Source: an uncultured Planctomycetota bacterium | GTDB lineage: Bacteria > Planctomycetota > Planctomycetia > Isosphaerales > Isosphaeraceae | Direction of reading: 5' to 3' | NCBI GenBank assembly: GCA_963823665.1 | Contig: CAWGMQ010000006.1 | Span: 320,001 to 384,000 of the forward strand | Length of the DNA: 64,000 bases | Shown here: positions 1-64,000 of the stretch, in pieces | Layout: each line of letters opens with the position of its first letter | Position numbering within the stretch: the first letter of the stretch is position 1 | Program-made: the position numbers and the translations under genes | Notes under the pieces: generated by a model | Databases searched by the model: none | Told to the model about the DNA's origin: nothing | Seen by the model: only the letters and a program-made list of their open reading frames with translations

Positions 1-2281
1 TCGAAGCGATGCCCCCGAACGCGAAAGTCCCGGCGAATGTGTTGAACGAGACCAATCCACTGGCTGTGCCGGTCTCTTCGATGCCGTTCTTGTCATTGCC
101 GGAAATCACGTTTCCGAGAGGGATCACACCGCCAACCTGCGTGTTCCTGGACGTTCCTGATACCATGAGGCCGTTGCCTCCGTTGGCCACGACCGTGCTG
201 TTGTCGGCGCCGGCGCCCATGAAATTGGCCTGCACCGTCGTGTTGCTCGAGTTCGTGATGCGCAGGCCATTGCCCCCGTTGCCGCTGAGCACGTTGTAAA
301 ACACAAACGGGCTCTGCTGGAACGTGCAGCCGATCAATTGGTTGCCACTGGCCTTGACGATGGCCACGCCGTCCTGGCGGTTCCCCAGGGCCGAGTCACC
401 AGTGGCGGTCGTTCCCACGAAGTTCCCGGAGAGCAGCGTCTTTGTCGCTCCGCCGGTAATCAGCACGCCATTGGCACGATTGCCTGAGATCAGGTTTCCC
501 TGAGGCGGACGAACAATCACGGGGACCGTCGGATCGTTGCCGCCGGTTGCCTGGCCGCCGATCAAATTCGCCGAAGCACCGTCGGTGACGAGGATCCCGT
601 TCTTGGCGTTACCGCGTTTGAGCGTGCCGGTTGAATCCGTGCCGATGTCATTCATCGCGATCGTGTTGCCGCTGGCGCCGTAGAGCCCAATGCCGTTACC
701 CCCGTTGCCGCTGATGACGTTGGAGAGCTGGAAACCGGTATTCACGGTCGCCTGGTATGAAACGCTTCCTGAATCCGTGATCCCGATCCCGACGACCTGG
801 TTGCCTTCGACCGCATCGGCCGTGAGAGAGGCCTGCAAATCCGGGTCGCTCAGATTGGTCCAGACGGCCGGACCAAATGTTCCATCGGGATTGCGCCGCA
901 CCGAGGCGACGGAAGCCACCAGATCGGTGCTCGAACCTGGCTGAAGCTCATTCGCACCGAGCGTGTAGACGCCTGCTTGCGTGCTGCTTATCCCCTGAAA
1001 GTGGACCGCCAAGCTCTGATTGTTCGGATCTGTGAATGAAGTCCAGTTGGTGAACTGCCCGGTCGACGAGTCGTAGTCGACCAGATAGCCGGCAAAAGGT
1101 GGTTGGCCCGGCTGGAGAGGCGCACCATAACCACCGCAGATTGTATAGCTCGTGCCTCCGTTAAACCAGATTCCGTAAGCCGAGGTTGTCGTCGAGCCCG
1201 GATAGACGATGGGGGTCAGAATCTTGTCCTGCGAGACGCTGTAAAGAAAGGCGTGGTCCGTCTGGGCGGGGATGTCGCCACCGTTGCCGACCGCGAGGTC
1301 TCCCATTGTACTGTGAACATACGTATAAGTTACATTGGGAAAATCGATCGTCTGAAAGTTCGCGCTGTTCGATAGGTCAGCGAGTGATCCCTGGAAGATG
1401 AACCCCTGGGTTTGACCGTTGCCGGTGGTGTAACTGCCGACCAGGCGAATTTGGCCGTTGCTGAGAAGGTCGGGTCCGTACACGCTCGTGGTTGCCGCAC
1501 CCTGGTAGTTCACGGAATACGCTGTTCCGCCGCTACCGGAGATTGGCCCGTCGTACAACAGGCCGTTACTGTCCGAAGTTCCGGTGATCAGGTACTGGCC
1601 GCTCACGCCGGATGCGCGAATGCCCTGCCACCCCGACACCGGCATGCTTGTGCCGTTGCTGGTGTAAACATCGGAAGTGGGATAATAATCGACGCTCGTG
1701 ACCGGATCGGTCCGGCCGATCAAGTCGCCATGCGACGACGCGTTGATTCGAACACCATCGGCACGATTTCCCGCGATTGTCGTTCCATTCGACTGGAGGC
1801 CGATAAAATTGCCTTCCAAGGTCACGCTCGAAGCGCTCAGTGTGACGCCCGCGTTGCCGGCCCGGACGAGGGAGAGCGCGCTGAGGGTCGAACCGTCGGC
1901 GCCCTTGGCGAAGTTGAGCCCCCTGGAACCCTGAAAGTTGATGGTAAAGACGGGCGATCCGCTATAGCCGGGGGCTGTGGTGCCGTCGATCGTGACGCCA
2001 TCGGTGATCGCGGGAAGCGATGTCCGGCTGATCCGGATGGTGCCGGCGATGCCGAAGTCAATGGTGTCGGGCCCCGGTTGCTTGTTGGCCTGGATGATCG
2101 CCTGGCGGAACGAGCCGGTACCGGCACTCTTGAGGTTCGTCACTGTAAACATGGCCAGCAAGTCCCGGCTCTCGAGGACCTCGAGCCGCATGTTTGACCG
2201 GCGACGAGCGTGTCGTCTACTGCGCGCGAGTTTTGTTATGAATGGTCCTTGGAAGCGATTCACAAATCCCAGTTCCTTCAT
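1..2281 (-). CDS. Large exported parallel beta-helix repeat protein with an inserted beta-rich domain (3' end runs off the window)
   Basis: Minus strand translated by hand; open from ATG 2281 (RBS GAGGGTGA) to position 1. MKELGF...RLEVLESRDLLA export motif, FTVTN...GTGSFRQAIIQAN N-cap, repeated NVISGN/NLISGN/GNFIG beta-helix turns. Missing from the ORF track because it has no stop codon in the window. Confidence 0.85.
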   Translation of the reverse strand, partial: MKELGFVNRFQGPFITKLARSRRHARRRSNMRLEVLESRDLLAMFTVTNLKSAGTGSFRQAIIQANKQPGPDTIDFGIAGTIRISRTSLPAITDGVTIDGTTAPGYSGSPVFTINFQGSRGLNFAKGADGSTLSALSLVRAGNAGVTLSASSVTLEGNFIGLQSNGTTIAGNRADGVRINASSHGDLIGRTDPVTSVDYYPTSDVYTSNGTSMPVSGWQGIRASGVSGQYLITGTSDSNGLLYDGPISGSGGTAYSVNYQGAATTSVYGPDLLSNGQIRLVGSYTTGNGQTQGFIFQGSLADLSNSANFQTIDFPNVTYTYVHSTMGDLAVGNGGDIPAQTDHAFLYSVSQDKILTPIVYPGSTTTSAYGIWFNGGTSYTICGGYGAPLQPGQPPFAGYLVDYDSSTGQFTNWTSFTDPNNQSLAVHFQGISSTQAGVYTLGANELQPGSSTDLVASVASVRRNPDGTFGPAVWTNLSDPDLQASLTADAVEGNQVVGIGITDSGSVSYQATVNTGFQLSNVISGNGGNGIGLYGASGNTIAMNDIGTDSTGTLKRGNAKNGILVTDGASANLIGGQATGGNDPTVPVIVRPPQGNLISGNRANGVLITGGATKTLLSGNFVGTTATGDSALGNRQDGVAIVKASGNQLIGCTFQQSPFVFYNVLSGNGGNGLRITNSSNTTVQANFMGAGADNSTVVANGGNGLMVSGTSRNTQVGGVIPLGNVISGNDKNGIEETGTASGLVSFNTFAGTFAFGGIAS

Positions 2282-2629
2282 CGATCACCCTCACGTCGAT
2301 TGGGCGTTACCCGGTTTCGTTGTGGATGCGTAGGGGTGCCGTCTTCCGCGACCTGGCGTCGTCGGAGTCTCCTTGAGACGCAAGCAACCGGGGCCGAGTT
2401 CTCTCGTTCGCGGGACGGACCGGAAGCGACACGCCACGGACGAGGCCTGCGGCCTCGTCCGGTCGTTCAAGACGGCCGTGGCGGTGTTTCGCCTAATCAA
2501 GACGTAGGACAGGAACTCAAAGGAAGCAACAAACCGAGGACGGTGAGCTCGGTTCGGGCGCGTCGTGGATTAGCCACCACGGTCGAGCGGGCCTTGCCGT
2601 TTTTCGTCGTCGATTATTGTCGTCGTCGA

Positions 2630-2896
2630 TTATTGGATCTCGCGGACGGCCTCTGCTACCGCATGATCGAGTATAGAATCAACGAAGGGCGCCTGGGAGT
2701 TATTCCAATTTGACACGGCGACGAACTGATAACCAGCATTATGACCGATAACCCCGCCACCATGGATTGTCATACCGCCGTGAGAAAGCCAAGGGCGTCC
2801 TCCTGAAAAGCGGACGTGGAAGCCCTTGCTGTAATAACTCGAGCTGGCCGGATCGAAATTTGCTTGCCTGGCGTAGTGTGTGTGTTGGTTCACCAT
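2630..2896 (-). pseudogene. Possible C-terminal fragment of a serine hydrolase (beta-lactamase-like) gene
   Basis: YYSKGFHV...WLSHGG...YQFVAVSNWN resembles the HGG/C-terminal strands of class C-like serine hydrolases. There is an in-frame stop upstream and no SxxK motif. Confidence 0.3.
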
Positions 2897-3169
2897 GAAA
2901 CGGAATTCCGCGCGGGTGGTGCGAACGGATCGTGCGTGACATTGTATCACGGGATGGAAATCGCCTTCCTCACGATAGGCCGGCTATTCCGGATTGCATA
3001 CCACCTCGTTGAATGCGATGCATGTCGTACTTCTCTGTGCTCGGCGTCCCTCCGGTTCCCATTCCGTAGCGGGTACTGAGCCCACTTCCCGCAGCCGTCG
3101 AGCCACCGCCGCGCGGCGTCGGCGGATTGGGGAGTTCAACAATTCCGCTTGGTCGTTGCAATGACTCTC

Positions 3170-3205
3170 TTGCCTCGTCTGCGCATACGTTACATACTTT
3201 ATAAT
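3170..3205 (+). promoter_or_regulatory. Candidate sigma70 promoter of the lipase-CHAT-PLD gene
   Basis: TTGCCT(3170)-17 nt-CATACT(3193), plus TATAAT at 3200-3205, in a short AT-rich patch ~45 nt before ATG 3250. Confidence 0.4.
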
Positions 3206-3249
3206 CGATAAGGTTGCTCTATGTCCCACTGGGAGCGAGCGCCGTGACG

Positions 3250-6200
3250 ATGGACGAACGCGAGCTTGTTCGCGGCTTGAATGCGGCACGCACGCCGCAA
3301 CAGCTCGCAGACGTGCTGAAGAACCCCGGCCCCGACGAGGAGCGCGCGCTCCGAGCATTCCTCGGCGAAGCGAAGTTCGAGCGCCTGAGCTCGCTCGCGT
3401 ACTCGCTGAACGTGGTTCGGGGGGACGGTCCGACCGCGCCGGAGCGGAACGTAGTCGTACTACCGGGGATCATGGGGAGCGAGCTGACTGTCCTGGAGCG
3501 GGGGTGCGTATCGTTTAACCTCTGGCTCGACCTGGTGCGTATCGGGATCCAGGGCTTGGACAAGCTCAAGCTCGAGGAAAACGCGTTCGCGACCGCGGAG
3601 CCGCCGTACTCGATTGTCGCGAGCGGTCTGCTGATCAAGTACTACGGCGAGATCTTGCTGAAGCTCGGCGCGCATTGGAACGTCCGCGCCTTCCCATACG
3701 ACTGGCGGTTGGACCTCGATACGCAGGCGGCGAATTTGCTGGCATTCATTCGACTTGAGTTTGCGGGCAGGCCGGTCTCGATCGTGGCGCACTCGATGGG
3801 CGGCCTCCTCTCACGGGCCTTGATGCGGCTCGGTCCGAAGGCCGACTCCGGCGAATCGCTGGTCCGAAGGCTGGTGATGCTGGGGACGCCCAACTTCGGG
3901 TCATACGAGGTCCCGCAAATTCTCGCCGGCATCCAGGGCACGGTGAGGAAACTGATCCGCCTGACGCATCCCATCCTGTCAGTCTGGGACAGCAATCAGG
4001 CCCGACTGCGCATCCTCCAGATCCTCAGCACGTTTCCGGGCGTCTACCAGATGCTCCCGCGCAAGGGAATCGGGGCCGAGAGCCTGCAAAGATCCGAGGT
4101 TTTCCGCACGGTCAATCCGTATGCCACGCAGTCGCACATCAATCGAGGTGTGGGGTTCCTCGACTCGCTGGGGGCGGTCGTCGATCCCGAGCGGATGACG
4201 TACATCGCCGGCTACGGCTTCGAGACGATCGTCGGGTTCGACGCGAGCCTGCCGCTGGACCGGTTGAGCAGCTACTGGTCGAGCAAGGCGGGCGACGGAA
4301 CGGTTCCGCACGAGCTGGGGCTCCTCAAGGGCGTTCAAGCGTACTACGCCCCCGTCCAGCACGGCGACCTTGCCTCGGACGACGGCGTGATCGCGGCCGT
4401 CGACGAGATCCTGGACACGGGCAAGACCAAGGCTCTGTTGAAGGAGATCGTCTCCGATCAAACGCTCGAGCGGCCGACCCGTCGCGCCGTCGAAGACGAT
4501 CGGGAGTTTGCCGAGGGCGCACGCGGAGCTCGTCGAGTGGTCGCGGGCCGATCGGGGCGGATCCTCGCACATCATCGACCCGCAGGAATCCCGGCTAGCC
4601 GACGAAGTGCTTGCGGGTTGGGTGTCGGACGGCACGTCCTGGGCTCGGATGAGGAAGGACAGCGTCCAGGCGGGCGGCCTGGCCGGGGTGGTGCCTGGGC
4701 GGGTCGCCGGCTCTGCGCTTGCGCCGGTAAGAATACGCCTTAGGATTGTTCCCGGCAACATCGCCCATTGCCATGACCCGGCTGCGGTCGAGGATCGCCG
4801 GGCGGTCGACGATGTCGTCCCGATTGACGCAGTTGCTGTGGGGATCTACGAGAACGAGCGCCGGGCCTGGGGAGCGATTCAGGAGATCGACAAGTCGATC
4901 GACCCAGGTGCGCGGCCGGAGAACGGTTTGGGCGTGCTCTCGAGCTTGATCGCCCGGGGGATGGTGAGGGGGGAGCTGGGAATCCCGACACTGATCCCGG
5001 ATCCGCGCCCGCAGGGGTCGGCACCCCGCGGATCCCGGCACATCGTGCTGGTGGGCATGGGTATCGTCGGCCGTTTCGGCGCATCGGAGGCGCGGCGGAC
5101 TGCCCGCGAGACTGCATGGTACCTCGGCCGCGTCGGCAAGAAGCACTGGGCGACGCTCTTGATCGGAGCGGGGAGCGGCAACTTGAGCTCGCAGGTCGGG
5201 ATCCGCGAGACACTGAGCGGAATCGCTCGTGCCGTCAGCGAGGCCCGGTCGAGCGTTCCGCCGGCACCCATCTCGAGGTCGTCTCGATTGTCGAGCTGTA
5301 CGAGGACCGGATCCGCGATCAGCACAACGCGATCGTGGAAATGCTGAGCTCCTGGACGAAGACGGGTGCGCTCGATGACTACGGCGTCGAATTCGACTAC
5401 GAAAAGCCGACTGAGGCCCAATTGGAGGCGCACGACGAAGCCGGGATCCAGCGTCTCTGCGAGCTGGAGCGGAAGCGGATCGCGGATCGTGCGGCGACCG
5501 GGTACTCGCGAGATGCGAGCAATCCGCAGCCGACGCGGATCAGCGTCGAGCAGGTCGAGGGTTCGTTCTGGTTCAGCGCCCTGACAGAGACAGCCTCGAT
5601 CCCGCAGCGGCAGGTCGAGATCGACCCGTTGATCGTCGCGGAGCAGAACGACCTGGTGGTCGCGGCGGCGACGATGGCGGACCAGAAGAAGGCAGGGCGG
5701 ATCCTCGGCCACGAGCTGCTGCCGGCCGACTTCCGGACGCTGTTCGCATCGGGGGCACGCGTGGTGCTGGACGTCGACGCAGACATGGCGCGAATCCCCT
5801 GGGAGCTGATCGTCGTCGAGACCAGCTCGAAGCGTGACGACGACGACGACGCGTCGCGAGCTGACGACGACAACGTCGTCCTGGCCCTGGATCGGGGGTT
5901 CACGCGTCAGTTGCGCACGAAGTTCGCCGCTCCCCCCGAGCCGATGCCCACCGCGGGCCGGCTCCTCCGGGCCCTCGTGGTCGCGGACCCTGCACCCGAT
6001 GCGCCGCTCGCCGGCGCGAGGCGTTCGAGATCGTCCAGATTTTCGAGGCCTTCAACAAGCTGGGAACGGGCGACGCGGTCTCGGTCACGGCGCTGATCGG
6101 CCCCAGCGTGGCGACGAGGTCCCGGGTCCTGGGCGAGCTGCTCGACGGCTGGTACGACATCCTGCACTTCTCCGGGCACTGCTTCTTCGACCCGGCCGCG

Positions 6201-8474
6201 CCGCTGGCCTGCGGCTGGCTGTTTGCCAAGGGCAGGACGGTCGCCGATCGCCGCGTGCTCGCGGCTCGGGAGCTGCGCCGCGTCGATCGGCTGCCCAGGT
6301 TCGTCTTCTCCAACGCCTGTGAATCCGGCGTGATGCCCGGCCGCCCCGAGGGGCGTTCCAGTGGCCTGGCGCCGGCGTTTGCCGAGACATTCTTCGAACG
6401 AGGCGTCAGCAATTTCATCTGCACGGGCTGGCCGGTGGGCGATGGCGCCGCCCGGCAGTTTGCCCGGGTTTTCTACGGCGCCATGCTCGGGCTTGACCTC
6501 ACCGAAGAAAAAGGACGGTTGGTCGCGATGCGGGCGATCACCGGGCCGACGGACCTGGCCGAGGCGCTCCGCCGGGCGCGGGCGGAGGTCCAGAAGATGC
6601 GCGGCGGTCTACGGACCTGGGGCGCCTATCAACACTACGGAAATCCCTTCTCGCGATTCCTCGTGTGGTCCGCAGACGATGCAGCGGCGACGACAGCGAG
6701 CGCCGGCGGCTCGGCACCTTCGCCTTCGCCGCTCGGGCAAACCACCGGCCCTCTCGCGCCGGCGGGAGGAGGGGCGACATCGCTGCCGCCGGGCTCACGA
6801 GCCTCGTTCGCGCAGGTCCAGGACGTCCTCAGGCGACACGGAGATGAGCTCCATCGAATTCCCGGGGTTGTGGACGTCCGGCCGGGTTACCGGTTCCTGG
6901 ACAACTGGATCACGAACGAACCAGCGGTGGTGGTGGTGTTCGATGGAATGCCCGCGGCGGGGGCGATTCCGCCCGAGGTGGACGGTGTCCCGATCGACGT
7001 TGCTCCGGCCGACCCGTTCGAGCAGGTGGGCGGGGACGTCGAGCTCAGATCAATCTCCCCCGGCATCGAGCCCCAGCGTTTTCTGCTTCCGGGCGAAACT
7101 CCGACCATCGAGGAGGAGCGTGCCCTTACCGCGTACGAGGCGCCTCCGCACGCGACGCTCGACGAGGTAGTGGACGAAATGGTCGTGACCTGCCATGTGA
7201 GCCCGGACTGCGGCTGGTCCGTGCTAAGCGAGTTCCTTTCCGACGTTTCGAAGAGCTTGACGGTCGCGATGTACGACTTCACGGCCCCGCACGTGCGCGA
7301 CGCTGTGCGGGCGGCTGTCAAGCCGAGGCCCCGGTCGCTCAAGCTCGTCCTCGACCCCAAGCTCGCGCTCTCTGACGGCGGCAGCGACGATAACCCCAAG
7401 GCGGAAGACCTCCCCGAGGACGAAGTCGTTGACAGCCTGAAGCGGGCCGCCGGCACGCGTTTCGACTTCGTCTGGGCAGCCGTCTCGCTCCGGGGGAAGG
7501 TCCATGACGGGATCTTCCCGAAGGCGTATCACATCAAGGTTGCCGTGCGCGACGGCTCGAGCTTCTGGCTGTCGAGCGGCAACTGGCAGTCGTCGAATCA
7601 GCCGCCGGAGGAAGTCGTGCCGGCTGCCTCCGACGCTGGGTTCGACCTCAGGGCCGTCCTTGCGAAGTACAACCGGGAATGGCACGCGGTGGTCGAGCAC
7701 GAGGGGCTCTCGCAAGTCTTCGAGGAGTTCATCTCGTGGGATTTCGACCAGGCCAAACCGCTCCAAGACGTGGAGGACCGCGGGCTCGAGGCCGTGCGGC
7801 TTCCCGACCTGCTCGTCCCGATTGCGGAGGAGGTCGAGCGGAAGATCACCGACGCGGAGCGCCAGAAGCCGCTTCAGGTTGCGGGCAAGGTCAAGATCCA
7901 GCCCGTCCTTACCCCGGACAACTACCCGGACGTCGTCGAGCGGCTGATCCGGGAGGCGAGGAAATCAATCCGCTTTCAGAACCAGTACATCAACATCGCC
8001 GAGACGATTCCTGATGGGTTCGACCGCTTGCTCAAAGCGCTCAAGGAGAAGTGCGAGGACCCGGCGGTGGAAGTCCGGATCATCCTCCGCTCGATCGGCA
8101 ACGTCCGGAAGATGGTCGAGGCGCTCAAGGCGTACGGATTCGACGTCGCGAATCGCGACCTGTTCCGACTTCAGGCGGCGACGCACACGAAGGGGATTGT
8201 CGTGGACGACGCCCGGGTGCTGATCGGCAGCCACAACTGGTCGGGCCCCGGTACGACCCGGAATCGGGACGCCTCGCTGAAGTTCGACCACGCCGGGATC
8301 GCGAAATACTACGCTGCAGTCTTCGACCACGACTGGAAGAACCTGGCCAAGGCGCGGGTCCCGGGCCCGGGCGACATGCCCCGCGTCGCGCGCCCGACCC
8401 GCGACGCCACCACGCCGCCCGGCTTCGCCCGGATCCCGTGGGGCGCCTACTTCGAGGACGTGGACGACCTCTGA
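3250..8474 (+). CDS. Multidomain protein: LCAT/PGAP1-like alpha/beta lipase - M17-N/macro-like domain - CHAT caspase-like protease - Nal1-N-like small domain - phospholipase D (2 HKD); 3 frameshifts
   Basis: Lipase motifs LPGIMGS, AHSMGG, GDGTVP, HGDL. CHAT motifs IPWELI, LVVADP, HFSGH, FSNACESG, WGAYQHYG. PLD motifs YHIKVAVRD..SSGNW and HTKGIVVD..GSHNW. ORFs 3214, 4508, 5116 and 6108 join into one reading through shifts at ~4512, ~5258 and ~6018. Confidence 0.8.
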
Positions 8475-8573
8475 ACATGACCGTTTTCATCAGCAGCCCC
8501 GGGAGAGCGAAGTCCCGGGGCTGCCTGGCGACTCATCCTTGGCGGCCATTTATTCCACGTCCAGCGGTTGTCA

Positions 8574-11500
8574 TCAACCGCGCGGATGGTTCGATCCCAC
8601 GCGGACCGGGCTCGGAGCCGGCAGAGGAGTCAGGTCGCCCGATACCGATAGCGCGTCGATGGCCGAGGGCGACAGGGCGGTGACGACCTGAGAGCTGGCG
8701 GCGGCCGTACTGGTTTTCACGGCCGAGCTCGATCGGACTTTGACGGCCCGAGTTTTGGCGGCCGACTTTGCGGTTTCCGCGGCAATCCTTTTCTGTCGCG
8801 CAGCCATTTTCTTTTCTGCCGCTGCGAGTTTCTTCAGCTCCACGCCGGCTTTCTTGGTTTCGGCGTGAAACAGTTTCTCTTTCCTGGCCAACTCCCTCTG
8901 TTCCGCGGCGAATAACTTGGGGGATGTGGTCTGCAATTCAGTAGCCGCACCGGCGAGGATCTCCCCCGAGAACATGTTCACGTAGTTCGTGCCGGGTGTC
9001 CCGTTTCCCGCACCGTCCAGCGCAACGCCGGTTGCACTGGTGAGCCCGCCCGGAGTCGTGCCGATGACGGTGAGCTGGTAGACCATCTGGAGATTGAGTA
9101 GCTGGGAGGGAGTCAGCGTCACGGTCAAACTTGTCGGGTCGTAAACAGCCGAGGTGATGGGGATGCTGGCGCCCGTCGAATCCACAAGCTGATAGTTGTT
9201 GAGATTTTCAGCGGGCGTTGCGTCGAGCGCCGTGCTGAAGGTCAGCACGAGCGTCGTCTGTTGCATGTGGAAGCCGAAGCGCATCAGGGACACGACCGTT
9301 GGCGCCGCGGCTGCATAAGTGAACTGGTCGGCGGTTGACGTGGGCGACGTGCCGCTCGGCGTGATCACGGTCACTGATGCGACGCCCGTGCCCGCCGGGC
9401 TCGTCGCGGTGATCGAGGTGTCGCTGACCACGGTGAAGCTCTGGGCTGCTGTGGTGCCAAAGTCGACGGCAGTCGCCCCGGTGAAACCGGTGCCGGTGAT
9501 CGTCACCACCGTGCCGCCCGAGGGTGGACCGCTGGTGGGGCTCAGGGCGGTGACCGTGGGGGCGGTGACCGCATTGAATGTGAACTGATCGGCGGCTGAA
9601 GTGGCCGAGGTGCCGAGCGGCGTCGTCACGGTGACGTCCACGGTGCCGGTGCCTGCGGGGCTGGTCGCCGTGATCGAGGTGTCGTTGACCACGACAAGAT
9701 TCGTTGCGGCCGTCGTGCCGAAGTCGACCACAGTGGCGCCGGTGAATCCTGTGCCAGTGATTGTCACCGAAGTGCCGCCGGTGGCCGGACCGCTGGTCGG
9801 GCTCAGCCCGGTGACAGTGGGGGCAGTGGCCGCCGTGTAAGTAAACTGATCAGCGGGTGAAGTGGCCGAGGTGCCGAGCGGAGTTGTCACGGTGACGTCG
9901 ACGGTGCCGGTGCCCGCCGGACTGCTCGCCGTGATCATGGTGTCGTTTACCACGACGACGCCGGTGGCGGCGGTCGTACCGAAGTCGACCGCTGTGGCGC
10001 CGGTGAAACCCGTGCCGATGATCGTCACCGGAGTGCCGCCGGCGGTCGTACCGCTGGTCGGGGTGAGCCCGGTGACAGTGGGGGCAGTGGCCGCCGTGTA
10101 AGTGAACAGATCAGCGGAGGAAGTGGGCGAGGTGCCGGCCGGAGTCGTCACGGTGACGTCCACGGTGCCGGTGCCCGCTGGGCTGTTCGCCGTGATCGTG
10201 GTGTCGCTTACCACGACGACGCCGGTGGCGGCCGTCGTACCGAAGTCAACCGCTGTGGCGCCGGTGAAACCTGTGCCGGAGATGGTGACCGGAGTTCCGC
10301 CGGCGGTGGTACCGCTTGTTGGGCTCAGGCCCGTGACCGCAGGTGCGGCGTGCGCCGTGAAAGTGAACTGGTCGGCGGGTGAAGTGGCCGAAGTGCCGGC
10401 CGGAGTCGTCACGGTGACGTCCACGGTGCCGGTGCCCGCTGGGCTGTCGGCGGTGATCTTGGTGTCGTTGACCACGACGAGGGCCGTCGCTGCCGTCGTA
10501 CCGAAGTCGACGACTGTGGCGCCCGTGAAACCCGTGCCGGTGATTGTGACCGGAGTGCCGCCGGCGGCTGGGCCGCTGGTGGGGCTCAGGCTGGTGACGG
10601 CGGGCGCAGTGACCGCGGTATAGGTGTACTGATCAGCCGAAGTGGTGGGCGAGGTTCCGGCCGGAGTTGTCACGGTGACGTTCACGGTGCCAGTGCCAGC
10701 CGGGCTGTCAACGATGATCGACGTGTCGCTGACCACGTCAAGATCAGTTCCGGCCGTCGTGCCGAAGTCGACGGTCGTGGCGCCGGTGAAACCCGTACCG
10801 GTGATCGTGACCGGAGTGCCACCGGCCGCCGTACCACTGGTGGGGCTCAGACTGGTGACTGCGGGCGCAGCCGCGGTGTAGGTGAACTGGTCGGCGGGTG
10901 AAGTGGCCGAGGTGCCGGCCGGAGTCGTCACGGTGACGTCGACGGTGCCGGTGCCCGCGGGGCTGTTGGCGGTGATCTCGGTGTCGTTGACCACGACGAG
11001 GCCCGTTGCTGCAGTCGTACCGAAGTCGACGACTGTGGCGCCGGTGAAACCCGTGCCGGTGATTGTCACCGCGGTTCCGCCGGCGGCCGGACCGCTCGTG
11101 GGGCTCAGACCGCTGACCGCAGGCGCAGTGACCGCGGTATACGTGAAAAGGTCGGCGGAGGAGGTGGGCGAGGTTCCGGCGGGAGTTGTCACGGTGACGT
11201 CGACGGTGCCGGTGCCAGCCGGGCTGTCAACGGTGATCGACGTGTCGTTGGCCACGACGAGATTCGTTGCTGCCGTCGTGCCGAAATCGACGACAGTGGC
11301 GCCTGTAAAACCTGTGCCGGTGATCGTCACGGGAGTGCCACCGGCCGCCGTACCGCTGGTGGGGCTCAGGCTGCTGACTGCGGGCGCAGTGACCGCGGTG
11401 TACGTGAACTGGTCGGAGGCGGACGTGGGCGAGGTTCCGGCGGGAGTCGTCACGGTGACGTTCTCAGTGCCGGTGCCCGCGGGGCTGTCAACGATGATCG

Positions 11501-12008
11501 ACGTGTCGTTCACCACGTTAAGATTCGTTGCTGCCGTCGTGCCGAAATCGACGACAGTGGCGCCTGTAAAACCTGTGCCGGTGATCGTCACGGGAGTGCC
11601 GCCGGCCTCCGTACCGCTGGTGGGGCTCAGGCTGGTGACTGCGGGCGCAGTGACCGCGGTATAGGTGTACTGGTCGGAGGGGTTGGTGGGCGAGGTACCG
11701 GAAGGAGCTGTCACGGTGACGTCGACAGTGCCGATGCCGGCCGAGCTGTCCACGGTAAGCGATGTATCACTGAGCACATCGAGATGTGTTCCCGCCGTCG
11801 TGCCGAAATCGACGACGGTGGCGCCGGTGAAGCCGGTGCCGGAAACCGTCACCGCAGTGCCGCCAGCCTCGGTCCCGCTGGTGGGACTCAGGCCGGTCAC
11901 CACCGGTGTGAGCAGACTTCTGGACTCCATCCTTTCGATCAGAGGCTGACGTGATTTCGAGCGCCTCAGTGTGCCGTTTCGTTGGGGACGCGCGGGGCTC
12001 GTGAGCAT
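8574..12008 (-). CDS. Exported surface protein with 10 IPT/TIG repeats, a planctomycete-type C-terminal beta domain and a Lys/Ala-rich tail
   Basis: GGAGG RBS before ATG 12008, LIERMESRSLLT export motif, 10 copies of PxVTxLSPTSG..GGTxVTITGTGFTGATxVDFG..., then RFGFHMQQTTLVLTFS. Confidence 0.92.
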   Translation of the reverse strand: MLTSPARPQRNGTLRRSKSRQPLIERMESRSLLTPVVTGLSPTSGTEAGGTAVTVSGTGFTGATVVDFGTTAGTHLDVLSDTSLTVDSSAGIGTVDVTVTAPSGTSPTNPSDQYTYTAVTAPAVTSLSPTSGTEAGGTPVTITGTGFTGATVVDFGTTAATNLNVVNDTSIIVDSPAGTGTENVTVTTPAGTSPTSASDQFTYTAVTAPAVSSLSPTSGTAAGGTPVTITGTGFTGATVVDFGTTAATNLVVANDTSITVDSPAGTGTVDVTVTTPAGTSPTSSADLFTYTAVTAPAVSGLSPTSGPAAGGTAVTITGTGFTGATVVDFGTTAATGLVVVNDTEITANSPAGTGTVDVTVTTPAGTSATSPADQFTYTAAAPAVTSLSPTSGTAAGGTPVTITGTGFTGATTVDFGTTAGTDLDVVSDTSIIVDSPAGTGTVNVTVTTPAGTSPTTSADQYTYTAVTAPAVTSLSPTSGPAAGGTPVTITGTGFTGATVVDFGTTAATALVVVNDTKITADSPAGTGTVDVTVTTPAGTSATSPADQFTFTAHAAPAVTGLSPTSGTTAGGTPVTISGTGFTGATAVDFGTTAATGVVVVSDTTITANSPAGTGTVDVTVTTPAGTSPTSSADLFTYTAATAPTVTGLTPTSGTTAGGTPVTIIGTGFTGATAVDFGTTAATGVVVVNDTMITASSPAGTGTVDVTVTTPLGTSATSPADQFTYTAATAPTVTGLSPTSGPATGGTSVTITGTGFTGATVVDFGTTAATNLVVVNDTSITATSPAGTGTVDVTVTTPLGTSATSAADQFTFNAVTAPTVTALSPTSGPPSGGTVVTITGTGFTGATAVDFGTTAAQSFTVVSDTSITATSPAGTGVASVTVITPSGTSPTSTADQFTYAAAAPTVVSLMRFGFHMQQTTLVLTFSTALDATPAENLNNYQLVDSTGASIPITSAVYDPTSLTVTLTPSQLLNLQMVYQLTVIGTTPGGLTSATGVALDGAGNGTPGTNYVNMFSGEILAGAATELQTTSPKLFAAEQRELARKEKLFHAETKKAGVELKKLAAAEKKMAARQKRIAAETAKSAAKTRAVKVRSSSAVKTSTAAASSQVVTALSPSAIDALSVSGDLTPLPAPSPVRVGSNHPRG
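9310..11905 (-). repeat. Ten tandem ~258-261 bp coding repeats (IPT/TIG)
   Basis: GTCACGGTGACGTC-like blocks and GGGCTCAG recur with ~261-bp periodicity. Confidence 0.93.
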
Positions 12009-12623
12009 TGCGATTGCCTCCAAAGCTGGCTGTTCGAGCACTGTGGAATCGGAGCTCGGGATCGCTCGAAGCCCGCATCGCCGGACGTGACTGACGAGTG
12101 ACGACTCGGACCGATGCGCTTCAAAATAACCCCGAACGCGGTGAAGACTTAAGAACGCAACCCTACTAGCACTTTACGTGCCTGTTATAGGGCCGGACGC
12201 CCCGGATCAAGTTATCGTAGAGTAACGAAAACGTTCAATCCGGAACGTAACGCGAGCCCGTCAACTTAGCCAGTGCGAACGCGAATGTAAATAGTCTAGT
12301 CAAACTGGAGTGTTTGCAGTGTTTGACATGGGTTTAACGACTTCGGTGGTCGCCCGGGTGGGGATCGTTGAAGTTTCGTAGGATGGGTGCAATCCACGAG
12401 ACGCAAAGCATTACGAAGAGGCGGGTTGCATCTACGTTGTGAGCGCGTCGATTGTGGTGCGGCCCCGGCCGGCGCTGGGGGCTCGAGTCGATTCACGCGG
12501 CAGGCGAAGTGGAGCGGGGTCTGACCGTCGCCGGCCCGGGTGTGCACGCTTTGAGGATGACACTCGCTGAGCTGCTTCGTCGAGACTTAACTGCGGGCCC
12601 AGCCGGTTTCCAACACGACGTTC

Positions 12624-12692
12624 ATGGGAGACGCGCCGGACTCAGAATCCTGGCCTCGCAAGAGCGTGTGGGTTCAAGTTCCACCTTCGGTA
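12624..12692 (+). pseudogene. 5'-truncated, degenerate tRNA-Leu(CAG) remnant (att-like scar)
   Basis: ATGGGAGACGCG-CCGGA-CTCAGAA-TCCTG, long variable arm CCTCGCAAGAG, T-arm GTGGGTTCAAGTTCCAC, acceptor 3' CTTCGGTA. The 5' acceptor strand is absent. Confidence 0.8.
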
Positions 12693-12981
12693 CTCATTGC
12701 AACGCGCGACGTGCAGAATGGGACGGACACTGCGCGGCGACGGGTGAAACTTCCCCCGCAACAGGCCCCCGCCCCGATCACATTGGAGTTATCATCTCGC
12801 ACTGTGCGTTAATCGCTGCGCACAGCAGGAAACCAGACGCCGCTTTCGATAATCGTAGCGAGCGCCGCCTGCGCGGACGAATTACCAGAAACCGCTACCA
12901 AGCTCTGGAAACAGGAACGGCCAGCGGGCGTTCGCCCCCTGGCCGTTCCACTTGAACATGGGTCGCCGACACCGCGCTCCC

Positions 12982-15074
12982 TCAATCGACGTACCAGACA
13001 TGGAATCGGATGTGCACGATGCCCGGCACGCGCAAGGCATTCACGTCAATCTTGACCCGGTTCGGAGGTAGGATCGTCAGATTGAACAGGCCGAGCCTTC
13101 TGCCGACCTCGTAGGGATTGTTAACGGCCTCCCACTGGACCGCCCGCACTTCTTTCCCGAACTGCTGCGGGAAAACGTGGGAAGTCGTTGTCGGCCCGAT
13201 GCGGATTGCATACGGATAATCGGCTTCAATTCCGAATGTCGCATCGAAGCTGGTGACCTTCAGCGCGTTGTCCTTGAGCGCCTTGATGTCGCCAACAAAA
13301 CCGGAGAGCTTCCCCTCGAAGGCAACGAGTTTCTTCTCGCCCTTCTCGAGACGACCATTCGCGGCAGCGAGGTCGTTCGTGTGTGCATCACTGACCTTGC
13401 GGAGTTGGGCGATCTTACGAGCCTGCCGTTCAACGGTTTCGGTCAGCGCGTTATTCTTGGTTTGCAGCTCCTGGAGATGTTTGGTGATCGCGAGGAAGTC
13501 CTCGTGCGGACGGGTGCGCAGCGGCAGCTCAGAAACGGAGACGTGGTCTTCGACGTCGCCGATCTCCACCCAAGAAACGACGGCCCTGGTCAGGGCACCG
13601 ATTCCACGCTCGTCGATGCGGTAGACTTGCAGGGTCTTGGCCAGGCCGTTTCCTGTCTCGAAGACGCCCTTACGCTGGTAGTGCAGTTTGGCCGCGGCCT
13701 CCGTCAGGCGATCGGAATCGTTGAGGAAATATTCACGGCTCTCGCTGAATCTCTTCCATTCTACGTCCGAGAGCTGGTCCGTCTCCTTGTTAAGTGAAAG
13801 GGAGAGGCTACCGCCGAAGATCCCGAAACTGGCGCTCGTCTTCCCTCGACCATTAAACTTTTCGCGAAGCTCGTGGTGTGCCTTACGGTCATCTTTGTGC
13901 TCGCGGAACACGTCCTGGATCGCGCGCAATGCTTCCTTCGCCTTGTGGAAATTCTCCTCGTCCTTCACTTCCTCGAAAAGCTGGTCGCGCGTCAGGATCG
14001 GCAAGGCCTCAACCTTTCCGTTCGCGACCGTAAAGACCTTGTCGCCCGCGGACCTGTCGAGCAGGTCGATCAGGTCATGCGCCGGGAGCTGGAGCTGTCC
14101 GAAAGAACCCAATGCCTGCTGATTCATCTTCTCCCGGATAGCCTCCAACTTCATTGGGTCGAGGTCGTTGCTCTCGAAGTAATGGACCATAGCCTGGGCA
14201 AGCCGGGTCATGATGTCACCGAGTACGGCTCGATCAACCCAGAGTTCGGAAGGAGCGTGCCCGGGGTCCGAGGGCTGGACGATTTCCTTGACAACCTCCC
14301 AGGCGCGACCTGTCATGGCCGTGACCGCGTGATAGAATGTGACCCGCTCGAACTCGTAGATGCAACGGACCTGGAGCATGGCATATTCGGGCTCACGCTC
14401 GAGCAGCCGACGCAGGCCGACCATCGTTTCAGGGACCTGGAAGACGATGCTCTTGTGATTTGTCGGAGCGATCGTGCCGTTCGGACCTCCGGTTTCCCCC
14501 GACGTGAGCTCCTGGTCCGGCCCGGCACCGCGAAGGATAATCTCGTAGGATCTCATGGCCATCGGCTCGAGATGAACGAAGTCGGCGCCCAGCTCTTTTT
14601 TGAGTTCCTCCTGTTTGGCCTTGAGGATCGTCACCGGCAAGGTGAAGTCCAGGACCGAGCGGAATTCGCGGGACTCCGGATTGTAGCTATGGGAAACGAC
14701 GCGAATCGGCAGCTCGTACTCGTAAAACTTACGAGGCGCTGATCCCTCGTCGTCGAGGAGCGGGCCGTAAATCGGCACGGGGCGCCCATCGAAGAACATC
14801 GTTTCGGTGTGCCTGACTGAGGGCTTGCCCGCGCGCCCTTCGCGGCACCAGGCCGCGGCTTCGCGACGCCAGGATAGGACGCCCTTCCAGGCTCGACCGC
14901 CGCAGCATTTGGAGTCGGTGTGGCGGCCTCTGCCTTCGGCAACGTCTCCGCCGCCGAAGCGTGCCAAGCCAAAAGACGCAGGCCAGCCACTCCCGTCACG
15001 GCCAACCCGATCGCCGCGAGCGCGATCGCCAGCGGCAACCGCCGGGATTTCAACATTCTACAATTCCTCACCAT
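12982..15074 (-). CDS. Secreted or membrane-anchored hypothetical protein (~697 aa) with a glycine-rich beta-hairpin-like segment, coiled coil and C-terminal beta domain; 1 frameshift
   Basis: ATG 15074 has a GAGGT RBS and a hydrophobic signal segment (ORF 14631-15074). It joins ORF 12982-14967 through a shift at ~14830-14960. Contains GKTSASFGIFGGSLSLSL and heptad-rich LQELQTKNNALTETVE. Confidence 0.7.
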
Positions 15075-15145
15075 GGGTGTGACCTCTTTGGGTAAGCTAT
15101 CGAACCGTGGGCATGCCTCGAGAGCCGAGGCATGCCCACATCGAT

Positions 15146-15526
15146 TCAGTTAATGGTGACCTTCACAGCGGTCCCAAGCGGGATGCCGCGGAACCGCACT
15201 TTGACGGTCCCAACGCAATCGCACGTACGGATGACGGTGTAGCGGACCAACCGGTCTTGATGCTGCCGGCCATCTGCGCCGAAGTACAAGACTTCGCCGT
15301 CGATGGAAGAACCTCCGATTGGTGTCGCGGTGATTGTGTAAGTCACCGCACCGGCGTGGGCCCCGACCTGGTACCAGCGTCCGAAGACATTCGGACCAGC
15401 CTGGACGATGTGGTCCTCGGCGTGGGCGGTCGAGACAGGACCGGCCATGCCCGCCAGCAACGTCAGGCACGCCACCAAGGCGGTAATCGAGTGTTTCGGC
15501 GATCGAAACAAGTTCAGCTTCAGCAT
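15146..15526 (-). CDS. Small secreted all-beta protein, possibly related to the colicin Z C-terminal domain
   Basis: RBS AGGGGGT, signal peptide ending AHA, mature ~90 aa with GPNVFGRW..H.GAVTYTI and VKVRFRGIPLGTAV. The family assignment is from memory only. Confidence 0.7.
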   Translation of the reverse strand: MLKLNLFRSPKHSITALVACLTLLAGMAGPVSTAHAEDHIVQAGPNVFGRWYQVGAHAGAVTYTITATPIGGSSIDGEVLYFGADGRQHQDRLVRYTVIRTCDCVGTVKVRFRGIPLGTAVKVTIN

Positions 15527-15599
15527 TCGAGACACCCCCTAAAGAAATTGTCAGCGACCGGGCAGGAACCAGCGTGCGCGTCGGTCGACGTGCGCGCCC

Positions 15600-15791
15600 T
15601 CAGAACTGGTGCCCCAAGCCGCCTTGCGGGCAATGGTGCAGCCCTAAATGTCCAGGATTATCACTGCATTGGAATTGGTGTATCGGGCATCGCGCGACGC
15701 ACCTGCCAATCAGCCAGGCCGCGTGCGCGGTCACACCGAGTGAAAGGCCGAGGAGTGCGAGGATCAGCGTCCGCTTCCACACATACTGCAT
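15600..15791 (-). CDS. Small secreted Cys/His-rich peptide (63 aa)
   Basis: Strong RBS AAGGAGGT, signal peptide ending AHA, mature part with 4 Cys and 5 His (CVARC..FQC..GHLGLHHC..GH). Confidence 0.75.
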   Translation of the reverse strand: MQYVWKRTLILALLGLSLGVTAHAAWLIGRCVARCPIHQFQCSDNPGHLGLHHCPQGGLGHQF

Positions 15792-16165
15792 CGAACACCT
15801 CCTTCAAGACGAGTTGTTAAAGAGGCGAGGCTCTGCGACCCCGACCACGATGGCCTAGGTCGAGGGCGCGGGCATCCAGTTGCCCGGCGTAGTGAAGACC
15901 CGCTGCCTTCACCTTCCACCTGACCCCCTTCATTTCGATAATCGTTCGGAGGGGACAGACCACGGATCCGACGCCCTCAAAAGGGCAGCGCGCGTCGCGG
16001 ACGTCGCCCGATGATGCCGCCACTCGCGGGGAGGGAGTACACCTCCCTAACGGCGCGGGGGGTCGTTACGATGGAAGGGCGCTAATGTGCACTACAAGTC
16101 TTGGCTACCGGCCGTGACGGCGTTAGGCTGCGCTGCGGCTTTGGGAGTCACGTGGAGATCAGGGG

Positions 16166-16813
16166 ATGAGCGGCGAGCGGACGGTAGACTCCCACGGACC
16201 AAGCGACCGGACGACGGCCCTGATGGGGCTGATCCAGCGGATCAAGCAGGGCGATCAGCAGGCGGTGAACGAGCTGATCGCGCTGGCTTACAATCGCATC
16301 CGCAAGGTTTCGGCCAAGATCCTGCACTCATCGAGCTTCGATGCCGTCACGCCGAAGCTCTACCAGACCGAGGACGTGGCCCAAGAGGCCTCGGTCCGCC
16401 TGATTGCAAGGCTTCGCAAGGTCCCCGTGGAGGACGTCGATCACCTGTTCGGATTGACTGGCATGATCGTCCGGCGCTACCTGCTCGACCTGGTGAGACG
16501 GGGCTCGATTGCCAACCTTAACTCCCAGGACCAAGCGGGTCTGGTTGCCCCTGATGGAGGGGGGACGTCGTCGTTCGAGGGGGCCCAGAAGATGGTTGCC
16601 GTGCTGGAAGGCATCGAGGCGCTCCCGGAGAAGCTGCGTCAAGTCGCCGACCGGATCCTCACCCTTGGCCTGTCTCAGGACGAGATCGCCGAGCAGATGG
16701 GCGTGAAGAGGGAGACGATCAAGAGGCAATGGCAGAGGGCCCGTATCCGTCTGGCGCAAGCCCTCCGGCCGAACTCGACCGGGCCCGAAGCCGGCCCGAC
16801 AGGTACTCCTTGA
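16166..16813 (+). CDS. ECF-type sigma-70 factor (planctomycete kinase-associated type)
   Basis: GDQQAVNELI, QTEDVAQEA (sigma2), LPEKLRQV..GLSQDEIAEQMGV..TIKRQWQRARIRL (sigma4). Its stop abuts the kinase ATG. Confidence 0.9.
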   Translation: MSGERTVDSHGPSDRTTALMGLIQRIKQGDQQAVNELIALAYNRIRKVSAKILHSSSFDAVTPKLYQTEDVAQEASVRLIARLRKVPVEDVDHLFGLTGMIVRRYLLDLVRRGSIANLNSQDQAGLVAPDGGGTSSFEGAQKMVAVLEGIEALPEKLRQVADRILTLGLSQDEIAEQMGVKRETIKRQWQRARIRLAQALRPNSTGPEAGPTGTP

Positions 16814-19800
16814 ATGATCGACCACGCGCGGTTGGAAGACCTGCTCGAACGGTGTCTAGAACTCCTCGACGACGGGATCGAACCGACTCGGCATGTGGTC
16901 GACGTAGCGCTCACCCCGGAGGAGTGGGATGAGCTCGCGCCGCGGCTCGCCGCCCTTAGACATGTGAACGACGGAGCGGCGGCACTGAACCCGTTCCACG
17001 CGGGCAACGCGGACAGGCGGCCCGCCCGTCCGGCGGCCCCGGCCTGGCATCAGGGGGACGAGCCGATTAGGGGCTATACCGTCCAGGAAGATGCGCCCAG
17101 GTCCCGTGGTGGCTCGGGGGAAGTTTGGTTGGCGAAGACCTCGGGGGGAGTTCGGGCCGCCCTGAAGCGCGTCCGTCTCGATCCGAACCGCCCCCTGGGA
17201 CAGCGCGAACTCGAGTCGCTCGAGCACGTCGAGACTTTGCGCCACGCCCACCTGCTGCCGATCCTGGCTTGGAAACACGATGGGGACGACGACGGCCGCG
17301 GTGGGGAGCTGGTCATTGCCATGGAGTGGGCCGACGAAGACCTGGAATCATATCGTTTGCGGCATGGCAGGGTTCCGGTCGATGAGCTCCTCAGGTTCAT
17401 GCAGGAAATCGCCGAGGGGCTCGATTATCTGAGGGCGAGCATGTCGGGCTGCGACAAGCGTGGTGTTGGCATCCACGGCGACGTCAAGCCGAGGAACCTG
17501 ATGATGGTCAACAATTCCATCAAGGTGGGGGACTTCGGTCTGGCCAGGGTCGTCACTCGCGGCTCAGCCGAGAGCGGCCCTTCGGCCATGACGCGGCGTT
17601 ACGCGGCCCCGGAGTGGTACCTGGGCCAGGAGTCGCCGCTCGCCGACCAGTACAGCCTGGGTCTCTCTTACTACGAGCTGAGGACAGGCCGTCACCCGTT
17701 CGATGAGTATAATGAGCAGATCCGCGCGGGGCTGATCTGCAGGAGATCCTTCAGGGCGCACGTCCAGACCAATTGCCCTCGCCGAAGGCAGAGGGTCTTT
17801 CCTTGTTGCGGGAGCCCGAGCGCATGGCGCTGGCCCGCGCCCTGGCCACAGGACCGGAAGAGCGTTACGCGACCTGCTGCGATTTTGTCCACGCGCTGCA
17901 AGACGCATGCAAGTCACCTTACGTTGCCCATACCCACACGCAACTGCCCTGCAACCTGCCGCTGGCCTCCATCGGCATGCTCTTCAAAGGGCGGGAGGCA
18001 TTCCTCGGCGAACTGCGAACCAGGTTCGGCACACCTGACGGCCGGGCGACGGCGATCGTGAACCGGCTGGCCGTGCACGGCCTCGGGGGCGTGGGCAAGA
18101 CGCGAACCGCGATCGAGTATGCCTGGCAACATGCCGATGAGTATACGGCCCTGCTGTTCGTTTCCGCTCCCTCCGCCGCCGAGCTCCGCGCCAACCTGGC
18201 CAACCTGGTCGAGGTGCTGGGGACGACTGCCGAAGGGACGTCAGTCGACCACCAACTCGCGGATGTCCTCAACTGGCTCGGCACCCATCCTGGCTGGCTG
18301 CTGATCATAGACAGCGTCGACACCGACGCGGCAGCGAGCGAGACCGAACGGCTGCTGGCGCAGCTCCGTGCTGGGCACGTGCTGATCACCTCGCGGATCG
18401 CCAACTGGAGTGCGGCGGTCGAGCCCTTGGAGCTAGACCTCCTGGCCCCGACCGAGGCGGTGGCCTTCCTGCTGGAGCGGACGCCACACCGCCTCCAGGC
18501 AGCCGACGATGCGGCTCGGGCCGGTGCCATCGCCCGCGAGTTGGACGGGTTGGTCTTGGCGTTGGAGCAGGCTGGGGCTTACATCGACACGCTACGGCTC
18601 TCATTCGCGGAGTATCTCCAGCGCTGGGAGGCCAAGCGGCACGAGGCGCTCAAGTGGCACGACCCGCGGCTGATGCAGTGTCCGGCCAGCGTGGCGGCGA
18701 CCTGGGAGACAACCTTCGCCCAGTTGGCCGAACCGGAGCAACGGCTGCTGGAAGTGCTGGCCTGGCTGGCACCGGAGCCGATCCCGCTCTTTCTCTTCGA
18801 GGCCGCGCCGCTCTTGGCGGCGATCCCCGACCCGCGCCAATCGCTCGCGGGCCTCGCGGGCTACTCCCTGGCACGATTCGATGCGGCGGGCGACGCGGTC
18901 CTGGTCCATCGGCTGGTGCAGGAGATCGGGCGGCGGCGACAGGCCCCAGCCGATCCCAAGGCGGGACTGAGGCTCGCCCTGAACTCAGTGGATGCGGTCG
19001 CGGTAGACAACCCGGAAGACATTCGGACCTGGCCCATCTGGAACCCGCTGGCACCACACGCGGCAGCAGTCACTCGACATGCGGATGCTGTGGGCCTCGT
19101 CGATCCGACCGTGCGGCTCATGATTCTACTGGGCACGTACCTGACTTTTCGCGGGCAGTTCTCCCGAGCAGAGCCACTGTCTCGCCGCGCCCTCGCCATC
19201 GCCGAGGACCGTTACGGCTCCGACCATCACAACGTCGCCGCCGCCCTCAACAACCTGGCGATTTTGCTCCGGGAGACCAACCGGCTGGGCGAGGCCGAGC
19301 CGCTCTGCCGCCGCGCCCTGGCGATTCGGGAGCGAAGTCTCGGCCCCGACCATCCAGCCGTCGCCACCGCTCTCAACAACTTGGCGATTTTGCTCAAGGA
19401 CACCAACCGGCTGGGCGAGGCCGAGCCGCACTTCCGCCGTGCCCTGGCGATTGGGGAGCAAAGCCTTGGCCCCGCCCATCCCGAGGTCGCCCACGCTCTC
19501 AATAGCCTGGCGATTTTGCTCCGGGACACCAACCGGCTGGGCGAGGCCGAGCCGCTCTTCCGCCGCGCCCTGGCGATCGCCGAGCACAGCTATGGCCCCA
19601 ACCATCCTACCGTCGCCATGCAACTCAACAACCTGGCGAATTTGCTTCGGGAAGCGAACCGGCCAGGCGAGGTCGAGCCGCTCCACCGCCGCGCCCTGAC
19701 CATTCTCGAGCACAGCTACGGCCCCGACCATCCAATGGTCGCCAGAGCTCTCAAAAGCCTGGTGAATTTGCTTCGGGAGACCAACCGGCCGGGCGAGGCG

Positions 19801-21126
19801 GAGCCGCTCTGCCGCCGCGCCCTGGCGATCGCCGAGCACAGCTACGGTCCCAACCATCCCGAGGTCGCCAGCGCTCTCAACGACTTGGCGACTTTGCTCC
19901 TGGAGACCAACCGGCCGGGCGAGGCGGAGCCGCTCTACCGACGTGCCATGACCATCGCCCTGGACGAGCCATGGCCCCGCTCATCCCAAGTTCGCCACCG
20001 CTGTCTACAACCTGGGGGCTTTCCTTCAACACACCAACCGGCTGGATGACGTGGAGCTGCTCTACCTCAACGCGCTCGATATCTGGGAGCGAAGTCTCGG
20101 CCCCGACCATCCCAAGGTCGCCACCGCCCTCAACAGCCTTGCGAATTTGCTCGGGGACACCAACCGGCTGAGCGAGGCGGAGCCGCTCTACCGCCGGGCC
20201 CTGGCGATTGCCGAGCACAGCTACGGACCCGACCATTCCGAGGTCGCGATAAAACTCCACAACCTGGCGCTGATGCTCAGGAAGACCAACCGGCTGAGCG
20301 AGGCCGAGCTGCTCTGCCGTCGTGCCCTGGCGATTCGGGAGCAAAGCCTTGGCCCGGACCATCCCGAGGTCGCCGCCTCCCTCAACAGCCTTGCGAATTT
20401 GCTCGGGGACACCAATCGGCCGAGCGAGGCGGAGCCGCTGTACCGCCGCGCCGTGGCGATTGCCGAGCACAGCTACGGCCCCGACCATCCCGAGGTTGCT
20501 TTCCCACTGAACAACCTGGCGCTGCTGCTCCGGCAGACCAACCGGCTGAGCGAGGCCGAGCTGCTCTGCCGCCGTGCCTTGGCGATTCGGGAGCAAAGCC
20601 TTGGCCCGGACCATCCCAAGGTCGCCGCCGCTCTCAGCAACCTGGCGGGGTTGCTGATGGCCACGAACCGGCCGGCCGAGGCCGAGCCACTGTACCGTCG
20701 GTCGCTGGCGATCGACGAGCGGTCCTATGGTCCCGAACACGAGAAAGTCTTCCACGACCTCAACAACCTAGCGGGACTGCTGCGGGAAACCAAGCGGTTG
20801 GCTGAGGCTGAGCCTCTGTATCGGCGGGCATTGGCAATCTGGCGGAGAACCGCCTCGGTCCCGACCAGCCAACCGTGGCCACCTCCCTCAACAACCTAGC
20901 GGGATTGCTGCGGGACACCAACCGGCAGGGCGAGGCCGAGCCGTTGTATCGGCGCCAGATGGAAATCTTCCGCATGTTCACCGAGGCGATCGGCCACGGG
21001 CATCCCCACCACCACGCCTCCATTGGAAACGACATCAGCCTGCTCGATGCCATGGGCCGGACACCCGACTAGATCGAGCAAGGGGTCCACGAGTTGATCG
21101 GCCCAGCGGATTCTGAGGGCTCCTGA
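16814..21126 (+). CDS. Ser/Thr kinase - NB-ARC (STAND) NTPase - TPR fusion (NLR-like); 3 frameshifts and a late in-frame TAG
   Basis: Kinase motifs GGSGEVW, AALK, HGDVKPRN, DFG, YAAPE. NB-ARC motifs GLGGVGKT, WLLIIDSVD, VLITSR, GLVLALEQAGAYI, VHRLVQ. About 15 42-aa TPRs follow. Shifts at ~17730 (G run), ~19960 (C run) and ~20840; TAG at 21070 with the frame open to TGA 21126. Confidence 0.82.
19110..21000 (+). repeat. ~15 tandem 126-bp coding repeats (42-aa TPR)
   Basis: ACCAACCGG...GAGGCCGAGCCGCTC recurs every 126 bp. Confidence 0.9.
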
Positions 21127-21558
21127 CGCCGGAAATCATCGAGCGACGGATGAGAGCGGGCAAGGGCTGCGGCCCCGCGATGGGTCGCTGTCGCGCCGGC
21201 CGGTCCCGACCTTCAGGCCGGACCTCGGGCCTCTGGCAGGGTAGTCAGTCTGCCTTCGGCACCTCGACCTCAATCGTCTCAGCACAATCGCCACGCACCA
21301 GGTTCGCCTCGGGCTTCGCCGAGGCGTTCTGTCGGGGTTACGGGGCAGGTGAACCTGGTTTATCGCCCGGGTCTGCGCTCGCGGTCGATCTCCTCCTCGA
21401 CAGACGGAGCTTGCCCCCTTCCCGTCGTGGTCACTCACGATTCTCGGGCTGGGTCAAGATGACTTCGCCGCATCGTCGGTTTGACGGGATGGAGAGTCCA
21501 CCATCGAGCGAGCCGCTCGGGTTCCGGTCGGACATATCCGCCTGTACGGGCCTTCATT

Positions 21559-21726
21559 TTGGTAACAAATTGGTAACGGCATTGGCAACATCAGCCCAAC
21601 ATGGCTACAAGATTGCCGGGTCGAGGCTGTATTGTCGCCGCCTCGAAATCAAGCAATTCAAGTCTCACCGCAACTTGTTGCCGATATCACGGCGATGGCA
21701 GAGGTTCCGGACTCAAAATCCGGTCC
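21559..21726 (+). repeat. att-like unit 1: three TTGG(T/C)AAC direct repeats plus a tRNA-Leu(CAA) D/anticodon-arm fragment
   Basis: TTGGTAAC at 21559 and 21570, TTGGCAAC at 21582; ATGGCAGAGGTTCCGGACTCAAAATCCGGTCC at 21695-21726. Confidence 0.75.
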
Positions 21727-21977
21727 ATCGTCGCCGGGCAGTTCGATCCGATTCCATGCGGCCCGTCCCGATACCTCGTCTACCACGATCAGCGTGAAGC
21801 CATCGCAGCTCTTCGAGATATTGGTAGGGGCGGCCGAGTTGCAGTTCCGCGGCACCAAAACGGTGGCAAACCACAGAAAAACAATACCGAAAAACTTTCG
21901 AAATCCTGGAAAACGGCAGCCCTTGGTATATCGCATTTAACTGGTTACCGAGAAAGGCGTTGTGTCAGACTGAACCT

Positions 21978-22024
21978 CCTGGTTTGCAACCAGGAGGTTG
22001 GCGGCTCGATCCCGCTGGTCTCCA
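21978..22024 (+). pseudogene. 3' half of tRNA-Ala(UGC) (att-like scar)
   Basis: Anticodon arm CCTGG-TTTGCAA-CCAGG, T-arm GCGGCTCGATCCCGC, 3' end TGGTCTCCA. No D-arm or 5' acceptor strand. Confidence 0.82.
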
Positions 22025-22370
22025 TTTAACACCAATCAGACGTTCAACTTACGTCAGCTAATTGCTTCGGTGAGCTTCTGCTCCGGATTGACCATCGAAT
22101 GGAAGCGGCGTGGAATTGTCCCGTGATTCTGCGGGTTTTTCATTAGCGCGAGCGCCTGGGTGAGTACCAGGCGCTCTCCGGATCTCCAACTCGACAGTCG
22201 CCTTGCTACCTGAATCTCGCCCCGCCTTGCCGGGATCGCCGAGATTCATGTTGCCCGACGCAAGGTGGCCGCATAGCAGCGAAGCACTCTGCCCCGTCCG
22301 AATTGTCGCGACGGGGGTTCTCGCGTTGATCGTGCGATCGCTTCCCCCCGAACGTCCCGTTCCCTCCATG

Positions 22371-22407
22371 TTGGCCGATCTTCGTCCGGAGCGGTATTCT
22401 TGACCTC
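22371..22407 (+). promoter_or_regulatory. Leaderless sigma70-type promoter of the ECF gene (also at ~27127 and ~33459)
   Basis: TTGGCC-18 nt-TATTCT-7 nt-ATG, conserved before all three ECF copies; no SD sequence. Confidence 0.6.
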
Positions 22408-22995
22408 ATGAACAACGAGGTCACCCGCATTCTTGGCGCCATTGAAGCGGGAAGCCCGCAAGCCGCCGAACGGCTACTGCCGCTGGTCTACGACGAGCTG
22501 CGCAGGCTGGCGGCGGCGCACATGGCGAACGAGGCGAGCGGCCATACCCTGTGCGCAACGGCTTTGGTTCACGAGGCCTATCTGAGACTGGTGGGAGATC
22601 AGCAGTTCAACAACCGGGGCCACTTCTTTGCGGCGGCATCTGAGGCCATGCGGCGCGTGCTGGTCGACCATGCTCGCAACCGCAAGCGGTTGCGGAGAGG
22701 CGGTCCGTCGCGATGGCGGGAGGAGCTTGAGCTCGACGCCGTGGCCCGGCTCGACGCCTCGCCCGACGACCTGCTCGACCTCGACGCCGCCCTTTCCCGG
22801 CTTGAGCGAGAAGACCCCCGCGCCGCCTCCTTGGTAAAGCTCCGTATGTTCGCCGGATTGACCCAGGACGAAGCGGCGACCGCGTTGGGTGTCGTCCGTC
22901 GGACCGCCGACCGCGACTGGGCATTCGCACGCGCCTGGCTATTTCGCCAGCTTTCGGAGAATTCATGTCGCACGGCGGAGCCAGACGGAGCATGA
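22408..22995 (+). CDS. ECF sigma factor, TIGR02999/ECF43-like, copy 1
   Basis: EVTRILGAIEAG..AAERLLPLVYDELRRLAA, HTLCATALVHEAYLRL, RTADRDWAFARAWL. Confidence 0.93.
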   Translation: MNNEVTRILGAIEAGSPQAAERLLPLVYDELRRLAAAHMANEASGHTLCATALVHEAYLRLVGDQQFNNRGHFFAAASEAMRRVLVDHARNRKRLRRGGPSRWREELELDAVARLDASPDDLLDLDAALSRLEREDPRAASLVKLRMFAGLTQDEAATALGVVRRTADRDWAFARAWLFRQLSENSCRTAEPDGA

Positions 22996-23064
22996 CGATG
23001 AGGAGGCCGCTTTCGGGCCTCCGATCCAGAGTCGTTCCGAGCCGATCCCGAGGAGTCGACGCCC

Positions 23065-26000
23065 ATGACTTCGCCCGACCCCGACCTGAAGAGCTTATTC
23101 TGTGAAGCCCTCGAGCGGCCAGGCGGCCCCGAGCGGGACGCGTACCTCGAGGACGCATGTCGCGGCAACCCGGCGCTCAAAGCGGGAGTCGAGGAGCTAC
23201 TGGTGGCCCACGACCAGGCAGGCCGCTTCCTCGCACAAGGCCCGCAGCGCCCAGTCGCTGACGGTTCAAAGACCCTCGACGCCACCGTCACCGATGAGCC
23301 GTCGATTGCCACCAATGCGGCGGAAACGATTGCGGCCGAAACACACGATTTGGCACGAACTTCCGCCTCGGAAACGCTCGCCTTCGCGGAGAATGGGTCT
23401 GGCACCACGAACTCCACAACCGTCGCCTCAGGGCGGAAAAACCTTCCTGGCGGGTTCGTCCCGGGTCAGGTCATTGCGCTGCGGTACACCCTGCGAAGCC
23501 TGCTCGGCGAAGGGGGCCTGGGGACCGTCTACCTGGCCGAACAGACCGAGCCGGTCAAACGCCAGGTCGCACTCAAGTTGATCAAGCTTGGCATGGACTC
23601 GCGCACGGTCCTGGCCCGGTTCGACGCCGAACGCCAGGCGCTGGCGCTGATGGATCACCCGAACATCGCCCGCGTTTACGACGGAGGCACCACCGAAACC
23701 GGCCAGCCGTTCTTCGTGATGGAACTGGTGAACGGCCTGCCGATCACGGATTACTGCGACCGCAAACGGCTGCCGGTTCGCGCTCGGCTGGAGCTGTTCA
23801 TGGCCGTTTGCCAGGCGGTGCAGCATGCCCATCAAAAAGGAATCATCCACCGCGACCTCAAGCCTTCGAACGTGATGGTCACCGAGGTCGACGGCCATCC
23901 CACGCCCAAGGTCATCGATTTCGGCGTGGCCAAGGCCACGGAGTTCGACCTGACCGACCAAAGCCTGGGCGATACGGGAGCGATCGTCGGCACGCCTACC
24001 TATATGTCGCCCGAGCAAGCAGACCCGTCGTCGATGGACATCGACACACGGACCGACGTCTATGCGCTGGGCGTGATCCTCTACGAGTTGCTCGCCGGCT
24101 CGCCGCCGCTGAATGCATCGCAGTTCAAGCGAGGTGCGCTCTTGGAGATGCTGCGCATGGTGCGGGAGGTGGACCCGCCCCGTCCGAGCACGAAAGTGAG
24201 CACGGCGGAAGGGCTGCCCAACATCGCGGCCGGTCGCAGCATCGATCCGGCGCAATTGAAGCGAGCATTGACAGGTGATCTTGACTGGATCGTGATGAAG
24301 GCCCTGGAGAAGGACCGCACGCGGCGGTACGAGACAGCCAACGGCTTCGCCGCCGACATCAATAGGCACCTCTCGTTCGAGCCGGTACTGGCTGCGCCGC
24401 CGAGTCGGGTCTACCGAACGAAGAAATTCGTCCGCAAGCATCGCAACGGGGTGCTCGCGGCCAGCCTGGTGCTGCTGTCGCTGCTGGGCGGGTTGGCCGC
24501 CGTGGCGGCAGTGCAGACGGCGGCCAACGCCACGCTCGCCGCCTCGCTGACGAGAGAAACGAAAGCGAACACGGCCCTGAATGAAGCCAACGGCCAGCTC
24601 ACCAAATCACGTGCGGCCGTGGAGGCGCGGTACAAGCTGGCAACGGACGCGATCAAGACATTTCACACCGGCGTGAGTGAGGACTTCCTGCTCAAGGAGG
24701 AGAAATTCAAGGAGCTGCGCAACCGGCTGTTGAAATCGGCCTCGGACTTCTACGGCAAGCTCGGCGCCCTGCTCGGCAAGGAGACCGACATCGCCTCACG
24801 GCGGGCCCTGGCGCAGTCGAACTTCGAGCTGGCTGACCTGACGGCCAAAGTCGGCCGCAACGAGGACGCCCTGGCGGCGCATAATGCGGTGCTGGCGGCG
24901 CGTGAGGCACTGGCGGCCGAGCCGGGAGCGGGCACCCTAGCCAAAGTCGACGTCGGGCGCAGCTTCATCGCGGTCGCAGGGCTGCTCGAAGCGACCGGCA
25001 AGACGGACGAGGCGCTGGCGTCTTACCGGCGGTCAGAGTCACTGCTGGCCGTCCCAGCGGGTGCCGATCCGTCGGCGCGGGCCGCGCTGGCGGACTGCCG
25101 GTCGCAAATGGGTGGGCTCCTAACGGCCACGGGCAAGTCCGCCGCCGCCCTGGCGGCCTTCCGGCTGGCGCGGGCCGACCAGGAGGCGCTGGCCGCCGCT
25201 CCCGAAGCCTCCAACGACGCCCGCTACGACCTGGCGAACACGGTCCTCCATCTCGGCGCCCTGCTGGGGGCGACGGGCAAGGGGTCAGAGGAGGAGGCCG
25301 AGTTCCGCCGGGCGCTGGCGCTCTTCCAGAAGCTGGCCGACGACAACCCCGCCGTCACCAAATTCCGTAGCAGCCTGGCCTGGAGCCACAACAGCCTCGG
25401 GCAGGTGCTGATGGGCTCAGGCAGGACATCGGACGCGGAGGCCGAGCTCCGCAAGGGGCTGGCGCTCTACAAGAAGCTGGCCGACGACAACCCCGCCGTC
25501 ACCGACTTCCGCAGCGAGCTGACCGGGACCCACGACCACCTCGGCTTTTTGCTGTGGAACACGGGCAGGCTGGCGGAAGCGGAGGCCGAGCTCCGCAACG
25601 CGCTGGCGCTCGTGCAAAAGCTGGCCCACGACAACCCCACCGACACCGGCTTCCGCAGCCAATTGGCGCAAACCCACTTCGTCCTCGGTCACGTGTTGTC
25701 GGACATGGGCAAGCCAGTCGCGGCGGAGGCCGAGTACCGCGAGTCGCTGTCGATCCGGCAGAAGCTGGCCGACGACAACCCCGCCGTCACCTGGTCCCGC
25801 TTCAGCCTGGGGCACAGTCACTACTTCCTCGGCGCCCTGCTGTCGAAGACGGGCAAGCCGGCGGAATCGGAGGCCGAGTTCCGCAAGGCGATGGCGCTCT
25901 ACCAGAAGCTGGACGACGACGAGCCCGTCCGCACCGACTTCCGCCACTATCTGTCGTGGAGTCACCGCGCGCTCGCCGAACTGCTGTCGAAGACGGGCAA

Positions 26001-26820
26001 GCCGGCAGAGTCGGAGGCCGAGTACGGCAACGCGCTGGCGATCCGGCAGAAGCTGGCCGACGACGACCCCGCCGACACCGGCTTCCGCACCGTCCTGGCG
26101 GACTTCCACCTCGACCACGCCATCCTGCTGTCGGGGACGGGCAAGCCAGCGGAGGCGGAGTACCGCAAGGTGCTGGAGATCCGGCAGAAGCTGGTCGACG
26201 ACAACCCCTCTGTCATCGATCTCCGCGTAAACCTGTCCCTCGACTATTTGAGGGTAGCTGCCCTCCAGGCGTGGTTTGGGCAGGACAAGGAGCTTTCCTC
26301 GACTTGCGAGAAAGTCCTTTCGCTCGCGAAAGATACGGAAGATCCCACGGTCGCCGAAAGGGCGGCGAAGTGTTGCAGCCTGCGCCAGGCCGACCCCAAG
26401 CTGCGCGAAGCCGCGCTGGTTCTCGCCCGTCGCGCGGTCGAACATGGAAAGGGTTCCCAGTGGCTGGTTTTTTTCGAGATGGACCTCGGCATGGCGGAAT
26501 ACCGTAGCGGGCACTTCGCGGAAGCCGACGCCGCTTTGACCGCGGCGATGAATGATCCAGGTAAGAATAACACTGTATCAAGCACTTCAGCGTTCTACCG
26601 CGCGATGGGCCTGTTTCGACAGGGCAAGACCGACCTTGCCCGCAAGCTCGCTACCGAAGCGGCCGCGAAGATGAAACCGCTGCCCGTCGACGAGCAGAAG
26701 CCGCTTCTCGGCGGTGCCGACGAGAACGACCTGATCATGTGGCTGGCCTACAAGGAGGCGAAGGCCTTGATCCCGTTTGACGCGACCCCCGCCGCCCCGG
26801 CGCAGCCCCACACGAAATGA
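23065..26820 (+). CDS. Membrane Ser/Thr protein kinase with TPR array, copy 1 (7 x 48-aa repeats)
   Basis: [37 protein letters not shown]; one TM helix ([21 protein letters not shown]); 144-bp repeats QKLADDNP. Confidence 0.95.
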   Translation: MTSPDPDLKSLFCEALERPGGPERDAYLEDACRGNPALKAGVEELLVAHDQAGRFLAQGPQRPVADGSKTLDATVTDEPSIATNAAETIAAETHDLARTSASETLAFAENGSGTTNSTTVASGRKNLPGGFVPGQVIALRYTLRSLLGEGGLGTVYLAEQTEPVKRQVALKLIKLGMDSRTVLARFDAERQALALMDHPNIARVYDGGTTETGQPFFVMELVNGLPITDYCDRKRLPVRARLELFMAVCQAVQHAHQKGIIHRDLKPSNVMVTEVDGHPTPKVIDFGVAKATEFDLTDQSLGDTGAIVGTPTYMSPEQADPSSMDIDTRTDVYALGVILYELLAGSPPLNASQFKRGALLEMLRMVREVDPPRPSTKVSTAEGLPNIAAGRSIDPAQLKRALTGDLDWIVMKALEKDRTRRYETANGFAADINRHLSFEPVLAAPPSRVYRTKKFVRKHRNGVLAASLVLLSLLGGLAAVAAVQTAANATLAASLTRETKANTALNEANGQLTKSRAAVEARYKLATDAIKTFHTGVSEDFLLKEEKFKELRNRLLKSASDFYGKLGALLGKETDIASRRALAQSNFELADLTAKVGRNEDALAAHNAVLAAREALAAEPGAGTLAKVDVGRSFIAVAGLLEATGKTDEALASYRRSESLLAVPAGADPSARAALADCRSQMGGLLTATGKSAAALAAFRLARADQEALAAAPEASNDARYDLANTVLHLGALLGATGKGSEEEAEFRRALALFQKLADDNPAVTKFRSSLAWSHNSLGQVLMGSGRTSDAEAELRKGLALYKKLADDNPAVTDFRSELTGTHDHLGFLLWNTGRLAEAEAELRNALALVQKLAHDNPTDTGFRSQLAQTHFVLGHVLSDMGKPVAAEAEYRESLSIRQKLADDNPAVTWSRFSLGHSHYFLGALLSKTGKPAESEAEFRKAMALYQKLDDDEPVRTDFRHYLSWSHRALAELLSKTGKPAESEAEYGNALAIRQKLADDDPADTGFRTVLADFHLDHAILLSGTGKPAEAEYRKVLEIRQKLVDDNPSVIDLRVNLSLDYLRVAALQAWFGQDKELSSTCEKVLSLAKDTEDPTVAERAAKCCSLRQADPKLREAALVLARRAVEHGKGSQWLVFFEMDLGMAEYRSGHFAEADAALTAAMNDPGKNNTVSSTSAFYRAMGLFRQGKTDLARKLATEAAAKMKPLPVDEQKPLLGGADENDLIMWLAYKEAKALIPFDATPAAPAQPHTK

Positions 26821-27163
26821 CCGCGTGTCTGGGATGAGATGGATCAGCCCGCGAGAGCACCAGAGGTGGGGCCAGAGTCCGGGTCGGGCAACCCACCAAA
26901 GCCGCCGACCTGCCGCGGGCAGTGGAGCTGTGGGATAAATTTAGAAGGTCTTCATTCGTAGAATGGTATCTATCCATTTGTGGCTAGACTCCATCATGTC
27001 GTGCCCGGAGCCGCCGATTTTTCACGCCCAATGCAAAATGGCTGCCTGGCTCGGTTCCCTATATACTTGCGATGAGCTTCATGCAGGACGGGATCCCTTT
27101 CCACGGAACGTCCCGTTCCCTACGTGTTGGCCGATCATCGCCCGGGCCGGTATTCTTGACCTC

Positions 27164-27751
27164 ATGAAGAACGCGCTCACCCGCATCCTCGGCGCCATTG
27201 AAGCTGGAAACCCGCAAGCCGCCGATCGGTTACTGCCGCTGGTATACGAGGAGCTGCGCAAGCTGGCGGCCGCACACATGGCGAACGAGGCTGGTGACCA
27301 TACCCTGTGCGCAACGGCTTTGGTTCACGAGGCCTATCTGCGGCTGGTGGGAGATCAGCAGTTCAACAACCGAGGTCATTTCTTCGCCGCGGCGTCTGAG
27401 GCCATGCGGCGCGTGCTGGTCGACCATGCTCGCAACCGCAAGCGGCTTCGAAGGGGCGGTCCTTCGCGACGGCGCGATGAGCTTGAACTCGACGCCGTGG
27501 CTCGGCTCGACGCTTCGCCGGACGACTTGCTCGACCTCGACGCCGCCCTTTCCCGGCTTGAGCGAGAAGACCCCCGCGCCGCCTCGTTGGTCAAGCTACG
27601 AATGTTCGCCGGACTGACCCAGGATGAAGCGGCGACCGCGTTGGGGGTGGTCCGTCGGACAGCCGACCGCGACTGGGCCTTCGCACGCGCCTGGCTTTTT
27701 CGGCAACTTTCGGAGAATTCATGTCGCACGGCGGAGCCAGACGGAGCATGA
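27164..27751 (+). CDS. ECF sigma factor, TIGR02999/ECF43-like, copy 2
   Basis: Near-identical to copy 1; start placed at ATG 27164 by alignment with it. Confidence 0.93.
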   Translation: MKNALTRILGAIEAGNPQAADRLLPLVYEELRKLAAAHMANEAGDHTLCATALVHEAYLRLVGDQQFNNRGHFFAAASEAMRRVLVDHARNRKRLRRGGPSRRRDELELDAVARLDASPDDLLDLDAALSRLEREDPRAASLVKLRMFAGLTQDEAATALGVVRRTADRDWAFARAWLFRQLSENSCRTAEPDGA

Positions 27752-27820
27752 CGATGAGAAGGCCGTTTTCGGGCCTCCGATCCTGAGTCGTTCCGAGCCG
27801 ATCCCGAGGAGTCGACGCCC

Positions 27821-30800
27821 ATGGCCTCACCCGACGCCAACCTGAAGAGCTTATTCTGCGAAGCCCTTGAGCGGCCATTCGGCCCCGAGCGGGACGCGTA
27901 CCTTGAGGACGCATGTCGCGGCAACCCAGCGCTCAAGGCGGGAGTCGAGGGGCTACTGGCGGCCCACGACCAGGCAGGCCGCTTCCTTGCACAAGGCCCG
28001 GAGGGACCGGTCGCTGACGGGTTAGAGACCCTTGCCGCCACCGGAACCGATGCGCCGTCGATTGCCGCCAATTCAGCGGAAACGATTGCCAACGAGTCAC
28101 ACCAATCGGCAAGAACTTCCGCCTCGGAAACGCTCGCCCTCGCGGAGAATGGATCTGGCACCACGAACGCCACAGCCGTCGCCCCAGGGTGGAAAAAACG
28201 CCCTGGCGGAGTCGTGCCGGGTCAGATCATCGCGTTGCGGTACACGCTGCGAAACCTGCTCGGCGAAGGGGGACTGGGAACGGTTTACGTGGCCGAACAG
28301 ACCGAACCGGTGAAACGCCAGGTCGCGCTCAAGCTGATCAAGGTTGGCATGGACTCGCGCGCGGTTCTGGCCCGGTTCGACGCCGAACGCCAGGCGCTGG
28401 CGCTGATGGATCACCCGAACATCGCCCGCGTTTACGACGGAGGCACGACCGAAACCGGCCAGCCGTACTTTGTGATGGAACTGGTGAACGGCCTGCCGAT
28501 CACGGATTACTGCGACCGCAAACGGCTGCCGGTTCGGGCTCGGCTGGAGCTGTTCGTGGCCGTTTGCCAGGCGGTGCAGCATGCCCATCAAAAAGGAATC
28601 ATCCACCGCGACCTCAAGCCTTCGAACGTGATGGTCACCGAGGTCGACGGCCGTCCCACGCCCAAGGTCATCGATTTCGGCGTGGCCAAGGCCACGGAGT
28701 TCGACCTGACCGACCAAAGCCTGGGCGATACCGGAGCGATCGTCGGCACGCCTACCTACATGTCGCCCGAGCAAGCGGACCCGTCGTCGATGGACATCGA
28801 CACACGGACCGACGTCTATGCGCTGGGCGTGATCCTCTACGAGTTACTCGCCGGTTCGCCGCCGATGGATACATCGCAGTTCAAGAGAGGTGCGCTGCTG
28901 GAAATGCTGCGCATGGTGCGGGAGGTCGATCCGCCCCGCCCGAGCACTAAGGCGAGCACGGCGGAAGGGCTGCCCAGCATCGCGGCCGGTCGCAGCATCG
29001 ATCCGGCGCAATTGAAGCGAGCATTGACGGGTGATCTCGACTGGATCGTGATGAAGGCCTTGGAGAAGGACCGCACCCGGCGGTACGAGACAGCCAACGG
29101 CTTCGCCGCCGACATCAATCGGCACCTTTCGTCCGAGCCGGTACTGGCCGCGCCGCCGAGTCGGGTCTACCGAACGAAGAAATTTGTCCGCAGGCATCGC
29201 AACGGGGTGCTCGCCGCGAGCCTGGTGCTACTGTCACTGCTCGGCGGCCTGGCCGCGGTGGCGGCAGTGCAGACGGCGGCCAACGCCATGCTCAAGGCCT
29301 CGCTGACGAGAGAAACACGCGCGAACATGGCCCTGAATGAAGCCAACGGCCAGCTCACCAAATCACGTGCGGCCGTGGAGGCGAGATATAAGCTGGCAAC
29401 GGAGGCGATCAAGACGTTTCACACCGGCGTGAGTGAGGACTTCCTGCTCAAGGAGGAGAAATTCAAGGAGCTGCGCAACCGGCTCTTGAAATCGGCCTCG
29501 GACTTCTATGGCAAGCTCGGCGCCCTGCTCGGCAAGGAGACCGACATCGCCTCGCGGCGGGCCCTGGCGCAGTCCAACTTCGAGCTGGCCGACCTGACGG
29601 GCAAGGTCGGCCGCAACGAGGACGCCTCGGCGGCGCATCGTGCGGTCCTGGCGGCTCACGAGGCGCTGGCGGCCGAGCCGGGGGCCGGCGTCGTGGCCAA
29701 GGTCGACGTCGGGCGCAGCTTGATCGCGGTCGGCGGGCTGCTCGAAGCGACCGGCAAGACGGACGAGGCGCTGGCGGCCTACCGGCGGTCGGAGTCGCTG
29801 CTCGCCGGCCCGGCGGGTGCCGATCCGTCGGCGCGGGCCGCGCTGGCGGCCTGCCGGTCGCAAATGGGTTGGCTCCTGAACACCACGGGCAAGTCCGCAG
29901 ACGCCCTGGCGGCCTTCCGGCTGGCGCGGGCCGACCAGGAGGCGCTGGCCGCCGCTCCAGAAGCCTCCAACGAGGCCCGCCACGCCCTGGCGGACACGGT
30001 CCTCCGACTTGGCACCCTGCTGAAGCAGGCGGGCAAGCCGTCACAGGCGGAGGCCGAGTACCGCCGGGCGCTGGAGATCTCCCAGAAGCTGGCCGACAAC
30101 AACCCCGTCGTCACCAAATTCCGCAGCCGCCTGGCGGAAAGTCACTTCAGCCTCGGCTGGCTGCTGGACAGCACGGGCAAGAATACGGAGGCGGAGGCCG
30201 AGCACCGCAAGGGGCTGGCGCTCTTCCAGAAGCTGGCCGACGACAACCCCGCCGTCACCAAATTCCGCAGCGACCTGGCGTGGAGTCACAACAACCTCGG
30301 CGCCACGTTGAATCACATGGGCAAGCCAGTCGCGGCGGCGGCCGAGTTCCGCAAGGAGCTGGCGCTCCAGCAGAAGCTGGCCGACGACAACCCCTCCGTC
30401 ATCGAATTCCGCAACGGCCTGGCGCTCAGCCACTTAAACCACGGCATCCTGCTGGGGGAGGCGGGCAAGCCGGCGGAGGCGGAGCCCGAGTACCGTAAGG
30501 CGCTGGCACTCTGGCAGAAGCTGGCCGACGACAACCCCGCCGTCACCGAATTCCGCATGTGGCTGGCGGATAGCCACAACATCCTCGGCAACGTGCTGTC
30601 GAAGACGAGCAAGACGGCGGAGGCGGAGGCCGAGCGCCGCACGGCGGTGGCGATCCGGCGGAAGCTGGTCGACGACCACCCTGCCGACACCAGCTTCCGC
30701 CAGCGGCTGGCGGACAGCCACTTCGACTTCGGCATCCTGCTGTCGGGGACGGGCAAGACGGCGGAGGCGGAGGCCGAGCGCCGCAAGGCGGTGGCGATCC

Positions 30801-31582
30801 GGCAGAAGCTGGTCGACGACCACCCCGCCGACACCAGCTTCCGCCAGCGGCTGGCGGACAGCCACTTCGACCTCGGCATCCTGCTGTCGGGGACGGGCAA
30901 GCCAGCGGAGGCGGCGGTCGAGTACCGCAAGGCGGTGGCGATCCGGCAGAAGCTGGCCGACGACAACCCCTCTGACATCGATCTCCGCCGTAAGCTGTCC
31001 TGGGACTATTTGAGGGTAGCTGCTCTCCAGGCGTGGTTTGGGCAGGACACGGAGCTTTCCTCCACTTGCGAGAAACTCCTTTCGCTCGCGAAAGATACGG
31101 AAGGTCCCGAGTTCGCCGAATGGGCGGCGAAGTGTTGCAGCCTGCGCCAGGCCGACCCCAAGCTGCGCGAAGCCGCGCTGGTTCTCGCCCGTCGCGCGGT
31201 GGAACATGGAAAGGGTTCCCAGTGGCTGGTTTATTACGAGATGGCCCTCGGCATGGCAGAATACCGGAGCGGACACTTCGCGGAAGCCGACGCCGCTTTG
31301 ACCGCGGCGATGAATGATCCAGGTAAAAATAACGCTGTATCAAGCACTTCAGCGTTCTACCGCGCGATAAGCCTGTTTCGACAGGGCAAGACCGACCTTG
31401 CCCGCAAGCTCGCTACCGAAGCGGCCGCGCAGATGAAACCGCTGCCCGTCGACGAGCAGAAACCGCTTCTCGGCGGTGCCGACGCGAACGACCTGATCAT
31501 GTGGCTGGCCTACAAGGAAGCGAAGGCCATGATCCAGTTTGACGCGACCCCCGCCGCCCCGGCGCAGCCCCACACGAAATGA
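27821..31582 (+). CDS. Membrane Ser/Thr protein kinase with TPR array, copy 2 (7 x 48-aa repeats)
   Basis: Same kinase, TM and C-terminal cap as copy 1; different repeat residues. Confidence 0.95.
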
Positions 31583-31596
31583 CCGCGTGTCTGGGA

Positions 31597-31640
31597 TGGG
31601 ACGGAAACAGGGACGCGGACGGAAACAAGGACGCGACCAG
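31597..31640 (+). repeat. Short tandem repeat GGACGGAAACA(G/A)GGACG x2 (second copy at 38071-38110)
   Basis: Directly visible just after the stop codons of kinase copies 2 and 3. Confidence 0.75.
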
Positions 31641-31734
31641 TATCGACAAAGACGGCGGGGTAGTGGCGGACGGAAACCGCAACGTCTCCAACCGCTCGGA
31701 ATGGATTTTGGTTCCGAGCGAGGTGTCGCTCTTG

Positions 31735-32332
31735 GGTACCTTGCTCCCTTGCCGACGTTCTCTTCCTTCAGTGCCAGTCCGAAATCGGCGACGTAGGGCT
31801 TGTCGTCCTGACCGATCAGGATATTGCCCGGCTTCACGTCCCTATGAACGAGTCCGTGCTTGTGGGCGTAATGCAGGGCGTCGGCCACAGTCGCCACCAG
31901 CACCGCGGCGTCCCGATAATCGAGCCGCTCGCGTTTCAGCCGTTTCGACAGGTCGGTCTCGTCGGTGTATTTCGAGACAACGTAGCAGGGGCAGTGCTCG
32001 GTGCTGCCCACGTCACGCACCGGGACGATGCCGGGATGGTCGAGATTGGCGACCATTCGAGCCTCGGCCAGATACGCTTCCGCATCTTCGGGCTTCGAGA
32101 TCAACCTGGCGTGCGGCACCTTGAGGGCGACGGGCCGGTTCAGTTGCTCACCCTGAGCGAGATAGACAAGGCCAAAGCTCCCCTCGCCCAGCGCTTTCTC
32201 AATGCGGTAGCGACCGATCCGCTGGGGATATTCGGCAGGTGCAGCACCACGTTGCGGGTCAGCTTTCCCTTCGTGATCCTCCGCCACATCGAGTGTATTC
32301 GATTCGTTCACGGCTGCCGTCGCCCTCCTCAC
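31735..32332 (-). pseudogene. 3'-truncated Ser/Thr kinase of a different subfamily
   Basis: [36 protein letters not shown]; homology stops at GKGARY, before the GTP/SPE motifs. Confidence 0.85.
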
Positions 32333-32646
32333 CCATGCCCGGCATTTTCGTCACCTCTCTATCAAGTCCGAGTCTAGCAATCTGGATCTGGGAGTGCATC
32401 ACGCACCCGCAGTTTGAGCCGCGAAACGATGTTTCTTTCGCCGAAAGCCGGGGCCAACGAAAAACCCCCGGCTGGCAGGACCGAGCGCCTCTCCTTAACG
32501 GGTTTGGTGCCTATCGGTCGCAAGACCGCTCCGGCATCGCCCGCGGATCACTTGGGACGGGTTTACCGGTGTAATCCGACATCGGCCGCCGCGCGTCAGC
32601 CTATCACGCATCATCAAGCCTGTACGGGCCTCCATTCGGACGCGAG

Positions 32647-32814
32647 TTGGGAACAAATTGGGAACGGTATTGGCAACGTCAGCCCCATGCGGCCACAATG
32701 CGAAAACACCAAGGTGGCGACGTGCTAGCCTTGGATTCGCAAACTTTAAGCACCACCGCAACCTGTTTCCAATGCGACGGCGATGGCAGACGCGCCGGAC
32801 TCAAAATCCGGTCC
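32647..32814 (+). repeat. att-like unit 2: TTGG(G/C)AAC x3 plus tRNA-Leu(CAA) fragment
   Basis: Repeats at 32647, 32658 and 32670; ATGGCAGACGCGCCGGACTCAAAATCCGGTCC at 32783-32814. Confidence 0.78.
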
Positions 32815-33063
32815 ATCGTCGCCGGGCAGTTCGATCCGATTCCATGCGGCCCGTCGCGATACCTCGTCTACCACGATCAGCGTGAAGCCATCGCGGCTCT
32901 TCGAGATATTGGTAGAGGCGGCCGAGTTGCAGTGCCGCGGCACCAAAACGGTGGCAAACCACAGAAAAACAATACCGAGAATCTTTCGAAATCCTGGAAA
33001 ACGGCAGCCCTTGGTATATCGCATTTAACTGGTTACCGAGAAAGGCGTTGTGTCAGACTGGAC

Positions 33064-33112
33064 CGCCTGGTTTGGAACCAGGAGGTTGGCGGTTCGATCC
33101 CGCTGGTCTCCA
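33064..33112 (+). pseudogene. Second 3' half of tRNA-Ala (anticodon mutated TGC to TGG)
   Basis: CGCCTGGTTTGGAACCAGGAGGTTGGCGGTTCGATCCCGCTGGTCTCCA, a paralogue of 21978-22024. Confidence 0.8.
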
Positions 33113-33495
33113 ATTAACACCAATCAGACGTTCAACTTACGTCAGCTAATTGCTTCGGCGAGCTTCTGCTCCGGATTGACCATCGAATGGAAGAGGCGTG
33201 GAATTGTCCCGTGATTCTGCGGGTTTTTCATTAGCGCGAGCGCCTGGGTGAGTACCAGGCGCTCTCTGGATCTCCAAGTCGACAGTCGCCTTGCTACCTG
33301 AATCTCGCCCCGCATTGCCGGGATCGCCGGGATTCATGTTGCCCGACGCAAGGTGGCCGCATAGCAGCGAAGCACTCTGCCCCGTCCGAATTGTCGCGAC
33401 GGGGGTTCTCGCGTTGATCGTGCGATCGCTTCCCCCCGATCGTCCCGTTCCCTCCATGTTGGCCGATCTTCGTCCGGAGCGGTATTCTTGACCTC

Positions 33496-34089
33496 ATGAA
33501 CAACGAGGTCACCCGCATCCTCGGCGCCATCGAAGCTGGAAACCCGCAAGCCGCCGATCGGCTACTGCCGCTGGTATACGAAGAGCTGCGCAAGCTGGCG
33601 GCCGCACACATGGCGAACGAGGCGAGCGGCCATACCCTTAACGCAACGGCTTTGGTTCACGAGGCCTATCTGCGACTGGTGGGAGTTCAGCAGTTCAACA
33701 GCCGAGGTCACTTCTTCGCCGCGGCGTCTGAGGCGATGCGGCGCGTGCTGGTCGACCATGCTCGCAACCGCAAGCGGCTTCGAAGAGGCGGTCCTTCGCG
33801 ACGGCGCGAGGAGCTTGAACTCGACGCCGTGGCTCGGCTGGACGCTTCGCCGGACGACTTGCTCGACCTCGACGCCGCCATTTCCCGGCTTGAGCGCGAA
33901 GACCCCCGCGCCGCCTCCCTGGTCAAGCTCCGTATCTTCGCCGGACTGACCCAAGAACAAGCGGCGAAGACGTTGGGGGTGGTCCGACGGACAGCCGACC
34001 GCGACTGGGCGTTCGCACGCGCCTGGCTTTTTCGCCAGCTTTCGGAGAATTCCTGTCGCACGGCGGAGCCAGACGGAGCACGACGATGA
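33496..34089 (+). CDS. ECF sigma factor, TIGR02999/ECF43-like, copy 3
   Basis: Near-identical to copies 1 and 2; sigma4 reads LTQEQAAKTLG. Confidence 0.93.
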   Translation: MNNEVTRILGAIEAGNPQAADRLLPLVYEELRKLAAAHMANEASGHTLNATALVHEAYLRLVGVQQFNSRGHFFAAASEAMRRVLVDHARNRKRLRRGGPSRRREELELDAVARLDASPDDLLDLDAAISRLEREDPRAASLVKLRIFAGLTQEQAAKTLGVVRRTADRDWAFARAWLFRQLSENSCRTAEPDGARR

Positions 34090-34152
34090 GGAGGCCGCTT
34101 TCGGGCCCCCGATCCAGAGTCGTTCCGAGCCGATCCCGAGGAGTGGACGCCC

Positions 34153-37100
34153 ATGACTTCGCCCGCCCCCGACCTGAAGAGCATATTCTGTGAAGCCCTC
34201 GAGCGGCCAGGCGGCCCCGAGCGGGACGCGTATCTCGAGGACGCATGTCGCGGCAACCCAGCGCTCAAGGCGGGGGTCGAGGAGCTACTGGCCGCCCACG
34301 ACCAGGCGGGCCGCTTCCTCGCACAAGGCCCCGAAGGCCCGGTCGCTGGCGGGTCCAAGACTCTTGCCGCCACGGGCACCGATGCGCTGTCGAATGCCAC
34401 CAATGCGGCGGAAACAATTGCGAACGAAACACACGAATTGACGAGAACTTCCGCCTCGGAAACGCTCGGCTTCGCGGAGAATGGGTCTGGCACCACGAAC
34501 GCCACAGCCGTCGACTCAGGGCGGAAAAACCGCCCTGGCGGGTTCGTCCCGGGTCAGGTCATTGCGTTGCGCTACACGCTGAGAAACGTCCTCGGCGAGG
34601 GGGGCCTGGGCACGGTTTACCTGGCCGAACAGACCGAGCCGGTGAAACGCCAGGTCGCGCTCAAGCTGATCAAGCTTGGCATGGACTCGCGCGCGGTTCT
34701 GGCCCGGTTCGACGCCGAACGCCAGGCGCTGGCGCTGATGGATCATCCGAACATCGCCCGCGTTTACGACGGAGGAACCACCGAAACCGGCCAGCCGTTC
34801 TTTGTGATGGAACTGGTCAACGGCCTGCCGATCACGGATTATTGCGACCGCAAACGGCTGCCGTTCAAGGCCCGGTTGGAGCTGTTCGTGGCCGTTTGCC
34901 AGGCGGTGCAGCATGCCCATCAAAAAGGAATCATCCACCGCGACCTCAAGCCTTCGAACGTGATGGTCACCGAGGTTGACGGCCGTCCCACGCCCAAGGT
35001 CATCGATTTCGGCGTGGCCAAGGCCACGGAGTTCGACCTGACCGACCAGAGCCTGGGGGATACCGGAGCGATCGTCGGCACGCCTACCTATATGTCGCCC
35101 GAGCAAGCGGACCCGTCGTCGATGGACATCGACACACGGACCGACGTGTATGCGCTGGGCGTGATCCTCTACGAGTTGCTCGCCGGTTCGCCGCCGCTGG
35201 ATGCATCGCAATTCAAGCGAGGTGCGCTCTTGGAGATGCTGCGCATGGTGCGGGAGGTCGATCCGCCCCGTCCAAGCACGAAGGTGAGCACGGCGGAAGG
35301 GCTGCCCAACATCGCGGCCGGTCGCAGCATCGATCCGGCGCAATTGAAGCGAGCATTGACGGGCGATCTCGACTGGATCGTGATGAAGGCCTTGGAGAAG
35401 GACCGCACCCGGCGGTACGAGACGGCCAACGGCTTCGCCGCCGACATCAATCGGCACCTCTCGTGCGAGCCGGTACTGGCCGCGCCGCCGAGTCGGGTCT
35501 ACCGAATGAAGAAATTTGTCCGCAAGCATCGCGGCGGGGTGCTTGCCGCGAGCCTGGTGCTACTGTCGCTGCTGGGCGGCTTGGCCGCGGTGGCGGCGGT
35601 GCAGACGGTGGCCAACGCCAGGCTCGCGGCCTCGCTGAGGAGAGAAACGACCGCGAACATGGCCCTGAATGAAGCCAACGGCCAGCTCACCCAATCACGT
35701 GCGGCCGTGGAGGCGCGGTACAAGCTGGCGATGGACGCGATCAAGACGTTTCACACCGGCGTGAGTGAGGACTTCCTGCTCAAGGAGGAGAAATTCAAGG
35801 AGCTGCGCGACCGGCTCTTGAAATCGGCCGCGGACTTCTACGGCAAGCTCGGCGCCCTGCTCGGCAAGGAGACCGATATCGCCTCGCGGCGGGCGCTGGC
35901 GCAGTCCAACTTCGAGCTGGCCGGGCTGACGGACAAGGTCGGCCGCAACCAGGACGCCCTGGCGGCGCATCGTGCGGTGCTGGCGGCTCGCGAGGCGCTG
36001 GCGGCCGAACCGGGAGCCGGCACCCTGGCCAACGTCGACGTCGGGCGCAGCTTGATCGCAGTCGCCGGGCTGCTCGCAGCGACGGGCAAGACGGACGAGG
36101 CGCTGGCGTCCTACCGGCGGTCGGAGTCGCTGCTGGCGGGCGTGGCGGGTGCCGATCCATCGGCGCTGGCGGCGCTGGCGGCCTGCCGGTCGCAAATGGG
36201 TTGGCTCCTACAGAAGACGGGCAAGACCTCCGACGCCCTGGCGGCCTTACGGCTGGCGCGGGCCGACCAGGAGGCGCTGGCCGCCGCTCCCGAAGCCTCC
36301 AACGATGCCCGCCACGACCTGGCGGAAACCATCGCTCGCATCGGCCTCCTGCTGTTTTGGACGGGCAAGACGGCGGAGGGGGAGGCCGAGTACCGCAAGG
36401 CGATGTCGCTCTACCAGAAGTTGGCCGACGACAACCCCGCTGTCACCCAATTCCGCAGCGACCTGGCGCAAAGCCACTACCACCTCGGCGGCCATTTGGA
36501 CTGGGTCAAGCCCGAGGAGGCGGAGGCCGAGCATCGCCGGGCGGTGGCGCTCTCCCAGGAGCTGGTCGACGACCACCCCGCCGTCACCGAATTCCGCGGC
36601 GGCCTGGCCTGGAGCCACGACGGCCTCGGCTGGTCGCTGTGGCACACGGGCAAGCTGGCGGAGGCGGAGGCCGGGCTCCGCAAGGCGGTGGCGCTCTTCC
36701 AGAAGCTGGCCGACGACAACCCCGCCGTCGCCCGCTTCCGCCTCGGCCTGGCGCAAGACCACTTCACCCTCGGCCACGTGTTTTCGTCCATGGGCAAGCC
36801 AGTCGCGGCGGAGGCCGAGTACCGCAAATCGCTGTCGATCCGGCAGAAGCTGGCCGCCGACAACCCCGCCGACACCGAATTCCGCTTCCGCCTGGCGCAC
36901 AGCCACTTATGGCTCGGCGGCGTGCTGTCGAGCACGGACAGGCCGGCGGAGGCGGAGGCCGAGTACCGCAAGGCGATGACGCTCAACCAGAAGCTGGCCG
37001 ACGACGAGCCCGCCGTCACCGAATTCCCCAACTGGCTGGCGTGGAATCACCGCGCGCTCGCCGAGCTGCTGTCGAAGATGGGCAAGCCGGCGGAGGCGGA

Positions 37101-38055
37101 GGCCGAGCTCCGCAAGGCGCTGGCGATCCGGCAGAAGCTGGTCGACAACGACCCCGCCGACACCAGCGGGCGCCAGTGGCTGGCGGACAGCCACTTCGAC
37201 CTCGGCATCCTGCTGTCGAAGACGGGCAAGCCGGCGGAGGCCGAGGCCGGGCTCCGCAAGGCGCTGGCGATCCGGCAGAAGCTGGCCGACGACTACCCCG
37301 CCGTCGTCAACTTCGGCAGGAGCCCGGCGGAATTGCACTTCAACCTCGGCATCCTGCTGTGGAACACGGGCAAGCCGGCGGAGGCGGAGGCCGAGGACCG
37401 CAAGGCGGTGGCGATCCGGCAGAAGCTGGTCGACGACAACCCCTCTGACATCGATCTCCGCCGTGACCTGTCCCTCGAATATCTGAGGGTAGCTACCGTC
37501 CAGGCGTGGTTTGGGCAGGACAAAGAGCTTTCCTCCACTTGCGAGAAACTTCTTTCGCTCGCGAGAAATACGGAAGATTCCGCGGTCGCCGAAAGGGCGG
37601 CGAAGTGTTGCAGCCTGCGCCAGGCTGACTCCAAGCGGTGCGAACCCGCGCTGGTTCTCGCCCGTCGCGCGGTGGAACATGGAAAGGGTTCCCAGTGGCT
37701 GGTTTATTTCGAGATGGCCCTCGGCATGGCGGAGTACCGTAGCGGACACTTCGCGGAAGCCGACGCTGCGCTGATCGCCGCAGCAACTGGCGGCAAGGAC
37801 AACCCGCGCGTGGTCGGCACGTCGGCGTTCTACCGCGCGATGGGCCTATTTCGGCAGGGCAAGACCGACCTTGCCCGCAAGCTCGCCACCGAGGCGGCCG
37901 CCAAGATGAAACCGCTGCCGGTCGACGAGCAGAAACCGCTCCAGGGCGGTGCCGACCACGACGACCTGATCATGTGGCTGGCCTACAAGGAAGCGAAGGC
38001 AATGATCCGGCTTGACGCGACCCCCTCCGGCGCGGCGCAGCCCCACACGAAATGA
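34153..38055 (+). CDS. Membrane Ser/Thr protein kinase with TPR array, copy 3 (8 x 48-aa repeats)
   Basis: Same architecture as copies 1 and 2, with one extra repeat. Confidence 0.95.
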   Translation: MTSPAPDLKSIFCEALERPGGPERDAYLEDACRGNPALKAGVEELLAAHDQAGRFLAQGPEGPVAGGSKTLAATGTDALSNATNAAETIANETHELTRTSASETLGFAENGSGTTNATAVDSGRKNRPGGFVPGQVIALRYTLRNVLGEGGLGTVYLAEQTEPVKRQVALKLIKLGMDSRAVLARFDAERQALALMDHPNIARVYDGGTTETGQPFFVMELVNGLPITDYCDRKRLPFKARLELFVAVCQAVQHAHQKGIIHRDLKPSNVMVTEVDGRPTPKVIDFGVAKATEFDLTDQSLGDTGAIVGTPTYMSPEQADPSSMDIDTRTDVYALGVILYELLAGSPPLDASQFKRGALLEMLRMVREVDPPRPSTKVSTAEGLPNIAAGRSIDPAQLKRALTGDLDWIVMKALEKDRTRRYETANGFAADINRHLSCEPVLAAPPSRVYRMKKFVRKHRGGVLAASLVLLSLLGGLAAVAAVQTVANARLAASLRRETTANMALNEANGQLTQSRAAVEARYKLAMDAIKTFHTGVSEDFLLKEEKFKELRDRLLKSAADFYGKLGALLGKETDIASRRALAQSNFELAGLTDKVGRNQDALAAHRAVLAAREALAAEPGAGTLANVDVGRSLIAVAGLLAATGKTDEALASYRRSESLLAGVAGADPSALAALAACRSQMGWLLQKTGKTSDALAALRLARADQEALAAAPEASNDARHDLAETIARIGLLLFWTGKTAEGEAEYRKAMSLYQKLADDNPAVTQFRSDLAQSHYHLGGHLDWVKPEEAEAEHRRAVALSQELVDDHPAVTEFRGGLAWSHDGLGWSLWHTGKLAEAEAGLRKAVALFQKLADDNPAVARFRLGLAQDHFTLGHVFSSMGKPVAAEAEYRKSLSIRQKLAADNPADTEFRFRLAHSHLWLGGVLSSTDRPAEAEAEYRKAMTLNQKLADDEPAVTEFPNWLAWNHRALAELLSKMGKPAEAEAELRKALAIRQKLVDNDPADTSGRQWLADSHFDLGILLSKTGKPAEAEAGLRKALAIRQKLADDYPAVVNFGRSPAELHFNLGILLWNTGKPAEAEAEDRKAVAIRQKLVDDNPSDIDLRRDLSLEYLRVATVQAWFGQDKELSSTCEKLLSLARNTEDSAVAERAAKCCSLRQADSKRCEPALVLARRAVEHGKGSQWLVYFEMALGMAEYRSGHFAEADAALIAAATGGKDNPRVVGTSAFYRAMGLFRQGKTDLARKLATEAAAKMKPLPVDEQKPLQGGADHDDLIMWLAYKEAKAMIRLDATPSGAAQPHTK

Positions 38056-38497
38056 CCGCGTGTCTGGGATGGGACGGAAACAGGGACGGGACGGAAACAG
38101 GGACGCGACTAGTATCGACAAAGCCGGCGGGGTAGTGGCGGACGGAAACCGCAACGTCTCCAACCGCTCGGATTGATGGCGATAGGCCGGTTCAGTTGCT
38201 CATCCTGAGCGATCAAGTCCGAGTCTAGCAATCTGGATCTGGGAGTGCATCACGCACCCGCAGTTTGAGCCGCAAAACGATGTTTCTTTCGCCGAAAGCC
38301 GGGGCCAACGAAAAACCCCCGGCTGGCAGGACCGAGCGCCTCTCCTTAACGGGTTTTGTGCCTATCGGTCGCAAGACCGCTCCGGCATCGACCGCGAATC
38401 ACTTGGGACGGGTTTACCGGTGTAATCCGACATCGGCCGCCGCGCGTCAGCCTATCACGCATCATCAAGCCTGTCCGGGCCTGCATTCGGACGCGAG

Positions 38498-38700
38498 TTG
38501 GGAACAAATTGGGAACAGTATTGGCAACGTCAGCCCCATGCGGCCACAATGCGAAAACACCAAGGTGGCGACGTGCGAGCCTTGGATTTGCAGACTTTAA
38601 GCACCACCGCAACGTGTTTCCAATACCACGACTATGGCAGAAGTCCCGGACTCAAAATCCGGTCCCCGCAAGGGGCGTGGTTTCTAATCCGACGGTCGGT
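38498..38700 (+). repeat. att-like unit 3: TTGG(G/C)AAC x3 plus degenerate tRNA-Leu(CAA) extending through the variable and T arms
   Basis: Repeats at 38498, 38509 and 38521; ATGGCAGAAGTCCCGGACTCAAAATCCGGTCCCCGCAAGGGGCGTGGTTTCTAATCCGACGGTCGGT at 38634-38700. Confidence 0.78.
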
Positions 38701-40067
38701 TCGAGTGGGAGATTCGACGAGGGTTCGCAGTTCGCGAACGCACGCAAGGCTTGCATCACTTCGGGACGGATGACGATCGAGGGGCGAGCTTCGCGCAGTA
38801 TTGCGACGGCCTCGTCGATCGTGCCGGCCTGTCCGCTGGCAAGGAGGTAGGCCCCGACGACAGCGGCGCTGCGCGAGTAACCGATCTTGCAATGCACGTA
38901 CACAGTGCCACTCGCCGATTCCTCGGCGATGAATGTTGTCGCTTCGTGTAACTGGTCCTGCGTCGGAGCTGTCAGATCGAGGATTGGAAGGTTCCGATAC
39001 CTCGTGTCACGGAAAGCCGCCGGCTCCGAGAATTCCGCCGTCAAGTCCAGCACGGCCGTCACGCCCTGCTTCTTGGCCTCGGTGGCCTCCGATTCGGAGA
39101 GGGTGCGACCGATCACGATCGCCGGCACCACTTCGTCCCATGCGTGGCATTGACCGCGATAGTAGATGAGCGACAGGTACTGCCCGGTCAAGATCGGAGC
39201 CAGCACGAACCGCGTGCTCCAGGGCAGCCGGCCGTCGGCTTTGCGGAAGATCCCCGGTCCGAATCCGAAATAGGCGCCGGCAGTTATCCCCAGCCCGGCC
39301 GCCGGCCAAAGCAGGAACGCGCCCCAGAGGCCAAGCGCGTTCGCCAGCATCAGCACCAACACGGCTCCCGTGGTGTAGTAGCAGCCGACCCGGACGTTCG
39401 GCGTCACGGGGCAGCGCGAGTCTGATTCTCGGAAAACGTAGAATGCGAATCCGGCCAGAATCAATCCGCCCGCAATGTCCACCACATGGTGCTGCCAGGT
39501 CAACAGCGTGGCAATACCGATCAAGATAAACCATGTGCACAATAGAGCCCGGACGATCCCGCGCGAATGGCGGGCGTAAATGTCGGCCACGATCAGGCAC
39601 AGCACGATATGCAGCGACGGAAACAGGTTGTGCGGGTATTCCATCAGGAACGGCGCCGTGCATGACTGCTCGACGAAGTCCCCGAACCATCCGCCGACGG
39701 AGGGCCGCGCGGGCCAGTGCAGCTTCAGCGGCATTAGCAGGAAGAAGGCCGCAGCCACCGTGATCGAGAACACCACCCGCTGCGCGAAGGTACGTAGCTC
39801 CCGTTCGTTCCGGCACAGGAACGTGGCCATGAAGAAGAAGGCGTCCATTGACATGTACGGCACGATCAAGAGCGGCGCGTAGGGGATGACCGTCAACTCC
39901 CAGGCGAAATACCACGTTTGCACGTTCGCGACGGGATGATGAGCGGTAAGCCAATTCGTGGCGCCGTAGACGACCACGAAAAGCAAGGATAGAAGCACCG
40001 ACGTTCCGGCGGCCCGAAGGATCAGGATCCGACTCGGCGGGCGGCCGACACCGTGAATATGCCACAC
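38652..40067 (-). CDS. ynbD: PAP2-like membrane domain + dual-specificity phosphatase (YnbD-like)
   Basis: NLFPSLHI, LLTWQHHVVDIAGG, VLDLTAEF, VYVHCKIGYSRS. Start uncertain. Confidence 0.85.
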   Translation of the reverse strand: MWHIHGVGRPPSRILILRAAGTSVLLSLLFVVVYGATNWLTAHHPVANVQTWYFAWELTVIPYAPLLIVPYMSMDAFFFMATFLCRNERELRTFAQRVVFSITVAAAFFLLMPLKLHWPARPSVGGWFGDFVEQSCTAPFLMEYPHNLFPSLHIVLCLIVADIYARHSRGIVRALLCTWFILIGIATLLTWQHHVVDIAGGLILAGFAFYVFRESDSRCPVTPNVRVGCYYTTGAVLVLMLANALGLWGAFLLWPAAGLGITAGAYFGFGPGIFRKADGRLPWSTRFVLAPILTGQYLSLIYYRGQCHAWDEVVPAIVIGRTLSESEATEAKKQGVTAVLDLTAEFSEPAAFRDTRYRNLPILDLTAPTQDQLHEATTFIAEESASGTVYVHCKIGYSRSAAVVGAYLLASGQAGTIDEAVAILREARPSIVIRPEVMQALRAFANCEPSSNLPLEPTVGLETTPLAGTGF

Positions 40068-41784
40068 GGGTCGATCTCCTGTGAAATCTTTTCGAAGCCA
40101 GCGTTTCGGACCAGTTCGTCCATTTCCGCCTGCGTGCGGCGGCGCATGATCCACGGTTGGCCCTCGCGGTTGGCCAGCACCCGCGCGATGAACTCGACCT
40201 GAGGATGCCACGGCTGATTGGTGTAAATCAGATGCCCACCCGGCTCGACGGCGTCGGCCAATCCTCGCAGCGAACGGACCACGGGTCCGTTGTCCGGAAA
40301 GAGTTCATACAGGCCAGAGGCAATGGCAATCGTGGGCCGCGGCGTGATCTTTGCCAACCGGGCCCGATCAAAGGCATCGGCGTGGGCCAACGTAACCTGT
40401 GTCAGACCGAGCTCGTCCCGCAGTCGGGCGGCGGCATCCAGGTTCTCCTGCTTGTAGTCGCGCAGGACGGCCGAAATGGGAATCGGGCGTAGCGTGTGGA
40501 TCGTCTCGAGAACGTATCGGCCCGGCCCGGAAGCAATGTCGAGCAGTCGCACCGGACGGCCCGCGGCGTGAGTCTGTTCGATGAGCGAGCGCAGCGTCTG
40601 TTCCAGCAGCGTCCGACGGACGCGAATGCCGCGCCAGCCGATGGCATTGAGAAACGCGCGGTCGATGAGACGACCCAGCGGCGTCAGGCCTTGGGCGCGG
40701 TTCTGGTAGATGTAATCGAGCATGATGCCGGAATCGAAGCCGTGCTTCCAGCCGAGGTCGATGCCGCGGCTGAGCCGGCCTGGCCCCTTCATCAGCCAGC
40801 GCACGGCGGCGAACCGGAGACCGCCCGGCCGCTGCAGGCGCTGGTACTCGCCGTGCGTGAAGCCATGCCGATCGGCATCGACGAGCGACGGTGGCGACGG
40901 AGGTTCGCGCGAAGCGCTCGCCGATCCAGTCGCGCACCTTCTCGACAACGAGGCGCCGATCCCTCTCGTGAAAGATCGCGTGGGAGAACCCGGTCAGCAC
41001 CTCGAAGCGCTTGACCGCGGAGGAGGCGCGATCGACAAACTGCCGCTGGGCCCTTTCATGCACGACCCAGTCCGAACTCGCGGCGAGCACGAGCAACGGC
41101 ACATTCATGGCGCCTGCGTCGTCCAGTAGCCGCGTCGAGGTATCGTGCAGGTCGAGGAGCATGTTCACCGCGATCTGCCGAAAGATCAGCGGGTCGGCGT
41201 TATAGTGCGCAGCCTGTTCCGGGTCGTGGGTGACCATGGTCGCTTTGACGAAGCTCTTGACGTATCCGGGACCGAACAATCGCTGCCGCAACCGGAGGAG
41301 CGGTACGGCAAACGGCACGTACAGCTTCACGCGGAAGGCCGGCGTGGCAAGGATCAACCCGCCTACCGGCGGCGCGTAGTCATGGACCCATGCTGTCGCG
41401 ATCACGGCGCCCAAGCTGTGAGCGAGTACCACCGTGCCGGGCAGCTCGATTCCAAACGTTGTGCAGAGGTGGTGCACCCATTCATCGACATCGCGGATCA
41501 CGGTCGCCAGGTCCGGCGCCGTTACCGCGCTCACCGGAGGAAAGACCGTGTCCGCGCTGGTCCCAGGCGAAAACAGAAAAATCGTCCAATCCCAGCGCAC
41601 GAACGGTCTCTTGCCAGCGGCGCGAGTGTTCGTGGCCACGGTGAAACAAGAGCAGGGCTTTGCTGGTTGGCTCCTCGGGCAGCCAGGCGCGGTAAAACAG
41701 CTCGGCCCCGTCGCGCAGCGTTAACGTGTGCTCGGTTGGATCGAGCACGGCCGGCGGGCGGATTCGTTCCTGTGTAGCGAGCAT
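40022..41784 (-). CDS. ynbC: Bifunctional alpha/beta hydrolase / class I SAM methyltransferase (YnbC-like); 2 frameshifts
   Basis: LFHRGHEHS, FAWDQRGHG, AHSLG, GFDSGIMLDYIY, LLDIASGPGRY, YTNQPWHPQ, MRRRTQAEMD. Shifts at ~41520 and ~40910. Confidence 0.85.
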
Positions 41785-41796
41785 ATGAAATTTTCC

Positions 41797-42213
41797 TTAT
41801 TTCACATGAGGAGTTTCTCGTTGCCATTCTTTCGCCCACACATATGCAATCGTCAACAGGGCGCAGACGATGTGAAAGTAGCGTGCGCCGGCAATATCGT
41901 ACGGCGAGAGCGTCGGCTCAACTTTATCGCGAACGAGCGTGATCTCAGCGGCGCTCGACCCGGTGGACGGGTAATCCTTGAAGGCCGCCCGGATGGCCTC
42001 ACGCTCGAGGGCGGTCGCCTCGATGGCTCCCTCGTTCTTGAATGCGAAGCACGCAAACAAGATGGTGATCAGGACGGTCGTCACGAATTCCCGGCGCTGC
42101 CGGAACGTCGAGAATCCGACGATGCCGCCGATCACGAGGACGTAAATCGTCCAGTACCATTGCAAAGCCACCGAGCGTTCGAAGTACGCCTGGATCAATT
42201 GGCTGTAGTTCAT
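41797..42213 (-). CDS. Hypothetical membrane protein (3 TM)
   Basis: GGAGG RBS, three hydrophobic segments, located inside the operon. Confidence 0.8.
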   Translation of the reverse strand: MNYSQLIQAYFERSVALQWYWTIYVLVIGGIVGFSTFRQRREFVTTVLITILFACFAFKNEGAIEATALEREAIRAAFKDYPSTGSSAAEITLVRDKVEPTLSPYDIAGARYFHIVCALLTIAYVWAKEWQRETPHVK

Positions 42214-42311
42214 GGGACCTCCTGGTTACGGACCGGTTTCGACACGATTTCCTCAAGCACGAACGCCAGGGCCTCTTTCGATCCTTCCTTCGATGACTTT
42301 CTCAGGCCGGG

Positions 42312-43046
42312 TCACGCGGCTGGCTCAGCGTGCCCGAGGGACATCACGGCGTCGCGCAACTCGCGGCAGATATGCGTCCTTGATTCCTTGGTGGGCTTCA
42401 GGTGCGCATAGACGCGCGGCGCGCCAATCGTCAGTCGGACCGCCTTGGGCCGGGGAAACCACGCGCCCTTCGGCAGGGCGGAATGCGTGCCGGCCAGGTG
42501 ACACGGGATGACGGGAATATCGCGGTCCGCCGCCAGGAAGGCGACGCCCGGCTTGAAATCGCCAGGCTCGAAGCCGTCGGTGCGCGTCCCCTCGGGGAAC
42601 AGGATCAGAATGGTGCCCGGCTTCTCTTCCAGTAGCTGGGCGCACTCTCTCAAACTTTGCCAGCAAGCGAACTGTCGATCGAACGGCAACACGTTGACGA
42701 TCAGCTTGGCGAGGAAGGACAACACAGGATTCACGCAAAAGTACTCTGACGCGGCGACCGGAAACGTCCGGTGCAACTGGCGGACGGGCAGCGCCGACAA
42801 CAGGCAGAGCGTATCGAGGTGACTGGCATGATTCGCGACCAGAATAAGCGAGCGATCCGCCGGCAGGTTCTGGCGGCCGACGATCGTGAGCCTGTTGTAG
42901 CCGTGCAGCCAGGCGCGCATCACCACCGCCGCCAGCGAGCGCACCCCACGGACCAGCACACCTGGCTCGTGCCAGAAGTCTCGCAGGGCATGCCCTCGCG
43001 CCGAATCGACGCCGTCCGCCAATTCAAGTAATAGCTGTTCCATCAC
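42312..43046 (-). CDS. Lysophospholipid acyltransferase (PlsC-like)
   Basis: ANHASHLD, FPEGTR, FKPG motifs. Confidence 0.9.
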   Translation of the reverse strand: MMEQLLLELADGVDSARGHALRDFWHEPGVLVRGVRSLAAVVMRAWLHGYNRLTIVGRQNLPADRSLILVANHASHLDTLCLLSALPVRQLHRTFPVAASEYFCVNPVLSFLAKLIVNVLPFDRQFACWQSLRECAQLLEEKPGTILILFPEGTRTDGFEPGDFKPGVAFLAADRDIPVIPCHLAGTHSALPKGAWFPRPKAVRLTIGAPRVYAHLKPTKESRTHICRELRDAVMSLGHAEPAA

Positions 43047-43098
43047 CCGTTCATTTCAATTTTCGCTTTCACAGCTTGATTCCAACTCGCCGCGAATA

Positions 43099-44055
43099 TC
43101 ACGCCGACGGACTGAGATCGTGGTAATAGCGCACGTAATGGAAGAATAAGGGCGCCACATAGATCAAGCTGTCGATGCGATCCAGGACGCCACCGTGGCC
43201 TGGAATCAGCCTCCCCATATCTTTGATCCCCAGGTCACGCTTGAAGACGCTGACGACGAGGTCTCCTAACTGCCCCCCGACGCCGACGATCAAGCCGGCG
43301 AGGAGACAGTCCCACTTGTTGAAATCCGGGAAAGTGGGGAGCAATATCCAAGGCAGGAGGAGTGAAACCGCCAATCCACCGGCGGCGCCTTCCCAGGTTT
43401 TCTTCGGGCTGATGTTGCTGCGGAGGGGGTGCCGGCCGAACAACTTGCCGAAGGCATAGGCGGCAATGTCATTCAACTCAACAGCGAGTACCAGATAGCC
43501 CAGGTAACTGTAGGCGTGGGCGGAATTGGCCAGAAACGACACGTGCCCGAACATCCAGCCGAAATAGACGAAGCCGACGATGGCCAGGGCGAGCAACGGA
43601 AGCTGGCCCTGGCCTCGGTTGCGAACGACCGGTATCACCAGGATTGCGGCGATCACGAACACGGGCAGTGCCATGAACAGAGCGTACCAGCCCGGTTTGC
43701 CGTCGGATGGATCGCTCATCCAGCAGACGACGCCGATGGCGATGATTCCCGAATAGACCGTGGCGGTGATGATCCGATCGTGGTACAGCGCGGTGGCGCG
43801 GGCAAACTCTCGGAAACCAAAAATAGCCACGACGGTCAGGAAGACGATGGCGGCTTCGCGCCCGAGAAAAAAGCCGAGGATGAGCAGCGGCACCATGAAA
43901 AGCCAGCCGCAGTACGCTTTCCAGGCATGCCCAACGTTGGCACGTAAGCCCCATTTCAGCACTGCGAGGATGAGGCCGCCACCAATGATCAACCCGGCGG
44001 CCAGCGCCAGGTAGAACCGAAAAACTGGACTTTGACCCGCCAGAATGGGCGACAT
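43099..44055 (-). CDS. ynbB: Phosphatidate cytidylyltransferase (YnbB/CdsA-like)
   Basis: ISPKKTWEG, GDLVVSVFKRDLGIKDMG, IPGHGGVLDRIDS. Confidence 0.9.
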   Translation of the reverse strand: MSPILAGQSPVFRFYLALAAGLIIGGGLILAVLKWGLRANVGHAWKAYCGWLFMVPLLILGFFLGREAAIVFLTVVAIFGFREFARATALYHDRIITATVYSGIIAIGVVCWMSDPSDGKPGWYALFMALPVFVIAAILVIPVVRNRGQGQLPLLALAIVGFVYFGWMFGHVSFLANSAHAYSYLGYLVLAVELNDIAAYAFGKLFGRHPLRSNISPKKTWEGAAGGLAVSLLLPWILLPTFPDFNKWDCLLAGLIVGVGGQLGDLVVSVFKRDLGIKDMGRLIPGHGGVLDRIDSLIYVAPLFFHYVRYYHDLSPSA

Positions 44056-44082
44056 CGTTCCGTCCTCTGGCGGTTATTCCGG

Positions 44083-44760
44083 TTATTCCGCCGCGGACAG
44101 TTTCGGTTCCTCCTTCTTGATAACATTAATAATCTTTACTAACCGTATACATATGGTCTGTACGCAGCCGAGGAGGATTGTCAATAAAGTCCAATCGAGG
44201 ACCGTCAAGCCGCCGTAGTGAATCGTGGTGTCTCCCCACCAGGACAACCCAAGCGTGATCCATGCGCCGACGTGGAGCGCGACCATGCGCCACGGCTTTG
44301 CCATCCATCCGCTGAACTCGCGCTGGACGCCGACCGCCTGGCCAAGCGTGCCTACATAAGCCACCAGAAGCGCGAGCATCGCGACCCAGTAGCCACAGAG
44401 CGGATGGCAAAGATTGCTGTGCGCGACACCGACGAAAATGAGCACGTCGGAAATGCGATCGGGCAATTCGTTGGCGATTTCACCGGTACGGCTGGCCTTG
44501 CCAGAGGCCAGTGCGACCATGCCGTCGAGCATGTTGAGCCAGAGCCGAAGGTAGCAGAATCCCACGGCCAGGATCAACAAGGCTGGCAGTGCACCTGCCT
44601 GCCAGAAGCACAAACCCGCTGCGGCCGCCGCCACGATCGAGGAGTAGGAAACCAAGTTGGGATGGATGCCCATCCGCACAGACCATCGGACGGAGGCATG
44701 GGCCGTTTTTCGAAAACTCTGGGCGATCGGCCGTCGCCAGGCGGATTGGTAAGCGGTCAT
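44083..44760 (-). CDS. ynbA: CDP-alcohol phosphatidyltransferase (YnbA-like)
   Basis: NMLDGMVA..GEIANELPDRISD signature. Confidence 0.88.
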   Translation of the reverse strand: MTAYQSAWRRPIAQSFRKTAHASVRWSVRMGIHPNLVSYSSIVAAAAAGLCFWQAGALPALLILAVGFCYLRLWLNMLDGMVALASGKASRTGEIANELPDRISDVLIFVGVAHSNLCHPLCGYWVAMLALLVAYVGTLGQAVGVQREFSGWMAKPWRMVALHVGAWITLGLSWWGDTTIHYGGLTVLDWTLLTILLGCVQTICIRLVKIINVIKKEEPKLSAAE

Positions 44761-45091
44761 GGATTTCACCTTCCGTGGATGATCTCGCCGACTCAACAGG
44801 GCGATACACGACCGCGCGGAAAAACGCAAGGTCATTTGTTGTCGTCCGCGTTCTCTCGCGTCCAGCCTCGCCGTGCTTGGAACTCAGCAGTTGGTCAAGG
44901 GGAGTGCCACATAACCCGCGGTAAGAACACAATACCATTTGCTTTTCTCTCGACGCTCTGCGTAGGATAACGAGTCTGATCTGGAGGTCGACATGAGCTG
45001 GGCGCTCGTCGATTCCCGGTGAGTATTCAAACTGTCGGATGACAAATCGAAGGGCACCCCGGCTTTGCCGGGTGGTCCGTCGCGGAGTAAG

Positions 45092-45140
45092 CCGGCATGG
45101 TTGAGGACCCGAGGGTCCTCAACCATGCCGGTTTTTTTTT
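45092..45140 (+). terminator. Intrinsic terminator
   Basis: Perfect ~18-19 bp stem CCGGCATGGTTGAGGACCC/GGGTCCTCAACCATGCCGG followed by T9. Confidence 0.85.
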
Positions 45141-45381
45141 GTCCCACTCCGCGTGTCGCATTTCCACGAACGTTTCGTCCATGGATGTTTAACAAAGAGG
45201 AACCCGATCATGATAGACAAGAACTCCGTCGGCGCATAACACGCGCTTGACCCTGCGGGAAGGCTGCGCTCGGCTCACGACCGAAGACTTCGACCGATTC
45301 GACCTCGAGCGCGAAACAACGATATGAACCAGGATTTTCATCTGGCGACGATGGCCCGAGTTTTACTGCGAGGAGTTCACG

Positions 45382-46035
45382 ATGAAGACGGACAGACAGT
45401 TGCAGAAGGATGTCATGGACGAGCTCAAGTGGGAGCCAAGAGTCACCGCGGCCGAGATCGGCGTATCCGCCGCCGACGGGGTCGTGACGCTCAACGGCAC
45501 CGTCCCGACCTACGCCGAGAAATGGGCCGCCGAACGGGCGGCTCAGCGGGTGGAAGGCGTCAAGGTGATCGCCGATGACATCCAGATCAAGCCCAGCGGC
45601 GCCCATACCAGGAGCGACACGGAGATCGCAACGTGCGCAGCCGCGTCCCTGAAGTCGCATGTCTGGGTGCCGACCGACATCAAGGCCACAGTGCGGGACG
45701 GATGGGTGACATTGACGGGGGTGGTGAACTGGGAGTTCCAGCAGAGGGCGGCGACCGACTCCGTTCGCTTTCTGGCCGGCGTAAAAGGCGTGATGAACGA
45801 CATCTTCGTGAAACCGTCGGCCCGGCCGGACGCCGTCAAGGACGCGATCGAGAAGGCTTTGGTCAGAAACGCCGAGATCGACGCCCAGAACGTCAAAGTG
45901 GCGACAGCAGGCGGGGCAGTGACCTTGTCCGGCAGCGTCCGGTCATGGGGCGAGAGATACCAGGCCGCGGCGACCGCCTGGAACGCCCCGGGTGTTGATA
46001 GCGTGCAAAACGACATTAACGTCGCGCGCGTGTAA
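45382..46035 (+). CDS. Triple BON-domain protein (OsmY-like)
   Basis: MKTDRQLQKDVMDELKWEP, three G.VTL.G.V motifs, AWNAPGV; GAGGAG RBS. Confidence 0.92.
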   Translation: MKTDRQLQKDVMDELKWEPRVTAAEIGVSAADGVVTLNGTVPTYAEKWAAERAAQRVEGVKVIADDIQIKPSGAHTRSDTEIATCAAASLKSHVWVPTDIKATVRDGWVTLTGVVNWEFQQRAATDSVRFLAGVKGVMNDIFVKPSARPDAVKDAIEKALVRNAEIDAQNVKVATAGGAVTLSGSVRSWGERYQAAATAWNAPGVDSVQNDINVARV

Positions 46036-46151
46036 GGAGCTTGTGCGATTTGAGTTCGATTTACCGTTGCGCCGAAATGCGCGCCGGCCGGTACTGCTCT
46101 GAGCCTGCTGTTACCCTCAGGCGACTACAACCTCCTACGAAAGGCGATTAC

Positions 46152-46409
46152 ATGCACGCAACCTCATTCCGCAAACTCGTTCAGGCATATGACGTGTGGA
46201 CCCCCGTCGCCTTTTCGGCCATTCTCACCGTGATCACGCTGGTGACGTACGTTGCCAGTGGCCTGTCAGACGCGTGGATCGTCCCGTTCGTTGCCTTTCA
46301 GCCGATCATGTTCGCGTACGTGGCCTTCTCGCAGCGGCAAGATCGCCGGCACATCAAGATGCTGGAAGCACGATTGCCTCATCTGAGTGCTAACGAATTG
46401 GCCCCCTGA
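46152..46409 (+). CDS. Small 2-TM membrane protein
   Basis: AAAGG RBS and two hydrophobic helices. Confidence 0.55.
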   Translation: MHATSFRKLVQAYDVWTPVAFSAILTVITLVTYVASGLSDAWIVPFVAFQPIMFAYVAFSQRQDRRHIKMLEARLPHLSANELAP

Positions 46410-46439
46410 CCCGACGCCCGGCGTGTTGCCTCCGTTAAA

Positions 46440-46596
46440 CGTGTCGCATTACGAAACCCAGTTGAAAAACTGCAAGCTGATCTTGGTCGCCCACGGGACG
46501 TCCGAAGAAGTGGAACGCGCCAAGGACATCTTGGATCGGTCCACGGCAATTTCAGCCACGGTTCATGGCGCGGAGCTGGCGAAAGTCGGCGCGTGA
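46440..46596 (+). pseudogene. C-terminal fragment of a general-stress/DUF1269-like membrane protein
   Basis: YETQLK..KLILVAHGTSEEVERAKDIL with no N-terminal part. Confidence 0.55.
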
Positions 46597-46638
46597 TCGA
46601 ACGGCAAAGGCTTAACACAAACCGAGAGGGTCCAAGCC

Positions 46639-46860
46639 ATGAAAGAAATCCAGGTTACCTTTCCCGAACTCGCGCTCCTGGTCGGCACCCGTGCGGCCTT
46701 GGGCGCGGGGCTGGGCCTCTTGCTGGCGGGTCGTCTGACCGGGAACGTGCGCAAGGCCGTGGGGGTGACTCTCCTCATGGTCGGCGCAGTGACCACTGTT
46801 CCACTCGCGTTCGAGATGCTCGGTAAGGTCAGCACACGTGACCCGGTGTGGCGGCCATAG
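46639..46860 (+). CDS. Small conserved membrane protein
   Basis: GAGGG RBS; PELALLVGTRAALGAGLGLLLA..RKAVG.TLLMVGAVTTVP. Confidence 0.75.
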   Translation: MKEIQVTFPELALLVGTRAALGAGLGLLLAGRLTGNVRKAVGVTLLMVGAVTTVPLAFEMLGKVSTRDPVWRP

Positions 46861-46955
46861 TCTGCGACCACACATGGCGAGCGGCTCATCGTTTGCGTTT
46901 GATTCACCGCCGGCCCGACGCCGCGGAGCCGCAACTCGAGACACCGTGAATCTAG

Positions 46956-47213
46956 TTGGACAAAGCGATTCGAGATGACGACTTGAAGACAGCCGGGAAG
47001 CATTTGATGGCGGCCGCGGATCTTATGCGCAACGCCGCTCAATCCGCCAACCTCGAGTATGGTTCGGAAGCCTACGACATCTACGACGGATACGCGCCGT
47101 ATGGCTACTGGGATGAAACGATCGTCTTCGAAAAGAGCAAGCTCGAGTCGAACTTGAACACGATCAAGACCGAGCTCGACAAGCTCGCCACCAAGCTGGG
47201 AGCGAGCCAGTAG
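46956..47213 (+). pseudogene. Probable 3' fragment of a helical hypothetical protein
   Basis: Coding-like codon usage and amphipathic helices, but no convincing start or RBS. Confidence 0.4.
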
Positions 47214-47559
47214 TCTCCTTGAACCCGCTCACCGAGCTGAATATCGGGCTGGGTGAGCGATTCCGTTGCAATTCGACCCGCCTCCACTCCCGCCCGCCAT
47301 TGCAAAAAGAGGGAAGTGCTCCAGGTTTTCGTTTACGGGCATTCCGCAGTCTATTACTGCTGGCCGCTCTGGGCGGCGGGCTGAGACTGCGGAGTCCGAC
47401 TGTCCCGAGATCAGTGGATTATCCTGCTCAAGTTCATTTGGCGGTCAGGTGCCAGTTTTCCAGGTTCAAGCCAGGCACCCGGCTGAACTCTGCGGTATTG
47501 GCGGTGACGAGTGTAAGACTGGCAGAGCGGGCATGACCGGCCAATGCACGTCGTAGTAT

Positions 47560-47836
47560 TGGCAACAATCACCCCAGAATCGGAGCCGGCGGAACTCGCC
47601 CTTGGGTTGGACGCGCGAAGGCCTGGCGGTTCCTGGCAGACGCGCTTGAAACCGCCAGGCGCCTGGTTTCATCTCGCAGGCTTGGTATCAGTGAATGGCG
47701 GATCGGTGTCACAGAAGAAAAACAATTGGATACGACCACCTGTCATGCCGCGGACCGTGACCTCTGTGTTTACGGCACTTCTCCAAAAGTCTGCGGGCAC
47801 CTTCGTGCTGGTTTTTTTGTTACCAATCCATATAAG
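47560..47836 (+). mobile_element. Possible orphan IS110/IS1111-type right non-coding end (no transposase)
   Basis: Non-coding, with hairpin GCCTGGCGGTT/AACCGCCAGGC, TGGATACG...GCCGCGGACCGTGACCTCT and terminal CCAATCCATATAAG. The resemblance to IS110-family ends is from memory. Confidence 0.5.
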
Positions 47837-47875
47837 AGGATTTTCTGAGGCATGACTCCGGTGTCCGATGGCGGC

Positions 47876-47904
47876 TTGCTGCATGATCTTGCCGAAGCTA
47901 ATCT
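47876..47904 (+). promoter_or_regulatory. sigma70-type promoter inside the inverted repeat
   Basis: TTGCTG-17 nt-TAATCT, 6 nt before the first RNA stem. Confidence 0.6.
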
Positions 47905-47910
47905 GACACT

Positions 47911-48030
47911 ACCTGGTGAAACGGACTCGGGCTCTGCGGGGACGCAACCCGAGGAGGGATAATCAGGTCGACGGTGCGCCGAGGGTGCATCAGGCCCCTG
48001 GTGGTGAAAGCCATCGGGGGTCTTTCCTTG
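47911..48030 (+). ncRNA. Candidate ~120-nt structured ncRNA (IS110 bridge-RNA-like architecture)
   Basis: ACCTGGT/ATCAGGT stem, 8x8 internal loop, CTCGGG/CCCGAG stem, TGCG-GGGA-CGCA cap, a second hairpin, then a 13-bp GAAA-capped hairpin followed by TTTCCTT. Confidence 0.55.
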
Positions 48031-48386
48031 ATGCCATCGGACACCGGAGTCATGCCTCAGAAAATCCACCCAAATTCTGGTATTCGGGATGCCAGAACAC
48101 CGTTGAAGTGCATGGGCTTCGAGGTTGTCAGCCCCGTCCTTCTATCCGCGCATTGGAGAAGAGCCGCATCTACATCTCGTCGGTCTGAGGCGGAGCCTCG
48201 TTAGATGTCTACCGTTCTTCTGCAACCGTTCACGGCCTCACAGTGGGCAGTTCCCGCACCTTCTTTTCTGACCTGAACCTGCGACTTGGCGGCAACGTGC
48301 GAGTTGGCGGCGCCGAGCGACAGAGTTTCCGTCCCCTCCCAGTTTCCGTCCTGTAGTCTGAACAAACCGGAGTGCAAAGAATCAAT

Positions 48387-49607
48387 TCACGGAAACGCCC
48401 GTTTGCCGTTCAACATCCAGCCGATCGGAGTGTAGCGGACGAACACGAGGTAAGTCGCGAAGCAGAACAGGAAAGTTCCACTTAATGTTATGAGCAGCTT
48501 CACCACCAGGACGAGAGGAGTCTCGGCCAGTATGGTTTGCAGAAAGATCACGACAGGGAGATGAACAAGATAGATCCAGTACGAGGCATCCGACACGAGT
48601 CGAAGCACCGGACTGCGGCGCGACAGGTAGCGCTGCCCGGTCAACAGTGCGAGCAGAGTCAATAGCGCAGCGAGATACACCGTCAACACTCCTTCGACAA
48701 CTTGCCAGGGAAGGCTCAGGTGTTTCATTTCTCCTGTTTCGAAAATTGATGGGTCGAGTTTAGGCAGGAGCATATAATACGGGAGAAACAGCACGAGACC
48801 TATCACGGCAATTCCCCCGATCCAGGGCCTCAGCGGCGCAAGGGACGCTTCACGACCAAAAAGCCGCCACCCTGCCCAGTAGAAGAGTCCGTAGAACAGG
48901 AACGGCCAGAACTGGGGAATGAACGATTCCGGCGCGGGGATCCCGATTCCAGCAAGCAGGAGGCCGGGTAACAGCGCCACTGGGGCGAGCGCCAACAGCC
49001 AGGGGCGGCAGAAGAACCAGTCCAAATTCGGCCCGCGGAATCGCGACAAGACAACTGTCAGGGCGGCGAACAGGATCAGGTAATACAGAAACCAAAGGTG
49101 CATGGTGGTCCAGGGCTGGCTCCGGTTAGCTTGGGGATTCTCCTTCGCCGCCTTGACGATGACGCCCATTAATCCCAAGGGATGGCACAGGTAAAACATG
49201 GCGAACACGGTCACCCCGATCAAAAGCGCCAGGAGGAGCGGGTAGAAGAGAACGAACGGGCACGCGATTCGGACGGTGCGGTTCCAGACAAAGCTCTTCA
49301 GTCCCTTGCGGGTGATCATCAGCCGAGCAAAGTACCCGGAAATCAGAAAGAACAACCCCATCCGAAACAGATGAATGAAATTGAAAGACGCATCCACCAG
49401 GACACTCGATTGCGGGTCGGTTACCAGCCAGACGATCTGGGTGGGATTCGCGTAAGCCACGGCACCATGAAGGAACACGCCCAACAGCATCGCCAGGGCG
49501 CGCAAGTTGTCCAGATAATGGATCCGGTCGGTCGCGTGGCTGGATGCGGCGGCGGCCGGAGTGAGAGTTTCCAGTGCGGGGGAGCTGATCTGGATTACCG
49601 ACATCAT
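48387..49607 (-). CDS. Acyltransferase family 3 (OpgC/MdoC-like)
   Basis: RIHYLDNLRALAMLLG, HLFRMGLFFLISGYF, HLWFLYYL, SDASYWIYLVH. Confidence 0.9.
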   Translation of the reverse strand: MMSVIQISSPALETLTPAAAASSHATDRIHYLDNLRALAMLLGVFLHGAVAYANPTQIVWLVTDPQSSVLVDASFNFIHLFRMGLFFLISGYFARLMITRKGLKSFVWNRTVRIACPFVLFYPLLLALLIGVTVFAMFYLCHPLGLMGVIVKAAKENPQANRSQPWTTMHLWFLYYLILFAALTVVLSRFRGPNLDWFFCRPWLLALAPVALLPGLLLAGIGIPAPESFIPQFWPFLFYGLFYWAGWRLFGREASLAPLRPWIGGIAVIGLVLFLPYYMLLPKLDPSIFETGEMKHLSLPWQVVEGVLTVYLAALLTLLALLTGQRYLSRRSPVLRLVSDASYWIYLVHLPVVIFLQTILAETPLVLVVKLLITLSGTFLFCFATYLVFVRYTPIGWMLNGKRAFP

Positions 49608-49735
49608 TGAAGCCTTCTGGAAGACGACGCGCGTTTTAAAAGAGGACAGTTCTGGACAGTCTGTGTTTGCACTGCCAGTTTGCGGAGGGAAATGAGCGCA
49701 ATCGAAAGGGACAGTCCGCTCGCTCAAGACGCTGC

Positions 49736-50410
49736 TCACACCAGATCGCGTTTGCGCGTCTGCACCGCCAGGGCCATTGCAAGCGCCGCGACAATGATCC
49801 CCAGCTCGATGCACATGATCTCCATGCTCAGCGGGCTGAATCGCAGCAAATCGCTCTTCGACATTTCTTCGACTTCAGGCACCTGCAAAAGTTTCATCAG
49901 AAACACGTTGAGAAACACATTGCAGGCCACCATGACGCACACGGTCCAACCTACCGATTCCGAGATAACTGCCGTTACCAGTTGCACGGTATACGCCGCG
50001 AGCAATTCGAGAAACACCACGACCAGCATGGGAATCGCACCAACGTGGCCCCACGGCAGCGCGGCCGTCAGGACGATGGAACAGGCGAACATCGTGGACC
50101 ATGGGATCAGGAACGTGGTCAAGACGACGGCGATCTTGGCGACGGAATAATCGAGCAGGCTGACAGGCAGGCTGAGGATGAAGGCCCGCGTCTGATCATT
50201 CCCCTCCGACAGGAGCAGTTCCCCGAGCAGGTGCATGCCCGACCCGATCGCCACTGTCAGGATCAGGACGAACCCGATGAAGGCGAAGGTCGGATGCGGA
50301 ACAACACCGATCGCCGAACACGCAATCCCCGCGGCAAGGTATGCGAAGAGCGGGCGGCGACTCAGGTACAAGTCTTTCAGAAACAGAATGCTGATTGCCT
50401 GAGTGTTCAT
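49736..50410 (-). CDS. ABC-2 type transporter permease
   Basis: LFLKD, LSLPVS..YSVAK, about 6 TM helices; overlaps the ATPase stop. Confidence 0.85.
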   Translation of the reverse strand: MNTQAISILFLKDLYLSRRPLFAYLAAGIACSAIGVVPHPTFAFIGFVLILTVAIGSGMHLLGELLLSEGNDQTRAFILSLPVSLLDYSVAKIAVVLTTFLIPWSTMFACSIVLTAALPWGHVGAIPMLVVVFLELLAAYTVQLVTAVISESVGWTVCVMVACNVFLNVFLMKLLQVPEVEEMSKSDLLRFSPLSMEIMCIELGIIVAALAMALAVQTRKRDLV

Positions 50411-51337
50411 GACGAAGCCTCCTCGCGTCCACGCATGACAAGACTGACAAAGATCTCCTCCAGCGTCATTCGCTCGACTCCCTCAAGAATCGCGCCGGAC
50501 CCCTGAAGCGATTCCAGCACTCCCTGGTCAAAGTGGTCCAGCGATAGCACCCGTTGGCTGCGGAAATGAGATTCCAGTCGGATCCCCGGCAACGCGGGAA
50601 CCTGCCACTCGGCGGGGGCCTGCAGGCGAACTGCGCCGCCACTGTTCCAGGAGCTCATCCCGTGCCCGCGAGGCGATCACGCGGCCGCGATCGATGAAGG
50701 TGATCGAATCGCTGAGCTTCTCGACGTCCTGTGTATTGTGGGACGAGAATAAAATCGTACGATCTTCATCCTCGACGACGCGCATCAGCTCGGTGATGAC
50801 TTCGTGCCGGGCCACGGGATCGAGCCCCGTGGTCGGCTCGTCCAGGATCAAAATGCGCGGCCGCCGCGCGAGAATCAGCAGCAGCAAGGCCTTGACACGT
50901 TGCCCGTGCGAGAGCCCCTTTACGCGTTGTTCGGGATTCAGTCCAAATCGGTCCAGCAGTTGTCGAGCGTAGGCGTCATCCCAATTGGGATAGACCGAGC
51001 GCACGAACTGCAGATGCCAGCCGATGGTTTCCCGTTTGTATAAGCGCATGTCTTCCGAGTAATAGCCGATCTGCTGCTTGACGGTGGCTTGGTGGGACGA
51101 AATCGGCTGTCCCAGCACAGAGACGGCGCCGGAATCGGGAGTGACCAGTCCCATCATGATCCGCATCGTCGTCGATTTGCCCGCGCCATTGGGCCCGATC
51201 AGCCCGGCCACTGATCCTTGGGGAAAATCGAGCGAAATGTCGGAGAGCATGAAATGAGGATAACGCTTGGAAACGTGCGATAAAGAGATCGCCAGTTCTG
51301 TTTGCTCACTGACAGCGACACTCGTGGGATGGTTCAT
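50407..51337 (-). CDS. ABC transporter ATP-binding protein; 1 frameshift near 50635
   Basis: GPNGAGKST, LSHGQ, ILDEPTTGLDP, SSH; the C-terminal MTLEEIFV lies in the adjacent frame. Confidence 0.9.
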
Positions 51338-51358
51338 GAATAACCTCGTTGCGATAGT

Positions 51359-51754
51359 TCAATGGCCACGTTGCGATTGTTCGATGGCCACTGTCAGGCG
51401 TTTCTGCAATTCGGCTTTGGAAAGCCCCAGCAGCGACCCCAGGTCGGCCGCGATGGCCAGGTGAGATTCCAGCTCGCGGACATGAATCGTCGCCTGCAGA
51501 TCGGGACGATCGGCCACGACGGAACCCTTTCCCTGCCGGGTTGTGATGACCCCGTCTCTTTCCAGTTCCAGATACGCTCGTTTGATCGTGATGACGCTAA
51601 CCTGCAGCTCGGACGCCAACTGACGAATCGAGGGAAGCTCTGTCCCGGCCGGCAGATCCCCCACCGCCACCCGCCGCCGCACCTGTTCCATCACCTGAAG
51701 ATAAAGGGGCCGCGGATCGGTTTGAGAAATCACGATCCAACTGTGATTAGTCAT
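51359..51754 (-). CDS. GntR (YtrA-subfamily) transcriptional regulator
   Basis: PLYLQV, LPSIRQLA..VSVITIKRAYLELERDG, GKGS; lies upstream of ABC genes. Confidence 0.92.
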   Translation of the reverse strand: MTNHSWIVISQTDPRPLYLQVMEQVRRRVAVGDLPAGTELPSIRQLASELQVSVITIKRAYLELERDGVITTRQGKGSVVADRPDLQATIHVRELESHLAIAADLGSLLGLSKAELQKRLTVAIEQSQRGH

Positions 51755-51788
51755 ATACACAGTATACACAGTAGCGCGGGATCGTCAA
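51755..51788 (-). promoter_or_regulatory. Leaderless promoter with overlapping GntR/YtrA-type operator
   Basis: TTGACG-16 nt-TATACT (preceded by TGTG)-6 nt-ATG; CTGTGTATA occurs twice. Confidence 0.65.
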
Positions 51789-51960
51789 GTCTGTTTTTAC
51801 CCGGGCGGCCAAAGAGGTCGTAGAGCTTATGGAGGCGATCGTTCGGGCGCGAACCTCCGCCAAGGAAGTGCGGTCGTCGGGAGGCGGATTTTCTGGCATG
51901 ATGTTCTTGGTTCATGGGAACAAACTCGGCACCGCCGCCGCTCGGAAGTGGAACACAAGA

Positions 51961-52347
51961 ATGCAAGCATCGGTATTTATTGCGCAGCTCTTGGGGCCGA
52001 TGTTCGTCGTCGCCGGAGTCGCTTTTCTGGTCAAGCCGCAAATGATTCGAACCATCTTGCCGGAATTTATCCGCAGCCCGACCTGGCTCTATCTGGCCGG
52101 CTTCATGGGCTTGCTCGTCGGCATGGCGCTGGTGCTGACTCATCGTGTCTGGGCGCTGGACTGGCGGCTCATGATCACTGTCATTGGTTGGCTCACGCTT
52201 GTGCGCGCGCTGATTACCATTTTCCAACCGCAATGGATCGTCGCGGCCGGCAATGCGATGCTCGCGCATCGCGGGATCTACGTCGGTGCCGCCGTGACCG
52301 AATTGATCATCGGCCTGGTCTTGAGCTACTTCGGCTACGCGTCGTAA
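51961..52347 (+). CDS. Conserved 4-TM membrane protein
   Basis: FIAQLLGP, LVLTHRVW..DWRLMITVIGW, GLVLSYFGY. Confidence 0.8.
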   Translation: MQASVFIAQLLGPMFVVAGVAFLVKPQMIRTILPEFIRSPTWLYLAGFMGLLVGMALVLTHRVWALDWRLMITVIGWLTLVRALITIFQPQWIVAAGNAMLAHRGIYVGAAVTELIIGLVLSYFGYAS

Positions 52348-52559
52348 TCGCCTCTCGCGACCCGCGGACTCCTACCCTGTCTCGTCCCGTCAGGTCGCCG
52401 AACTTGCGATTCCCGATCTGGTCAATTTGGGCGGACTGATCCTGCTCGCAAGGAAGTCAGGATCGCCGCTGTAAACGATTGTCAGCCTCTGGTTCAACAC
52501 GGCGTTGAGCTGGAACATCAACGTTGTCGCACCGCCGCTCACGGCCGCCGTTGAGGCCG

Positions 52560-52680
52560 TCGGCATTGAAGGTGGTGGAGAAGGCGCCGATGTCCGCATT
52601 GCGCGAATCGAGGGGCTCGCCGCGCTGGTCGGTGGTGACGCCGGTGAGGGCGGCGCTGCCGGGGATGCGCCCGGTCGGGC
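52560..52680 (-). pseudogene. Fragment of a choice-of-anchor Q surface-protein gene
   Basis: PGSAA..VTTDQRGEP..ADIGAF with no flanking homology. Confidence 0.5.
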
Positions 52681-53132
52681 TGGGGCGCAGGCCTGGTTCT
52701 GCGCGCTCGGGCTCCTGGCCTCGGCGGCGCTGGCCGCCGCATCGACCTGGCGGATCCGGAGGGTAGTCATCCGGCAGGCTGGTCAGGGGGAGGCGACGCG
52801 GCGGGCGGATCGCCCGACCGCGGCCCGCCGAGGCCCGCCCGCCCGAGTCACCCGCTTGCTGCCATCGCCGTCGCTCGACGGCAATCCGGTGCTCGACCTC
52901 GACCTCCGACCCCGCCCGGCCGCGCCGCTGGCTGACCCGCTGGCGTCGGACCATTGAAGCCCGGGCTCGCCGACGGCCCGGCGCCACGAATCGACTTCAG
53001 TGCCGCAGGTCCGACGCCTCTAAACGCACGTTTCCAAGTGCGTCGGTGGGCTTCTGATTTCATGGGATAAGTACGGGGACATCCTGAACAGAAGAGACTA
53101 CTGTGTCCGATGGGTCCTATCCGTCTCAGGAA

Positions 53133-54961
53133 CTATCTTGCCCAAGCGTACGCTTCAACGCGCGGGTCGGCACCGGCACTGAGGACGCCTGACTTTGGAT
53201 CAATGGCGATGGCCGCGTTCGAACCTAACGACCATGCGCCTGCTGATTGCAATTTGTGACCCTTGGCCTGGAGCGCTTTCTGGACTGCATTCGGAATACG
53301 GGACTCGACGGACAAGTCTCCGGGGTGGCTCATGTTGTGCGGAAACACCGAAGACGCGAAACCGCGCGTCGACCACCGCGGAGCTTCGATCGCCTGCTGA
53401 ACGTTCATGCCGAAGTCGATCATGTTCATGAGCGTCTGGACGGTCCGCTGAATCTGATCGTCACCGCCGGGGCTGCCAGTGATCAACCAGGGTTGGCCGT
53501 CCTTGAGCACCAGCGTGCTCTGCAACGTGCTACGCGGGCGTTTGCCTGGTTCGAGTGAACGCGGCTCACCCGGCGTGAGCGAATAGTAGTCGCCGCGGCA
53601 GTTGAAGATGAAGCCCAGATCGGCCATCACGACGCCTGTGCCGAACCCGCTGTGGAGGCTGGGTTCAAAACTCACCATGTTGTGGTCCTTGTCGATCACA
53701 GCGATATAGCTGGTGTCTCCTTCCGAATAATCGGCCTCACCCACGTGCGAGTGTCCAATGCGGGCAGGTGCTGCCGCCACTTTCATGAACTGCTCGGGGT
53801 TGCCGGGCCGGATTTCGAGCGAAGCGCGATTGGGATCGAGGAGCTTACGGCGTTCGGTCGCGTAGGTCTTGGACAGCAGGCCCTCGTAAGGGATTCGCAC
53901 GAAGTCGGTGTCGCCCAGCTTCTCGCGATCGGCAAAAGCGAGCTTCAGTGCTTCGGCACTCGTGTGGATGTATTCCGAGCTGTTGTGCCCCAGCTTCTTA
54001 ACGTCATAGCCCTCCAGAATGTTCAACAGGAACAGCTCAGCGGGACCCTGGGACGAGGATGGATTCTTGTGGACTTCGTAGCCGCGATAGTTCGTCGACA
54101 CCGGTGTTTCAACCTTGGCGGTATACGCCGCGAAATCCTCATACCGATAAAGGCCACCGTTCTGTTCGGAGAACTCCCCCATGGTTCTGGCGATGTCGCC
54201 TTTATAGAAGCGATCGCGCGCGCGCGCAGCGCCGCGCGCCGACCTAGTCCCGCCGCAGCTTGCTCGGCTTCGACCAGCTTCCGAAGCATCCTAGCGGAAT
54301 CGACGTTGCGAAAGATGTCGCCGGGGTGCGGGGCCTTGCCATTCGGAAAATACAGCTTCTTGGAGGTTGGATATTTCTGGATCTTTTTCGAGTTGGAGAT
54401 CGCACGCGCCAAACCATCGCCAATCGGGAAGCCGTTTTCGGCCACGTCGATTGCTTGCTCCAGCACCTGGGCAAAGGTCATGGTGCCCCAGCGATCGAGC
54501 AGTACATACCACGCATCGATAACGCCGGGCAGCGACGCGGAAAGCAGTCCGTCACTGTTGGGAATCTTGCCGCCGTTGTTCTTGTTGTACCAATCGATCG
54601 TGGCCAGCTTTGGTGCGGTTCCCTCGGCATTGATCGAGTACACCCGTTTCTCGCCTGCGTGGTAGACCAGAATGACCGCGTCGGCGCCGAAGCCATTGGA
54701 CTCAGGATTGACCAGCGCCAGCACGGCTTGCCCGGCCACAATGGCGTCGAACGCGTTGCCACCGGATTCCAGAATTCGCGCGGCGGCTCGAGTTGCCTCC
54801 TGTTTCATCGACGAAGCGGCATACTGCGTGCCCCGCACGACCGGCCGATACGTTCGGCTAGAAGTCGTCGAGCCGTCGGATTTTTCCTGAGCGTTCAATT
54901 GGGATGCGACCAACAGGTTCAGCAGTAATGCACCTAGAAGACAAATCGGCAATCGTCGCAT
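53133..54961 (-). CDS. ggt: Gamma-glutamyltransferase family protein with signal peptide; 1 frameshift at ~54220
   Basis: GGNAFDA, INAEGTAP, GDTSYIAVID (Thr nucleophile), PGKRPRSTL, GSPGG, GADPR. The shift lies in a (CG)n run. Confidence 0.9.
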
Positions 54962-55236
54962 GGCATGACTCCAGGCCGGCGGGGGTGTTATGGTCGACGG
55001 AGTGAAAGGCGCTCTCCGGGCCGTTTTGATTCGCGCGAGTATGAGCACGTCGCGACGGTCGGTCAAGAAACGCCAGGTACTTTCGCAATCGCTTGCGGTT
55101 CATCCGTCCATCCTATCGGGTGCCGGAGTGCGCGTCGGTGTCGTGGGACCGAAGTGCGCAGGCATGTGCCGCACAACGATTGTAATTTGCTGATCTTTCG
55201 GGCGCCGTGGGCTATCCGGCACCATGCCGCCACCTG

Positions 55237-55330
55237 ATGCATCTTCGGGAGCGCCCCACCCGAACTGGCCGTGCTCATCTTCGGTGTAACCGTCGAGCGA
55301 CGTGAGCATCGAGTAGATCAACTTGGCCAT
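55237..55330 (-). pseudogene. 5' fragment of a dihydrofolate reductase/RibD-C family gene
   Basis: MAKLIYSMLTSLDGYTEDEHGQFGW, then homology ends. Confidence 0.75.
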
Positions 55331-55417
55331 GCGTCTCTCCTCGGCTTGGTCGTTGAGCCGAAAACGTCGAGATAGCATGTGCGGAGTGCGTCCAGAATGT
55401 CGCGTGAAGTCCCTGTG

Positions 55418-55598
55418 CTACTGGTTTCGGCTCTGGAAGCGCTCGTCCAGATTCGCGACCTGGCTCGCAAGCCCCTGAGAGGCCAGCCTCGTGAATTCCT
55501 CGTCATGCATGGGGCTGAGCGTGACCACCATGCGCACCCATTCGCCGGACGGGAAGAATTCGACCATGATTGTGCTTTCATAAGGGCGTGTCACTCAT
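55418..55598 (-). pseudogene. Internally deleted SRPBCC/AHSA1 gene
   Basis: Start MSDT is joined out of frame to the C-terminal YESTIMVEFFP..VRMVVTLSPMHDEEF..QVANLDERF; lies directly after ArsR. Confidence 0.7.
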
Positions 55599-55947
55599 GT
55601 GTCTTGCTCCTGGTGAGAGGTTTTTTCGATTTCTTGCGTTTCTTTTCGAGCGCCTCTTCGAGTCGGTCAAGACGTGCTTCCCAGAGGTCGCGGTATTGGG
55701 CCAGCCACCTGTCGAGCTCGCGAAACGGCTCAGGCTTGAGAGAGTAGAGCCGCCGCTGTCCCTCCGGCCGCACGGAGACAAAGCCCGTGGCGTGGAGGAT
55801 GCTCAGGTGACGCGACACACCCGACTGGTGAATCCCTGCCCTGGCGACGAGGTCATTGACCTGCTGCTCACCATGCCGCAGGGCTTCCACGATGCGTCGG
55901 CGCGTCGGGTCGGAGAGGGTCTGGAAGGTGTCTAGGTGCATCGTCAT
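55591..55947 (-). CDS. ArsR/SmtB-family regulator (SRPBCC-associated)
   Basis: FQTLSDPTRRRIVEAL, QSGVSRHL, GQRRLYSL, WEARLDRL. Confidence 0.9.
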   Translation of the reverse strand: MTMHLDTFQTLSDPTRRRIVEALRHGEQQVNDLVARAGIHQSGVSRHLSILHATGFVSVRPEGQRRLYSLKPEPFRELDRWLAQYRDLWEARLDRLEEALEKKRKKSKKPLTRSKTHE

Positions 55948-55983
55948 GTATATACAGTACGGTGCATATACAGGGCGCGTCAA
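55947..55983 (-). promoter_or_regulatory. ArsR operator palindrome within a leaderless promoter
   Basis: TGTATATACA-GTACGG-TGCATATACA (10-6-10, 1 mismatch); TTGACG -35 on the minus strand. Confidence 0.7.
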
Positions 55984-56192
55984 GCCTCTTGCCGACGCGT
56001 TTCCGCGACTTTTCATTTTGCGGGCATTTCGCCGGTCATTCGCCGCCGCACAACGGCCTCCCATCTCTGGATTCCGGCCAGTAAAAGTTCAGTAGCCGTC
56101 CAGTCGCCGCGACCTGTGAGAATAGCACCGACGGATTAGTTTGCGGTGGCTGGTTCTTGTTCAACGTCCGTCGGTAGCGCGCGTTGGTCGGA

Positions 56193-56258
56193 TCGACCGA
56201 AGCGCGCAACACCGATAAAGTTGTTCAAACTCCTCTCGCAAGGTTGAGCGTCTGAGAA
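56193..56258 (+). repeat. 66-bp dispersed direct repeat, copy 1
   Basis: 64/66 identical to 63116-63181. Confidence 0.9.
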
Positions 56259-56461
56259 AGTCCCAACGCGACGCGCGGTTGCTGCGAGTTGCCCCGTCTC
56301 GGCGCTCGTAGACCTGACCACTGGTCGCTGCATGCGTACAATCGCCGCCAGCGGCGGGTGGCGGTATACGTTGGACTGCTTCCGGTGCGCCGCGATCTCG
56401 GAAGCGATCAGGTTTGGGGGTGGGCCGCAAAACTCGAACTTCAGTATGGGAAGAAGCAATC

Positions 56462-56984
56462 ATGAACCGCAGGAAGTTCTCAAATGTTGCCGTTGTTCGT
56501 TTGGCACTGTGTTGCCTCGAATCGGGCTGTTCTTCCGACAAGGGCAGAGCAACGTCGAACAAACCAAGCCGCTGGAACATGACCCAGATTGAGTCAAAGA
56601 TCAAAAGCTCGGCCAAGTTGAAAGAACTTCAACTGACCAAGAAAGAGAATGGAGAATATGAGGGCACGGGGACGGGCGGGCCAGCTTATCGACGAGTTGC
56701 GATTCGATGAAGGGGTCGGGAACATACTGGCATCGTTGTGCCCGGCGCTCCAGCGAAATGAAGACGGCTCGAAATTGTCGACGAAGATGCGCCTCCGTTC
56801 ACGCGAGGAATTGTTCAGGGAGCTTGACCTTTATTACCGCCTCCATTGGTGGACGCGGAACTCGCGACTGACCGGGAAAGACACCGGCGCCGTGCGTCTC
56901 GACATTATCGTGGAGCGTCGCAAGGCGCTTGAATGGGTCATGGACCCAGCCTGCGATTGGGACCGCGTGGATATGAGCACATAA
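56462..56984 (+). pseudogene. Chimeric remnants: 5' part of a lipoprotein-like gene joined to the 3' part of a DUF4272-like gene
   Basis: MNRRKFS..LESGCSS lipobox-like start; LRSREELFRELDLYYRLHW..ERRKALEW..WDRVDMST C-terminus in another frame. Confidence 0.6.
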
Positions 56985-57166
56985 GTGCTGGGTGTCTTGA
57001 AATCCTGCGCGGGGCCAACTTGCTGCGCTCTGCCGGTCGCGATATCATGGGCTTATCCGTCGTGACGTGGTCATCGAGGCACTCGAATCGCGGCGACCGG
57101 CCTGTGCCGCCCCTGGCGGCTGGTCCACTTTCCTCGTCGATCCGTCCATCCAGCGAGGTCGCCCCA

Positions 57167-57979
57167 ATGATCGCGACGCGTGCTGTCCGGCTCGGTGTTT
57201 GCTCGATGCTGGCAGTCATCTGGACATCGCCGGCTTTCGCCTGGGGGCCGCAAGCGCACCGGGTGATCGCGCGGATCGCCGAGGGGCGTCTCAGCCCGGC
57301 GGCGAAAGCCGCGATCGAGGAGCTGCTCATCCCGCCGGACACCTTGCCCGATGTCGCAGGCTGGGCCGACAAGGAGGGGCACGAAGCCGTGCCCGGGAGC
57401 GCCAGATGGCACTTCATCAACGTGCCGATCGGCGATGCCAAATTCGATCCCCGCCTGATCCGCGACGACAACAACGTGGTCGTCAAGATCAAGCAATACC
57501 GGAAAGTTCTGTCTGACCGATCGAGACCCAAGAAGGAACGGCAGCGGGCGCTCCTGTTCTTCGTCCATTTCGTCTCCGACATCCACCAGCCGCTGCACGT
57601 CGGCGACCACGACGACCACGGCGGCAACGACACCCAGATCCGGTTCTTCGACGAGGGCACCAACCTCCACAGGCTCTGGGATTCCGACCTGATCCACCGG
57701 ATCGGCGGCGACGACCGGGTCTGGGCCTCCCGGGTCGAGCGGGACATCACGCCCGAGGCGATCAAGGAGTGGTCCAAGGGATCGGTCGACGACTGGGCCG
57801 ACGAGAGCCTGCAAGTCGCCAAGCTCGCCTACCGCCCGCTCGACGATGCCCCCAAGATCATCCCCCGGGGCTACAAGCTGGGCGAGTCTTACCTCGTGCG
57901 AGCGGAGCCGATCCTCAAGAAGCAGATGGCGAGCGCTTCCGTCCGCCTGGCGAATGAACTGAATGCCATCTTTAAATGA
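57167..57979 (+). CDS. Secreted S1/P1 nuclease
   Basis: Signal peptide AFA/WGPQAH, WADK, WHFIN, HFVSDIHQPLH, GGND, NLHRLWD. Confidence 0.93.
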   Translation: MIATRAVRLGVCSMLAVIWTSPAFAWGPQAHRVIARIAEGRLSPAAKAAIEELLIPPDTLPDVAGWADKEGHEAVPGSARWHFINVPIGDAKFDPRLIRDDNNVVVKIKQYRKVLSDRSRPKKERQRALLFFVHFVSDIHQPLHVGDHDDHGGNDTQIRFFDEGTNLHRLWDSDLIHRIGGDDRVWASRVERDITPEAIKEWSKGSVDDWADESLQVAKLAYRPLDDAPKIIPRGYKLGESYLVRAEPILKKQMASASVRLANELNAIFK

Positions 57980-58020
57980 TCCTGGCTCTCAAGTCATACC
58001 ATGGCAGATGTTCTGGGCCA

Positions 58021-59547
58021 CTAAAAGCGGCCCTTCGTTCGTGACGCTCTCTCGAGTTGCGCGACGACCTGCGCCTCGATCTCCGCAAGCCTTGCAGTCG
58101 AAATCTCTACTTGTGGAGCCGGCTCTAGAAATCGAAGCGTCATAGAGGCTTGCTGTTGCACGCCGGCGTCGACATCGTTGAGTAAAGGGGTCAAGAACGG
58201 TGCGAGGTGTGGACCCCGGTTGGAGCATTCACGCAAAGCCGCCGTCGATGCCGCACGCACTCCTGCATCCGAATGCGTCAATCGCTTGACCAATTCCTCG
58301 GTCCCATTCACTGCGAATCTTGCGAATGCGAACGCGCCCTGAAAACGGACGCTGGATCTTTGAAACGCTTCAGCTTGCGCTCGGTCCACGATCCCTTCGA
58401 CTTGAGGCAGGATAACCGGGGCTTCATCAAGGAGGCGCAATCCGATCCTGGCGACTCGCGCATCCTTTAGCGCCTCCAATATTTGGATGGCATGCTGTAT
58501 CTCGAACTGGTTACGAGGTGTCTCCAAGAGACGAACCATCGCGTCAGCTATTCGAGAATCTTTTATGTATGTAACCAGATAGAAGAGCGCGCTGAGTGTG
58601 ATACCTGTGATCGCTGCGTCGTCAAGTGCCTCAATCAAAGGATTAATCGCGCTCGCGTCTCCATAGCTACCGAGCATTGCAGCGGCGGCTGAACGCACGT
58701 CGGATTCCGAACCCGAGCGTAGGATGCGGCTGAGTGGCTCGATCAATTCCGGATGTTCATTATTGGGATCGTGGGGCCGAAACTCGCGTAACAGATGCTT
58801 CGCTGCGTTCGCCCGAGTGGTGCGGGTTGATGACTCGAGTTGAGCGACAAGGTCAGGGACGGTCGGTCGTCGAGGCTTGGCCCGGCTGGGTCCGATCGAG
58901 CGGGCTGGTTGTCGAGGTTGGTCTGGCGCGTACACTCCCTGGTAAGGTCCAAAGAACTTCTTGTGCTCTCCGTTATTCAAGAAAAGCGCATGTTCGGCCC
59001 GCATCAACAATTCAAAGGACGGGAATCGTTCTGCTCCAGGAATCCAATGTGCGAATCGCCACGCCTCCCACTCACCGTCGGAGGCGACAACGAGAGGGTT
59101 CAGCACGTAAATCATCGAGTCGCCAGGAATCGGGTCGGCTATCACCAGTGATCGCCGAAAATGCTCGCGGTCAAAAATCGGGCGTCCGTCATACGAAAAG
59201 TATTCCTCGCTGGGATAATTCTGCATCAAATCCTCGCCGTCTTCCGGCGACCAGACATCGAGCAGTTCCGGGGCGTCGGATTCCAGCCAGTCGACCTGAG
59301 AAACGGGGCGGATTCTATCAACGAACATCGAGGTGCGCAACCAACCGTTCGTCGTAAGAAGGAAACTCCGATACGATGGCGGTAACTCTTGACCGATCCG
59401 CTTCTCCAATCGAAGCACTTGTTTTTCGGTTGCGGGCGGAAATCCGAGCCATTGGCGTTTTCGAACCTGGGCGGGGAAGCTCTTCTCGGCGGCCAGCCAT
59501 TCGTAACTCCACTGCTGCAAGAACTCTCGCCATTGAGAAGTCGTCAT
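58021..59547 (-). CDS. SMI1/KNR4 (SUKH) immunity-like domain fused to HEAT repeats
   Basis: WLGFPPATE..LEKRIG.LPPSYRSFLLTTNGW, DGEWEAW..AHWIPGA.RFPSF; HEAT-like VRSAAAAMLG and VRAASTAAL. Confidence 0.87.
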   Translation of the reverse strand: MTTSQWREFLQQWSYEWLAAEKSFPAQVRKRQWLGFPPATEKQVLRLEKRIGQELPPSYRSFLLTTNGWLRTSMFVDRIRPVSQVDWLESDAPELLDVWSPEDGEDLMQNYPSEEYFSYDGRPIFDREHFRRSLVIADPIPGDSMIYVLNPLVVASDGEWEAWRFAHWIPGAERFPSFELLMRAEHALFLNNGEHKKFFGPYQGVYAPDQPRQPARSIGPSRAKPRRPTVPDLVAQLESSTRTTRANAAKHLLREFRPHDPNNEHPELIEPLSRILRSGSESDVRSAAAAMLGSYGDASAINPLIEALDDAAITGITLSALFYLVTYIKDSRIADAMVRLLETPRNQFEIQHAIQILEALKDARVARIGLRLLDEAPVILPQVEGIVDRAQAEAFQRSSVRFQGAFAFARFAVNGTEELVKRLTHSDAGVRAASTAALRECSNRGPHLAPFLTPLLNDVDAGVQQQASMTLRFLEPAPQVEISTARLAEIEAQVVAQLERASRTKGRF

Positions 59548-59743
59548 AGTCGACCGGAAATTGTTGATTGGTTGCGGTTCCGTTTTCGGCACGGTGGCAC
59601 TAGTCTGTTCAGGATAGTACTTTGGCCAAGGGAATTCTAGTAAATCAGGAGTGTGGCCCACGATTCTCGATCGCTGGTGGTACTGAGCGGCCACGCAACC
59701 AAGGTACCTGGTGCGCCATCGTGGATCGTGAGTCTCGGGTCAG

Positions 59744-61972
59744 TCATTCCCGCTCCGCCCCGCGACGACTACCGGCGCCCGCCTTCACCAAGTACTCCTT
59801 CGGCGGCTCGGCGCCCAGCAACCCGCGGACGAAATAGTCCCAGCGGCGCCGTACCACATAGTTCGATGCGCTGCCGTACGCGTGGCCGGCGTTGGGAAGG
59901 ATGATCAGATCGAAGTCCTTGTTCGCCTTGATCAGAGCATCGACGACGAGATAGGTGTTGTCCGGCGGGACGTTCGTGTCCATGGTGCCCGTCATGAGCA
60001 GAAGCTTGCCGCGAAGATTTTTCGCCTGATTCTGGTTGGCTTCTGCGGCATAGTTGTCCGTGCCGTCACCGCTGCGGATGAGAGGTCCCTGATAACGCTC
60101 ACTGAAGTCTTCTTCGTAGAGTCGCTGATCGTGGTTCCCCGACTCCGAAATGCCGACCTTGAAGAAGTCTCCGAAGCGGAACATCGCGTCTGCCGCAGCA
60201 AATCCACCGCCCGAGTGACCGTAGATTCCGACACGATCAATATCGATCCACGGATAGCGCCGAGCCAGATCCTTCATGCCGGCAACCTGGCTGGGCAGCG
60301 TGTTGTCGCGGCCCATCGCGCCGTAGTAGGCATCATGAAATGATTTGGAACGCTGTTCAGTCCCCATGCCGTCGATGGCAACAACCACAAAACCCAGTTC
60401 GGCGAGCGCCTGCCGGTCCCCGCGAGCTGCGGTGAACCTCCGGCTCCCGACGCTCGCTCCGAAGGGCCCCGGATAGATATTGTTGATGATCGGGTATTTC
60501 CGGGATGCGTCGAAGTTCGTCGGGCGGAACATCATTCCATAGACATCGGTTTTCCCGTCTTGCGCCTTCATGGTGATCGGGATCGGCGGTTTCCATCCCG
60601 TGGCGAGCAGGCGGGAAATGTCCGCCTTTTCGAGCGGCATCACCAACTTGCCGTCGCGATCGCGCAGGGCCACGACAGGCGGCACATCGGGCTTCGAATA
60701 GGTGTCTACAAGGAACTGGCCTGAAGGTGAGAGCTGGATGGTGTGGTCACCGTCATCGGGAGTCAGCGACACCTGGTCTCCCCCGTCGAGACCGATACGG
60801 TAGTAGTGCGCAAAGTACGGGTCCTGACCGCGCTCGCGTCCCTTGGCCTGGTACCACAGTGTCCGCGTCGGCTGGTCAATCCGGACGGTCTGTGTGACCG
60901 GACCTTCGCCCGAAGTAATCTTGCGCTCCAGCGCCCCGGTGTTGAGATCGTACAGATACAACTGGCCCCAATCGTCGCGCTGGGAATACCAGATCAGTTC
61001 ATTCGTGGCCCAGAGCACGTGCCAGCCCGTTCGCGACTCAAAGTGGGTGATGGTGGTCTCCGACATCACCGTCCGGACTGCTCCGGTTGTGGCGTCGGCC
61101 AGCTTGAGCGTCGCCGTCCGGTGGTCTCTCGTTACGGAAGCGAGAGCCAGACGGGAACCATCCGGGCTCCAATTGTAGTCGTTCATCGAGATGTTGTCGG
61201 AATACGTCGCGCGGTGAAAGTCGGGTGGCATCTGCAACCGGATCACGCGCCCGGCGTCGACATCGATGATCACGCGATGGATCATCGGAAGGATTGAGTC
61301 GCCCGAGAAGGAGTACTTCCAGGTGTGCAGAATCGGTTGACCGACGCGGGTCTCAAGCAGATACATGTCGGCGACTTGCCTCTCGTCTTGTTGTTGCGTC
61401 GCAATCTTTCGAGAATCCGGAGACCACTTCAGCATGGCGCGGTCACTCTTCACCCACCCAGCGTTGTCCGTCGCGTAGCCGAAGTTCTTGACGCCGTCGG
61501 TGGTAAGCTGGCGCTCCTGCTTCGTGGCCACGTCCCGCACCCAGAGATTCCACTCTTTGATGAACGCGGCACGCTTCCTGTCGGGTGAGAGCACTCCTGC
61601 TGCGCCGCCGGTTCGCGGTCCACCGCCGCCACCGCGCATGGCGATGCCACCAGCACCCTCGGTGCTGCTCGACCCGGCGGCGGTATCTGCTGCGGTGGCT
61701 TTGGTGCGGGTGCGACGCACCGGATCGACGACCATCGGCTCGGAGCCGGTCAACGTGGTGCTGGTGTACCAGAAGCGGCCGTCGGAGAGCCATCTCGCCT
61801 GCACGTTCCCACCCACAACAAGGCCGCCGAGATTCCCGCCGAGGAATCGGGCGGCGCGGTCGTAATCCGCTGTGGACAGGACCGGAGGACTCTGTGCTGC
61901 AAGCGGGCGAATCATCTGAAAGCTTGCCAGCACCACGGCCACTCGCACAAGCGCTCCGAACGAACGATGCAT
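59744..61972 (-). CDS. S9 family (DPP-IV-like) peptidase, secreted
   Basis: DPP-IV N-terminal propeller (QLTTDG, WSPDS), YGHSGGG, MDTNVP, AGHAYG; GGAGG RBS. Confidence 0.93.
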   Translation of the reverse strand: MHRSFGALVRVAVVLASFQMIRPLAAQSPPVLSTADYDRAARFLGGNLGGLVVGGNVQARWLSDGRFWYTSTTLTGSEPMVVDPVRRTRTKATAADTAAGSSSTEGAGGIAMRGGGGGPRTGGAAGVLSPDRKRAAFIKEWNLWVRDVATKQERQLTTDGVKNFGYATDNAGWVKSDRAMLKWSPDSRKIATQQQDERQVADMYLLETRVGQPILHTWKYSFSGDSILPMIHRVIIDVDAGRVIRLQMPPDFHRATYSDNISMNDYNWSPDGSRLALASVTRDHRTATLKLADATTGAVRTVMSETTITHFESRTGWHVLWATNELIWYSQRDDWGQLYLYDLNTGALERKITSGEGPVTQTVRIDQPTRTLWYQAKGRERGQDPYFAHYYRIGLDGGDQVSLTPDDGDHTIQLSPSGQFLVDTYSKPDVPPVVALRDRDGKLVMPLEKADISRLLATGWKPPIPITMKAQDGKTDVYGMMFRPTNFDASRKYPIINNIYPGPFGASVGSRRFTAARGDRQALAELGFVVVAIDGMGTEQRSKSFHDAYYGAMGRDNTLPSQVAGMKDLARRYPWIDIDRVGIYGHSGGGFAAADAMFRFGDFFKVGISESGNHDQRLYEEDFSERYQGPLIRSGDGTDNYAAEANQNQAKNLRGKLLLMTGTMDTNVPPDNTYLVVDALIKANKDFDLIILPNAGHAYGSASNYVVRRRWDYFVRGLLGAEPPKEYLVKAGAGSRRGAERE

Positions 61973-62267
61973 GGTACCTCCCGAATGTTTCGGATGATCT
62001 GAATGCAAAACTCTGCCAAACTATGGCTCGACGCGTGCCGGGGCCACAATGAAGGTTGCCGTCGCCTGGAGTGCTGGTGCCATCTAACGACCTGGATCAG
62101 CGGCCCGCCGCCAGGCGGGCCCGCTGGATCGCCTCGTTAGACGGGCCGCCGGCGTGCCGGCCTGGCACGAGGCGAACGGATCCTGGCGGGCCGACGACAC
62201 CAGCATGCCGCGCCCAGGGCGGCTCGGCAAGCGGGCGGGACGGGCGCCATCGACTCCGGATGGCATG

Positions 62268-62804
62268 TTAGTCGGGGCGACGCCGACGACGCTGCGATGG
62301 CGCACGATCGACCACCGACCCGCGGCCGCCGCGCGCGAACGGCACGGGATTGCGAGCGATGGCCTCGTCGATCAGGCTCGCAACCGCCGGACGGGCGAGT
62401 GTGGATGCGCCCTCCACGTGAATCCAGCGCGTCTGGCCACCGGACCCCTGCAACAACTTCTCAGGATCCGGCAACCCCTTACCACGATTGAAGTAGAGCC
62501 GAACGCCGTCCGCGCTCCCGCGGATGGCAAGAACGCCCTCGTACCCGCGCTCGCTCGGCGAATAGCTGATGACGAAGCAGTCGCGATATTCATACACCAC
62601 CTCATGGGCGGTGGGCAGTCGCTTTCGCAGCGACCGTCGCATGGCGCCTACGAGCCGTAGATGCGCGGGCGCGAACTTGGCGATACCCGCACGCACCTGG
62701 GCTTCCGCCGATCGTCGCGCCACCGCAGACTGGGTGCTGCCCGGGACCTCGACTTCAACCTGGACGGAACGGCGTTCGGAGGGTTTTTTCTTCAGGGTCA
62801 TCAT
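62268..62804 (-). CDS. DUF1801/YdhG-like protein
   Basis: AAGGAG RBS; LPTAHEVVYEY..VISYSP, VRLYFNRGKGLPDPEKLLQGSG.QTRWI. Confidence 0.75.
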   Translation of the reverse strand: MMTLKKKPSERRSVQVEVEVPGSTQSAVARRSAEAQVRAGIAKFAPAHLRLVGAMRRSLRKRLPTAHEVVYEYRDCFVISYSPSERGYEGVLAIRGSADGVRLYFNRGKGLPDPEKLLQGSGGQTRWIHVEGASTLARPAVASLIDEAIARNPVPFARGGRGSVVDRAPSQRRRRRPD

Positions 62805-63115
62805 GGCTCCTTGGATGCCGACCCGGCCGGCTGTGCCCGCGGCTGCGATCCCGGGACGACGATTCTTTCTATCTATAGTGGAACGGACCAGGACGAAATC
62901 GACACGCGTAACGAAATTTCTCAAGAACTGGCAATGGAGTCAATTCCACGATTCGTGTCGCCAGAGGAATCCGCCGTTGCCCCTCAAAAGCTCAAATCCC
63001 GTCGCCAGTCGCTTCCGCAACCAGTGGCGGGATTTGAGTTAGCGAAACACTCGGGGCGACTGGATTTGAACCCCGCGTGGCCGTCTACCTGCTGCCCTAC
63101 CCTGCTTCGGTCTGC

Positions 63116-63181
63116 TCGACCGAAGGGCGCAACACCGATAGAGTTGTTCAAACTCCTCTCGCAAGGTTGAGCGTCTGAGAA
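63116..63181 (+). repeat. 66-bp dispersed direct repeat, copy 2
   Basis: 64/66 identical to 56193-56258. Confidence 0.9.
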
Positions 63182-63451
63182 GGGAAGCAAGGCACCCACC
63201 CTTTCGTCGGGAATCAAAGATGGAACCGTGCGGGGAAGGGCGCAGCCGCGCACCCGTTCTCTCCGAGCGATCCGTCCGTGGCTGCCTCAAACTCGGCGAA
63301 ACGCTGGGTGTCTTGAAACCCCCACCGGCATGCGGGAGTGCGCCGTCATGGCGATCGAGGGCGACAACTGGCCGGTCGAGCCGCAGGCCGAGATCCCGGT
63401 CATTAAAAGCCAGGATGACCTGGACGACCTCTACGCCAAGGCGACGGTCCG

Positions 63452-64000
63452 TCACCTGCCGTCCGACCACCCGAAGATCCGAGCTTTCGGGAGGGCCTGC
63501 TTCAGTCGCTCGATACCCGCCGGGCTGATCCCCGACCGGTCGAGGTTGAGGCTTTTCAGGGACTGGAATCCCGCCAGCGTCTCGACCGAGGAATCCGTCA
63601 GCTCGGTCTCGGTCAACGACAAGGTCTCCAGTGACTCGAGAGACTTCAGGCGGGCGAGCCCCGCATCGGTGATCGCGGACCGATCGAGCCGTAACCTCCA
63701 GAGGGAAGTCAGGGAGGCGAGATGATCAAGTCCCGCGTCGGTAATCCTCGAACCCGCGATGGTCAGGTCCGTGAGTCGCATCCCCCTCGGCAGGGGCTCG
63801 ATCCCGGCGACCGGAGCGAGATCCGTGATGCGGACCCCCGGCATGTCCAGGAGGCTCAGCTCCTTCAGATTCACCACATGGGCGAAGCCCCGGTCTGTGA
63901 CGTTTCTGCCGTCCAGTTGCAGGACTTCCAGGTCGGCAAAGCCGCCGATGGTCGCCATCTCGTCGTCCGTGACGGCGGCCTCCGGCAACCAGAGGCGGCG
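63452..64000 (-). CDS. Leucine-rich repeat protein, 3' end (5' part outside the window)
   Basis: LxxLxL..ITDAGLxxL repeats and the planctomycete-type cap ISPAGIERLKQALPKARI. Confidence 0.88.
   Translation of the reverse strand, partial: RRLWLPEAAVTDDEMATIGGFADLEVLQLDGRNVTDRGFAHVVNLKELSLLDMPGVRITDLAPVAGIEPLPRGMRLTDLTIAGSRITDAGLDHLASLTSLWRLRLDRSAITDAGLARLKSLESLETLSLTETELTDSSVETLAGFQSLKSLNLDRSGISPAGIERLKQALPKARIFGWSDGR

Follow-up and report, generated by a model that had tools for sequence, protein, structure and literature searches.

Protease-activated effectors are a known theme of bacterial defence. In CARD-NLR-like/gasdermin operons, as presented in the portions of Wein et al. (PMC10312443) drawn on here, the gasdermin is often replaced by phospholipase or endonuclease proteins, and some effectors in operons of the gasdermin type are fused to trypsin-like proteases. 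Sections of another report (10.1101/2024.10.24.620036) describe the processing by SAVED-CHAT of PCaspase, a caspase-like protease, and the sensing of His-ADPR by the Macro domain of type II Thoeris. What is apparently undescribed is the combination of lipase, macro, CHAT and PLD in one chain, and a literature search found no description of that single-chain architecture. In MARTX and large clostridial toxins a small molecule from the target cell activates an internal cysteine protease, which then releases the effector domains.

The gene considered here is on the plus strand at 3250-8474 of the window, by which is meant the whole 64,000-nucleotide stretch of DNA that was analysed, and when read through it has ~1,741 codons. 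It is spread over four overlapping ORFs on that strand (3214-4743, 4508-5347, 5116-6096 and 6108-8474, in frames 1, 2, 1 and 0 respectively), and the third-position GC signal changes frame at the same places as the ORF junctions. In tblastn an intact homologue of 1,740 aa, P0121, aligns end to end over the four frames with 73-78% identity, from which it follows that there are three breaks of one base each, +1, -1 and -1 (Table 1). The run of C at break 2 is CCC in the window and CCCC in a short-read contig described below, and the position of break 3 comes from homologue residues 985/986 (L011) and 923/924 (P0121). All catalytic residues are retained, and the correct frame of each piece is without an in-frame stop. 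The observation of a fused lipase-CHAT-PLD gene in the original prediction is confirmed, with every motif quoted there located, and its functional interpretation is partly supported. Its joining of four ORFs into one ~1740-aa protein stands, as P0121 spans all four, while the three frameshifts described there most likely arose as errors of assembly and do not belong to the gene itself.

Table 1. Features of the lipase-macro-CHAT-PLD gene, in window coordinates
Feature	Position	Strand	Basis or detail
Start and polar N-terminal region, ~65 aa	3250..3447	+	ATG 3250; conserved in relatives
LCAT-like alpha/beta-hydrolase (lipase) domain	3448..4524	+	frame 1; Pfam LCAT
Lipase triad	Ser AHSMGG 3787-3804; Asp GDGTVP 4291-4308; His HGDL 4360-4371	+	motif search
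Break 1	4524..4526	+	extra base (G in CGCGGAG), frame 1 to 2; P0121 aa 432 ends 4524, aa 433 starts 4526
Variable linker, then macro-fold (M17_N-like) domain	4526..5268	+	frame 2; core from ~4727 (VRIRLRIV)
Macro-fold motifs	DAVAVGIY 4826-4849; LVGMGIVGRFG 5048-5080; LLIGAGSGNL 5156-5185	+	
Break 2	5266..5269	+	one base short in C run, frame 2 to 1; P0121 aa 680/681 both at 5269
Macro-fold last strand and helix, charged helical linker, CHAT N-terminal half	5269..6018	+	frame 1; HLEVVSIV 5269-5292; tblastn of P0121 and L011-L014 proteins, and alignment A3 (window macro-fold domain with 24 homologues)
Break 3	6016..6021	+	one base short, frame 1 to 0, within conserved CHAT motif PL.GA..EA
CHAT caspase-like protease, catalytic half	6018..6660	+	frame 0; ends YQHYGNP 6627-6647
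CHAT catalytic pair	His HFSGH 6165-6179; Cys NACES 6312-6326	+	motif search
Ala/Gly/Pro/Ser/Thr low-complexity linker, CHAT to PLD unit	6661..6830	+	
NAL1_N-like small beta domain	6852..7010	+	IPGVVDVRPGYR 6858-6893; EVDGVPIDV 6975-7001
Two-lobed PLD-superfamily (dual HKD) domain and stop TGA 8472-8474	7011..8474	+	Pfam PLDc_2
HKD motifs	HKD 1 7527-7553; HKD 2 8181-8210	+	motif search
P0121 aa 3-432	3241-4524	+	tblastn alignment
P0121 aa 433-680	4526-5269	+	tblastn alignment
P0121 aa 681-923	5269-6021	+	tblastn alignment
P0121 aa 913-1740	5958-8471	+	tblastn alignment

Could the four frames be joined in decoding, by programmed ribosomal frameshifting or another form of recoding? The need to join them is all that this has in its favour, and it is exceedingly improbable: in the full-length homologues P0121-P0166, as in the relatives' genes on L011, L012 and L013, the frame is open throughout, the sites require shifts that differ in direction and have no motif in common, and a soil short-read contig (record 11, run X2; 220 nt, depth 4.5) has a base that abolishes break 2. 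That contig covers 5166-5384, and relative to the window it has A>G at 5266, which is synonymous, and an extra C after it, so the frame is restored. Due to the substitution it is to be assigned to another, slightly different strain, and so it cannot prove an intact frame in the window's own cell; breaks 1 and 3 are outside any read or contig found. Gap-free contigs identical to the window cover 6490-6640 and 6743-6893. Elsewhere in the window ggt is split into two overlapping frames, one with positions 2-172 of its Pfam profile and the other with 189-510, and a kinase-TPR gene runs over three frames. With such genes likewise split, and with the contig restoring the frame at break 2, the three breaks are most likely errors of assembly and not biology. 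That the organism really has these indels, and with them a dead gene, is unlikely, though three of them fall inside 1.5 kb of a single gene, loss of conflict genes is common, the sole contig over a break is from a slightly different strain, and a copy in a relative (L015) is frame-broken too. A pseudogene is hard to square with frames that are free of stop codons and have lost no catalytic residue, with identity to P0121 that is even over the pieces, with the splitting of unrelated genes in the same window, and with every break being a single base in a short run of G or C.

The single-chain architecture is real and is conserved in intact homologues. Among metagenome protein clusters there are 103 proteins with E <= 1e-20. 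Ten of these, P0121 itself being one, span 99% or more of P0121, and two further full-length clusters (P0164 and P0166) were found via the PLD part. These intact relatives come from other soil microbes. In relatives from the same taxonomic family a single frame encodes the lipase, the middle domain and CHAT, in proteins of 1,188-1,286 aa. How constant are the parts? A macro profile detected 1,222 cluster representatives when the threshold was E <= 0.001, and 302 of them when it was E <= 1e-30; 19 of 28 representatives picked by hand have CHAT, and the modules added among those 28 are Metallophos, nSTAND1, Peptidase_S8 (in two) and Trypsin_2. One relative (L014) is bSEFIR/TIR - macro - CHAT, another (P0392) has LCAT, nSTAND1 and CHAT, and there are proteins of ~600-740 aa (P0247, P0250) that have the macro-CHAT core by itself. 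The family is a macro-CHAT core with interchangeable end modules, namely lipase, SEFIR/TIR, STAND NTPase, phosphoesterase, PLD, subtilase and trypsin. At 34 of 74 genome loci there is a lipase match alone and at only one a PLD, which makes the latter an optional add-on; in 401 genomes sampled from the phylum the PLD module is in one, the window's own.

The N-terminal ~65 aa, which are probably helical, align with the N-termini of P0121/P0122 and of the L011/L013 proteins, with P21, L39 and G44 invariant in alignment A2. The match of the lipase to Pfam LCAT has E 2.7e-8 and 33.9 bits (curated cut-off 21) and is confined to positions 86-183 of the 392 in the profile; the triad columns of the lipase are conserved in 16 of 16 aligned rows. 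For the CHAT protease the Pfam match has E 1.5e-18 and 67.7 bits (curated cut-off 24), and its His and Cys columns are likewise conserved in 16/16 rows. The macro/M17-N-like assignment of the domain between them was upheld by fold: an AF2 model of a homologue (L091:1736-2536; pLDDT 92) matches M17 aminopeptidase N-domains in Foldseek (E 7e-9) and macrodomains (E 2e-7), and in VIA-align the PepA N-domain (Z 18.6) and the macrodomains of PARP9, PARP14 and Af1521 (Z about 17), so that a macro fold is confirmed in the modelled structure. Its best structural match, at Z 18.6, is the M17 aminopeptidase N-domain, which is not known as a ligand sensor.

The linker between CHAT and the PLD unit is variable across 12 full-length homologues (A2 consensus), and is a candidate cleavage region. 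The small beta domain after it had been regarded as a prodomain-like module, which is not sustained. Pfam NAL1_N matches the corresponding stretch in relatives (P0131, P0044, P0129-P0144), in the AF2 model the domain has three strands plus helices in a block of pLDDT 83-95, and PLD proteins that stand alone, with matches extending over 99% of the 540-aa query, have it too. As it belongs to the PLD unit, stand-alone proteins included, it is not a CHAT prodomain, and it always accompanies this PLD. The PLD domain itself is matched by Pfam PLDc_2 in two stretches (E 2.2e-21, 76.5 bits, curated cut-off 27), and both HxK motifs are conserved in 13/13 rows. Its AF2 model (pLDDT 89.2, pTM 0.91) retrieves PLD1/2, Streptomyces PLD, vaccinia F13 and PLD3 in Foldseek with E about 1e-16, and by fold it is no closer to phospholipases than to the PLD3 exonuclease. 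Its nearest profiles, weak ones, are the nuclease-type HKD proteins DrmC, MkoB, NucT and DpdK. The substrate may be either lipid or nucleic acid. For the LCAT-like lipase the earlier label of 'membrane-degrading' enzyme is reasonable; for the PLD, with its nuclease-type profiles and a fold equally PLD3-like, it is only one of two options.

The company that the PLD unit keeps bears on function. In a hand count a peptidase domain is present in 100 of 120 long PLD-module proteins among the matches listed, and seven families are represented (69 Trypsin_2, 14 CHAT, 8 Nal1_C, 4 caspase C14, 3 M36, 1 S8 and 1 C25); the remaining 20 have no precomputed peptidase domain, and of these 15 have a sub-threshold Nal1_C and one a weak CHAT/C25. 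PLD unit and peptidase may come in either order in the chain, and adjacent genes show the link as well. PLD-unit relatives are found on conjugative rhizobial plasmids. Of six plasmid loci inspected, five have annotated peptidase genes that are either joined to the PLD gene in a fusion or lie on its strand. The alpha/beta hydrolase of a Mesorhizobium caspase/trypsin-PLD cluster has no detectable relation to the window lipase (BLASTP E 0.74).

This association, together with the swappable modules around macro-CHAT, fits a protease-gated effector. Our preferred reading, to which we give about an even chance, is of a single-gene, cytoplasmic lipase/macro/CHAT/NAL1_N-PLD protein of ~1,741 aa, its breaks probably assembly errors, that is likely a self-contained cell-suicide or defence protein. 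In this scheme a small ligand of nucleotide type, which might be a derivative of ADP-ribose, would bind to the macro-fold domain and so turn on the adjoining CHAT protease, which would then cleave flexible linkers, or partner proteins; the lipase and the PLD would be released or activated by this cleavage, with destruction of membrane lipid by the one and of lipid or nucleic acid by the other. Need CHAT be a 'gate'? It could equally be an executioner: the chain would stay whole, with CHAT a promiscuous killer alongside lipase and PLD, and all three switched on jointly, e.g. via ligand binding by the macro-fold domain or oligomerisation. Type IV Thoeris caspase-like proteases and PCaspase are promiscuous executioners, as far as the sections used of 10.1101/2024.10.24.620036 relate. 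The occurrence of the macro-CHAT core alone means that CHAT can be the sole enzymatic module, and in the window protein all three enzymes have kept their catalytic residues. Subtilase and trypsin-like proteases are usually zymogens activated by cleavage, and their presence among the modules C-terminal to CHAT goes against this ungated alternative, as does the tie of the PLD unit to seven peptidase families, in either order and in neighbouring genes, a pattern more easily explained with the PLD as a protease substrate. Overall we regard a killer that is not proteolytically gated as rather doubtful.

Where would the gated protein act? Secreted toxins directed against cells often contain lipase and PLD domains, and an exported multi-effector toxin that processes itself within the target cell, in the style of MARTX or large clostridial toxins, would have a similar outline, with effectors on both sides of a ligand-binding and protease module; the relatives of the PLD unit on conjugative plasmids are a further point for it. 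It is nevertheless quite improbable. As the original prediction had it, the protein is without a signal peptide, and without a membrane helix, by a simple Kyte-Doolittle scan, in which no 19-residue stretch has a mean >1.31 and the N-terminus is polar; neither in the gene nor in its neighbours does Pfam show a secretion-system marker domain, a C80-type protease is lacking, and the modules to which family members are fused, nSTAND1 and bSEFIR, are of an intracellular immune type. A survey of 27 loci of lipase-CHAT genes is also relevant to the preferred intracellular reading. Small caspase genes are nearby at four of them (L016, L020, L069 and L080) and TIR genes at two (L066 and L080), Patatin-TPR-S and DUF4062 are neighbours in L024, and a 756-aa caspase protein adjoins in L011. 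The window gene itself lacks a TIR, STAND or caspase gene next to it, which counts against this reading; its neighbours are a beta-helix protein and one with TIG repeats on the opposite strand.

How does all this compare with described systems? The best, though weak, matches of the PLD half are to DrmC of DISARM, MkoB/MkoC of Mokosh, DpdK and Nuc/NucT (E 1e-5 to 7e-9), that to DrmC being 32.8 bits and far under the NCBIfam cut-off of 133. HKD chemistry is common to all of them, but unlike DrmC/MkoB-type proteins the window PLD has two HKD lobes per chain and the NAL1_N-like domain, the DISARM and Mokosh partner genes are absent, and PADLOC, with weak domain-level matches only (DrmC, MkoB), called no system on the gene. 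With MARTX and clostridial toxins it shares several enzymes per chain and an internal cysteine protease thought to free them, but the protease is CHAT and not C80, there are no repeats, translocation region or export signal, and the family context is intracellular. In type II Thoeris, as in the window protein, a macro-fold domain adjoins an effector, and within the family SEFIR/TIR is in the chain in L014 and TIR genes are at 2/27 loci; the window gene, however, is without TIR in or beside it, ligand binding by its macro-fold domain is putative, and in structure that domain is no nearer to ADP-ribose-binding macrodomains than to the M17 aminopeptidase N-domain. In SAVED-CHAT (type III-B CRISPR) and TPR-CHAT/Csx29 (type III-E Craspase) CHAT is inactive until an adjacent sensor is signalled, and then cuts specific proteins. 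The small caspase genes at 4/27 loci recall SAVED-CHAT and PCaspase; unlike those systems the candidate sensor here has a macro fold and is not SAVED or TPR, CRISPR context is absent, and the enzymes putatively released are in the same chain as CHAT. Gasdermin operons, to go by the portions of the source used, are multi-gene, with an NLR-like ATPase and CARD-like domains, whereas the window gene puts all its modules in a single chain, a macro-fold domain among them, and ATPase, CARD and gasdermin are absent from its vicinity. What is shared with them is a protease upstream of a cell-killing effector, the PLD unit being fused to trypsin-like, caspase-like and CHAT proteases.

Does the plus strand between 3250 and 8474 carry several genes or one? 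An ORF scan finds four long overlapping open frames in the region 3205-8474. Third-position GC, the marker of the coding frame in this GC-rich DNA, keeps to frame 1 as far as ~4450-4500, to frame 2 as far as ~5200, to frame 1 again as far as ~6015 and thereafter to frame 0, where the signal ends at the stop, 8472-8474. With Pfam the first frame gives an LCAT-like alpha/beta hydrolase (33.9 bits, cut-off 21), and the last (5865-8474) gives CHAT (PF12770; 67.7 bits, cut-off 24) followed by two stretches of PLDc_2 (PF13091; 76.5 bits, cut-off 27); neither middle frame has a Pfam match. Among the longer proteins found with the PLD part is P0121, a metagenome protein of 1,740 aa with LCAT, DUF7379, CHAT and PLDc_2, whose alignment covers the window gene without gaps across the four frames. 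A search with the whole of P0121 returns 103 proteins at E <= 1e-20, 10 of which, P0121 itself among them, span 99% or more of it with identities of 39-100%, and two further proteins from the PLD-part search, P0164 and P0166, have the identical set of four Pfam domains. In 16 aligned rows (three relatives, 12 full-length proteins and the window translation, joined over the breaks by X) the lipase nucleophile elbow HS(M/T)GG, the Asp of GD(G/D) and the His are kept in every row, as are the CHAT His in H(F/Y)(S/A)GH and Cys in NACESG; the HxK motifs, within YHIKVAVRD and THTKGIVVDD, are conserved in 13 of 13. The original prediction, that the four frames belong to a single gene for ~1,740 aa with its catalytic sets intact, is thus borne out by the end-to-end alignment, by these residues and by the existence of unbroken homologues of the same architecture. 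Genomes belonging to the window's own taxonomic family have single-frame genes for lipase, middle part and CHAT (1,206, 1,286 and 1,188 aa), and these three proteins stop after CHAT, without PLD.

What is the nature of the three one-base frame changes? That they are present in the sequence, as first noted, is correct, and they are very probably errors of assembly; we read them so because a contig from an independent data set restores the frame and because other genes of the window are split too. The contig (220 nt, depth 4.5) is from X2, a public short-read soil metagenome run, spans 5166-5384 and hence break 2, and has just two differences from the window, A>G at 5266 and one more C after it: GCA becomes GCG (alanine kept), CCC becomes CCCC, and the frame continues exactly as in P0121. 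The stretch is sparsely represented in public runs, in soil metagenomes by 0.16, 0.12 and 0.06 of sampled words, and no RNA data set is listed as containing it; among the runs placed on it there is no contig over breaks 1 and 3, and one contig is identical to the window at 4583-4810, downstream of break 1. The split gamma-glutamyltranspeptidase gene adds one more single break to those of the assembly, and the kinase-TPR gene, in which the TPR array passes from frame 1 to frame 2 at ~19956-19991, probably has two further breaks; the indel rate of the assembly is judged from such split genes only. An ECF sigma factor gene (16166-16813) precedes the split kinase-TPR gene, and intact kinase-TPR genes for 1,251-1,300 aa lie at 23065, 27821 and 34153. 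A true pseudogene, with real indels, is a possible alternative, since the X2 contig comes from a slightly different strain. Programmed frameshifting was considered and rejected, as each full-length homologue, like the relatives' genes at loci L011, L012 and L013, is unbroken in one frame, and as no one kind of shift would serve all three sites. In one relative (L015 3147-6770, G011:C2) the lipase-macro-CHAT copy shifts from frame 3 to 2 and back to 3, which is either a broken copy or another assembly error. Frame breaks in this assembly are then to be read as errors, which is relevant for any other 'split gene' from the genome; in themselves they are ordinary.

Positions of features in the window, in P0121 and in relatives' loci (L handles)
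Feature	Position	Strand	Remark
ORF 1	3214-4743	+	
ORF 2	4508-5347	+	
ORF 3	5116-6096	+	
ORF 4	6108-8474	+	
P0121 aa 3-432	window 3241-4524		frame 1, 75% identity
P0121 aa 433-680	window 4526-5269		frame 2, 74% identity
P0121 aa 681-923	window 5269-6021		frame 1, 73% identity
P0121 aa 913-1740	window 5958-8471		frame 0, 78% identity
Break 1	~4525	+	extra G in CGCGGAG
Break 2	5267-5269	+	one C missing in C run
Break 3	6016-6021	+	one base missing, inside conserved CHAT motif PL.GA..EA
CHAT His motif	6165-6179	+	
CHAT Cys motif	6312-6326	+	
Kinase-TPR gene	16814-20899	+	over three frames: pieces 16814-18061, 17716-20049, 19952-20899
Gamma-glutamyltranspeptidase gene	53133-55066	-	two overlapping frames: Pfam profile 2-172 on 54023-55066, 189-510 on 53133-54182
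Relative of 972 aa, bSEFIR/TIR - macro - CHAT	L014 6038-8953 (G011:C11)	-	PADLOC bSEFIR E 6e-54
Longer-subfamily example, Mycolicibacterium senegalense	L069 5513-12059	+	
S8-ORF-PLD cassette, rhizobial plasmid	L167 4317-8536		
S8-ORF-PLD cassette, rhizobial plasmid	L169 3320-7533		
S8-ORF-PLD cassette, rhizobial plasmid	L171 3410-7527		

The protein opens with ~65 polar residues that are conserved in relatives. By its profile match and its Ser-Asp-His set the first domain is an LCAT-like alpha/beta-hydrolase, a predicted lipase, though only the core of the profile (PF02450, positions 86-183 of 392) is matched; the JGI name 'pimeloyl-ACP methyl ester carboxylesterase' was set aside as a statement of function and taken as a generic alpha/beta-hydrolase label. 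The profile match and intact dyad likewise class the third domain as a predicted CHAT protease, of the caspase-like clan CD (in P0121 the score is 79.1 bits over profile positions 22-289), and directly after it comes a linker rich in Ala, Gly, Pro, Ser and Thr. For the domain between them, recourse was had to structure prediction. The window's own copy is interrupted by break 2, and the model is that of a homologue, L091:1736-2536, the first row of an alignment of 24 homologous stretches and two window pieces in which it is 39% identical to the window piece. That model (pLDDT 92.1) matches in Foldseek the N-terminal domains of M17 leucyl aminopeptidases (E 7e-9) and macrodomains (macroH2A, Af1521 and PARP9/14; E about 2e-7), and in VIA-align, against 48,161 chains, the N-domain of E. 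coli PepA (Z 18.6 over 172 aligned residues), the macro domain of PARP9 (Z 17.4) and, at Z about 17, the macrodomains of PARP9, PARP14 and Af1521, several of these macrodomains having been solved with ADP-ribose. Pfam M17_N scores 40.1 bits in the family protein P0373, above its cut-off of 23.4, and 21.3 bits, below it, in L013. On this modelling the middle domain has a three-layer macro fold of Macro/Peptidase_M17_N type, in agreement with what had been called 'macro/M17-N-like'; the notion that it is a pseudo-caspase half of CHAT is ruled out by the fold search. Its conserved G-rich loops, AGMG..GRFG and LIG.G.GNL, are suggestive of binding of ADP-ribose or a derivative, and only that.

The 540-aa C-terminal unit, two-lobed in fold and bearing a pair of HxK(x)4D motifs, is a member of the PLD superfamily and may act on lipid or on nucleic acid. 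An AF2 model of the window's own unit (pLDDT 89.2, pTM 0.91) has matches of about equal strength, at E about 1e-16, in human PLD1/2, Streptomyces PLD, vaccinia F13 and the PLD3 exonuclease. Sequence-profile matches are weak and to nuclease-type proteins (DrmC, MkoB/MkoC, DpdK, NucT); in the PDB the sequence finds a 'Phospholipase' (E 6.7e-6) and, more weakly, a poxvirus nicking-joining enzyme (E 9.5e-4). PADLOC finds weak domain-level matches to DrmC/MkoB (E 1e-5 to 7e-9) on the PLD half and, among the 28 window ORFs scanned, no partner genes of its known systems (DISARM, Mokosh, Thoeris, gasdermin, CBASS and others). The unit opens with a small beta domain, IPGVVDVRPGYR...EVDGVPIDV, which had been described as 'prodomain-like'. 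Stand-alone PLD proteins, some 560-640 aa long, match 99% of the unit, this domain included, and it is therefore part of the PLD unit and not of CHAT. In relatives Pfam assigns this stretch to NAL1_N, the domain at the N-terminus of NAL1-type serine proteases. In the window protein NAL1_N is not matched at E <= 0.01, and Nal1_C is absent, the PLD lobes being in its position; it is thus not a NAL1-type serine protease.

With what does this unit keep company? Precomputed Pfam domains were counted by hand in the 120 long PLD-unit proteins listed: Trypsin_2 is present in 69, CHAT in 14, Nal1_C in eight, Peptidase_C14 in four, M36 in three, and S8 and C25 in one each. The other 20 are without a peptidase domain; they have Nal1_C below cut-off (15), weak CHAT/C25 (one) or nothing (four). 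The order along the chain varies, the PLD preceding the protease in some proteins and following it in others (P0128 and P0131 versus P0163 and the window protein). The unit is also in 13 plasmid records. Six were examined, of which three, rhizobial, have a common cassette of an S8 peptidase, an ~85-aa ORF without Pfam match and a stand-alone NAL1_N-PLD (with a CHAT protein upstream at L169), two have a caspase gene and then a large trypsin-PLD fusion, and in the sixth a shortened PLD lies between IS elements. The window lipase shows no homology (E 0.74) to the alpha/beta hydrolase of the Mesorhizobium caspase/trypsin-PLD cluster. Within the phylum the unit is sporadic: at E <= 1e-20 it is in none of 400 other sampled genomes, and the window's own makes one of 401. 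The window gene has a G+C of 0.666 against 0.624 in the rest of the window, and with the sporadic spread of the family across phyla horizontal transfer would fit.

The macro-CHAT core recurs with exchangeable modules at its ends. A macro-profile search of 1.84 billion cluster representatives gives 1,222 at E <= 0.001, of which 302 pass E <= 1e-30. Most of these proteins have a length of 1,050-1,250 aa and the macro domain near residues 460-550, the lipase-macro-CHAT form; the window's own genome has no paralogue beyond the window gene. Of 150 listed matches 28 were taken up because their length or the place of the domain was unusual. CHAT is present in 19 of them; the remaining nine are short and have no Pfam match. 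Extra modules among the 28 are a metallophosphoesterase, an nSTAND1 NTPase, two subtilases and a trypsin-like protease; a protein from the P0121 search, P0392, is LCAT + nSTAND1 + CHAT. In the relative at L014 a SEFIR/TIR domain stands where the lipase would be, and that protein is possibly signal maker, sensor and protease in one chain. At 74 loci in the genome collection, whose named hosts are Planctomycetota, Acidobacteriota, Nitrospirota, Chloroflexota, Actinomycetota, Pseudomonadota and Bacteroidota, lipase and CHAT share a frame in 39 and a lipase match stands alone in 34. Planctomycetota MAGs are represented by L017, L020 and L023, the first with macro-CHAT-PLD; at the 73 other loci no separate PLD gene lies within 8 kb of the lipase-CHAT gene. 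A scan of metagenome contigs, with at least 74 loci, has the PLD part absent among the matches listed. There is also a longer subfamily, of 1,785-1,923 aa, with DUF7379 hydrolase copies, an LCAT-like lipase, CHAT and then TPR-S (L069, and also L045, L046, L050, L051, L056, L065, L066, L075, L080, L120 and L148), and at L069 and L080 a small Peptidase_C14 gene is immediately upstream on the same strand. Of the neighbours of lipase-CHAT genes at 27 scanned loci the majority are unrelated housekeeping genes; small caspase (Peptidase_C14) genes are present at four, TIR genes at two, and a patatin-TPR-S gene with a DUF4062 gene at one. In the window itself the convergent neighbour (8574-12041, minus strand; 1,155 aa) has 10 IPT/TIG repeats (E 5e-121), with no link seen to the lipase-macro-CHAT-PLD gene, and further off, at 38652-44055 on the minus strand, is a run of lipid-related genes: PAP2 with a dual-specificity phosphatase, Methyltransf_20, Hydrolase_4, an acyltransferase and CTP_transf_1.

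How might such a protein work? Most likely it is cytoplasmic, in a family built like known immune or cell-death proteins, which join a caspase-like protease to a sensor-like domain and to degradative enzymes. The absence of a signal peptide had been pointed out, and a simple hydropathy scan finds neither that nor a membrane helix; an exported toxin that processes itself is an unlikely rival. The original prediction was of a single-chain zymogen from which CHAT releases one or two membrane-degrading enzymes. As now conceived, the macro-fold domain would bind a small ligand of nucleotide type, binding would switch CHAT on, and CHAT would cleave flexible linkers or a partner, e.g., the neighbouring caspase in some relatives, with lipase and PLD unit so activated bringing about the death of the cell or of an invader. 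The main rival has CHAT itself as the executioner, with nothing cleaved off. Were the proposed ligand-gated cleavage true, sensor, protease switch and two killing enzymes would be present in one polypeptide, a compact object for studying the gating of bacterial caspase-like proteases.

That one PLD unit should go, fused or adjacent, with peptidases of seven unrelated families suggests a rule of wider validity, so far not described, by which the PLD would stay inactive until a protease acts. A full-text literature search, together with look-ups in the comparative-genomics papers PMC7159879 and PMC8195603 on conflict systems, yielded no description of the lipase-macro-CHAT-PLD protein or of a protease-PLD rule, and the source names of family proteins are generic ('pimeloyl-ACP methyl ester carboxylesterase', 'CHAT domain-containing protein', 'hypothetical protein'). 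A much wider generalization is doubtful enough to be offered as speculation: macro-CHAT may be a general ligand-gated protease switch that reads a nucleotide-type alarm and fires whichever enzymes are fused at its ends, the single-protein equivalent of signalling immunity of the Thoeris or CBASS type, and NAL1_N-PLD a zymogen of wide occurrence that proteases activate and that seven or more peptidase families have each recruited on their own. Other systems already offer both the components and the logic. PMC10312443 describes protease-activated effectors, including phospholipase and endonuclease proteins that replace gasdermin, some such effectors being fused to trypsin-like proteases; and, according to 10.1101/2024.10.24.620036, the Macro domain of type II Thoeris senses His-ADPR and PCaspase is processed by SAVED-CHAT.

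Follow-up and report, generated by a model that had tools for sequence, protein, structure and literature searches.

The 64,000-nucleotide stretch analysed here (the window) raises the question of how blocks carrying ECF sigma factor and kinase genes came to be separated by pieces of a tRNA-Leu gene, at a place where no integrase gene was found. The preliminary description had placed four tRNA-Leu remnants in it and had proposed a platform, integron-like or formed by tandem accretion, that collects and amplifies signalling cassettes. All four remnants were located, and they match the intact tRNA-Leu(CAA) of the genome from base 15 (ATGGCAGA) or from base 27: the first (12624-12692) corresponds to bases 15-83 with 91% identity to the intact gene, and the other three keep bases 27-46, 15-46 and 27-53. 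No tRNA was called by ARAGORN or Rfam at any of the remnants or elsewhere in the window, on which a relaxed ARAGORN run gave noise only. A triple arm repeat starts at 21559, 32647 and 38498 (three matches versus none in 100 shuffles) and, just as had been reported, precedes ATGGCAGA by exactly 136 bp in units 2, 3 and 4. The units are composed as follows.

12587..12695, + strand: unit 1, putative truncated attR-type site; arm repeats gone, full tRNA-Leu(CAA) 3' part retained
21559..21589, + strand: unit 2 arm, triple repeat of TTGGTAAC type
21695..21726, + strand: unit 2 core, tRNA-Leu(CAA) D-loop to anticodon arm
32647..32677, + strand: unit 3 arm, triple repeat of TTGGGAAC type
32783..32814, + strand: unit 3 core, 17-mer intact
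38498..38528, + strand: unit 4 arm, triple repeat of TTGGGAAC type
38634..38672, + strand: unit 4 core and variable arm of tRNA-Leu(CAA), remaining tRNA lost

The cores of units 2-4 consist of an inverted CCGGA/TCCGG around the 7-bp CTCAAAA, identical to the tRNA target, and the arm-type direct repeats stand at a fixed distance and recur beside an integrase gene; both are features of lambda-type att sites. No P' arm is present behind any of the four window cores. Judged from this anatomy, the four units are predicted to be one-armed attR-type (right-hand) sites used by integrases of a lambda-type family that targets tRNA-Leu; that they are integrase attachment sites had been suspected in the preliminary description. 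Unit 1, whose core has two changes, one of them inside the 7-bp overlap, is probably dead as an attachment site. The array is indeed integrase-less, in that none of the 51 ORFs scanned in the window encodes a tyrosine integrase and the genome-wide integrase list has no entry at this place. Nor does it start at its target gene, intact tRNA-Leu(CAA) being absent from the 32 kb before unit 1.

Measured core to core, the three blocks span 9071, 11088 and 5851 bp; the sizes first given hold for the last two (11 and 5.9 kb) and were slightly short for the first (~8.9 kb). Each block contains an ECF gene and a kinase gene, as had been claimed, with the deviation that in block 1 the ECF is unrelated to the others and the kinase-TPR gene is split.

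12641..21711, + strand: block 1, core to core, 9071 bp; 605-aa ORF, divergent ECF, apparently broken kinase-TPR gene
12982..14799, - strand: 605-aa ORF in block 1
16166..16813, + strand: ECF sigma factor of block 1, below the TIGR02999 cut-off, unrelated to the ECFs of modules A-C
16814..20899, + strand: Ser/Thr kinase, P-loop and TPR_10/12 gene of block 1, in three ORFs (16814-18061, 17773-20049, 20051-20899)
22408..26820, + strand: module A, TIGR02999 ECF (22408-22995) and kinase-TM-TPR (23065-26820)
27164..31582, + strand: module B, ECF (27164-27751) and kinase-TM-TPR (27821-31582); nearest relative in G069 C20
31740..32371 (about), - strand: inverted fragment of another kinase gene, common to G069 C20 and G000 C3
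32361..32646, + strand: non-coding right-end block, found on cassettes with different cargo in several genera
33496..38055, + strand: module C, ECF (33496-34089) and kinase-TM-TPR (34153-38055)
38212..38497, + strand: second copy of the non-coding right-end block, 96% including the arm

Family searches with the 605-aa ORF gave no usable match and place it in no known family; the three-ORF kinase-TPR gene of block 1 is either a broken gene or an assembly error. The ECFs of modules A and C score 201 and 203 bits against a TIGR02999 cut-off of 126, and module B is assigned to this family on the basis of its DNA, which is 91-93% identical. The module kinases have the catalytic motifs and one TM helix, and from knowledge of the family they are likely membrane kinases with outside TPR sensors, which would activate the partner ECF by phosphorylation. 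The same arrangement, a TIGR02999 ECF adjoining a single-pass Ser/Thr kinase with a C-terminal TPR array, is described in the accessible parts of PMC7826278 and PMC11032199, where duplication/recombination is given as the route of expansion; ECF217 is listed as a kinase-associated ECF group in the former.

In-place amplification of these modules had been proposed and is not supported. Simple duplication of one module in place is ruled out by their silent divergence (0.14-0.28, that is, 14-28% of silent sites, versus 3-4% in their flanks) and by the trees, which pair module B with G069 C20 and module C with G069 C25 (97.8% identity in the TPR part); the tree of ECF and kinase domain gives no resolved grouping. 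By sequence comparison, the three modules form a putative mosaic with TPR parts nearest to copies in other genomes, not a set of sister copies. They are under purifying selection (pN/pS about 0.1-0.3). Around them, blocks 2 and 3 are 97% alike in the tail and 96% at the right end. In the right-end block, six-frame translation shows no conserved ORF, and the mobile element described below contains nothing that matches it; an excisionase gene or oriT in this block is therefore unsupported.

The inverted kinase fragment (~31740-32371) and two nested tRNA-Ala(TGC) scars were absent from the preliminary description.

21835..22026, + strand: first tRNA-Ala(TGC) scar, arm-like block, anticodon arm and 3' half; tRNA part 21978-22026
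32920..33112, + strand: second tRNA-Ala(TGC) scar, loop changed to TTTGGAA; tRNA part 33064-33112

These remnants, 92% identical to the intact gene and each with its own upstream arm-like block, lie inside two of the Leu-bounded blocks; elsewhere, Leu scars are nested behind tRNA-Ala or tRNA-Trp. The tRNA-Ala(TGC) system carries the ECF-kinase module as cargo: the module lies directly after intact tRNA-Ala(TGC) in G012 and within Ala-fragment arrays of G001 and G000 C10. No cognate integrase of this system was identified in the tRNA-Ala arrays of G001 and G069, because the integrase-like genes there were taken, by their sequence, for IS91-associated recombinases.

The recombinase of the Leu units had been expected to come from elsewhere, and a 445-aa integrase with the same arm motif 30-50 bp before it was found on another contig (C4:535074-536408). 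It heads an element of 38.9 kb (C4:534932-573788), which lies within such a scar and has a second unit at its far end; no intact tRNA-Leu occurs in the 90 kb upstream. The element also encodes a coupling protein, a TrwC/MobF relaxase (above cut-off), RepA, ParA and defence genes. No mating-pore family was detected among its ORFs scanned, from which short ones were omitted and some long ones left out or cut to 500 aa. With integrase and relaxase/coupling protein and no complete mating-pore system, its gene content is that of a putative integrative and mobilizable element (IME). The integrase is a PF00589 protein, and its predicted fold, with an N-terminal three-strand and helix domain and a full-length alignment with lambda Int, points to a three-domain enzyme with an N-terminal arm-binding fold. 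An 84% identical integrase heads a like element at intact tRNA-Leu(CAA) in G096; homologs sit after an intact tRNA-Leu gene and arm repeat, and integrase variants track arm variants. Plasmid records gave no match to the cognate integrase. A second candidate partner, at C4:499853 and 580 bp behind another scar, was discarded, being XerC/D-like, armless and weakly similar to the cognate one.

The array is not a single locus; it is one of 14 clusters, which contain 31 non-tRNA cores on six contigs of the source genome; the eight multi-unit clusters are all co-oriented. The only intact tRNA-Leu(CAA) of this genome lies on another contig with no array behind it, and the gene stands without an array in five of six high-copy genomes. 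Across 15 genomes, all of them incomplete assemblies, 122 non-tRNA cores were counted. The arm is present at 90, nearly always at -152/-153, and 24 of these armed scars keep arm and spacing with the tRNA 3' half gone. The exact 17-bp core occurs in 104 of the 122, a figure inflated because cores were partly found by their own sequence, and the exact 21-bp tRNA 3' motif in 45. The IME left end (P') is found at seven of the 122 junctions, with a full integrase at one, and is missing at 115. Integrase-free, P'-free cassettes also lie directly behind intact tRNAs in G084, G102, G104 and G105, and G002 has tRNA, P' and an integrase stub. Cassettes carry several genes, on both strands, and have a median length of 5.9 kb.

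Homology is interrupted at these sites: of the 41 pairs with a flank in common, one has both in common, against 3321 of 6178 control windows (54%); the pairs come from 15 genomes and are not independent. In 10 pairs chosen for one-sided similarity, the exchange points lie within about 75 bp of the core and not across the whole 200-bp unit, over which scars are 70-95% alike. The preliminary description had named breakpoints away from the cores, an arm motif with no integrase and the lack of other cargo as signs of ordinary duplication; instead, breakpoints map to the cores, the integrase at C4:535074 is tied to the motif and the unit bounds mixed cargo. Whole core-to-core cassettes recur at 95-100% identity with different neighbours in different genera, including one of 4.6 kb that two genomes from different genera share at 95.6%. 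Two core-to-core copies in G069 (1904 bp at 99.8% and 1286 bp at 99.1%) lie on two contigs with different cassettes between them, although the assembly, with 6% contamination, may combine two strains and so account for these duplicates. The arm lineage of units 3 and 4 comprises 33 cassettes in nine genomes, with one right end joined to many cargos. The right-end arms of both integrase-bearing IMEs fall in a 12-member cluster; since neither IME has the 33-member lineage at its right end, cross-recognition of the unit 3/4 arms by the integrase is an assumption. No orthologous empty locus was found with the right flanks, patchy in five genomes, or with the left among 60 (four candidates scored per genome). 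A search for the reads of the source sample gave none; public runs contain at most 31% of the sequence words, and the listed contigs of four of them show no core-to-core joint. Recombination was not seen directly, whether as an excised circle, an empty site or a transfer.

Because the blocks recur in other genera with their edges at the sites, they likely move as cassettes. On balance it seems probable that the four units are one-armed right-hand sites of a tRNA-Leu-targeting IME family and that the integrase-free blocks between them are cassettes hitch-hiking on such an IME. Any leftover core would then be a secondary attB. An IME landing in the array would pair its left site (core, P' arm and int) with a more distant scar and excise together with the downstream cassettes. 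After transfer and integration it would excise alone, leaving core-cassette-arm-core and therefore one arm, no P' and no integrase. Scars caught inside cassettes of other tRNA systems could seed arrays away from tRNA-Leu. Blocks 2 and 3 would be two members of one cassette lineage, and their ECF-kinase modules would later have been exchanged with the wider gene pool by homologous recombination. Further points weigh against hitch-hiking: it predicts that neighbouring cassettes are co-transferred, yet one pair only shares both flanks, and by itself it leaves the arrayless intact tRNA of most high-copy genomes unexplained.

A broader possibility, which we regard as doubtful, is a chromosome-wide integron-like network in which each genome has about 30 one-armed tRNA-derived scars that both give up and receive cassettes. 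One trans integrase would shuffle single multi-gene cassettes among them, also between genera, and so supply the very large sets of accessory and signalling genes found in a clade of soil planctomycetes with genomes of 12-16 Mb. The underlying reaction, scar-by-scar recombination by the integrase of a distant IME, with single-cassette circles entering other scars, would also rearrange the chromosome and spread arrays, and we consider it rather unlikely. It would suit the single exchange of cassettes (one of 41 pairs sharing both flanks), the 115 of 122 junctions without P', the 24 of 90 armed scars that keep arm and spacing without the tRNA 3' half, and the armless tRNA gene that stays empty in five of six high-copy genomes while scars accumulate elsewhere; besides, a one-arm 'bent-L' pathway exists in lambda. 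However, P'-free cassettes also lie directly behind armless tRNA genes in four genomes, therefore two arms in the partner are not required, and lambda-type integrases normally need both arms for an efficient reaction. No circle was seen, and the passage of a bare cassette circle between genera is left unexplained without IME transfer genes.

It is less probable still that the units are inert remains of IMEs stacked at tRNA-Leu. On that view, deletions removed the integrase ends of the IMEs, ordinary rearrangement dispersed what was left, and unequal homologous recombination between scars produced blocks 2 and 3. Decay is visible in the six of seven P'-bearing junctions without full integrase, the G002 stub and the degenerate unit 1. 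Blocks 2 and 3 are alike in tail and right end, the similarity of the scars to one another could seed homologous exchange, and tandem ECF-kinase modules occur without a Leu unit in G069 C21. Against this stand the position of the exchange points close to the core in the 10 selected pairs, the 95-100% identical cassettes with different neighbours in different genera, the single right end carried by many cargos, and the intact IME in a scar with no intact tRNA-Leu in 90 kb upstream.

Finally, a platform specialised to collect and amplify ECF-kinase modules, as first proposed, is very improbable: ECF and kinase occur in all three window blocks, the modules are under purifying selection and kinases are enriched about 1.5-fold (the 663 kb of blocks contain 32 domains where about 22 would be expected; p about 0.02 on a rough background), but the cargo is mixed, with kinases in 28 of 75 blocks (47 have none) and the ECF-kinase pair in 11 (64 lack it), nearly all of the source genome's kinase candidates (about 540) and PF07638 hits (at least 143) lie outside these blocks, and the modules are not sister copies.

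In integrons and CALINs, integrase-free, co-oriented cassettes are rearranged between short sites, the attC hairpins (R''/R' boxes), by an enzyme from another locus, IntI. Cassettes hitch-hiking on an IME would share the integrase-free, co-oriented layout, the short sites and the remote enzyme, but here the sites are explained as double-stranded ones, arm plus core from the tRNA anticodon arm, the cassettes are multi-gene with genes on both strands, and the enzyme is lambda-like, scoring 39.5 bits with the IntI model TIGR02249 (cut-off 265). The integron comparison first made is thus not one of membership. By analogy, the system would instead resemble CIME accretion and cis-mobilisation, from which it differs in having one arm only, in lying apart from the tRNA and in combining two tRNA systems, one nested in the other. 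In the part of PMC5704250 available, CIMEs and ICE-IME tandem accretion likewise involve integrase-free elements stacked at att sites with chimeric internal sites, an incoming IME landing in a resident site and composite excision. CIMEs as defined there lack integration and transfer genes, as do the window blocks, but keep attL and attR in stacks tied to the target gene, whereas here P' is missing at 115 of 122 junctions, the arrays occupy 14 locations apart from the tRNA, and scars of one tRNA system sit inside blocks of another. An IME was found inside one array; its movement of cassettes in cis would follow the same scheme. The Dehalococcoides ssrA islands, according to the accessible text of PMC3146451, are also tandem islands bounded by target-RNA fragments, many without an integration module and with adaptive cargo, but their repeats all lie within 100 kb behind ssrA, with no within-strain duplicates and a serine integrase; here the integrase is a tyrosine one, and six contigs and duplicates within an assembly are involved. 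Prochlorococcus tycheposon islands (bioRxiv 10.1101/2020.12.28.424599, in the part available) share tyrosine integrases at tRNA genes and scattered partial tRNAs and integrase remnants, but they stay beside the tRNA, and the elements own an integrase and have no conjugation genes, whereas in the present system the helper is an IME that carries a relaxase, and integrase and transfer genes are absent from the cargo units. A literature search that left most subscription papers beyond its reach and judged part of the rest by title found nothing on this system.

The array would thus suggest, in concrete and testable form, how planctomycetes with giant genomes acquire stretches of several genes and exchange them across genera, entire ECF-kinase modules among them; transport between genera on att-bounded cassettes is absent from the accessible parts of PMC7826278 and PMC11032199. 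It also suggests that tRNA-derived scars can keep working far from tRNA genes, where they would escape island finders that rely on a tRNA or a neighbouring integrase. The small integrase, the 17-bp core and the natural one-armed sites would make it possible to ask directly, in vitro, whether a cassette system can be run by enzymes of the lambda type.

The four tRNA-Leu(CAA) remnants of the preliminary description (units 1-4) are all present where it placed them, and they cover different parts of the only intact tRNA-Leu(CAA) of the genome (G000). Neither ARAGORN nor Rfam calls a tRNA at any of them. The triple direct repeat (arm) noted upstream of three units occurs three times in the window and never in 100 shuffles, and its 136 bp distance to the D-loop piece is the same in all three armed units. 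Core to core, blocks 1-3 between them measure 9071, 11088 and 5851 bp. Cores 2 and 3 are each followed, after about 270 bp, by a tRNA-Ala(TGC) remnant that was overlooked earlier. Since arm motif, cognate integrase and element architecture match, the units are attR-type sites with a P arm, a core at the anticodon arm and an optional tRNA 3' half.

Features in and around the array (window coordinates)
8574-11930: protein with ten IPT/TIG repeats, immediately left of unit 1; a relative of its gene precedes another scar (leftover core away from the intact tRNA; G000 C3:1160800)
12624: unit 1, tRNA bases 15-83
12982-14799: 605-aa ORF, no match in Pfam, NCBIfam or the protein atlas
17824-20899: broken block 1 kinase gene, running on into a P-loop (GLGGVGKT) and TPR_10/12 repeats
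21695: unit 2, tRNA bases 27-46
25100-26200, 29850-31050, 36200-37500: TPR arrays of modules A-C, their most variable portion (80-83% among themselves)
31600-31741, 38072-38175, 48325-48351: short GGACGGAAAC repeats that follow kinases B and C and recur at G000 C10 and G069 C25
32783: unit 3, tRNA bases 15-46
38634: unit 4, tRNA bases 27-53
38652-44835: operon of lipid-modifying type (phosphatase, methyltransferase, hydrolase, acyltransferase, cytidylyltransferase, CDP-alcohol transferase), matched (74%) only in G030 among five genomes tried
47838-48067: MITE-like, perfect 35-bp inverted repeats 160 bp apart; 90% match in G001
53133-55066: gamma-glutamyltranspeptidase, its gene divided between two frames; G021 has a 94% match

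The G000 assembly (16.46 Mb, 92% complete; the window is C6:320001-384000) contains, according to a profile of the unit, 31 non-tRNA cores, which group into 14 clusters and are spread over six contigs; this number is a lower bound because stretches were fetched only around pattern and BLAST matches. All eight multi-unit clusters are co-oriented, and no scar lies within the 11 kb fetched behind the intact tRNA-Leu(CAA) (C8:58979). Six of 121 family genomes, all of 12-16.5 Mb, match a 26-letter core pattern exactly at 8-24 places; nine others of at least 12 Mb do so at 1-4, so genome size alone is insufficient to explain core number. The 2.09 Mb fetched from 15 genomes hold 134 cores, 12 in intact tRNAs and 122 elsewhere. 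Among the latter, the arm is present at 90, almost always at -152/-153; 88 retain an identifiable tRNA 3' half and 104 the exact 17-bp core, a figure inflated by the many cores found through that sequence; the left end of an integrative mobilizable element (IME) lies at 7, once with a full integrase. The tRNA variable arms in scars fall into several paired variants matching tRNA genes of different hosts, which points to many donors. Sister scars that share the units' arms and derive from tRNA-Leu(TAA) (G000:C4:2590527-2604667 and C4:2081006) are stacked behind tRNA-Glu and not behind tRNA-Leu(TAA).

The arm motif appears again downstream of one core, directly ahead of a 445-aa tyrosine integrase heading a 38.9-kb element (coupling protein, MobF/TrwC relaxase, RepA, ParA, restriction-type genes) that is closed at its far end by a second unit. 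On the left, this element joins an old scar instead of a tRNA. G096 has the same architecture at an intact tRNA-Leu(CAA), headed by an integrase of 84% identity. Just upstream of 30 homolog loci, ARAGORN at a relaxed threshold calls tRNA-Leu in 14 and tRNA-Gln in 3, and a direct repeat usually comes after the tRNA, its variant tracking that of the integrase. The TTCTGCA type precedes the Singulisphaera acidiphila enzyme, a homolog (58%) that places the family among planctomycetes. The predicted structure of the 445-aa integrase (pLDDT 85) has three N-terminal strands plus a helix and aligns over its full length with lambda Int; the protein scores far under the integron-integrase cut-off. G000:C10:1320001-1340000 holds a phage-like element that encodes a capsid, DUF3987 and an integrase of another family; two Leu scars lie 19 kb downstream of it.

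On sequence comparison, cassette homology breaks at the tRNA cores, as had been supposed. Among 119 cores with both flanks, the upstream flank is common to 12 pairs and the downstream one to 30 (at least 85%), and both to only one pair versus 3321 of 6178 control windows, the pairs not being independent and the control including repeats. In ten pairs picked for one-sided similarity, the changeover in identity falls no more than about 75 bp from the core. A 4.6 kb core-to-core block is common to G001 and G033 (95.6%), and a 3.5-kb right end to G000, G021 and G033 (95-98%). In G069, blocks of 1904 and 1286 bp (>99%) recur on two contigs, possibly two strains, with different blocks between. The arm of units 3 and 4 represents a lineage on 33 cassettes in nine genomes, and the right ends of both IMEs fall outside it. 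Two 2.4 kb copies, 99.5% identical, lie behind scars on two contigs (G000:C10:1147144-1149713 and C3:1157561-1160130), the left edge at the core and the right one away from any scar. Four runs from soil, bog and wetland, the source sample not among them, yielded contigs with no recombination product, in which the same arm is joined to different tRNA 3' halves.

The platform is general, its cargo being mixed, and the proposed dedication to signalling cassettes finds no support. By tblastn, 27 of the 75 blocks encode a kinase, or 28 once block 1 is added, its divergent kinase having escaped that search; ECF sigma factor plus kinase is found in 11. The 663 kb of blocks hold 32 kinase domains against about 22 expected from some 540 G000 candidates, a weak enrichment over a rough background. 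Further cargo, labelled by scanning 132 of 236 unlabelled ORFs, includes hydrogenase/NADH-dehydrogenase-like, glycosyltransferase, defence and toxin-antitoxin-type genes.

Modules A and B (block 2) and C (block 3) each pair an ECF with a downstream kinase whose HRDLKP and DFG motifs are intact and which has a single membrane helix and a TPR array; the ECFs of A and C score above the TIGR02999 cut-off. In block 1 the ECF is unrelated and the kinase-TPR gene lies in three pieces, with a putative kinase-STAND-TPR layout, labelled from its motif, like that of an NLR-type sensor. Blocks 2 and 3 share a 696-bp left tail (97%) and a 454-bp right end (96%); in contrast to these flanks, 14-28% of silent sites differ between the modules. 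Taken with an inverted kinase fragment, the right-end block, the arm and the core, module B is 92-97% identical to G069 C20; the TPR part of C matches G069 C25 (97.8%) and that of A is nearest to G001 C5 (87.5%). The suggested amplification is therefore not supported, blocks 2 and 3 not being fresh copies; with ends alike, modules diverged and nearest relatives elsewhere, they probably both belong to one cassette lineage and carry modules that have recombined. The variable TPR arrays, one almost identical to a copy in another genus, suggest sensor-domain swapping.

The ECF-kinase module also stands behind an intact tRNA-Ala(TGC) in G012 (81%) and within Ala-fragment arrays of G001 and G000 C10, in the latter followed by a Leu scar; it is therefore cargo of a tRNA-Ala(TGC) system, taken up together with its scar into a Leu cassette. 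In G000, Leu scars lie behind tRNA-Ala (C10) and tRNA-Trp (C8), and in G021 CAA scars lie behind tRNA-Leu(TAA). Such nesting would be how arrays leave their own tRNA. The tRNA-Trp(CCA) call (G000:C8:196711-196814; L046:16706-16815) has a 33-nt anticodon-loop insertion and precedes two Leu scars. At G000:C10:1161683-1169333 (L040) an intact tRNA-Ala(TGC) is followed by an arm-like repeat and two Ala scars; no Ala-system integrase was found, including behind this tRNA.

Cassette movement is best explained by hitch-hiking on the IME. The IME would land in a scar and excise together with downstream cassettes by using a distal scar; the composite would be transferred and integrate at a tRNA or scar, and the IME would then exit alone, leaving core-cassette-arm-core, the anatomy found. 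In support, IME left ends lie at seven junctions (one intact), and P'-free cassettes, that is, lacking the arm beside the integrase, stand directly behind intact tRNAs in four genomes. Little co-transfer of neighbouring cassettes and the empty tRNA in five of six high-copy genomes count against it, and favour instead direct recombination between one-armed scars with integrase in trans, for which the lambda bent-L pathway is a precedent. Inert decay plus homologous recombination agrees with the decay visible at the sites, but sharp breakpoints and cross-genus identity of cassettes speak against it.

Compared with hitch-hiking as proposed here, the review of integrase-free elements defined by att sites (CIMEs) likewise treats accretion and cis-mobilisation (PMC5704250); as described there CIMEs retain attL, whereas these cassettes do not. 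The ingredients appear in accounts of CIMEs, ssrA islands (PMC3146451) and tycheposon islands. What has no counterpart in the literature searched is the combination of tens of one-armed sites dispersed far from their target gene with cassettes exchanged across genera and with nested tRNA systems.

What the first reader, a model, noticed from the sequence alone, without database searches (positions are those of the whole stretch)
12982..21126. NLR-like kinase-NB-ARC-TPR receptor coupled to an ECF sigma factor, with a divergent operon of secreted putative effectors
Seen: the sigma stop abuts a gene encoding a Ser/Thr kinase, a complete NB-ARC motif set and ~15 TPRs, with no TM helix. Head-to-head with it lie three co-oriented genes that all have signal peptides: a 63-aa Cys/His peptide, a 126-aa beta protein and a ~697-aa protein. 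The block is bounded by tRNA-Leu scars. Established: STAND/NLR proteins oligomerise on ligand binding and activate N-terminal effectors, and some ECFs are switched on by phosphorylation (Vibrio PknT/EcfP). Inference: a cytoplasmic pattern-recognition receptor whose output is transcription of secreted antagonistic proteins rather than cell suicide, analogous to NLR-kinase-antimicrobial-peptide signalling.
Basis: partly seen in the sequence, partly recalled or inferred. Interest (0 to 1): 0.85.

Follow-up and report, generated by a model that had tools for sequence, protein, structure and literature searches.

The report
NLR-type sensor wired to sigma factor
A soil planctomycete has replaced the usual membrane sensor of a common kinase-and-sigma-factor switch with an immune-receptor-like (NLR) module, so a signal inside the cell may switch genes on rather than kill the cell; the parts are known, the wiring is rare and untested.

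Summary
The anatomy holds. An ECF sigma abuts a kinase–STAND(NB-ARC-like)–TPR gene with no membrane helix, and three signal-peptide genes face away. Short-read contigs from two studies restore the kinase/STAND frame, so the fusion is real. Two TPR breaks and one break in the 697-aa gene are unresolved; the TAG is genuine but removes only 18 residues. The sigma/kinase pair belongs to a common planctomycete family (20 of 25 relatives precede a kinase). The STAND-TPR module normally carries DUF4062/TIR-type effectors; a kinase occurs in 2 of 120 protein hits and 0 of 51 genome loci, and those two kinases are of another clade. A complex model docks the kinase's N-terminal helices on sigma region 4 (0.65, best control 0.00). 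The scan noted a related ECF43/kinase-STAND-TPR in an acidobacterium. Verdict: new variant of a known kind.

The parts
12624..12692 (+). tRNA-Leu(CAA)-derived fragment (tRNA nt 15-83), att-like scar at the left edge
   Evidence: 91% identical over 69 nt to the intact tRNA-Leu(CAA) on contig C8; not a tRNA gene
12914..12949 (-). 17-bp hairpin just downstream of the operon's last stop; probable terminator
   Evidence: inverted repeat I10, 94% complementary; function inferred from position
12982..15074 (-). About 697-aa secreted orphan in two frames (break between about 14800 and 14960): signal peptide, beta/alpha core with an amphipathic-looking hairpin, coiled coil, small C-terminal beta domain
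   Evidence: no homologue; no family beyond weak coiled-coil hits; Atlas lead only; model unusable, pLDDT 36
15146..15526 (-). 126-aa secreted beta jelly-roll, distant relative of the colicin Z C-terminal domain family
   Evidence: NF041262 25.5 bits against cut-off 50; 133 relatives; model pLDDT 89.5; best Z 9.2, rmsd 2.2, 86 aligned, to a subtilisin C-terminal jelly-roll
15600..15791 (-). 63-aa ORF: signal peptide plus about 35-aa mature peptide with 4 Cys and 6 His
   Evidence: no family; one marginal match, E 0.0035, in 120 family genomes
15792..16165 (.). 374-nt divergent intergenic region; presumed promoters
   Evidence: position only; no sigma-70 consensus here and no family motif found
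16166..16813 (+). ECF sigma factor of a planctomycete kinase-linked family (family consensus WEQTDD in region 2.2; here YQTED)
16814..17005 (+). N-terminal helical segment of the receptor (residues 1-64), predicted to dock on sigma region 4
   Evidence: conserved in partner kinases; interface residues 8-64
17075..17910 (+). Hanks-type Ser/Thr kinase domain (non-RD, HGD); assembly frameshift at 17727
   Evidence: PF00069; motifs; extra base in contigs of runs X1 and X3
17950..19130 (+). STAND/AP-ATPase (NB-ARC-like) module with winged helix
   Evidence: motifs; NF040586 331.9 bits; 67% paralogue on C10 with a DUF4062-like head
19150..21072 (+). About 15 highly similar 42-residue TPRs, two unresolved frame breaks (about 19960 and 20845), ending at TAG 21070-21072
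   Evidence: TAG seen unchanged in run X2 record 14
21540..21726 (+). Conserved arm of about 150 bp plus tRNA-Leu(CAA) nt 15-46: att-like scar at the right edge
   Evidence: (D8)
21977..22025 (+). 3' fragment of a different tRNA (anticodon TGC, Ala-like)
   Evidence: match overlaps a tRNA at C10:1169261-1169333; anticodon read

Best explanation
This is a sigma/kinase signalling pair of a common planctomycete family whose sensor has been swapped. The kinase kept its sigma-binding N-terminal helices. In place of a membrane helix and periplasmic sensor it acquired a STAND-TPR (bacterial NLR-type) module that elsewhere carries DUF4062, TIR/SEFIR, nuclease or protease heads. Shown: the fusion, the parts, their usual partners. 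Modelled: helices 8-64 bind sigma region 4. Inferred: they hold the sigma inactive or present it to the kinase; a cytoplasmic ligand binds the TPRs, the STAND oligomerises, the kinases trans-activate, and the sigma is released or phosphorylated at a site other than the EcfP one (the family-conserved Thr68 or a linker Ser/Thr). It then transcribes its own operon and probably the divergent exported genes. The 9-kb unit probably arrived as one island between successive att-like scars.
For: Frame restored by contigs of two studies. Kinase next to the sigma in 20 of 25 related loci. The nearest pair (G032) has the same sigma family, the same kinase clade, a membrane helix and a divergent signal-peptide gene. 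Complex model: score 0.65, best of 3 controls 0.00; mark reached by 116 of 157 solved and 2 of 215 mismatched pairs; runs agree in at least 55% of contacts; partner pLDDT at least 65. The partner-kinase profile matches PknS (9EED) from profile position 27, into the N-terminal extension. STAND relatives: DUF4062-like head in 18 of 25 family loci; TIR/SEFIR/nuclease-type heads by eye among 26 more. Repeats vary at a few helix-A positions. Divergent genes with export signals in 8 of 25 related loci.
Against: No second genome shows this combination: no kinase upstream in 0 of 51 STAND loci; the two fused database proteins have kinases only 27-34% identical and their neighbours could not be read. 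Two TPR breaks and a real nonsense codon fit early decay. The complex pass may come from likeness to solved sigma/anti-sigma complexes, and my own 16-row alignments were used. Thr68 is not among the confident interface residues. No promoter motif. 8 of 15 partner kinases showed no membrane helix in the stretch read, so a cytoplasmic kinase is not unique here.
Confidence: 0.5

Rival explanations
1. A decaying or never-functional chimera: a recent domain graft on an island that is now eroding, like other sigma/kinase paralogues of this genome.
For: The TAG replaces a Gln/Glu/Asp codon (27 of 27 homologues where the motif could be parsed, of 120) and is real in run X2. The two TPR breaks shift the repeat spacing by +1 and +2 and are not in obvious homopolymers. 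No orthologous block in 120 family genomes.
Against: The one break that contigs clearly cover is an assembly error. Unrelated genes in the window are also split across frames (for example 53133-55066), as expected of a long-read assembly. All catalytic motifs are intact. Intact P0042 ends even earlier than the TAG. GC3 is 0.79-0.81 across the sigma, kinase and STAND coding frames.
Confidence: 0.2
2. A non-immune cytoplasmic sensor: the STAND-TPR senses a metabolite, peptide or stress (as MalT, GutR or AfsR do) and drives the sigma; the divergent proteins are adhesins or binding proteins, or unrelated cargo.
For: Defence and non-defence STAND clades are interspersed (PMC13581612 section 5). No PADLOC model matches the STAND-TPR. 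Divergent genes of related sigmas include thioredoxins (4 of 25) and a lectin-like protein. The 126-aa fold is a generic binding jelly-roll; the colicin Z paper assigns the C-terminus to receptor binding, not killing.
Against: The nearest STAND relatives carry effector heads typical of conflict systems. The repeats have the high internal identity described for NLR sensors (passage). One 126-aa relative sits at the C-terminal tip of an RHS protein (P0210).
Confidence: 0.2
3. An ordinary abortive-infection NLR: the kinase is a toxic effector that phosphorylates host proteins on infection (Stk2- or PD-T4-6-like), and the sigma only controls expression or is a passenger.
For: The module's usual heads are cell-damaging effector types. 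The kinase scores against defence-kinase models, though any Hanks kinase does.
Against: The kinase retains the sigma-partner N-terminal helices and is translationally coupled to the sigma; the model places these helices on the sigma.
Confidence: 0.1

Closest known systems
ECF43 sigma/kinase pairs: EcfK-PknS (Xanthomonas citri; PMC13147305) and EcfP-PknT (Vibrio parahaemolyticus; via PMC8999054)
   Same: Adjacent ECF and Hanks kinase with an N-terminal helical extension and TPRs; no separate anti-sigma gene; EcfK output is anti-predator defence (T6SS).
   Different: PknS spans the membrane with periplasmic TPRs; here a STAND replaces the membrane helix. This sigma scores 68.7 against the TIGR02999 cut-off of 126 and has Glu at the ECF43 phospho-Thr.
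Planctomycete kinase-associated ECF groups ECF59-62/ECF217 (PMC7826278)
   Same: Same phylum, same gene order, kinase instead of anti-sigma; acidic DAED-like motif with a nearby Ser/Thr, as PMC8999054 describes for non-ECF43 groups.
   Different: I could not assign the group number; none is described with a STAND-TPR kinase in the passages I read.
Bacterial NB-ARC/TPR NLR-like proteins (bioRxiv 10.1101/2020.01.06.895854; defence STANDs of PMC13581612; NCBIfam NF040586)
   Same: Variable head, STAND and highly similar TPR repeats.
   Different: The head is a sigma-partner kinase, implying transcription rather than NADase, nuclease or pore-forming output.
STAND transcription regulators MalT, GutR, AfsR (named in PMC13581612 references; mechanisms recalled)
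   Same: STAND plus TPR-like sensor controlling transcription.
   Different: They carry their own DNA-binding domain; here output would pass through a kinase and a separate sigma.
Colicin Z C-terminal / colicin Js-like domain (NF041262; PMC6668396)
   Same: Detectable similarity over the whole 87-position model for the 126-aa protein.
   Different: Score is half the cut-off; has a signal peptide; no translocation or catalytic domain and no immunity gene identified.

Membership tests
ECF sigma factor | Sigma regions 2 and 4 only; family HMM above cut-off | tested here: met
   PF07638 64.6 > 21.1, PF08281 35.2 > 25.7; TIGR02937 67.4 > 42.9
ECF43 (EcfP/EcfK type) | Non-acidic region 2.2 motif with phospho-Thr at the third position | tested here: not met
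   QTED aligns with xATA/xPTA of TIGR02999-type sigmas; Glu at the third position; TIGR02999 68.7 < 126.15
Kinase-associated planctomycete ECF groups (ECF59-62, 217) | Ser/Thr kinase gene adjacent, no anti-sigma gene | tested here: met
   Abutting kinase here; 20 of 25 related loci
Kinase-associated planctomycete ECF groups (ECF59-62, 217) | Assignment to a numbered group by its HMM | not testable with these tools
   No ECF group models held; supplement of PMC7826278 gave no text
Kinase-activated ECF | Direct phosphorylation of the sigma by the kinase | not testable with these tools
   Needs biochemistry; Thr at motif position 2 in 22 of 25 relatives
Hanks-type Ser/Thr kinase | VAxK, alphaC Glu, HxDxKPxN, DFG, APE | tested here: met
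   PF00069 90 > 31.7; alignment
Bacterial NLR (STAND + repeats, broad sense) | Head domain, STAND NTPase, superstructure-forming repeats in one chain | tested here: met
   head/STAND frame restored; continuity through the last TPRs unresolved
Pfam NB-ARC (PF00931) | Score above gathering threshold | tested here: not met
   15.2 < 23.5; intact relative P0042 also scores below, 16.8
Bacterial NLR (functional) | Ligand-induced oligomerisation and defence phenotype | not testable with these tools
   No PADLOC match for the STAND-TPR
FxSxx-COOH system (FxsT) | NF040586 above cut-off | tested here: met
   331.9 > 300
FxSxx-COOH system (FxsT) | Neighbouring FxSxx peptide and radical SAM genes (recalled) | tested here: not met
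   None among the scanned neighbours
Colicin Z C-terminal domain family (NF041262) | Score above 50 bits | tested here: not met
   25.5 bits; 15 of 28 relatives hit it, all below cut-off, best 40.7
Aerolysin/ETX-MTX2 pore-forming toxins (697-aa protein) | Family HMM or fold match | tested here: inconclusive
   No Pfam hit; Atlas nearest named clusters 0.78-0.79, lead only; no usable model
tRNA-targeted genomic island | Direct repeats of the tRNA end flanking the block | tested here: inconclusive
   Same-orientation fragments at both edges, but the right one is only 32 nt, the intact tRNA is on another contig, and many copies exist
tRNA-targeted genomic island | Integrase gene in the element | tested here: not met
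   No integrase among the block's ORFs

The most novel reading that the evidence does not exclude
A bacterial NLR whose output is an inducible secreted counter-attack rather than cell death: the TPR array recognises an invader-derived molecule, the oligomerised non-RD kinase frees its tethered sigma, and the sigma induces a binding jelly-roll, a Cys/His peptide and a pore-forming-type protein against predators or competitors. The same sigma-docking helices would explain the unassigned N-terminal extension of PknS-type kinases generally, and kinase grafts onto this STAND module would have arisen at least twice.
Probability: 0.2. Interest if true: 0.85.

Novelty: new variant of a known kind. Interest (0 to 1): 0.55.

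Why it matters
Characterised bacterial defence STANDs act through enzymes or pores that damage the infected cell. A STAND wired to a sigma factor through a kinase would be an intracellular receptor with a transcriptional output, the logic of animal and plant NLR/kinase signalling. It also shows how such wiring arises, by swapping a membrane sensor for an NLR module at a modular junction. The predicted docking of the kinase's N-terminal helices on sigma region 4 gives a directly testable role for a segment that was disordered and unexplained in the PknS structure.

Tried and rejected
Promoter motif: a two-box sampler on 22 related upstream regions gave nothing usable; this region scored no better than shuffles (81 and 12 of 100 shuffles reached it). 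Homologues of the 697-aa protein: none (0 of 120); four marginal short hits at E about 0.007 in 300 phylum genomes, treated as chance. Its single-sequence model (pLDDT 36) was not fold-searched. A resemblance of its core to C1q-tailed Daphnia/rotifer proteins is recalled only and could not be tested. The metagenome scan with the kinase gave 5 distant loci, 29-37%. The genome scan with P0042 gave 31 loci; one had the STAND (with a DUF4062 head) and none had kinase plus STAND. I could not confirm the earlier acidobacterial note: 14 STAND loci in 201 genomes of one acidobacterial family and one further locus had no kinase. The one family relative of the 126-aa protein (G058) has no sigma, kinase or STAND nearby. 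Two plasmid searches found no colicin record, only a Bacillus hypothetical and chance hits. No RNA holder listed. Reads gave no row for the breaks at about 14870, 19960 and 20845, but cover there is not shown (112 pieces not listed), so this is no evidence either way. The pN/pS of 0.44/0.39 at seven repeat positions uses positions picked after seeing them vary, so I do not count it as selection. Not in print as far as searched; supplement searches had no hits (one file of about 4 million characters may be cut); the supplement of PMC7826278 was unreadable and bioRxiv supplements are closed, and either may list this architecture.
Full report
Setting. The window is G000:C6:320001-384000 of a 16.46-Mb assembly in 12 contigs, 91.9% complete. 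The many PF07638 sigma/kinase pairs and named homologues (Isosphaeraceae, Aquisphaera) point to a planctomycete; that assignment is inference. Several unrelated genes in the window are split across frames, as in long-read assemblies.

The observation. The sigma (16166-16813), kinase, STAND motifs and TPR array are present, the sigma stop abuts the kinase start, and no membrane helix is found. The receptor is interrupted at about 17727, 19960 and 20845. Near-identical contigs from runs X1 and X3 (two studies, depth 4.3 and 2) carry one extra base at 17727, which joins kinase and STAND in frame; run X2 spans 20962-21112 with no difference, so the TAG at 21070 is real. That codon is Gln, Glu or Asp in the 27 of 120 homologues where the motif could be parsed. 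It removes 18 residues after the last repeat, and intact P0042 ends earlier still. The other two breaks, and one in the 697-aa gene, are unresolved. The three divergent ORFs have hydrophobic N-termini and coding-like GC3.

The sigma/kinase half is ordinary. The best relatives in 120 family genomes are 32-40% identical. Of 25 related loci, 20 have a kinase as the next gene. Kinase-linked ECF groups in planctomycetes are published (PMC7826278, passages). The closest pair has the same kinase clade followed by a membrane helix; 7 of 15 partner kinases showed one in the stretch read, while some are short and cytoplasmic. In region 2.2 the family has Thr at motif position 2 (22 of 25) and Asp/Glu at position 3 (17 of 25). 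In EcfP the phosphorylated Thr is position 3 (PMC8999054 section 12), and the alignment puts this sigma's Glu there. The proposed site is therefore not the EcfP site, and the sigma resembles the constitutive T51E form of EcfK. Thr68 or linker residues remain possible targets, since EcfK is also activated at a linker Thr (PMC13147305, passages).

The STAND-TPR half is also ordinary, but belongs with other heads. Among the best 120 of 2,394 long homologues, about 73 carry DUF4062 by my count and 2 carry a kinase (label checked). Those two kinases are 27-34% identical to this one while their STAND regions are 54-64% identical, which suggests separate grafts. In genomes, 18 of 25 family loci have a DUF4062-like head and none a kinase (two rows are one locus). 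Among 26 further loci from the class and from one acidobacterial family, heads looked like TIR, SEFIR, nuclease or helical domains by eye, and none was a kinase. A 67% paralogue in this genome has the DUF4062-like head. So the finding is a rare join of two common modules.

Coupling. The receptor's first 64 residues match the helical extension shared by partner kinases. A profile of these kinases matches PDB 9EED from profile position 27; 9EED is PknS, whose first 81 residues were disordered and predicted to form three to four helices of unknown role (PMC13147305, passages). The complex model of kinase 1-304 with sigma 13-204 scored 0.65 against a best control of 0.00; the mark was reached by 116 of 157 solved and 2 of 215 mismatched pairs, runs agreed in at least 55% of contacts, and partner pLDDT was at least 65. 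The confident interface is kinase 8-64 on sigma 138-147, 164-172 and 189-201. From recalled structures this is the region-4 surface that binds the beta-flap and anti-sigma factors. The model supports binding but does not show it, and may pass by likeness to solved sigma/anti-sigma complexes. It suggests a tether that inhibits or presents the sigma.

Output. Divergent genes are common beside this sigma family; by eye 8 of 25 have a signal peptide or the planctomycete LExRxL export motif (label recalled) and 4 are thioredoxins. This makes regulation of the divergent operon plausible, but no promoter motif was recovered. The 126-aa protein has 133 relatives, folds as a jelly-roll (best Z 9.2, close to what common arrangements give) and hits the colicin Z C-terminal model at half the cut-off. 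That part of colicin Z is thought to bind the receptor (PMC6668396, passages). One relative tips an RHS protein and one follows a caspase. It was found in 0 of 400 phylum and 1 of 120 family genomes. The 697-aa protein is an orphan; its only lead is an Atlas neighbourhood of hypothetical proteins at 0.86-0.87 with aerolysin/ETX clusters at 0.78-0.79, a level that shuffled proteins can reach. The peptide has no family. Antagonism is possible, not shown.

Scars. Nucleotides 15-83 of tRNA-Leu(CAA) recur at 12624 (91%), 21695 and 32783 (nt 15-46 only) and 38634, most behind a conserved arm of about 150 bp; the intact gene is on contig C8. The left-scar query had 26 matches. The block sits between successive att-like sites and its divergent half is lower in GC (0.58-0.62 against 0.64-0.69), consistent with one acquired unit, but there is no integrase and the pair is not unique.

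Comparison and novelty. It works like EcfK-PknS with the sensor moved inside, and it is built like a bacterial NB-ARC/TPR NLR (bioRxiv 10.1101/2020.01.06.895854, passages). It is not ECF43 and not an FxSxx system. ECF-linked transcriptional output in conflict systems has been proposed for other architectures (PMC8195603, passages). A survey of planctomycete kinases gave no NB-ARC hit in text or supplement (PMC11032199), and the 2026 STAND survey gave no kinase-effector passage (PMC13581612, passages, section 5 and supplement search). PMC8103513 was read as passages; Iyer et al. 2020 was seen only through reviews; the bNACHT preprint only as a listing. Two notes on this genome describe divergent promoters and decaying sigma/kinase paralogues.

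Verdict. Observation largely right; interpretation right on fusion and probable sigma coupling, wrong on the phosphosite equivalence, open on ligand, regulon and antagonism. New variant of a known kind; interest 0.55.

Noticed in passing
window 12624, 21695, 32783, 38634 and about 20 places on other contigs: Dispersed copies of tRNA-Leu(CAA) nt 15-83, usually behind a conserved arm of about 150 bp with short direct repeats, far from the intact tRNA: att-like ends of a prolific element family or a tRNA-derived repeat.
   Followed up: partly
window 21540-38175: Three paralogous TIGR02999-type sigma plus membrane kinase-TPR cassettes, 85-90% identical at DNA level, two preceded by the same scar block. 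Their sigmas have Thr at the ECF43 site.
   Followed up: partly
window 3214-8474: A large gene in several frames: alpha/beta-hydrolase-like start, CHAT (caspase-like) domain and C-terminal phospholipase D; conflict-system-like.
   Followed up: no
window 8574-12041: 1155-aa exported protein with ten IPT/TIG repeats and a Lys/Ala-rich tail.
   Followed up: no
G000:C10:735400-743800 (L011 5416-13790): Nucleoside-phosphorylase-like head plus STAND fused to a double zinc-ribbon/beta-propeller region, followed by a tubulin-like gene: resembles an NTP-dependent ternary conflict system (label recalled).
   Followed up: no
L125 9931-11177 (G032): Divergent from the closest sigma/kinase pair lies a signal-peptide gene in pieces with a nuclease-like stretch and a glycine-zipper-like tail.
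   Followed up: no
window 17474-17482; P0010; P0042: All three kinase-STAND fusions are non-RD kinases (HGD, HCD, HCD), a trait recalled for plant and animal immune receptor kinases; but 4 of 15 ordinary partner kinases are also HCD.
   Followed up: partly
P0154 (562 aa): The colicin-Z-C-like domain ends a secreted multidomain protein of no known family.
   Followed up: no
window 53133-55066: Gamma-glutamyltransferase-like gene split across two frames, one of several likely assembly indels.
   Followed up: no
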